IMG/VR virus record: IMGVR_UViG_3300037067_003438
Strand: one strand, 5' to 3'
Origin: an uncultured virus (IMG/VR IMGVR_UViG_3300037067_003438)
Lineage: Duplodnaviria > Heunggongvirae > Uroviricota > Caudoviricetes
DNA: 20,000 bases
The translations under genes and the position numbers were made by a program. Under the pieces are notes generated by a model. It saw nothing but the letters and a program-made list of their open reading frames with translations, did no database searches and was not told the DNA's origin. Below are positions 1-20,000 of this stretch, piece by piece (position 1 is the first letter of the stretch; the number at the start of each line of letters is the position of its first letter).

Positions 1-11
1 GACTAATATAG

Positions 12-39
12 ATTATACATTCTTCAATAGATCGGTCAA
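12..39 (-). promoter_or_regulatory. sigma70-type promoter repeat, copy 1 (TTGACC-N16-TATAAT)
   Basis: Minus strand TTGACC gatctattgaagaatg TATAAT; same motif as 14 other copies. Confidence 0.8.
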
Positions 40-271
40 GGTGGAATTCCAGGTTCCCACTCATAATCATCATTTTTTAAATCTTTTTTCAATTGTTTTA
101 AATTAACACCTAGAGATTCTATTACCCGTTCTAAATACCATTGTTTATGAGAATCCCCATCAACCATTAATCCTTCAATAGCGTAATTTAGTGCTTTATC
201 TGGACCGTTTTTGGCATTTTGGTTAGTTCTGGTTCACCAACATTATATTTTTCTGCTAAATTTTCTCTCAT
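36..271 (-). pseudogene. Small phage protein with an apparent frameshift (MRENLAEKYNVGEPELTKMP / KNGPDKALNYAIEGLMVDGDSHKQWYLERVIESLG...WEPGIPP)
   Basis: ATG at 271 overlaps the upstream stop (ATGA), but that frame stops early. The -1 frame after the A5 run at 208-212 carries a DGxxHKQW...GIxP motif recalled from phage hypotheticals. Confidence 0.5.
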
Positions 272-444
272 AATTTTTTTGTTATTTCCTGATATAAAAT
301 GTAATATTCATCAATCCATTCTTTTGGTACCATTATATCCGCTTCTAAATATCGTAGAATTGCTTGACATAATTCGCGGAATCGTATTTCCTGCCAAATC
401 TTTTTAGGTATAATACCTATTGGTGGTTTTCTATCATTATTCAT
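268..444 (-). CDS. Hypothetical phage protein, 58 aa (MNNDRKPPIGIIPKKIWQEIRFRELCQAILRY...EWIDEY)
   Basis: Hand-translated ORF missing from the track; KPPxGxxP..W..R..AI.RY...EW pattern; stop overlaps the next ATG. Confidence 0.7.
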   Translation of the reverse strand: MNNDRKPPIGIIPKKIWQEIRFRELCQAILRYLEADIMVPKEWIDEYYILYQEITKKL

Positions 445-619
445 ATATAATACTTCTATATAACATTTCTATATAATATTTATATTTTGTGAAAATAGTT
501 AGTTGTTTCTACCCTTTTATTACTAACATTACCTGCTGAACTTATCCGGGTTTACATCTATTTATCATAGACACGTATAATAATAGACTTCAAGGGTACA
601 GGCGTGCAACCCCAAAGGG

Positions 620-1141
620 TTAAATCCTGAAGATATTCTCTAATTGTTCACTGGTTGGATCATCATAATAAATACTACGGTGTAACAGTGTTAAAGTACC
701 ATTTTTATTGATATCTAGAGATTGAACAGTACCATCTTTTAATGGAATACCAATGCGGGCAAGATGTTTATAACAATTTGTATCGACTGTTAATAGATTT
801 TTCTTGACAGGCTTAGGTAGTTTGTATGCGATAATTACATCGTTATCTGTATATGTTTGATAGCCATCTTCCTGTAATTGACTAATAAAATAGGGAAAAT
901 TAAAGTGTGTCGGAAAATCTTTTTTCACAAACTTTTTACTATCAATTAGGGTAAATGCCATACCCTTCATCTTAGTGGGAATGAATTGTCTGGGCTCACA
1001 CTTGTCTAAATCAAACATAGGCAAGCCACTGGAATTTATAAACTGTCGATCTTCTAAGACAATAGCACGTCTTGTTGCCCCGTACTCGCCTCCACCCAGA
1101 TACTCAAAACTAATCACATCATACTTTGAAAACGTTTTCAT
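620..1141 (-). CDS. WYL-like (SH3-fold) domain protein
   Basis: N-terminus ISFEY-x(7)-TRRAIV...LPMFDLDKCEPRQF resembles the WYL pattern (F.Y....R.v.....l.a.d..r...R.F); AAGGAA RBS. Confidence 0.55.
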   Translation of the reverse strand: MKTFSKYDVISFEYLGGGEYGATRRAIVLEDRQFINSSGLPMFDLDKCEPRQFIPTKMKGMAFTLIDSKKFVKKDFPTHFNFPYFISQLQEDGYQTYTDNDVIIAYKLPKPVKKNLLTVDTNCYKHLARIGIPLKDGTVQSLDINKNGTLTLLHRSIYYDDPTSEQLENIFRI

Positions 1142-1188
1142 AACAATTCCTTTCTATTACATTGTTTTACTTTATGATAATTTCAACT

Positions 1189-1428
1189 TTATTCTTCTAA
1201 TTTAATTAGTTCATCCCACTCTTGTGTATTACGATGTAATCTACAATCCCACATAGCTTTTAGGCAACGACGCAATGACTCTACTGCTGGACCCTGTTGG
1301 TTATTTAAGAATGCTAATTCACCCGCATATTTATATAGGGTGGGTGCTGCCCAATACGATATAGGAAGATAATATGCCAAACCAAGATTTGTAAACATTT
1401 CAATTTCTTTAGCGGAATATTTATCCAT
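1189..1428 (-). CDS. Hypothetical protein
   Basis: 79-aa ORF co-oriented with neighbours. Confidence 0.6.
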   Translation of the reverse strand: MDKYSAKEIEMFTNLGLAYYLPISYWAAPTLYKYAGELAFLNNQQGPAVESLRRCLKAMWDCRLHRNTQEWDELIKLEE

Positions 1429-1493
1429 TATTTCTTTTCTTTCTACGCAATGCCCGCAAAATATCTTGTAATTTCCTTAATACCGGAACGGGT

Positions 1494-1745
1494 TTATGTT
1501 TGCGTATTTTGTACTTTGGTATATCCATTACAATTATCCAACCAAACGGGATCGAATGTGATAGGAAAAATAAACCAACCCATCTTAATTCCGTGGGCGT
1601 TTCCTCGAATACCTAGTTCTGCGGGTGGATTAAATACCGCCAACCACTTATTTTTTATACTTGGGTGGGAACACTCACTATGGCAATCACCAGGAATATT
1701 TCGACGATATTGACATGTATAACAATCAAAAGTTTTAGTGGTCAT
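1494..1745 (-). CDS. Cys-rich phage hypothetical protein, possibly metal-binding
   Basis: CxxC...HxxC...GWFxFPxxFDPVWLxxC; abuts the upstream stop. Confidence 0.7.
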   Translation of the reverse strand: MTTKTFDCYTCQYRRNIPGDCHSECSHPSIKNKWLAVFNPPAELGIRGNAHGIKMGWFIFPITFDPVWLDNCNGYTKVQNTQT

Positions 1746-2084
1746 TTATTTATCCTTGAAATAGCGTTCTGCCCTAACCTTCATTTGCTGCATTAATTTT
1801 TCATAGGCATCTAGATATTCAACAGGCAGCCCAATTTCTTCACTGGTTTTAGGGCTCGTATGTCGCAGCGGGATATTATACATAGCCCTGCCTTTTGCAA
1901 CCTCGACTGCCCTACTCTTCGAGAACCTATCTTTAATATTACATTTGCTCCACCCAATCATATCTTTGTTTAGGCATACGATACACCCAACGGGATGACG
2001 AGAAATTTCATAATCCAAATTACACGTTTCTGGATAAACATCTTGAATACGCACATACCTAACCAGCATTTTTTGTTCAGCCAT
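1746..2084 (-). CDS. Phage protein with GxSxC..DxF.K...A..RA motif (N4 gp49/Sf6 gp66-like)
   Basis: IGWSKCNIKDRFSKSRAVEVAKGRA; ATG at 2084 follows an AAGGGG RBS. Confidence 0.6.
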   Translation of the reverse strand: MAEQKMLVRYVRIQDVYPETCNLDYEISRHPVGCIVCLNKDMIGWSKCNIKDRFSKSRAVEVAKGRAMYNIPLRHTSPKTSEEIGLPVEYLDAYEKLMQQMKVRAERYFKDK

Positions 2085-2149
2085 TGTCAAACCCCTTGTA
2101 ATGATGGGATTGTATTATCCCGAGTAAAATGTTAAATAACACTAAACAA

Positions 2150-2222
2150 TTGGGCAGGATGGAATCGGACCATCGACAGGCAACTTATAAGATTGCAACT
2201 CTAACCACTGAGCTACTGCCCA
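2150..2222 (-). tRNA. trnI: tRNA-Ile (anticodon UAU), CCA not encoded
   Basis: Acceptor TGGGCAG/CTGCCCA, D-arm GCTC-AGTGGTTA-GAGT, anticodon arm GCAAT-CTTATAA-GTTGC, T-arm GATGG-TCCGATT-CCATC. Confidence 0.85.
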
Positions 2223-2249
2223 TTATACATTTTCACCAACACTTGTCAA
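2222..2249 (-). promoter_or_regulatory. Promoter repeat, copy 2 (TTGACA-N16-TATAAT)
   Basis: TTGACA agtgttggtgaaaatg TATAAT. Confidence 0.8.
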
Positions 2250-2509
2250 GCATTTTCTGGGGGAATATCTTGAATTACATCCAATACATTTTTTACATAT
2301 AAAGTTTTTGATAAATGATGATCTTTCGTACCAATACCCATACTGTTAATATGTCCATAAATAGTGCTGGATAATGCACATATATTAGTATTACAATTCC
2401 CACCAACTTTTCCACAAATATATTTGAGAATACGGGTTTCTTCCACGGTGAGTTCTAGTGTAACACCAGTGATAGTTTCAACAATTTTTTTAATAGGTGT
2501 AATTTTCAT
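2246..2509 (-). CDS. Hypothetical protein, internal paralog family A
   Basis: MKI...LELTVEE..IL..ICGKVGG; similar to 2509-2790, the C-terminus of 2893-3513, and 14726-14950. Confidence 0.75.
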   Translation of the reverse strand: MKITPIKKIVETITGVTLELTVEETRILKYICGKVGGNCNTNICALSSTIYGHINSMGIGTKDHHLSKTLYVKNVLDVIQDIPPENA

Positions 2510-2790
2510 CAGATATTCCTTAATTTAACTTCTTCTGTTGGTGGCAAATCTTTAATTATATACATATCTTTGTCTATATAATCACTATAGTACAACTTCC
2601 AGTCTAATTGTCCAACACCAAGATTATCAATTTGATTATATAAATTTGTTAATAATTCCCGCATATTTGTATTTGGATTTCCATCAACACGTCTAACAAC
2701 AAATTTTAACATGCGTAATTCTTCTGGGGATAATTCAAGATTATATCCATCGACAACTTCTATAATTTTAGTATTTTTTGTAATCTTTAT
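2509..2790 (-). CDS. Family A paralog, probably starting at ATA 2790 rather than ATG 2712
   Basis: In-frame upstream extension (I/M)KITKNTKIIEVVDGYNLELSPEELR aligns without gaps to the N-terminus of 2246-2509; GGAAA SD-like sequence upstream. Confidence 0.65.
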   Translation of the reverse strand: MKITKNTKIIEVVDGYNLELSPEELRMLKFVVRRVDGNPNTNMRELLTNLYNQIDNLGVGQLDWKLYYSDYIDKDMYIIKDLPPTEEVKLRNI

Positions 2791-2802
2791 ATAATATTTC
2801 CA

Positions 2803-2886
2803 TTAATTAATATAAAATGCGTCTTTAAAGGTCAACCACAAGACAAATCCGGCTAATATCAGTATGATGAAATGTCTAAACAACAT
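2803..2886 (-). CDS. Putative 27-aa membrane peptide (MLFRHFIILILAGFVLWLTFKDAFYIN)
   Basis: Fills an intergenic gap; single hydrophobic stretch. Confidence 0.4.
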   Translation of the reverse strand: MLFRHFIILILAGFVLWLTFKDAFYIN

Positions 2887-2892
2887 TGGTTT

Positions 2893-3513
2893 TTAATCCT
2901 TATTTAGCGTTAAATTACCAATTAATTTCTTAACATATTTTGAATTTAAGAATGTATAACCATAATAATCCCTTTCTCCGTAAACCTCTTCCCCTTTACG
3001 GTAAATTGCACTATAAAGAGATCGTTCTGGACCCGAGCCACCAATTTTTCCACAAACAGCAGCTAGGGCTAGTAATTCCTCTTTAGATAGCGTAATAACA
3101 TAATCGGTAGAGGTGGTTTTGACTATTTTTTCAACAACGGTTTGCTTTTCTTCAATTTTCATGGTTTTTGGTTTGGTATCATTGTTTACTGAAACTGGTT
3201 CTGGGGGTGGTGCAACTGGACTATAATATGGTGTAGCGTGTGAGTGATATTTTAGAAATTTTGTAGATGTATAGACTACTTCGTTAGTATATAGATCTAA
3301 TACAATAACATCATTAAATCTATCTTTAACGATCAGGGGGAATGGGGTAATAGGGAGATTTCCACCAAATGCGTAAATTTGTACTAGGTGCCATGAATTA
3401 TAATTATATCGAAAGTCATGCTCTACTAATTCACCATTGACATATTTACACGCTTGGGAGTTATCGCGGATTGTACAGATATCACCAATTGCTAAATCGT
3501 GTTCATTCCTCAT
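2893..3513 (-). CDS. Two-domain protein: SH3-like N-terminus, Pro-rich linker, family A domain
   Basis: IGD(I)C.I N-terminus, PVAPPPEP linker, C-terminal MKIEEK...ITLSKEEL..L..VCGKIGG; AAGGAAA RBS. Confidence 0.75.
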   Translation of the reverse strand: MRNEHDLAIGDICTIRDNSQACKYVNGELVEHDFRYNYNSWHLVQIYAFGGNLPITPFPLIVKDRFNDVIVLDLYTNEVVYTSTKFLKYHSHATPYYSPVAPPPEPVSVNNDTKPKTMKIEEKQTVVEKIVKTTSTDYVITLSKEELLALAAVCGKIGGSGPERSLYSAIYRKGEEVYGERDYYGYTFLNSKYVKKLIGNLTLNKD

Positions 3514-3527
3514 TATAATTTCCTTTC

Positions 3528-3583
3528 AAAAAAAATAGGGCGGGCGAACCAAAGTGTTCCTTTGATAAAATATTTCCCACCCT
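3528..3583 (-). terminator. Intrinsic terminator-like structure after the HTH gene
   Basis: AGGGTGGG/CCCGCCCT stem with an inner hairpin, followed by A and T8. Confidence 0.6.
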
Positions 3584-3624
3584 GGCTGTAAAGTATGCCC
3601 CATGTGGGTGCGTGGGGTACATAC

Positions 3625-3990
3625 TTATTCGGTGACAATATTTTCGGTGACAGTACTTTCGGTTAAATCTTCTGCTAAATTTTCTGTCGCCAAAATCTTT
3701 GCTAGAAAAGCATTGGCATTTGCCACGTCGATACGGCGGGCACCGGCAGTAGCCGTAAATTTGGGCACATTAATGCCCTTCTTACGATAGTTTGCCGAAC
3801 GAATACGCACCGATTGAACGGGCAAACCCGTCTTGTCTGCCACATCCTTGTACGACTCGCTTCCGGCAAACGCCGCAAGGAAATCATTAGCCTTCACGGT
3901 AGGCTTGCGTGTGGACTTAGCCTTGATAACTACCGGGGCTGGGGACGCTTCGGTTTCGGTCACTGGAGACACAACTTCATTCTCGCTCAT
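3625..3990 (-). CDS. Putative HTH DNA-binding protein with acidic termini
   Basis: SYKDVADKTGLPVQSVRIRSANYRKKG helix-turn-helix pattern; AGGAG RBS; own promoter. Confidence 0.65.
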   Translation of the reverse strand: MSENEVVSPVTETEASPAPVVIKAKSTRKPTVKANDFLAAFAGSESYKDVADKTGLPVQSVRIRSANYRKKGINVPKFTATAGARRIDVANANAFLAKILATENLAEDLTESTVTENIVTE

Positions 3991-4060
3991 AAAACAAACT
4001 CCTAAAATAAAGGTTAGAACTTACTACTTTTGGGGGACATCCCCCTTTGAACTTACTTAT

Positions 4061-4088
4061 ATTATACTATCACAATCGGACTTGTCAA
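4061..4088 (-). promoter_or_regulatory. Promoter repeat, copy 3
   Basis: TTGACA agtccgattgtgatag TATAAT. Confidence 0.8.
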
Positions 4089-4444
4089 GCGGTTTCTTGG
4101 GCAATATCCTTTTTAATAGCCTTCACCATACGACGGGCACAACGTAAAGTATTTTCTAGTTCCCAATTATAATCACGAAATTCTTCACCTGGATCATAAT
4201 CATAATAATGATTAAATACAATACGATAAGCACTTCCTTCGCCACCATGGCAAAGAGGTTGTTTATAAAGTGGACATTGATGACATTTACTCGGTGTATG
4301 ATTTGGTATATAGATATGGCAATATCCACAATCCCATCCAGAAAGATCGAAGTCGCCATCATCATCATTTTTTAGATCTTTGACAATATTTTCCCACTTT
4401 TCTAAACTTTGTTTCTTTAAATTGATTTTGTCTTTCTTACGCAT
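4085..4444 (-). CDS. Cys-rich phage hypothetical protein
   Basis: KW...CGYC...CHQCPL....C; ATG 4444 after GGAG overlaps the upstream gene end. Confidence 0.7.
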   Translation of the reverse strand: MRKKDKINLKKQSLEKWENIVKDLKNDDDGDFDLSGWDCGYCHIYIPNHTPSKCHQCPLYKQPLCHGGEGSAYRIVFNHYYDYDPGEEFRDYNWELENTLRCARRMVKAIKKDIAQETA

Positions 4445-4664
4445 TTTTTTCTCCAATTGCAAATGTTAAATTTTCCTCTGATACTGCGTTGACAGTACAA
4501 AACATTTTTAGATAATTTTCCCAGGCTTTAGCTGGCGAGGAAAACATTTTTATCCAATTATAAGCGTTGACATGATTGACGGGTTCGCCATTCACGTAGA
4601 GATTACTTCCGGGTGGGCAATAGCGGAACTTATCCAGGGCGTCAAAATAATCAAGGGTTTTCAT
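4437..4664 (-). CDS. Hypothetical protein
   Basis: 75-aa ORF with AAGGTG RBS downstream of promoter copy 4. Confidence 0.65.
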   Translation of the reverse strand: MKTLDYFDALDKFRYCPPGSNLYVNGEPVNHVNAYNWIKMFSSPAKAWENYLKMFCTVNAVSEENLTFAIGEKNA

Positions 4665-4703
4665 TTTACACCTTTTGGTTTGAATGTCTTGAACTATACC
4701 CTA

Positions 4704-4731
4704 ATTATACATTCTTAACTAGGTCTGTCAA
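4704..4731 (-). promoter_or_regulatory. Promoter repeat, copy 4
   Basis: TTGACA gacctagttaagaatg TATAAT. Confidence 0.85.
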
Positions 4732-4732
4732 G

Positions 4733-5059
4733 TCAAAAAGGTATTACCATACAAGAATTTTGAGAATATTTCATATAAATATCTAGCCTACTCATCCCTC
4801 CCTGTTTAGCCAACCAGCCCATTCCTACTTCAATGTGTAGAGTGGAATGATGATAAACTTTGGGCCAATGATAAGCATTGGGGTGATAGATTGGGCGACC
4901 GCCAATAGTGGTATAGTGTGAACTACTCCCTAATAACTCTGGGGGGTTGTCACCATCAACAATTTTAACAGGATAATTATATCCAGTATATCCGACATAC
5001 AGACGGGCTAAAAAATTATCCGAAATTCTATCTGGATTGTTAAAATAATTAGTGGACAT
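4733..5059 (-). CDS. Hypothetical protein
   Basis: 108-aa ORF coupled to the upstream gene (TGATG overlap). Confidence 0.7.
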   Translation of the reverse strand: MSTNYFNNPDRISDNFLARLYVGYTGYNYPVKIVDGDNPPELLGSSSHYTTIGGRPIYHPNAYHWPKVYHHSTLHIEVGMGWLAKQGGMSRLDIYMKYSQNSCMVIPF

Positions 5060-5754
5060 CAGGAATTCTTCTTATCTTTTCTAAAAGAATATTTATCAAA
5101 ACCCTTTGCCCGTGCCATAGTTAGATCATCAATTTTGGGGATGGGCTTTTCGGGCGATGCTAACCCGCCAAGATACATTTCTAATTCCTGAAAAGCTAAA
5201 TAAGAATTAAAAACTTTGTAAAATTGATATGTGGATAATTTAGCATTAAGAATAAGACGAACTTTATTGTACGCACAAACACTATATACAAAAATAGGAA
5301 CTTTAAATCCATCAAAAATATATCCAGCTAATTCTTGGGCAAAATTACTGTAGGATTTTACCTCGGACATATAAAAGAAATTTTGTAAATCTTGGAGAAG
5401 ATAACTTATGTTTTGTCTGCGTTTGCCCTTTAGTATTTCCACATGATTTAATTGAATATTTTCTATAGTTTCCTGAAAATCATAACAATATTTAATACCA
5501 GATTTTCCACCAACCTTTACACATGGGTAAAATTTTCCACAAAACCCAATTAAATAGACAGGTGTATCTATGTCTGTAAGAAAATTACAATTTATGTGCC
5601 TCATGTAATAACGTAGATCGGATTTATAATGGCGGGAATTATGTTCATAAGGAAGATAAATCGTCTCGCTTTTACGCAAATAGAGCATGTGTAAATCTTG
5701 CCCATATTTCTGGACACCATCATAGTAATCTACAAAATTTGACAAAATTCTCAT
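5059..5754 (-). CDS. Phage hypothetical protein, 231 aa
   Basis: Long ORF; MRI.S.F.DYYD, IGFCGK.YP, AFQELEMYLG and GFDK.SFRK motifs recalled from uncharacterised phage proteins. Confidence 0.8.
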   Translation of the reverse strand: MRILSNFVDYYDGVQKYGQDLHMLYLRKSETIYLPYEHNSRHYKSDLRYYMRHINCNFLTDIDTPVYLIGFCGKFYPCVKVGGKSGIKYCYDFQETIENIQLNHVEILKGKRRQNISYLLQDLQNFFYMSEVKSYSNFAQELAGYIFDGFKVPIFVYSVCAYNKVRLILNAKLSTYQFYKVFNSYLAFQELEMYLGGLASPEKPIPKIDDLTMARAKGFDKYSFRKDKKNS

Positions 5755-5767
5755 AATAAGTCTACGA

Positions 5768-5893
5768 CTATTTTTTCTTTAAAATTTCAGCGATTGTATC
5801 TAATTTACTAACTATATCTATGATCGAGGAATTAATAGCTAATAAACCTATAGACAATACTAGTCCCAACATCGGAAGATCATATGAAGACAT
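5768..5893 (-). CDS. Putative 41-aa membrane peptide
   Basis: Hand-translated MSSYDLPMLGLVLSIGLLAINSSII...; fills a gap. Confidence 0.4.
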   Translation of the reverse strand: MSSYDLPMLGLVLSIGLLAINSSIIDIVSKLDTIAEILKKK

Positions 5894-5895
5894 TA

Positions 5896-6072
5896 TTATA
5901 CCCTATATCCCTTATGAATCCAAACAGCCCTTGCACCACAAAACAGGGCAACCAACTTATCAAAGCCGTCCGCGTGAACGGTAAATGCCGTGTGTGTAGT
6001 CTTATCTGCCATGATCGTGTGGGCTTCCGTAGACGCAATTTTCTGGTAATTGGGCTTGTAACTTGGGGACAT
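5896..6072 (-). CDS. Hypothetical protein, 58 aa (MSPSYKPNYQKIASTEAH...WIHKGYRV)
   Basis: Hand-translated ORF with AAGGAAA RBS; preferred over the + strand ORF 5884-6105. Confidence 0.6.
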   Translation of the reverse strand: MSPSYKPNYQKIASTEAHTIMADKTTHTAFTVHADGFDKLVALFCGARAVWIHKGYRV

Positions 6073-6105
6073 ACTAATTTTCCTTTACAAATTGATTATT
6101 ACTAA

Positions 6106-6294
6106 TTATATCCACAAACATACTTTGGTGTCAATAATGTATGTATTTGCAATAACCTCTGGTAATTCTGCATTATTACGTATAATTATACTGGTTTTTG
6201 GACCATGATAAATAATTTTTCCTTTGACCTGTTCATAAACACCAGAACTATTAAGTATTAGATAATCAACGGTATCCCCAATATTATATTTCAT
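6106..6294 (-). CDS. Small SH3/KOW-like protein
   Basis: MKYNIGDTV...GKII pattern. Confidence 0.55.
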   Translation of the reverse strand: MKYNIGDTVDYLILNSSGVYEQVKGKIIYHGPKTSIIIRNNAELPEVIANTYIIDTKVCLWI

Positions 6295-6371
6295 TTGTTA
6301 ATCTAAAACCTCGATGATATCACCTTTTATTCCATAAATACATTGTTAAAAATCCAACAACATTCCATTTT

Positions 6372-6557
6372 TTAACCGATTTGTTTAAGGATTTGTCTTG
6401 CCAGTAAAATTTCACCGTCGTCGCAGCCAATATAGTAAGCATCATTACAATTATCGACACAATAATCAGAGATAAAAAACTCTGGATCATCTACTGCCGC
6501 TGTTTTTCTGGCGAGGGTCTTTAAAACGTTTAAGAGGTTGTTGTTGATCATATTCAT
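6372..6557 (-). CDS. Hypothetical protein, possibly leaderless
   Basis: The track ATG at 6572 lies inside the promoter; the next ATG is 6557; D(A)Y.IG..DGEI.LAR motif. Confidence 0.6.
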   Translation of the reverse strand: MNMINNNLLNVLKTLARKTAAVDDPEFFISDYCVDNCNDAYYIGCDDGEILLARQILKQIG

Positions 6558-6563
6558 AAATGA

Positions 6564-6591
6564 ATTATACATTCTTAAAACGGTTTGTCAA
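6564..6591 (-). promoter_or_regulatory. Promoter repeat, copy 5
   Basis: TTGACA aaccgttttaagaatg TATAAT. Confidence 0.85.
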
Positions 6592-6592
6592 G

Positions 6593-6855
6593 TACGGCTT
6601 TTGGGACTTGAACCCAAGACCTACGGATTAACCTACCACTATGGCTTTCACCACCATTACCTGTTTGTGGTCTGGACTTTCTCTTTACCCACTCTGGGTA
6701 TCGCCTGTTAAGTCTCTACACCTTCCGATTACTCGGCTTGGCTCGGGATTGGCATTTTACAGCGTTTTCCGAATTTAGGCGATTCTACTTTGAAAATTTC
6801 TTTTCAAGCACTCCTATTAAAGTCCGTTGCTCTAAACCATCTGAGCTAAAGCCGC
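6593..6855 (-). tRNA. trnK: Intron-containing tRNA-Lys (UUU); exons 6820-6855 and 6593-6631
   Basis: Acceptor GCGGCTT/AAGCCGT + A73, D-arm GCTC/GAGC, spliced anticodon arm ACGGA-CTT^TTAA-TCCGT, T-arm TTGGG-TTCAAGT-CCCAA. Confidence 0.85.
6632..6819 (-). ncRNA. Group I intron (IC3-like), ~188 nt, no ORF
   Basis: P1 ACUUU/GGAGU; P2 TTGAAAA-GAAA-TTTTCAA; P3 ATCGCCT/AGGCGAT; P/Q AATTCGGAAA...AATCCCGAGC; R GTAGAGACTTAACAGG; P8 TACCCA/TGGGTA; S AAGAGAAAGTCC; terminal G. Confidence 0.9.
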
Positions 6856-7035
6856 TTAAATTTTTATTCCTTTTATTTTTAATCTATCTCTTAAAACATT
6901 ATACGCTTCTTGATATGTTCGACCTTCTGCGTTGATAACATAATTTTGGGAATTAATTTTGCCATGCCAGGTTAAATTTAGTAGAGTTTTTACAAACACG
7001 CCATTTAGGCGATATTTAACCTCACATTGATAGAT

Positions 7036-7063
7036 ATTATACATTCTAAAATAGTTATGTCAA
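7036..7063 (-). promoter_or_regulatory. Promoter repeat, copy 6 (likely drives tRNA-Lys)
   Basis: TTGACA taactattttagaatg TATAAT. Confidence 0.85.
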
Positions 7064-7359
7064 CTAAAAAACGCCAAATATTCATCATCTTCTACATAAA
7101 TACCACACCGACATAATTCCTCAATTTGTTCTGGAGTAATATCTATTTCAGCTAATTCATCAATAGTAGTATCTAAATAAATAACATCGTGTTCAGAACC
7201 AGAAATTATATTATCTTTGTTTAGCCATTCTATAAGACGGAGCATACCGTGTATTGCTTTATCCTTTGATAATTTGGGATTAACCATATCCCATTCCCCC
7301 CACGCCGTACCCTCGGAATATTGTTCAAAAGTTGCTAGAATTTGATTGTAGTCTTTCAT
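7060..7359 (-). CDS. Acidic phage hypothetical protein
   Basis: IISGSEHDVIYL...EQIEELCRCG motif; RBS present. Confidence 0.75.
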   Translation of the reverse strand: MKDYNQILATFEQYSEGTAWGEWDMVNPKLSKDKAIHGMLRLIEWLNKDNIISGSEHDVIYLDTTIDELAEIDITPEQIEELCRCGIYVEDDEYLAFFS

Positions 7360-7560
7360 TTATACTTCCTTATGTAATTCTTCTGTCCAATTAAAATTTA
7401 TTTCATTACACAATGGGCATCTTACACAACAATCCCCCGAAAATGCCGACTTAAACATATCATTATTGTCAAATTCAAATAATGTATCACATTTAGCACA
7501 CGTACATCGTTTGACATATTCATATATTCGTGGGATTTTACCTTCTTTAATTATCCGCAT
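7360..7560 (-). CDS. Zinc-ribbon protein
   Basis: MRIIKEG...CxxC.T.FEF...CPxC. Confidence 0.75.
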   Translation of the reverse strand: MRIIKEGKIPRIYEYVKRCTCAKCDTLFEFDNNDMFKSAFSGDCCVRCPLCNEINFNWTEELHKEV

Positions 7561-7580
7561 AAGTAAATTTCCATTAAATT

Positions 7581-7657
7581 AAAAACCGATAGGGCATACT
7601 TGGGTTTCACAGCTAGCATTACCCTTAATAAGCGAGCAGTATGCTCTACTATCGGTT
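7581..7657 (-). ncRNA. Long stem-loop with structured loop and 3' U-run (terminator/attenuator or ncRNA candidate)
   Basis: AACCGATAG..AGCATACT / AGTATGCC-CTATCGGTT stem of about 17 bp, ending in T5. Confidence 0.45.
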
Positions 7658-7668
7658 ATATGTTTGTA

Positions 7669-7926
7669 TTACTTAATAATTGTTAGTTTTTCACCAATGG
7701 GAAGATCTTCTACTGTGATATGCTCCCCCCACTTAGTATAGTAAATACCCCGCGTCATATTAACTAATACCAAATGTGTTCCCAAGGTATTATCGACGCA
7801 ATATAGAATATCGCCAGTTTTTACCGTATCACAATCCAGGGCGTGTATCGCTCTAACAAATGTTCTGGGTTGAATTTTATCTAGTGTATATATATTGGAT
7901 TGTGTTGAATTTAATACCAATTTCAT
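7669..7926 (-). CDS. Hypothetical protein, divergent member of paralog family B
   Basis: MKL...GDIL...VEDLPIGEKLTI resembles 15831-16085, 17053-17313 and 17483-17737. Confidence 0.7.
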   Translation of the reverse strand: MKLVLNSTQSNIYTLDKIQPRTFVRAIHALDCDTVKTGDILYCVDNTLGTHLVLVNMTRGIYYTKWGEHITVEDLPIGEKLTIIK

Positions 7927-7944
7927 AATATAATTTTCCCAATT

Positions 7945-8115
7945 TTATTCTTGATAAATATAGTGATTAGCAATAGTCGAACGTGTGCGTAAACGAGACA
8001 GACGATGATCTTGATGTGTCCCACTGCCCGATCTGTGTGGTTGGTGCCCACGAATTACCCTAGCGGGATTGGAGGGGACGAGGATAATGCGGATTGTTTT
8101 GCGTCTTGTTGACAT
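7945..8115 (-). CDS. Small basic Arg/His-rich protein, 56 aa
   Basis: Hand-translated MSTRRKTIRIILVPSNPARVIRGHQPHRSGSGTHQDHRLSRLRTRSTIANHYIYQE; fills a gap. Confidence 0.55.
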   Translation of the reverse strand: MSTRRKTIRIILVPSNPARVIRGHQPHRSGSGTHQDHRLSRLRTRSTIANHYIYQE

Positions 8116-8330
8116 GCTTCTATGACATTTTTAAGTGTTTTATGATAAATAATCTGTCCAGCACCGTTGGTTATGAGATTGGGAATGGTGTAATGTCTTG
8201 TTTTACCGCCTTTTGTGACGAATTTGTTAATACGATAACTCTTGTGGGCAGTATGGAAATAGCCAGTGTAGTAAAATTCTAGCGTTTTTCCAAACGGGGC
8301 AACTGTGCGTTTGTACCATGTAATGTTCAT
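8055..8330 (-). CDS. Hypothetical protein, possibly leaderless
   Basis: ATG 7 nt downstream of the -10 of promoter copy 7. Confidence 0.65.
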   Translation of the reverse strand: MNITWYKRTVAPFGKTLEFYYTGYFHTAHKSYRINKFVTKGGKTRHYTIPNLITNGAGQIIYHKTLKNVIEACQQDAKQSALSSSPPIPLG

Positions 8331-8336
8331 AATGAT

Positions 8337-8364
8337 ATTATATGTTCTTAAACCTACTTGTCAA
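8337..8364 (-). promoter_or_regulatory. Promoter repeat, copy 7
   Basis: TTGACA agtaggtttaagaaca TATAAT. Confidence 0.85.
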
Positions 8365-8365
8365 G

Positions 8366-8503
8366 TCAAATTATGTCGGCGTCATCCACATAAGGATAGT
8401 CAGTATAGGCATCATAATACTCATCATTATCATCTTCGTCGTCAAAATCATCATACAAATCATCATTATAATTATCAAGATTGTAGTCATAGTCACTCGA
8501 CAT
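8366..8503 (-). CDS. Hyper-acidic Asp/Tyr-rich peptide, 45 aa
   Basis: MSSDYDYNLDNYNDDLYDDFDDEDDNDEYYDAYTDYPYVDDADII with AGGAG RBS. Confidence 0.7.
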   Translation of the reverse strand: MSSDYDYNLDNYNDDLYDDFDDEDDNDEYYDAYTDYPYVDDADII

Positions 8504-8527
8504 AATTATTTCTCCTAATTAAATGTG

Positions 8528-8818
8528 CTAACATTTCTTTGTTAATTCGTGCAATGGAAATTTTACACCTAAATCTTTTTCCAATTCGGGGGCTTTCCAT
8601 CCGACCCATCTTATTACAGCAAAAACTTCCCTGCCCCGATTTTCAAATTTTGTTATAACCCCATAGGATTGCTTGGACGATGCCCATTCTGACCTTACAT
8701 ACACCCTATCATTTATTTTGAAATTATTGTTTATTTTTTTTATAATTTTTATTGGAGTGGAAATATTATCCCATTGATTTAATATATCTTCTAGGACAAT
8801 TCCGATGTTTTTTCCCAT
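8528..8818 (-). CDS. SH3/KOW-like small protein
   Basis: FKINDRVYV...GVI...AVIRW...L.EL; ATG 8818 after AAGGTG. Confidence 0.6.
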   Translation of the reverse strand: MGKNIGIVLEDILNQWDNISTPIKIIKKINNNFKINDRVYVRSEWASSKQSYGVITKFENRGREVFAVIRWVGWKAPELEKDLGVKFPLHELTKKC

Positions 8819-8841
8819 AATATTATTATACACCTTTTGGC

Positions 8842-9498
8842 TTAATATTCACCAAGCGGGTCGATATTTAATTTCCACAATTCACTATTTTCGGTGATAT
8901 ATTTTACTGCCACCTCTTCTTCAATTTCATAATATTCGGAATTATTGATAATATCATAACAGTTTTGCGGACTTCTTTCAGGAAGTATTGTTGCATAAAA
9001 TGATACAATATTATATTTATCGTCTATCCTTTGGATATAATTATGTAATCGGCAATGTCTATACCATTTAAATTTGGCTGGTTCGGGTCTGGCTAGTAAT
9101 TCCAGGACACCATATACCTTATCTAAAAACAATTGAATTTGTGGGGGAATGGTGGGTAGTAGTTCCCAAACTTTAGTGTCGGTGCTATACTTTACGCAGT
9201 TTAGTGCCGAATAATTAAACCGAAAATCATGCGTAAACCATAAAAAATAATTTTCTGTTAATTGTACCTTATAAAAATTTGGTACACAATAAGATGGATA
9301 AGAAGTAATCCACCTATAGCACACTGGATATTGTAGCACTTCTGGCTTTACACGATAATCATAATTAACCCAATCCCAATGTGGATCTGATGTATCTACC
9401 CATTCTGCTTCTGGACTATATCTATATTTATATTGAATTGGCTTATGATTTTCGTCATATTCCTGCATTACGGCAATTTGTTCTTTAAGTGTTTTCAT
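8842..9498 (-). CDS. Phage hypothetical protein with PxWxW...YRVKP motif
   Basis: MKTLKEQIAVMQ...WVDTSDPHWDWVNYDYRVKPE; ATG 9498 after AGGA. Confidence 0.75.
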   Translation of the reverse strand: MKTLKEQIAVMQEYDENHKPIQYKYRYSPEAEWVDTSDPHWDWVNYDYRVKPEVLQYPVCYRWITSYPSYCVPNFYKVQLTENYFLWFTHDFRFNYSALNCVKYSTDTKVWELLPTIPPQIQLFLDKVYGVLELLARPEPAKFKWYRHCRLHNYIQRIDDKYNIVSFYATILPERSPQNCYDIINNSEYYEIEEEVAVKYITENSELWKLNIDPLGEY

Positions 9499-9521
9499 TT
9501 TGAATATTCCTAGTGGCTTAA

Positions 9522-9710
9522 TTAACGTTTTGTGCAATATGGGCACAATACCTGGACGGGATTAGTAAAAAAAAGAATTCTCCATCCTTGGGAACGATAA
9601 AATTCTATTCTTGAATCTACATCATGTGGGTCAATTTCTTCTTTTATTCCCCTGGTACATTCTTGACACGAAAAATCTAATGTAGTGTGAACACTAATAG
9701 ACATGTTCAT
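9522..9710 (-). CDS. Small zinc-finger protein
   Basis: CxxC...GW...CPxC. Confidence 0.7.
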   Translation of the reverse strand: MNMSISVHTTLDFSCQECTRGIKEEIDPHDVDSRIEFYRSQGWRILFFTNPVQVLCPYCTKR

Positions 9711-9927
9711 ATTCCTTTACAATACGTTCGTGTGTTTCAACGTAAAATTTTCCATTAATTATATCATACAAACTAAATTCTACTTTATGTTCAACGCTAC
9801 CGTTCGTATCCCTATACAGCAATTGTAGAGGAACATTTTCGTCCCAGTCCAGAACTGTTTGGCTAAGTTTACGTATAATATCTCTAGCTGTCATTCTTGT
9901 TCTACCTTTGTTTGGGGTTTTACCCAT
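9694..9927 (-). CDS. Hypothetical protein (start may be ATG 9894)
   Basis: ORF overlapping both neighbours; ATGA coupling at 9891-9894. Confidence 0.6.
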   Translation of the reverse strand: MGKTPNKGRTRMTARDIIRKLSQTVLDWDENVPLQLLYRDTNGSVEHKVEFSLYDIINGKFYVETHERIVKEYEHVY

Positions 9928-10082
9928 ATTACACGGTTGACTTCTACCTTTTGGACATAACCTTTTTCCATTGCTTTTAAGGATAGGTTATAGCTATATC
10001 CCTGGTCTATACAAAACGCCATACAAAATAATCCAGCAAGAACACAAACCAGGATTACAAAATTCCGCCAATCGTCATCCAT
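9891..10082 (-). CDS. Small membrane protein
   Basis: N-terminal hydrophobic helix, then AMEKGYVQ...W motif. Confidence 0.7.
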   Translation of the reverse strand: MDDDWRNFVILVCVLAGLFCMAFCIDQGYSYNLSLKAMEKGYVQKVEVNRVIWVKPQTKVEQE

Positions 10083-10084
10083 TG

Positions 10085-10807
10085 TTATTTTCCTGTTAAA
10101 AAGAGTTGATTTGAATTAGCACTATGAATTGGTTTATTTAGCGGAACATTATTTCCTGCCTGATAACCAGCCTGATAAGCATTATTATTTATTTTGGTCG
10201 TCGTTGTAGCCTGACGATGTTTAATTCCTAAATTTAGTAGAGCGAATTCCTTATCCCGTTTTTGATTTTTCAGTACAACTAGAGAGGTACAACCGCTAAC
10301 ATACTGATTTTTGCGTAGTTTCAGCATTTCCTCAAGACGGCGGGCAAGACGAATAACCATTCCCTTTTGAAATGACGTACTGACAGTTTTACTACAAGAA
10401 TTAAATGCCCGATATTGTTCAGTCTTAAACTTTACGGTTTCATTTTCAATAGCCTGATAAATTAATTGATATAAATGTTTAGCCATCATTACATCGGTGG
10501 GCATACCAAAGAAATAATAGGACAACCCATCTTTGCCATACCTATCCTGCCAAATTTTACAATCACAAAAATCGGCAATAGCCACACAACAAAAACGAAT
10601 GGGGTGCCCATTACGTCGCCCAGTTTTCACGGTATCAGACACACAACTTGTTTGTTCGACAAAAATTTTATCCAGGGTAAGGTTGTAGGCTTTCAGTAAA
10701 TTGTCCACTTTGGCGGCGGCTGACAATGCCTCTGCCTCTGTACAACCCCTATCAGTTGTTTTGTTAGACAATTCTCGAATGATTTTAACGATGGTTTCGC
10801 GGTCCAT
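10085..10807 (-). CDS. DUF2786 domain-containing protein
   Basis: KIIRELSNK...GCTEAEALSAAAKVDNLLKAYNL N-terminus; FFG...D, SFQKG...RL and AYQAGYQAG motifs; the track start lies in the promoter, and ATG 10807 follows AGGA. Confidence 0.8.
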   Translation of the reverse strand: MDRETIVKIIRELSNKTTDRGCTEAEALSAAAKVDNLLKAYNLTLDKIFVEQTSCVSDTVKTGRRNGHPIRFCCVAIADFCDCKIWQDRYGKDGLSYYFFGMPTDVMMAKHLYQLIYQAIENETVKFKTEQYRAFNSCSKTVSTSFQKGMVIRLARRLEEMLKLRKNQYVSGCTSLVVLKNQKRDKEFALLNLGIKHRQATTTTKINNNAYQAGYQAGNNVPLNKPIHSANSNQLFLTGK

Positions 10808-10850
10808 TTGTGTGTCCTGCGGTAGATGGATTGAATTGTTCACTACCACC

Positions 10851-10878
10851 ATTATACATTCTTAAACGCATCTGTCAA
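10851..10878 (-). promoter_or_regulatory. Promoter repeat, copy 8
   Basis: TTGACA gatgcgtttaagaatg TATAAT. Confidence 0.85.
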
Positions 10879-10879
10879 T

Positions 10880-11134
10880 TTATTTTGGTTCCGTTTCATA
10901 CCCAAAACACTTTTTTGTTAATTCTACAATAATTTGTGGGTATGGTTTTTCTATTCTACTGCCATATTGGTGATAAACCATTCTATGATAGATAGTACAT
11001 ACCACTAATTGGTAGCCACTTTCGGCTTCTACATAATCCCCAATCTTGGGGCAGGTGACAAAATCGGTGGGCCATGTCTCCCTACGCCCATCGTCGATAT
11101 TGGTATGACAACAATATCTTTGTTGATTAAACAT
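10880..11134 (-). CDS. Phage hypothetical protein
   Basis: C.TN.D....WP..F...P.IGD...L.V...H...VEL pattern. Confidence 0.7.
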   Translation of the reverse strand: MFNQQRYCCHTNIDDGRRETWPTDFVTCPKIGDYVEAESGYQLVVCTIYHRMVYHQYGSRIEKPYPQIIVELTKKCFGYETEPK

Positions 11135-11537
11135 GCTTATATTTTTCCTGTAATTGAGCTAGTTCTGTTTGTTTTTGGGCTATTTGGTGGGCAAGATTTT
11201 CTTTTAATGCTAGAACATTTTTTTGGACAACTATTGTCACCATATCAGATACAAACTGGTAAAGGTGTGACATTGTGCTAGAACATCCTGCGTCATAATG
11301 TGTTGTTTGTTCCCATAATTTAGAACACATCAAGGCATATTCTGGATCATAATTATCATTATTATAATCGGGGTTTTTCTTAATAGTGGGGTATTGATAA
11401 ATTTCTTGAACTAATCTATCAGATGGATGAGACATTAACCAGACAAGAAACTTGAGTTTATTTGACTCAATATCTATCCAAAAGGTATTATTAGTTTTCA
11501 CTAATTTTTCATAATCAATACAGGATGAGGTAGACAT
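11127..11537 (-). CDS. Hypothetical protein with C-terminal coiled coil
   Basis: 136-aa ORF coupled to its neighbours. Confidence 0.7.
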   Translation of the reverse strand: MSTSSCIDYEKLVKTNNTFWIDIESNKLKFLVWLMSHPSDRLVQEIYQYPTIKKNPDYNNDNYDPEYALMCSKLWEQTTHYDAGCSSTMSHLYQFVSDMVTIVVQKNVLALKENLAHQIAQKQTELAQLQEKYKHV

Positions 11538-11731
11538 TACCAGCCCTCCGGTATATATTTTTCTGGAACATATTGGATAATTAACTTTTGTGCTTCTGAT
11601 ACTTCTAAATCGGACATACCAATCATTCCCGCTAACACACCCAACATTATCAATTTGCCCGTATTGGGCTCGATATTGTAATATTCCAGTCTTTGTGCAA
11701 AAGATTTAATAACACAATCGTCTTCCCACAT
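11537..11731 (-). CDS. Hypothetical protein, paralog family C
   Basis: L.YY.I..NTGK....G...G...M...I..YVP.KY.PE shared with 11881-12102; GAGG RBS. Confidence 0.75.
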   Translation of the reverse strand: MWEDDCVIKSFAQRLEYYNIEPNTGKLIMLGVLAGMIGMSDLEVSEAQKLIIQYVPEKYIPEGW

Positions 11732-11747
11732 GGCAAACCTCTTTCTT

Positions 11748-11870
11748 AAAAAGAAACCCCTCGCTGGTCCATCCTAAAATCAGATATTTAACACGATTAT
11801 TTCTGATTTATTATCGGGCTATCCATTTTTCTGTCATTTGGAAGCGGTCATTGCTGTACCGCAGAGGGGC
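11748..11870 (-). ncRNA. Multi-stem structured RNA candidate
   Basis: Closing stem GCCCCTC/GAGGGGT encloses three hairpins and is followed by TTCTTTTT. Confidence 0.45.
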
Positions 11871-11880
11871 GTAGATAAAC

Positions 11881-12102
11881 CTAAAATTCTTCTGGAAAAT
11901 ATTTTACCGGAATATACGGACGGATAATTTCTTTGACCATATCTAATTTAGCTCCGGTCATTGCCATAATTCCACAAATTATTCCACACACCATATCCTT
12001 ACCTGTGTTATCAGGTATGGAATATTCAATAAGATTTTCCATATACACTTCGATAAATTGGGGATACCATTCATTCCTATAGATACCAGCCTGCTTATTC
12101 AT
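11881..12102 (-). CDS. Hypothetical protein, paralog family C
   Basis: Similar to 11537-11731; AAGGAAAG RBS. Confidence 0.75.
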   Translation of the reverse strand: MNKQAGIYRNEWYPQFIEVYMENLIEYSIPDNTGKDMVCGIICGIMAMTGAKLDMVKEIIRPYIPVKYFPEEF

Positions 12103-12121
12103 ATTACTTTCCTTTATTCAA

Positions 12122-12149
12122 ATTATATGTTCTTAAACCGGTTTGTCAA
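12122..12149 (-). promoter_or_regulatory. Promoter repeat, copy 9
   Basis: TTGACA aaccggtttaagaaca TATAAT. Confidence 0.85.
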
Positions 12150-12167
12150 GAGAAATTCATGCGGCAT

Positions 12168-12872
12168 TCATTCGGTTGCCATCAACATTTTGTGCGTTAG
12201 ACGATCAATTGCCTTTTCATATAATTGTCTAACATTTTCTTTAGTACACCCTAATTTATTTCCAATACTTTCTAGGGTTTCGCCATTTAGACGACTTTTT
12301 ACGATATCTTGTGTGCGTTGCGGTAATTGGTCAATAAATTTGTGGAGTAAAATATGTTCTTCATTTTGTACTATCTTATGTAGAATATCATCATTATATG
12401 TTATTTCGTTTTGTCTATTTATTAAACTATGAGATTTCTTAGCATTTTTAACTTCTTTAATATGTTTGTATGGATTTTCCTTCGTGTGTTTACTGGCAAG
12501 CCATGCCGCGACTTTGGGAATATGAATAATAGAAAGATTTGTGTCTAAATAGTGAAGAATATGTTTACGAATATAAATTGTTGCCCACGTACTCAACATA
12601 CCTTGTGCCGGATCGTAACTATCAACAGCCTCAATAATACCCACCAAACCCACTTCGGTTAAAGTTTCTATATCTATTTGCCCATTATCCCTAAATTTTT
12701 TAGCAAAAGTGTTTGCAATATTGATATTTAATGGAATAACAGAAAAAATTAGGTTCTCTCTAGCGGTTTGATCGCCCTGTTGAGCCCGCTCTTTTAATAA
12801 TGTTAATTCTGCGTGGGTGTAGACATGACATTTTCCTGATATTGTTTTTTTGAAAATATCCATACAATCCAT
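12168..12872 (-). CDS. Phage-encoded RNA polymerase sigma-70 family sigma factor
   Basis: AQQGDQTARENLI (r1.2/2.1); GLVGIIEAVDSYDP...LSTWATIYIR...IIHIP (r2); LPQRTQDIV...GETLESIGNKLGCTKENVRQLYEKAIDRL (r4 HTH). Confidence 0.92.
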   Translation of the reverse strand: MDCMDIFKKTISGKCHVYTHAELTLLKERAQQGDQTARENLIFSVIPLNINIANTFAKKFRDNGQIDIETLTEVGLVGIIEAVDSYDPAQGMLSTWATIYIRKHILHYLDTNLSIIHIPKVAAWLASKHTKENPYKHIKEVKNAKKSHSLINRQNEITYNDDILHKIVQNEEHILLHKFIDQLPQRTQDIVKSRLNGETLESIGNKLGCTKENVRQLYEKAIDRLTHKMLMATE

Positions 12873-12896
12873 TAGTAATTTCCTTTAATAAGATAG

Positions 12897-13064
12897 TCAA
12901 TCAGTGGATAGTTCTTTTTGAATTTTAATATCAGCAATATTTACGGTAATTTTTTTATCACCCTGCCTGAATGTTATGTCATTTACCCCAAAAGAGATAG
13001 GCTTACCAGTGTAGGTATTACCCTCAAAAGTATAGACATAAGTTTCGCTGAAAGAAATTTTCAT
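12897..13064 (-). CDS. Hypothetical protein, 55 aa (MKISFSETYVYTFEGNTYTGK...)
   Basis: Hand-translated ORF filling a gap; beta-rich; weak RBS. Confidence 0.5.
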   Translation of the reverse strand: MKISFSETYVYTFEGNTYTGKPISFGVNDITFRQGDKKITVNIADIKIQKELSTD

Positions 13065-13106
13065 AGTATTGAGGCTTATAACGAGGGGTTAGATAGGAAT
13101 ATATTA

Positions 13107-13307
13107 TTACCATCCAATTGCTTTACTAATTTCTGAAGTAAACCCGCCCAAACTCTTAAATCGGGCATTAAAGTACTCGAACAAAGGTAGTCTATCATCA
13201 AAATATGGATGCCCGCTGGGGGTAAACCGCCACATACGAGCCATTTCAAATTGACTCATCTTATCGATCTTCATTTTTTCTTGTTCAATTTCCTGGGGCG
13301 ACATCAT
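13107..13307 (-). CDS. Phage hypothetical protein
   Basis: IDKMS...ARMWRF.P.GHPYF...GGFT.EISKAIGW motif; GAGG RBS. Confidence 0.75.
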   Translation of the reverse strand: MMSPQEIEQEKMKIDKMSQFEMARMWRFTPSGHPYFDDRLPLFEYFNARFKSLGGFTSEISKAIGW

Positions 13308-13512
13308 TTTTTTCCTCTAGTTCTTGTTCTTGGAGTATTTCTACCAAAAAATTAAATGTTTTAGTGGGTAATCCTTTGCTTACAATATAATTTTCGGGAA
13401 AAACAATATGTCCACCTTTATATATATTACAGAAAGAAATATTATTGCTATTTATAATACGAATAACGTCATCGTCTGAATCAGTCCAACTTTTTTCTAC
13501 AACTATTTTCAT
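13285..13512 (-). CDS. Hypothetical protein
   Basis: 75-aa ORF with AAGGAAAA RBS. Confidence 0.65.
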   Translation of the reverse strand: MKIVVEKSWTDSDDDVIRIINSNNISFCNIYKGGHIVFPENYIVSKGLPTKTFNFLVEILQEQELEEKNDVAPGN

Positions 13513-13523
13513 AATTATTTTCC

Positions 13524-13727
13524 TTAAATATTCTTCAATAGTTTACGAATTTCTCTGGCTAATTCGTTAAGAGTATATGATACGTCATCCTCCCATACCG
13601 ATCCTTCACCGTCGAACACGTAACCACCCTGTACTTCTGCTGTTTCTATCACAATGGCAATAGCCTCAACAACTTCGGGTGATAATTGTGCAATTTTGGC
13701 TAGTGCCCGATCTCTTAATGTCAACAT
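13524..13727 (-). CDS. Hypothetical protein
   Basis: 67-aa ORF with RBS, first gene after promoter copy 10. Confidence 0.7.
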   Translation of the reverse strand: MLTLRDRALAKIAQLSPEVVEAIAIVIETAEVQGGYVFDGEGSVWEDDVSYTLNELAREIRKLLKNI

Positions 13728-13750
13728 TTTATTTTTCCTACAATATAACC

Positions 13751-13779
13751 ATTATACATTCTATAGGTTGGTTTGTCAA
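13751..13779 (-). promoter_or_regulatory. Promoter repeat, copy 10 (the only one with a 17-bp spacer)
   Basis: TTGACA aaccaacctatagaatg TATAAT. Confidence 0.85.
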
Positions 13780-13794
13780 GAGAAAATTTAGCAT

Positions 13795-14019
13795 TCAGGG
13801 CGAATTAAACTTTCTGGAATAATCCCTAAAATCAATAGAGGAAATTTTACTAAAGGGAAACCCACCAATGGGGGTTTTTGAGCTTAAACCCTTACTATCC
13901 TTCATTTCAAATCTAAATGCCCCACTAATCATTCTATCGTCCATACTTTCAATCTTGACATAATATGTGGACCCCCACTTGATTTTGACAACACGTCCGA
14001 CCATCGAATAATTGTCCAT
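13795..14019 (-). CDS. Small Sm/SH3-like hypothetical protein
   Basis: MVGRVVKI...FPFSKISSI; GGGAG RBS. Confidence 0.6.
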   Translation of the reverse strand: MDNYSMVGRVVKIKWGSTYYVKIESMDDRMISGAFRFEMKDSKGLSSKTPIGGFPFSKISSIDFRDYSRKFNSP

Positions 14020-14044
14020 TGTTTTACTCCCTAACTAACTTATT

Positions 14045-14200
14045 TTATTCATCATCATAATCGCTATCGGCACAATTCCACCCCTCTAACCATAATTCAA
14101 AATCTTCACTATCTTCGGGGTAGGGGTTATCATCACGTTTAATTGAAAGGGTATAGGCATTATAACCCTTTTCCCATGGTGGATTATTCAACAAACGCAT
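14045..14200 (-). CDS. Rmf/CrpP-fold small protein, 51 aa
   Basis: EKGYNAY...DNPYP......WLEGW; ATG 14200 after GAGG. Confidence 0.65.
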   Translation of the reverse strand: MRLLNNPPWEKGYNAYTLSIKRDDNPYPEDSEDFELWLEGWNCADSDYDDE

Positions 14201-14204
14201 GATA

Positions 14205-14414
14205 TTAAGCCTCAAAATAGAATACGGGTTGTGGATACTTTTCGTCAAAAGGTGCGTCAGGATCTTTTTCCGCCATACAATCCTTGATAAATTCTGACAT
14301 AGAAAAATATTCAATATCATCGGGTTTACTAATTATTCCAATACTAATATCGGTGTCGAGCATATCATTAGTTAACTCAGTATTCAAGATTGTTCGCAAT
14401 TCGCGGTAGGTCAT
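14205..14414 (-). CDS. Acidic phage hypothetical protein
   Basis: MTYREL...L....LD.DI.I...EYF pattern; AAGGGG RBS. Confidence 0.7.
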   Translation of the reverse strand: MTYRELRTILNTELTNDMLDTDISIGIISKPDDIEYFSMSEFIKDCMAEKDPDAPFDEKYPQPVFYFEA

Positions 14415-14473
14415 TTCTCTAACCCCTTATGTGGACAGGTCTTAAACTTATTGGGTGTTCAATCTATTCCTAT

Positions 14474-14501
14474 ATTATACATTCTCCAGGCGATTTGTCA
14501 A
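14474..14501 (-). promoter_or_regulatory. Promoter repeat, copy 11
   Basis: TTGACA aatcgcctggagaatg TATAAT. Confidence 0.85.
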
Positions 14502-14512
14502 ATGGATTTTTT

Positions 14513-14707
14513 CTAGGTATTTCGCTCTATGACATCAGAGATATCTACCCAAAATTCTCCCTCTACCAAATCCACCACATTAACCTGAACCCTGGAAACA
14601 TGCTTATGATTCCACGTATCAGTAATAATTCCTGGAATTTGAATTCTTGCGGTTGGATTACTGGGTGGCGACATAATAACGAAAACTTTTTGTAAAGGAG
14701 TGAACAT
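14513..14707 (-). CDS. Small SH3-like protein
   Basis: F...QKVFV...GII...V....FWV..SDV; RBS. Confidence 0.6.
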   Translation of the reverse strand: MFTPLQKVFVIMSPPSNPTARIQIPGIITDTWNHKHVSRVQVNVVDLVEGEFWVDISDVIERNT

Positions 14708-14725
14708 AATTTTTCCTTTAATTAT

Positions 14726-14950
14726 TTATCCCTTTACGATAATGCCATTTGGAATAATCTCAGTGGCGTGTGGACTCTTAACCATATCGTCAATCTGGCA
14801 ATATAATTGATAGAAAAATTTCTGCATTGGCGTTGTCGCCCCAACAGTACGCCCCATCAACATGCCTAGCCATTCCATTTCCTGTTCAGTCAGGGAAATT
14901 TGATAGTCATACTCTACAGGGCGGGTAATTTCTTTCTTAATAATTTCCAT
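14726..14950 (-). CDS. Hypothetical protein, paralog family A
   Basis: MEI.KK.....DY.ISLTEQE...L..LMGR.VG...LY.QI. Confidence 0.7.
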   Translation of the reverse strand: MEIIKKEITRPVEYDYQISLTEQEMEWLGMLMGRTVGATTPMQKFFYQLYCQIDDMVKSPHATEIIPNGIIVKG

Positions 14951-14960
14951 TATTTTTTCC

Positions 14961-15416
14961 TTAATTAGAACTGATAGTACATTTACCTAAATTTTCTTTA
15001 GATAAAATATTTCCGTTATTATCTACTCTAACCTCGCCAGAAGCCCAAGAACAATTTTCAATATTATACTGAATATTCAACCATCCGTCTGGATTATGCT
15101 CGTCTGCCAATTCGGGGGTGTGTACCTGAATATCACCCGTATTATCATCAATAGAACCATCATAATTCAGGTTAGTGCATGGTACAAACTGATGATTCAA
15201 CATAAATTTAAGAATTTTGACAGCATCTTTTTTATCTTTAGCGGGAATACAAAATGGTGGAATTGGAAATTGTGGGGTAAAACATACCCGAAATTTTGTG
15301 GTAATTTGATTTTCTGGTATGTCATCTATAACGACCTTGGATAGTACTGACCATTCCAACCCCCTAACGACATCACTTTGTTCTTCGTCGGTATCCCATC
15401 CATATTTTGTAGACAT
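14961..15416 (-). CDS. Hypothetical protein
   Basis: 151-aa ORF, AAGGA RBS; RV...PQ.P..PF.IP motif. Confidence 0.7.
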   Translation of the reverse strand: MSTKYGWDTDEEQSDVVRGLEWSVLSKVVIDDIPENQITTKFRVCFTPQFPIPPFCIPAKDKKDAVKILKFMLNHQFVPCTNLNYDGSIDDNTGDIQVHTPELADEHNPDGWLNIQYNIENCSWASGEVRVDNNGNILSKENLGKCTISSN

Positions 15417-15561
15417 AATTCCAATCCTTCGTTAATCGAGAGTTAATCCCCACGGGAAATATTCCACTAACTAATTTTAATCGTTTGTTCTGATCTACGC
15501 TCGCAGGCTAGTAAGCTAAGGCTAATGGGATTTTTGACAAATATTTTCCCTAATATTTTCC

Positions 15562-15786
15562 CTAATTTTTTGAAGGAGGTAGACCACAATCCCGCCAATA
15601 ATGCTTAATACAATTGTTGGTTTTTATAGGGTGGGTTTGATAAGAATAATTGCATTTAATATTTTTTAATTCTACTTTTGTCGGACTTTCATACCACAAT
15701 AGACCAAACAAACAAATTCCGCTAAACAAACCAAGGGCGAAAAAGGACATACTAAAGAGTAGAATAATCATAGGTAGACCCACCAA
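15562..15786 (-). CDS. Putative membrane protein
   Basis: Hydrophobic N-terminal segment; start uncertain. Confidence 0.45.
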   Translation of the reverse strand: MVGLPMIILLFSMSFFALGLFSGICLFGLLWYESPTKVELKNIKCNYSYQTHPIKTNNCIKHYWRDCGLPPSKN

Positions 15787-15830
15787 AGAATTGACATAAA
15801 AGGTTATGTGGTAAGAGTTTCGTTATTGTC

Positions 15831-16085
15831 TTATTCACGCTTAATTAGTAGAATATCATTATTTCCCAATTCCTCTACAATAAAATCGGGTACCCAATTT
15901 GATGTCAAATTCCACCAACTATCTATTCCATCGTCAACATCCACTAGCGTATTTTTAATTTTGATAACAATACATCCGATATCACCATGCCCTGTTGTAC
16001 TGTCTATAATTCGGCATAGACGATTTTCGGGCATATCTCTAACACTAAATCGCTTGCGTTGACCGGTTTTAATTATAGATAACAT
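15831..16085 (-). CDS. Hypothetical protein, paralog family B
   Basis: F.V.DMP.N.LCRII...IG.IVIK...VD.G..WW...F.VE.L..ND.L.I. Confidence 0.8.
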   Translation of the reverse strand: MLSIIKTGQRKRFSVRDMPENRLCRIIDSTTGHGDIGCIVIKIKNTLVDVDDGIDSWWNLTSNWVPDFIVEELGNNDILLIKRE

Positions 16086-16166
16086 GGGAAATTATCCTAA
16101 ATAAATTGAGGTAAACCTATACATGGAAAAGGGTTAGTTGAATCACTGATTTAATCACTATATTCA

Positions 16167-16194
16167 ATTATACATTCTTAGAATGGTTTGTCAA
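16167..16194 (-). promoter_or_regulatory. Promoter repeat, copy 12
   Basis: TTGACA aaccattctaagaatg TATAAT. Confidence 0.85.
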
Positions 16195-16398
16195 GTGGTT
16201 TTTTTGATAGTTGATCTTCGCCAGACGCCACATATACTTAGGTACTTCACCCTTGGCGGCGTGAATTTTAAGGGATAGGACAATAAATTTAGCCATATTT
16301 CCGGGTAAATTTAGCCCTTCGTCAATAATTCTTTGTTGTTCTTCACACAAATTCATAAAACGAAATTTAGCATATTGTTTAAGAGTAATACCAGACAT
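16168..16398 (-). CDS. Hypothetical protein; 3' end runs through promoter copy 12
   Basis: ATG 16398 preferred to TTG 16434; start uncertain. Confidence 0.5.
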   Translation of the reverse strand: MSGITLKQYAKFRFMNLCEEQQRIIDEGLNLPGNMAKFIVLSLKIHAAKGEVPKYMWRLAKINYQKNHLTNHSKNV

Positions 16399-16565
16399 AA
16401 GAGAATATACTGTAGGATGGAGATTGACTGTCAAGAAATATATACATGTATGATTGGAGTATACAGTGTATGAAATAACTATACACCTGTCTTGTCCACA
16501 TATCGGGGTGACTATATCAATATGATATCACTTTGCTATCACAATCTGTAGTCAATTTGACGACA

Positions 16566-16859
16566 CTATCCAATTAACCCCCATTTTCTAGCTGTTTTCG
16601 CTAGTTCTAGCCCTTGTTCATGGGTCATATCTTGTGTCCATTCACATGCTTGAGCGAATCTAAAATCAGAAATGGCGGCTTTTTCTCTATCTAGGGTGGC
16701 GTAGATCTCCTCCCCTCGTTCGTCTAATTCTAACGTTCCTTTATCTATTCCAACAATATTGGCTAATTCATCTAACCCCCCCGCCACAATAATCATGGAA
16801 ATACCGATTGCCTCCATCTCGGGGGTAAAATTCATATCCTGAAAATATGGGTGGGTCAT
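16566..16859 (-). CDS. Hypothetical protein
   Basis: 97-aa ORF with GAGGT RBS. Confidence 0.75.
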   Translation of the reverse strand: MTHPYFQDMNFTPEMEAIGISMIIVAGGLDELANIVGIDKGTLELDERGEEIYATLDREKAAISDFRFAQACEWTQDMTHEQGLELAKTARKWGLIG

Positions 16860-16880
16860 AAAATTACCTCATTTTTATCC

Positions 16881-17053
16881 TGTTTGTATCGTTTTGCGTG
16901 CTATCGCGTTGATAGAGGTGCCGCTATACAATTTTTGGGTCTGAAAAAATGCTTGACTTGTTGCTTTTATAACTCGACATATACCAAAAAAACCTGAGGA
17001 AAATACAAACTTTTTTGTTGGATTTTTTATGGTATGTTTGTATCGTTTTGCGT
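16881..17053. repeat. Exact 19-bp direct repeat TGTTTGTATCGTTTTGCGT (16881-16899 and 17035-17053)
   Basis: Read directly; flanks an AT-rich non-coding segment. Confidence 0.85.
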
Positions 17054-17313
17054 TATTGGATCGTAAGTGTGTCGTTTTTTTCCAATAATTCTACCATAAA
17101 TCTATCAGATGGCTCTAGGGTGACCGCATTACTCCACCACTCCTCACGTCCACAATCGACTAGCAACAACAAATTGGGTGTAGCCTTTAATACTACATAT
17201 CCAATATAGATCGGGCTTAGTCCCCATTTTATCACTCGACATAATTTGTTGAGTGGCATATCCTTGACTGTAAATTGTTGTGGTTCTGAATTTTTTTTGG
17301 TTAATTTTAGCAT
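17053..17313 (-). CDS. Hypothetical protein, paralog family B
   Basis: MLKLT...DMPLNKLCRVI.W...YIG...WW...VE.L; AGGAG RBS. Confidence 0.8.
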   Translation of the reverse strand: MLKLTKKNSEPQQFTVKDMPLNKLCRVIKWGLSPIYIGYVVLKATPNLLLLVDCGREEWWSNAVTLEPSDRFMVELLEKNDTLTIQ

Positions 17314-17482
17314 AATCTTCTCCTAAATTTTATCCTATTTTTTTGTGAATTTTGCCCTGTTTTGGCGTTAGTCTACTCACTTTCGCCATACAAACCCATA
17401 CAAATTCCTAAAACTATACATACCAGAATAAGTAGCTCCATGGGGGTAGTCCTTAAATAATTGTGAACATAATTTGTGTAGA

Positions 17483-17737
17483 CTACGCCAGCACGGTCAA
17501 TACATCCCCTGGGTTTAATTGTTCGACCACAAAAGTACCACTCATCAAATCAACATCCATCCACCAATAACCCTTTCCGGCGTCTATGTGGATAATGGTA
17601 TTTTGGTGAGTTTTAATGATAATATTTCCGATGTACATACTATGGCTCCATTGGATAATGCGGCACAACTTATTGACCGGCATTGTCTTGAGGTCAAAAA
17701 GGATGGGCTCAGGCTTGGTTGTGGTTAGTTTCAACAT
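17483..17737 (-). CDS. Hypothetical protein, paralog family B
   Basis: MLKLT...MPVNKLCRIIQW...YIG...WW...VEQL; AAGGAAA RBS. Confidence 0.8.
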   Translation of the reverse strand: MLKLTTTKPEPILFDLKTMPVNKLCRIIQWSHSMYIGNIIIKTHQNTIIHIDAGKGYWWMDVDLMSGTFVVEQLNPGDVLTVLA

Positions 17738-17823
17738 ACTAATTTCCTTTACAAAAGTGGATTTTTAACGATTGACTACCAAAATGGGTGGTTTTCTTGT
17801 AATCCGGGGTTGATGACGATTAT

Positions 17824-18033
17824 CTATTCTTTTGACAATAATACAGGTGTTGATATATAGCCTGCAATTTCTGTGGTATGTACTTCCACATAGGTATTAT
17901 CGGCAAACGTCAGTCCGACAAAATTACAGGCTGTTTTAATGTCCACCCCAATAATGGTCTTGCCTTTAAGATTATGCCAATTGAGGTAGCCGGATGATTT
18001 TAGGAAGCGGGGGTCGAATTTGGGACGTGCCAT
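17824..18033 (-). CDS. Hypothetical protein
   Basis: LKGKTI.GV....N.V.L.F.D pattern; AGGAG RBS. Confidence 0.7.
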   Translation of the reverse strand: MARPKFDPRFLKSSGYLNWHNLKGKTIIGVDIKTACNFVGLTFADNTYVEVHTTEIAGYISTPVLLSKE

Positions 18034-18044
18034 TAAACTCTCCT

Positions 18045-18072
18045 ATTATACTTTTTACAGTGGAATTGTCAA
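18045..18072 (-). promoter_or_regulatory. Promoter repeat, copy 13
   Basis: TTGACA attccactgtaaaaag TATAAT. Confidence 0.8.
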
Positions 18073-18073
18073 G

Positions 18074-18271
18074 TTAAAATATCCAAGATTCGACAACTAC
18101 GGGTCCATACATACCATTTTTCATCAAGGCGATATAGTTTGGTTTATCCCCAAGATAGGTGGTCATCAATTCGAGGATATATTCTTTCACTTGACTATTT
18201 GTGCCAAATGACCCATTATATCCAGAATAACTACAAAATCCAATCGCGGTAAATTGTCCAAAATCATCCAT
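18074..18271 (-). CDS. Hypothetical protein
   Basis: 65-aa ORF with GGGGA RBS. Confidence 0.6.
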   Translation of the reverse strand: MDDFGQFTAIGFCSYSGYNGSFGTNSQVKEYILELMTTYLGDKPNYIALMKNGMYGPVVVESWIF

Positions 18272-18296
18272 GGCATATCCCCAAAAATAGATTGAG

Positions 18297-18322
18297 AAAA
18301 AAATCCCCCTTTTTGAAGGGAA
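18297..18322 (-). terminator. Intrinsic terminator after the DUF932 gene
   Basis: TTCCCTT-CAAA-AAGGGGG followed by A and T7. Confidence 0.6.
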
Positions 18323-18346
18323 GGGGTGAAACCCGAAAGAGGTGGA

Positions 18347-19303
18347 TTAACTGGCCATACGGATGGCTTCCGTAAACGCACGTTGATTTATATTGGCACC
18401 CGCCCCGAACCAGAGGGAGTCAAGACGGTTTGACTGGGTTCGCCCCTGTCGATAGGAAAGATATTCGGTAATACCGTTATAAGCACCCCACCACGTACCA
18501 CGGGCGTTGTCTTGCCCAATACCATTAACGGCTAGGTTGATGATGTCCGCCAACTTAGTGCGGGATTGTGGACTATCCTTCTCTTCAGTCATGCCCATAA
18601 CTACCTTGACGTAGGCGATCAGGTCTTTCCCGTTGACACCCTTGTTCGCCAACATACGGTATTGTTCTGCGGTAGCAAGGAATTCTTGGCGAGCCAAATC
18701 CATAACTTCGTGAATAGTAGAAAGATTGCTTTCCACCTTACTGGAATGACGTACTCTCACCAACTTTGAAGAGGCAGAGTCATGGGCCATAGAGAGGGTA
18801 TTCTGGCAAACCACCCGAATGGGGGTAAAGCCAGCTCTGACTGCCCCAATGCCGTGAACATTGGACAAGAGGATATACGACTCAACAGGGTCAGAACCCT
18901 TGACGATATCCACGGGGTCGATGGATGTCTTAGCCAGACACCACACCTTCTCCCCATGCCCCAAACTACCGCACGTCTCGATAGCACACATCTTGCTGTC
19001 TAGCCACGGTTGGAACCAGCTAAAAATCTTGTTGTTTTGTAGAGGGGTCCAATGGGGCCCAACGACATTGAGAATAGCATTATTATCCAGACGATAAACC
19101 GCCCTTTCTCGGATGGGAATACCGTCCACTGTTTGGAGTGCCTTCAAACCAACTTCAAAATCCAAACCCGCAACAGTAGAACATGCTGCCACATTATACT
19201 TCTCGGATTCGTCAATCCTGCTCCCCAAGCCATGCCAGGGGGTCTTTGTTCCAGCGTAAGCCATGTTAGCCTTACCATTTGTCATGTCGATATTCGCGGC
19301 CAT
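18347..19303 (-). CDS. DUF932 domain protein (phage/plasmid-like protein, TIGR03299 family)
   Basis: TPWHGLG, AGLDFEV, VG..W.PLQN, ETCGSL..G.KVW.LA, TPIRVVCQNTL, RHS, GTWWGAYNGITEY and SLWFG motifs; ATG 19303 after AGGAG. Confidence 0.9.
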   Translation of the reverse strand: MAANIDMTNGKANMAYAGTKTPWHGLGSRIDESEKYNVAACSTVAGLDFEVGLKALQTVDGIPIRERAVYRLDNNAILNVVGPHWTPLQNNKIFSWFQPWLDSKMCAIETCGSLGHGEKVWCLAKTSIDPVDIVKGSDPVESYILLSNVHGIGAVRAGFTPIRVVCQNTLSMAHDSASSKLVRVRHSSKVESNLSTIHEVMDLARQEFLATAEQYRMLANKGVNGKDLIAYVKVVMGMTEEKDSPQSRTKLADIINLAVNGIGQDNARGTWWGAYNGITEYLSYRQGRTQSNRLDSLWFGAGANINQRAFTEAIRMAS

Positions 19304-19359
19304 TGTAACTACTCCTGGGGGGTATCCCCTGTAAAGGTGTTTCACTCTCAACTAAATCT

Positions 19360-19387
19360 ATTCTACATTCTTAAACCGATTTGTCAA
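19360..19387 (-). promoter_or_regulatory. Promoter repeat, copy 14
   Basis: TTGACA aatcggtttaagaatg TAGAAT. Confidence 0.8.
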
Positions 19388-19402
19388 CTAAAAATCCGAA
19401 AA

Positions 19403-19636
19403 CTATCTGGTTGTGTGTAGATTGACCATTTCCTCTACACTGCCCACACTGTTAATGGTAATGGTATAATTTTCCCCTCGGAATTCCACCCCGCCGTCTT
19501 TCCATAGGGTAATCATAGCCAGGGTCATGCCCTCGACTTGCCAATAAAATGTTGCCACATCATCATTATTGTTGGCGTTGGCGATTAGGTTCATTTCTGC
19601 TCCAAGGTTAGTGGTTTGTTTCATTCTCACTGCCAC
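19403..19636 (-). CDS. Hypothetical protein (start uncertain: GTG 19636, GTG 19630 or ATG 19624)
   Basis: ORF directly downstream of promoter copy 15. Confidence 0.6.
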   Translation of the reverse strand: MAVRMKQTTNLGAEMNLIANANNNDDVATFYWQVEGMTLAMITLWKDGGVEFRGENYTITINSVGSVEEMVNLHTTR

Positions 19637-19637
19637 A

Positions 19638-19665
19638 ATTCTACTTTCTTAAAATGGTTTGTCAA
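19638..19665 (-). promoter_or_regulatory. Promoter repeat, copy 15
   Basis: TTGACA aaccattttaagaaag TAGAAT. Confidence 0.8.
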
Positions 19666-19976
19666 GTAAAATTTTTCCCCGGATATTCTGGTCCGTACAA
19701 TCCACGTCGCCGATCTTGATCTTCCGTATCTTGATCCAGTATATTACGGGCGTCTTCTTGCCCGCGAAGATAATTTTGCACAAAATTCTTGACACTCTTG
19801 GGGATACGTTCCGGGAAGGTAAATGCTACTTGTCGATTGTGTCGGTAGAAAATGGGATAGTCGATAAACAGTTTTTTGACATTTTCTACGGTAATACTAA
19901 TTCGACCGTTCGGCAAATTCACCTGGGTGATATGCCAATTTCCGATATCTTTGATTGTTTCGCGGTGGTGAACCAT
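19662..19976 (-). CDS. Hypothetical protein
   Basis: 104-aa ORF, AAGGGAG RBS; DYPI.Y....A...PE.IP..VK motif. Confidence 0.7.
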   Translation of the reverse strand: MVHHRETIKDIGNWHITQVNLPNGRISITVENVKKLFIDYPIFYRHNRQVAFTFPERIPKSVKNFVQNYLRGQEDARNILDQDTEDQDRRRGLYGPEYPGKNFT

Positions 19977-20000
19977 GAGATATGCTCCCTTGAATGATTT

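Follow-up and report, generated by a model that had tools for sequence, protein, structure and literature searches.

The window, that is the whole 20,000-nt stretch of DNA that was analysed, comes from an AT-rich (35% GC) uncultured tailed phage, whose contig reaches at least 78.6 kb and which was found in groundwater and landfill metagenomes. All its genes lie on the minus strand. Judged by their sequence, the repeats dispersed along it are promoter-like and split an ORFan region into units of 0.3–2.5 kb, each headed by a promoter copy and containing one to six small genes. As for coding content, 49 of the 56 ORFs were scanned against Pfam and PHROGs, with no Pfam match for 46 and no PHROG match for 41 of the 49 proteins. 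Neither an integrase/recombinase family nor a transposase was found among these 49 proteins of the window, and no T4-type core genes are visible in it. A sigma-factor gene (12168–12872) is located inside one of the units and must therefore itself be expressed from such a predicted promoter. The putative promoters and the other parts are the following:

12–39, minus strand: promoter copy TTGACC-N16-TATAAT; TGA 36–38 is the stop of ORF 36–167
2150–2222: tRNA-Ile(TAT), overlapping the final T of the -10 of copy 2222 by 1 nt
2222–2249, minus strand: promoter copy; ORF 2246–2509 terminates in the TGA of the -35
4061–4088, minus strand: promoter copy; ORF 4085–4444 terminates in the TGA of the -35; G5/C5 hairpin in the 70-nt leader
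4704–4731, minus strand: promoter copy; ORF 4733–5059 stops 1 nt ahead of TTGAC (TGA-C-TTGAC)
6105–6134, minus strand: consensus promoter with an unrelated 18-nt spacer, wholly within the 3' end of ORF 6106–6294, whose stop is the TAA of TATAAT
6564–6591, minus strand: promoter copy; -35 abuts the 3' end (6592/6593) of an intron-bearing tRNA; ATG 6 nt past the -10
6592–6855, minus strand: tRNA gene with its anticodon loop interrupted by a group I intron (Rfam intron match 6657–6829)
7036–7063, minus strand: promoter copy; ORF 7060–7359 terminates in the TGA of the -35
8337–8364, minus strand: promoter copy; ORF 8366–8503 stops 1 nt ahead of TTGAC; ATG of ORF 8055–8330 is 6 nt past the -10
10851–10878, minus strand: promoter copy; ORF 10880–11134 stops 1 nt ahead of TTGAC (TAA-A-TTGAC)
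12122–12149, minus strand: promoter copy; the sigma-factor gene stops 18 nt upstream
13751–13779, minus strand: promoter copy with a 17-nt spacer; ORF 13795–14019 stops 15 nt upstream
14474–14501, minus strand: promoter copy; ORF 14513–14707 stops 11 nt upstream
16167–16194, minus strand: promoter copy; ORF 16168–16398 crosses the whole promoter and stops at the TAA of TATAAT
18045–18072, minus strand: promoter copy; ORF 18074–18271 stops 1 nt ahead of TTGAC (TAA-C-TTGAC)
18305–18322, minus strand: intrinsic terminator after the DUF932 gene, the sole convincing one in the scan; no promoter copy adjacent
18347–19303: DUF932 gene, putatively driven by copy 19360
19360–19387, minus strand: promoter copy with a TAGAAT -10; ORF 19403–19624 ends 15 nt upstream of it, with another in-frame TAG flush with the -35
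19638–19665, minus strand: promoter copy with a TAGAAT -10; ORF 19662–19976 terminates in the TGA of the -35

The motif TTGAC-N15–19-TATAAT has 14 matches in the 20-kb window, where 0.26 would be expected; every match is on the minus strand, and none of 200 shuffled sequences reached 14. Two further copies (19360–19387 and 19638–19665) appear when TAGAAT is permitted as the -10. As a whole, 15 copies of 28–29 nt share their spacer, lie on one strand and follow the sigma-70 consensus C-TTGACA-N16-TATAAT, while the promoter at 6105–6134 is an extra one with an unrelated spacer. Thirteen copies have the exact TTGACA-N16/17-TATAAT hexamers (12/12 positions), one has TTGACC and two have the TAGAAT -10. 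The base preceding TTGAC is a C in 11 of the 15 copies, and positions -4 to -8 are A or T in 10–14 of them, forming an upstream A/T tract. Repeat identity is 83–94%, and similarity between copies ends at about 30–38 nt. Spacer subfamilies exist, such as AAACC vs. AAGT after TTGAC, and TTGAC is doubled in tandem at copies 4704 and 8337. How alike the spacers of two copies are does not predict how alike their flanks are (Mantel r = 0.10, a value reached in 950 of 5000 permutations). Copies 2222 and 4061 have 17 of 25 upstream nucleotides in common, about 20 nt of coding sequence that includes the last codons of otherwise unrelated ORFs; this match stands at the 99th percentile of the null.

The preliminary description had claimed that upstream genes end exactly at the -35, and in this respect it proved accurate, all coordinates being correct: five ORFs terminate in the TGA of TTGAC (36, 2246, 4085, 7060 and 19662), four stop 1 nt ahead of it (4733, 8366, 10880 and 18074) and, with the end of the intron-bearing tRNA, 10 of the 15 junctions are seamless. 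The five others consist of gaps of 18, 15, 11 and 15 nt (stops at 12168, 13795, 14513 and 19403) and one read-through (16168–16398). For 13 of the 14 upstream ORFs the distance from the stop to the -35 ranges from -4 to +18 nt, all 14 ORF junctions are within 18 nt of it or overlap the promoter, and coding sequence stays outside the -35 to -10 core in 13 cases. The reading frames of the 14 ORFs are about evenly represented (6, 4 and 4), each frame class having its characteristic stop position. The TGA class is partly automatic, since an ORF that arrives in this frame can go no further. This does not apply to the 1-nt class: a stop occurs at that position in all four copies with an ORF in frame and in none of the 11 others.

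Junction tightness was measured in the window, in the T4-type phage RB49 and in G001, the sole relative found (DUF932 protein 56% identical). Flush junctions make up 9 of 14 in the window, whereas RB49 has 2 of 26 (Fisher p = 0.0003) and G001 has 1 of 8 (p = 0.03). In G001, the upstream ORF ends at most 18 nt away from, or inside, each of the eight consensus promoters. Within the window, promoter junctions are tighter than the other gene junctions (14/14 vs. 22/42; p = 0.0009), the latter having gaps of at most 2 nt in 13 of 42 cases and of at least 100 nt in 12; ORF calls cover 83% of the window, so that overall packing is not maximal. It had been proposed to set these distances against a compaction null model; since the promoter junctions are tighter than the window's own other junctions and than those of RB49 and G001, plain compaction accounts only incompletely for the exact 1-nt class, with its four out of four in-frame ORFs.

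Promoter-bounded shuffling is known from the PeSLs (promoter-early stem-loops) of the T4-type phages RB49/phi1, T4/PST and KVP40/nt-1 (Arbiol et al. 2010, PMC2839356; Comeau et al. 2014, PMC4122927). In these accounts, a PeSL is a near-consensus sigma-70 early promoter with a stable stem-loop within or beside it and about 100 bp conserved, and is recognised by indels between close relatives that are bounded by the motif and by mini-circles arising from exchange between neighbouring copies. The window resembles PeSL regions in its repeated near-consensus sigma-70 predicted early promoters, preceded by an A/T tract upstream of the -35 and placed before ORFans in a variable region, as well as in the nearby stop of the upstream gene and perhaps in some inter-strain gene indels adjoining promoters. 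It differs from the PeSL type phage RB49 in its flush stops (9/14 vs. 2/26) and from the PeSL phages in lacking visible T4-type core genes; its conserved stretch is ~30–38 nt vs. ~100 bp. The stem-loop also separates them. When the best 40-nt hairpin was taken within -45 to +63 of each promoter, the window copies had a mean best dG of -7.15 (z = -0.01), with values of -10 or below in 2 of 14 (one being a tRNA arm), whereas RB49, the positive control with the same script, gave -12.67 (z = -2.3) and 17 of 26. The terminator scan of the window returned 10 terminator-like sites vs. 14.0 expected, none beside a promoter copy. By both scans, the PeSL-defining stem-loop (terminator/attenuator) is absent within or beside the copies, and the repeats show neither hairpin enrichment nor attC-type inverted repeats.

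Population indels were surveyed in the Logan contigs of four runs, which yielded five usable joints. Two of them remove the following segments:

16197–16565, minus strand: 369-bp segment missing in one X1 contig (joint 16196->16566, depth 5.1, side 30)
14713–15422, minus strand: 710-bp two-gene segment (ORFs 14726–14950 and 14961–15416) missing in a ~90%-identical X3 contig (joint 14712->15423, side 128)

The 369-bp segment extends from 2 nt upstream of the -35 of copy 16167 to the stop codon of ORF 16566–16859, and contains a degenerate promoter-like copy (TTGACT, 16550–16555) and most of ORF 16168–16398. X1 contig depth steps from ~12–15 to ~25 at 16196/16570, indicating that strains diverge at that junction. 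At either breakpoint of the 710-bp segment, a ribosome-binding site lies on one side and an ATG on the other, and promoter copies are uninvolved. A third joint (19316->19614) recurs in two runs, each of another study, and takes out the ORF that separates two neighbouring promoter copies with similar leaders. Overall, the 369-bp indel has an end at the edge of a promoter, another indel falls between the leaders of two adjacent promoters, and the remaining three have no promoter at either end. No circle junction was seen in the contigs of the four runs. The single joint that "goes back" (19670->19389, side 33) spans just a promoter and fits a cross-alignment of two similar promoters.

For the proposal that each unit is a cassette excised or inserted at its promoter, the promoter-like repeats, the unusually tight junctions and one polymorphic 369-bp unit stand against the absence of a stem-loop, of a Mantel signal and, among the 49 scanned proteins, of a recombinase, and against three of five indels lying elsewhere; the dispersed paralogs said to fit it turned out to be three families of local tandem duplicates, mostly inside one unit, and not copies of promoter plus gene. 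The cassette-shuffling reading is weakly supported. A rival of this kind, a hairpin-less PeSL-like system in which general homologous recombination, by phage or host, acts preferentially on the promoter copies, would have [promoter + genes] units deleted, duplicated or exchanged between co-infecting relatives at the repeats, the flush stops being old cassette joints; we regard it as possible, though rather unlikely. The setting fits (sigma-70 consensus, upstream A/T tract, downstream ORFans), as do the 16196->16566 joint, which drops a degenerate promoter copy and one ORF with one end 2 nt from a -35, the depth step at that place, the 19316->19614 joint of two runs and the upstream coding sequence common to copies 2222 and 4061. 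On the other hand, the repeat measures only 28–38 nt at 83–94% identity against the ~100 bp conserved in PeSLs, its defining stem-loop is absent, three of the five indels are promoter-free, the Mantel signal is missing and the paralogs are tandem and mostly within units. A crossover between the two flanking copies would moreover have put the 369-bp joint elsewhere: the 10 nt that precede the degenerate copy would be kept and shared letters would show, whereas the joint had both=0. Finally, recombination at repeats would not by itself make stops flush, and the flush stops are therefore no argument for a cassette mechanism. It is doubtful that the flush joints are scars of a PeSL relative of this kind outside the T4 group, with the ~29-nt promoter as an exchange point between co-infecting strains that supplies or abuts the stop, so that the incoming gene terminates and the next unit is expressed, and with 16197–16565 as a live example. 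If this were true, modular shuffling of the PeSL type would also operate in a lineage that lacks both T4 hallmarks and the stem-loop, the promoter alone being sufficient.

A mobile promoter, i.e. a short unit repeatedly copied directly behind stop codons to make new transcription units, appears quite improbable. It would account for a spacer conserved far beyond the needs of sigma-70 recognition, for the subfamilies, for the doubled TTGAC of copies 4704 and 8337 and for the proximity of all 14 ORF junctions; however, neither terminal repeats nor a consistent target duplication are present, no transposase occurs among the 49 scanned proteins, spacer conservation is likewise expected from selection for one optimal promoter or a shared regulator site, and random insertion would often leave residual spacer upstream, of which none was seen. 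Some integron cassette ORFs end in attC. The window is comparable to integron arrays in its tandem small genes parted by a repeat able to hold the upstream stop, inside it or at its edge, and one polymorphic unit is known. A dedicated site-specific system with the repeat as recombination site is nevertheless extremely unlikely: no intI or other integrase/recombinase occurs among the 49 scanned window proteins, there is no hairpin-forming inverted repeat of the attC type, each unit brings a promoter of its own, which integron cassettes lack, and no fixed position within the repeat is common to the breakpoints seen.

These units probably represent an ORFan region free of terminators and trimmed by deletion, in which the promoters are ordinary strong early ones and PeSL-like recombination is possible. 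Virulent phages such as T4 and T5 carry arrays of strong host-type early promoters, which the window resembles in its many co-directional consensus promoters, its small early genes of unknown function and its conserved bases beyond the two hexamers; to our knowledge, the exact abutment of stops or tRNA ends to the promoter edge has not been quantified for T4/T5-type phages. Host RNA polymerase would read the sigma-70-type units right after infection. With no terminator or stem-loop between units, a last codon and the promoter that follows need nothing between them, and that space may have been trimmed to zero by deletion bias combined with packaging economy. Where the stop came to lie would depend on the frame: in the first, on the TGA built into TTGACA (five ORFs); in the second, on the last codon that spares the conserved C at -1 (four ORFs); and in the third, just upstream of the A/T-rich tract (three ORFs). 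Genes would be gained and lost at gene boundaries in general, promoter junctions being some of these, with no dedicated excision or insertion machinery. The arrangement looks like tight packing without terminators and not like a new gene-shuffling machine. If so, the window is a clean example of early ORFan organisation in an uncultured phage, with one optimal host-type promoter in many copies, no inter-unit terminators and edge-to-edge packing, and it would aid promoter-aware annotation and the guess that the host uses canonical sigma-70.

Concerning the intron-bearing tRNA, which had been described as a tRNA-Lys ending at 6593, its end at the -35 (6592/6593) stands, but its identity is less certain: ARAGORN calls Asn(GTT) with a 188-nt intron, and Lys(UUU) is equally compatible, as moving the predicted splice site by 1 nt fits the U/G splice rules equally well. 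Edge-to-edge packing is also seen at the tRNAs, where the stop of ORF 6856–7044 abuts the 5' end of this gene, its 3' end meets a -35 and tRNA-Ile reaches into a -10.

The pattern TTGAC-N15-19-TATAAT occurs 14 times in the window, always on the coding strand, vs. 0.26 expected, and none of 200 shuffles reached 14. Two more copies are added when TAGAAT is allowed as the -10 box. A common motif, C-TTGACA-AACCnnTTTAAGAATG-TATAAT, is shared by 15 copies, the sixteenth promoter (6105-6134) having an 18-nt spacer unrelated to the others. From their sequence, we infer that these copies act as promoters. At copies 8337 and 6564 (each named by its low coordinate), an ATG lies exactly 6 nt past the -10 (8325-8337, ORF 8055-8330, and 6552-6564, an internal ATG of ORF 6372-6572, both on the minus strand), and the mRNAs may be leaderless there. 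At copy 18045, the -10 is immediately followed by a ribosome-binding site (AGGAG).

All genes of the window are on the minus strand, with a GC content of 34-37%, except in the final 2 kb, where it reaches 45%. Greedy calling of ATG ORFs on the minus strand, with a minimum length of 30 aa, provided 56 ORFs and 83% coverage. Since this call (30-aa minimum, non-overlapping) skipped short ORFs in the long "non-coding" gaps 2713-2892, 9928-10084 and 17314-17482 (minus strand), the true coding density is above 83%; these short ORFs, of about 23-63 aa, are hydrophobic. Among the 49 ORFs scanned, only three have Pfam matches:

12168-12872, minus strand: sigma-70 family protein
18347-19303, minus strand: DUF932 protein
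10085-10852, minus strand: DUF7168/DUF2786 protein

PHROGs matches were found for 8 of the 49 scanned ORFs, with an unknown function for all except the sigma factor, and no integrase, recombinase or homing enzyme was found among the 49 with either Pfam or PHROGs. The phage sigma-70 family protein has 234 aa, with regions 2 and 4, and sits within a consensus-promoter unit, i.e. a promoter copy and the small genes downstream, up to the next copy. As a whole, the window is of ORFan type and probably early, and belongs to an uncultured tailed phage.

According to the preliminary description, upstream genes end exactly at the -35 box, and all the stop coordinates it claimed are correct. The TGA of TTGAC is the stop of five ORFs, while four others leave exactly one nucleotide between their stop and TTGAC (both arrangements being referred to as flush), and an intron-bearing tRNA ends at the promoter edge (6592/6593). 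The other junctions have gaps of 11, 15, 15 and 18 nt, and ORF 16168-16398 runs through the promoter, ending in the TAA of TATAAT. The three frames relative to the promoter are about evenly represented among the 14 upstream ORFs (6, 4 and 4). In the frame where the TGA of TTGAC is in phase, five of the six ORFs run to this built-in TGA, and nothing further has to be explained there. The four ORFs of the second frame all have their stop as the final codon ahead of C-TTGAC; as a stop triplet is present at this position in none of the 11 other copies, the stop belongs to the ORFs and not to the promoter. For ORFs of the third frame, the C conserved at -1 (11 of 15 copies) would be displaced by a flush stop; three of these ORFs end 15-18 nt upstream, where the A/T tract is about to begin, and the fourth runs through the promoter. 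Closure of all three reading frames by the promoter was considered and dropped, being true for 7 of the 15 copies only.

Two tRNA genes adjoin promoter copies:

2150-2222, minus strand: tRNA-Ile(TAT)
6592-6855, minus strand: tRNA interrupted in its anticodon loop by a group I intron (ARAGORN intron option: Asn(GTT), 188-nt intron)

The first base of the tRNA-Ile(TAT) is also the final T of the -10 of copy 2222 (2150-2249), so that a start from this copy would fall inside the tRNA, and an intact tRNA would be obtained only via read-through from upstream. The second had been described as a tRNA-Lys at a promoter edge: the position of its 3' end stands, and it may be either Asn(GTT), as given by ARAGORN, or Lys(UUU), if the splice site is moved by 1 nt. 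The intron matches Rfam RF00028 (6657-6829, 55.5 bits), and a literature search on group I introns in phage tRNA genes gave nothing directly relevant among the matches listed. Summed contig depth peaks in the intron bin 6671-7337 in four metagenome runs (31 vs. about 2-6 elsewhere in run X2); this peak, and the many loose ends at 6711 and 6750, are attributed to an intron core common to many other genomes in the samples.

Junctions were counted with the same script in RB49, the T4-type phage in which promoter-early stem-loops (PeSLs) were defined, and in a 121-kb IMG/VR contig (G001), the only relative obtained. For the 26 exact promoters of RB49, two junctions use the TGA, none is otherwise flush, eight have gaps of 3-30 nt, ten have gaps above 30 nt and six are read into; for the eight promoters of G001, one uses the TGA, gaps are 5, 7, 12 and 18 nt, and three are read into. 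Flush junctions therefore represent 9/14 in the window vs. 2/26 in RB49 (p = 0.0003) and 1/8 in G001 (p = 0.03), while junctions within 18 nt or overlapping represent 14/14 in the window and 8/8 in G001 vs. 14/26 in RB49 (p = 0.003). In the window itself, promoter junctions are tighter than promoter-free ones (14/14 with a gap to the -35 of at most 18 nt vs. 22/42 with a stop-to-ATG gap of at most 31 nt, which allows for a ribosome-binding site; p = 0.0009), a contrast that is soft because small unannotated ORFs or RNA hairpins are present in several of the long gaps. The tight junctions are confirmed, and are quantitatively unusual.

The best local hairpin per copy has a mean of -7.15 kcal/mol (z -0.01), with 2 of 14 at -10 or below, one of them a tRNA arm. 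For comparison, the mean is -12.67 (z -2.3) in RB49, with 17 of 26 at -10 or below, and -6.99 (z 0.26) in G001. Terminator-like sites are not enriched in the window (10 vs. 14.0 expected), and the stem-loops and terminators housed by the long gaps of RB49 are not found at the window's promoter junctions. Structures away from promoters are:

18305-18322, minus strand: convincing structure after the DUF932 gene
7561-7668, minus strand: hairpin ending in a T-run, non-coding gap inside a unit, -23.9 kcal/mol
11732-11880, minus strand: hairpin ending in a T-run, non-coding gap inside a unit, -33.9 kcal/mol

The two long hairpins may be internal attenuators or small RNAs, uncoupled from promoters. 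Features are also packed edge to edge: the stop of ORF 6856-7044 touches the 5' end of the split tRNA, whose 3' end touches the -35, one base is common to the tRNA-Ile and a -10, and the gap does not exceed 2 nt at 13 of the 42 promoter-free gene junctions. Coding sequence reaches the promoter core but stays out of it in 13 of 14 cases. Given this packing and the absence of terminators, flush stops can be read as the end state of trimming: nothing functional would be required between the last codon of a unit and the next -35, and coding would be tolerated up to the promoter core, not inside it.

The preliminary description had proposed cassettes excised or inserted at the promoter repeat, like an integron without attC sites. 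By definition, a PeSL combines a sigma-70-like promoter with an A/T tract, a stem-loop and a conserved stretch of about 100 bp, which recombines, flanked ORFans being deleted or inserted and mini-circles formed (PMC2839356, PMC4122927). The stem-loop is without counterpart at the window's promoter copies, and self-similarity around promoters extends over 30-38 nt only (83-94% identity) vs. these 100 bp. For the 14 copies with a 16-nt spacer, Mantel tests of spacer similarity were negative with both the upstream flank (r 0.10, 950 of 5000 permutations as high) and the distal flank (r 0.03, 2082 of 5000), and a spread of promoters together with their flanks was consequently dropped. One pair is exceptional, copies 2222 and 4061 having 17 of 25 upstream nt in common (99th percentile of the max-of-105 null). 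The paralog families, previously seen as dispersed and as fitting cassettes, are neighbouring duplicates: members of the three families (33-44% amino-acid identity) neighbour each other, two of the three families being wholly within one unit, which indicates tandem gene duplications and not promoter-plus-gene copies.

Shorter similarities were also observed. Positions 62-86 and 4357-4381 (25 nt, 92% identical, encoding a KDLKNDD motif) belong to ORF 36-167 and ORF 4085-4444, each the last gene before a promoter copy with that copy's TGA as its stop. ORF 4085-4444 found only itself in a search of 5.8 billion proteins, so its C-terminus is not comparable with relatives. A 193-nt non-coding gap separating two paralogous small genes (16860-17052, minus strand) carries an exact direct repeat of 18 nt, with one copy (17035-17052) at its upstream end and the other (16881-16898) close to its downstream end.

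Indels were analysed in Logan contigs of four runs aligned to the window, these being short and some of them 80-95% identical. Five joints (contigs joining two window positions) had a shorter side of at least 30 letters and lay outside the intron and the DUF932 gene:

1257->1515: replacement, no promoter nearby
14712->15423: two genes removed exactly, both ends between ribosome-binding site and ATG, no promoter
17461->17701: most of one paralog removed, no promoter
16196->16566: 369 bp removed, one end at the stop of ORF 16566-16859, the other 2 nt upstream of the -35 of copy 16167
19316->19614: in runs X1 and X2, ORF between two adjacent copies removed, both ends 24-44 nt past the -10 boxes

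The expected coincidence of breakpoints with the repeat holds for one joint in five, at a repeat edge, with another between two repeats and three promoter-free; with promoters present at about one gene junction in four, there is no excess over expectation. A crossover between copy 16167 and a degenerate copy (16550-16555) would have placed the 369-bp joint elsewhere; if the flush state is ancestral, a viable insertion must land in the 2-nt gap, which would explain its precise ends. In X1, contig depth is about 12-15 to the left of 16196-16570 and about 25 to the right, contigs breaking at 16196 and 16570. Several strains have the DUF932 side in common, with divergence beginning at the stop codon of ORF 16566-16859.

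Other joints were set aside: 2804->8638, 3326->8726, 6479->9959, 12860->15654 and 13595->13716 as unreliable (one side below 30), 8738->14706 and 1443->2801 as touching low-complexity A/T at 8716-8753, 6640->6711 as lying in the intron/tRNA, common to many other organisms, 18712->18786 as lying within the DUF932 gene, and 20000->16167, most simply another promoter copy just past the window end. The only joint that goes back, 19670->19389, was rejected as a circle junction: its 33 letters are essentially one promoter, and it is most simply a cross-alignment of two similar promoter copies. As contigs cannot show rare circles, their absence from these data is no evidence against circle formation.

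Taken together, the joint at a repeat edge is in line with promoter-bounded cassettes, while the stem-loop, the long repeat, a Mantel signal and promoter-plus-gene paralogs are all lacking; support for excision and insertion of an integron-like or PeSL-like kind is weak at best. A PeSL-like role of the promoter repeats that dispenses with the hairpin is rather unlikely. The best explanation, and a reasonably probable one, is that ordinary strong early promoters are arrayed along an ORFan region that lacks terminators and has been trimmed by deletion, where gene turnover would occur at gene boundaries generally.

As for its occurrence, a megablast of the whole window gave no match among the 50,697 phage records of INPHARED. 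Promoter-pattern scans of IMG/VR gave 0 matches, then 71 single-copy matches on 71 separate contigs, which is chance-like, and that of genome contigs two matches, both unrelated. IMG/VR locus searches seeded with the DUF932, sigma and DUF7168 proteins yielded no relative. LR756511 was dropped as a relative: its DUF932 protein is 44.5% identical, but it has 50% GC and nothing else in common. The DUF932 protein is present on two contigs, the longer one of 78,574 bp, and its nearest full-length relative is 56% identical. DNA of the window was found in the groundwater run X1, which is probably its source, and in the landfill run X2, from another study (65% of sampled words). Finally, the metagenome promoter-pattern scan gave at least 119 loci; among the 119 compared by BLAST, a single one (L116) matches the window, its 628 bases, from a 1570-bp contig, being identical to 10551-11178.
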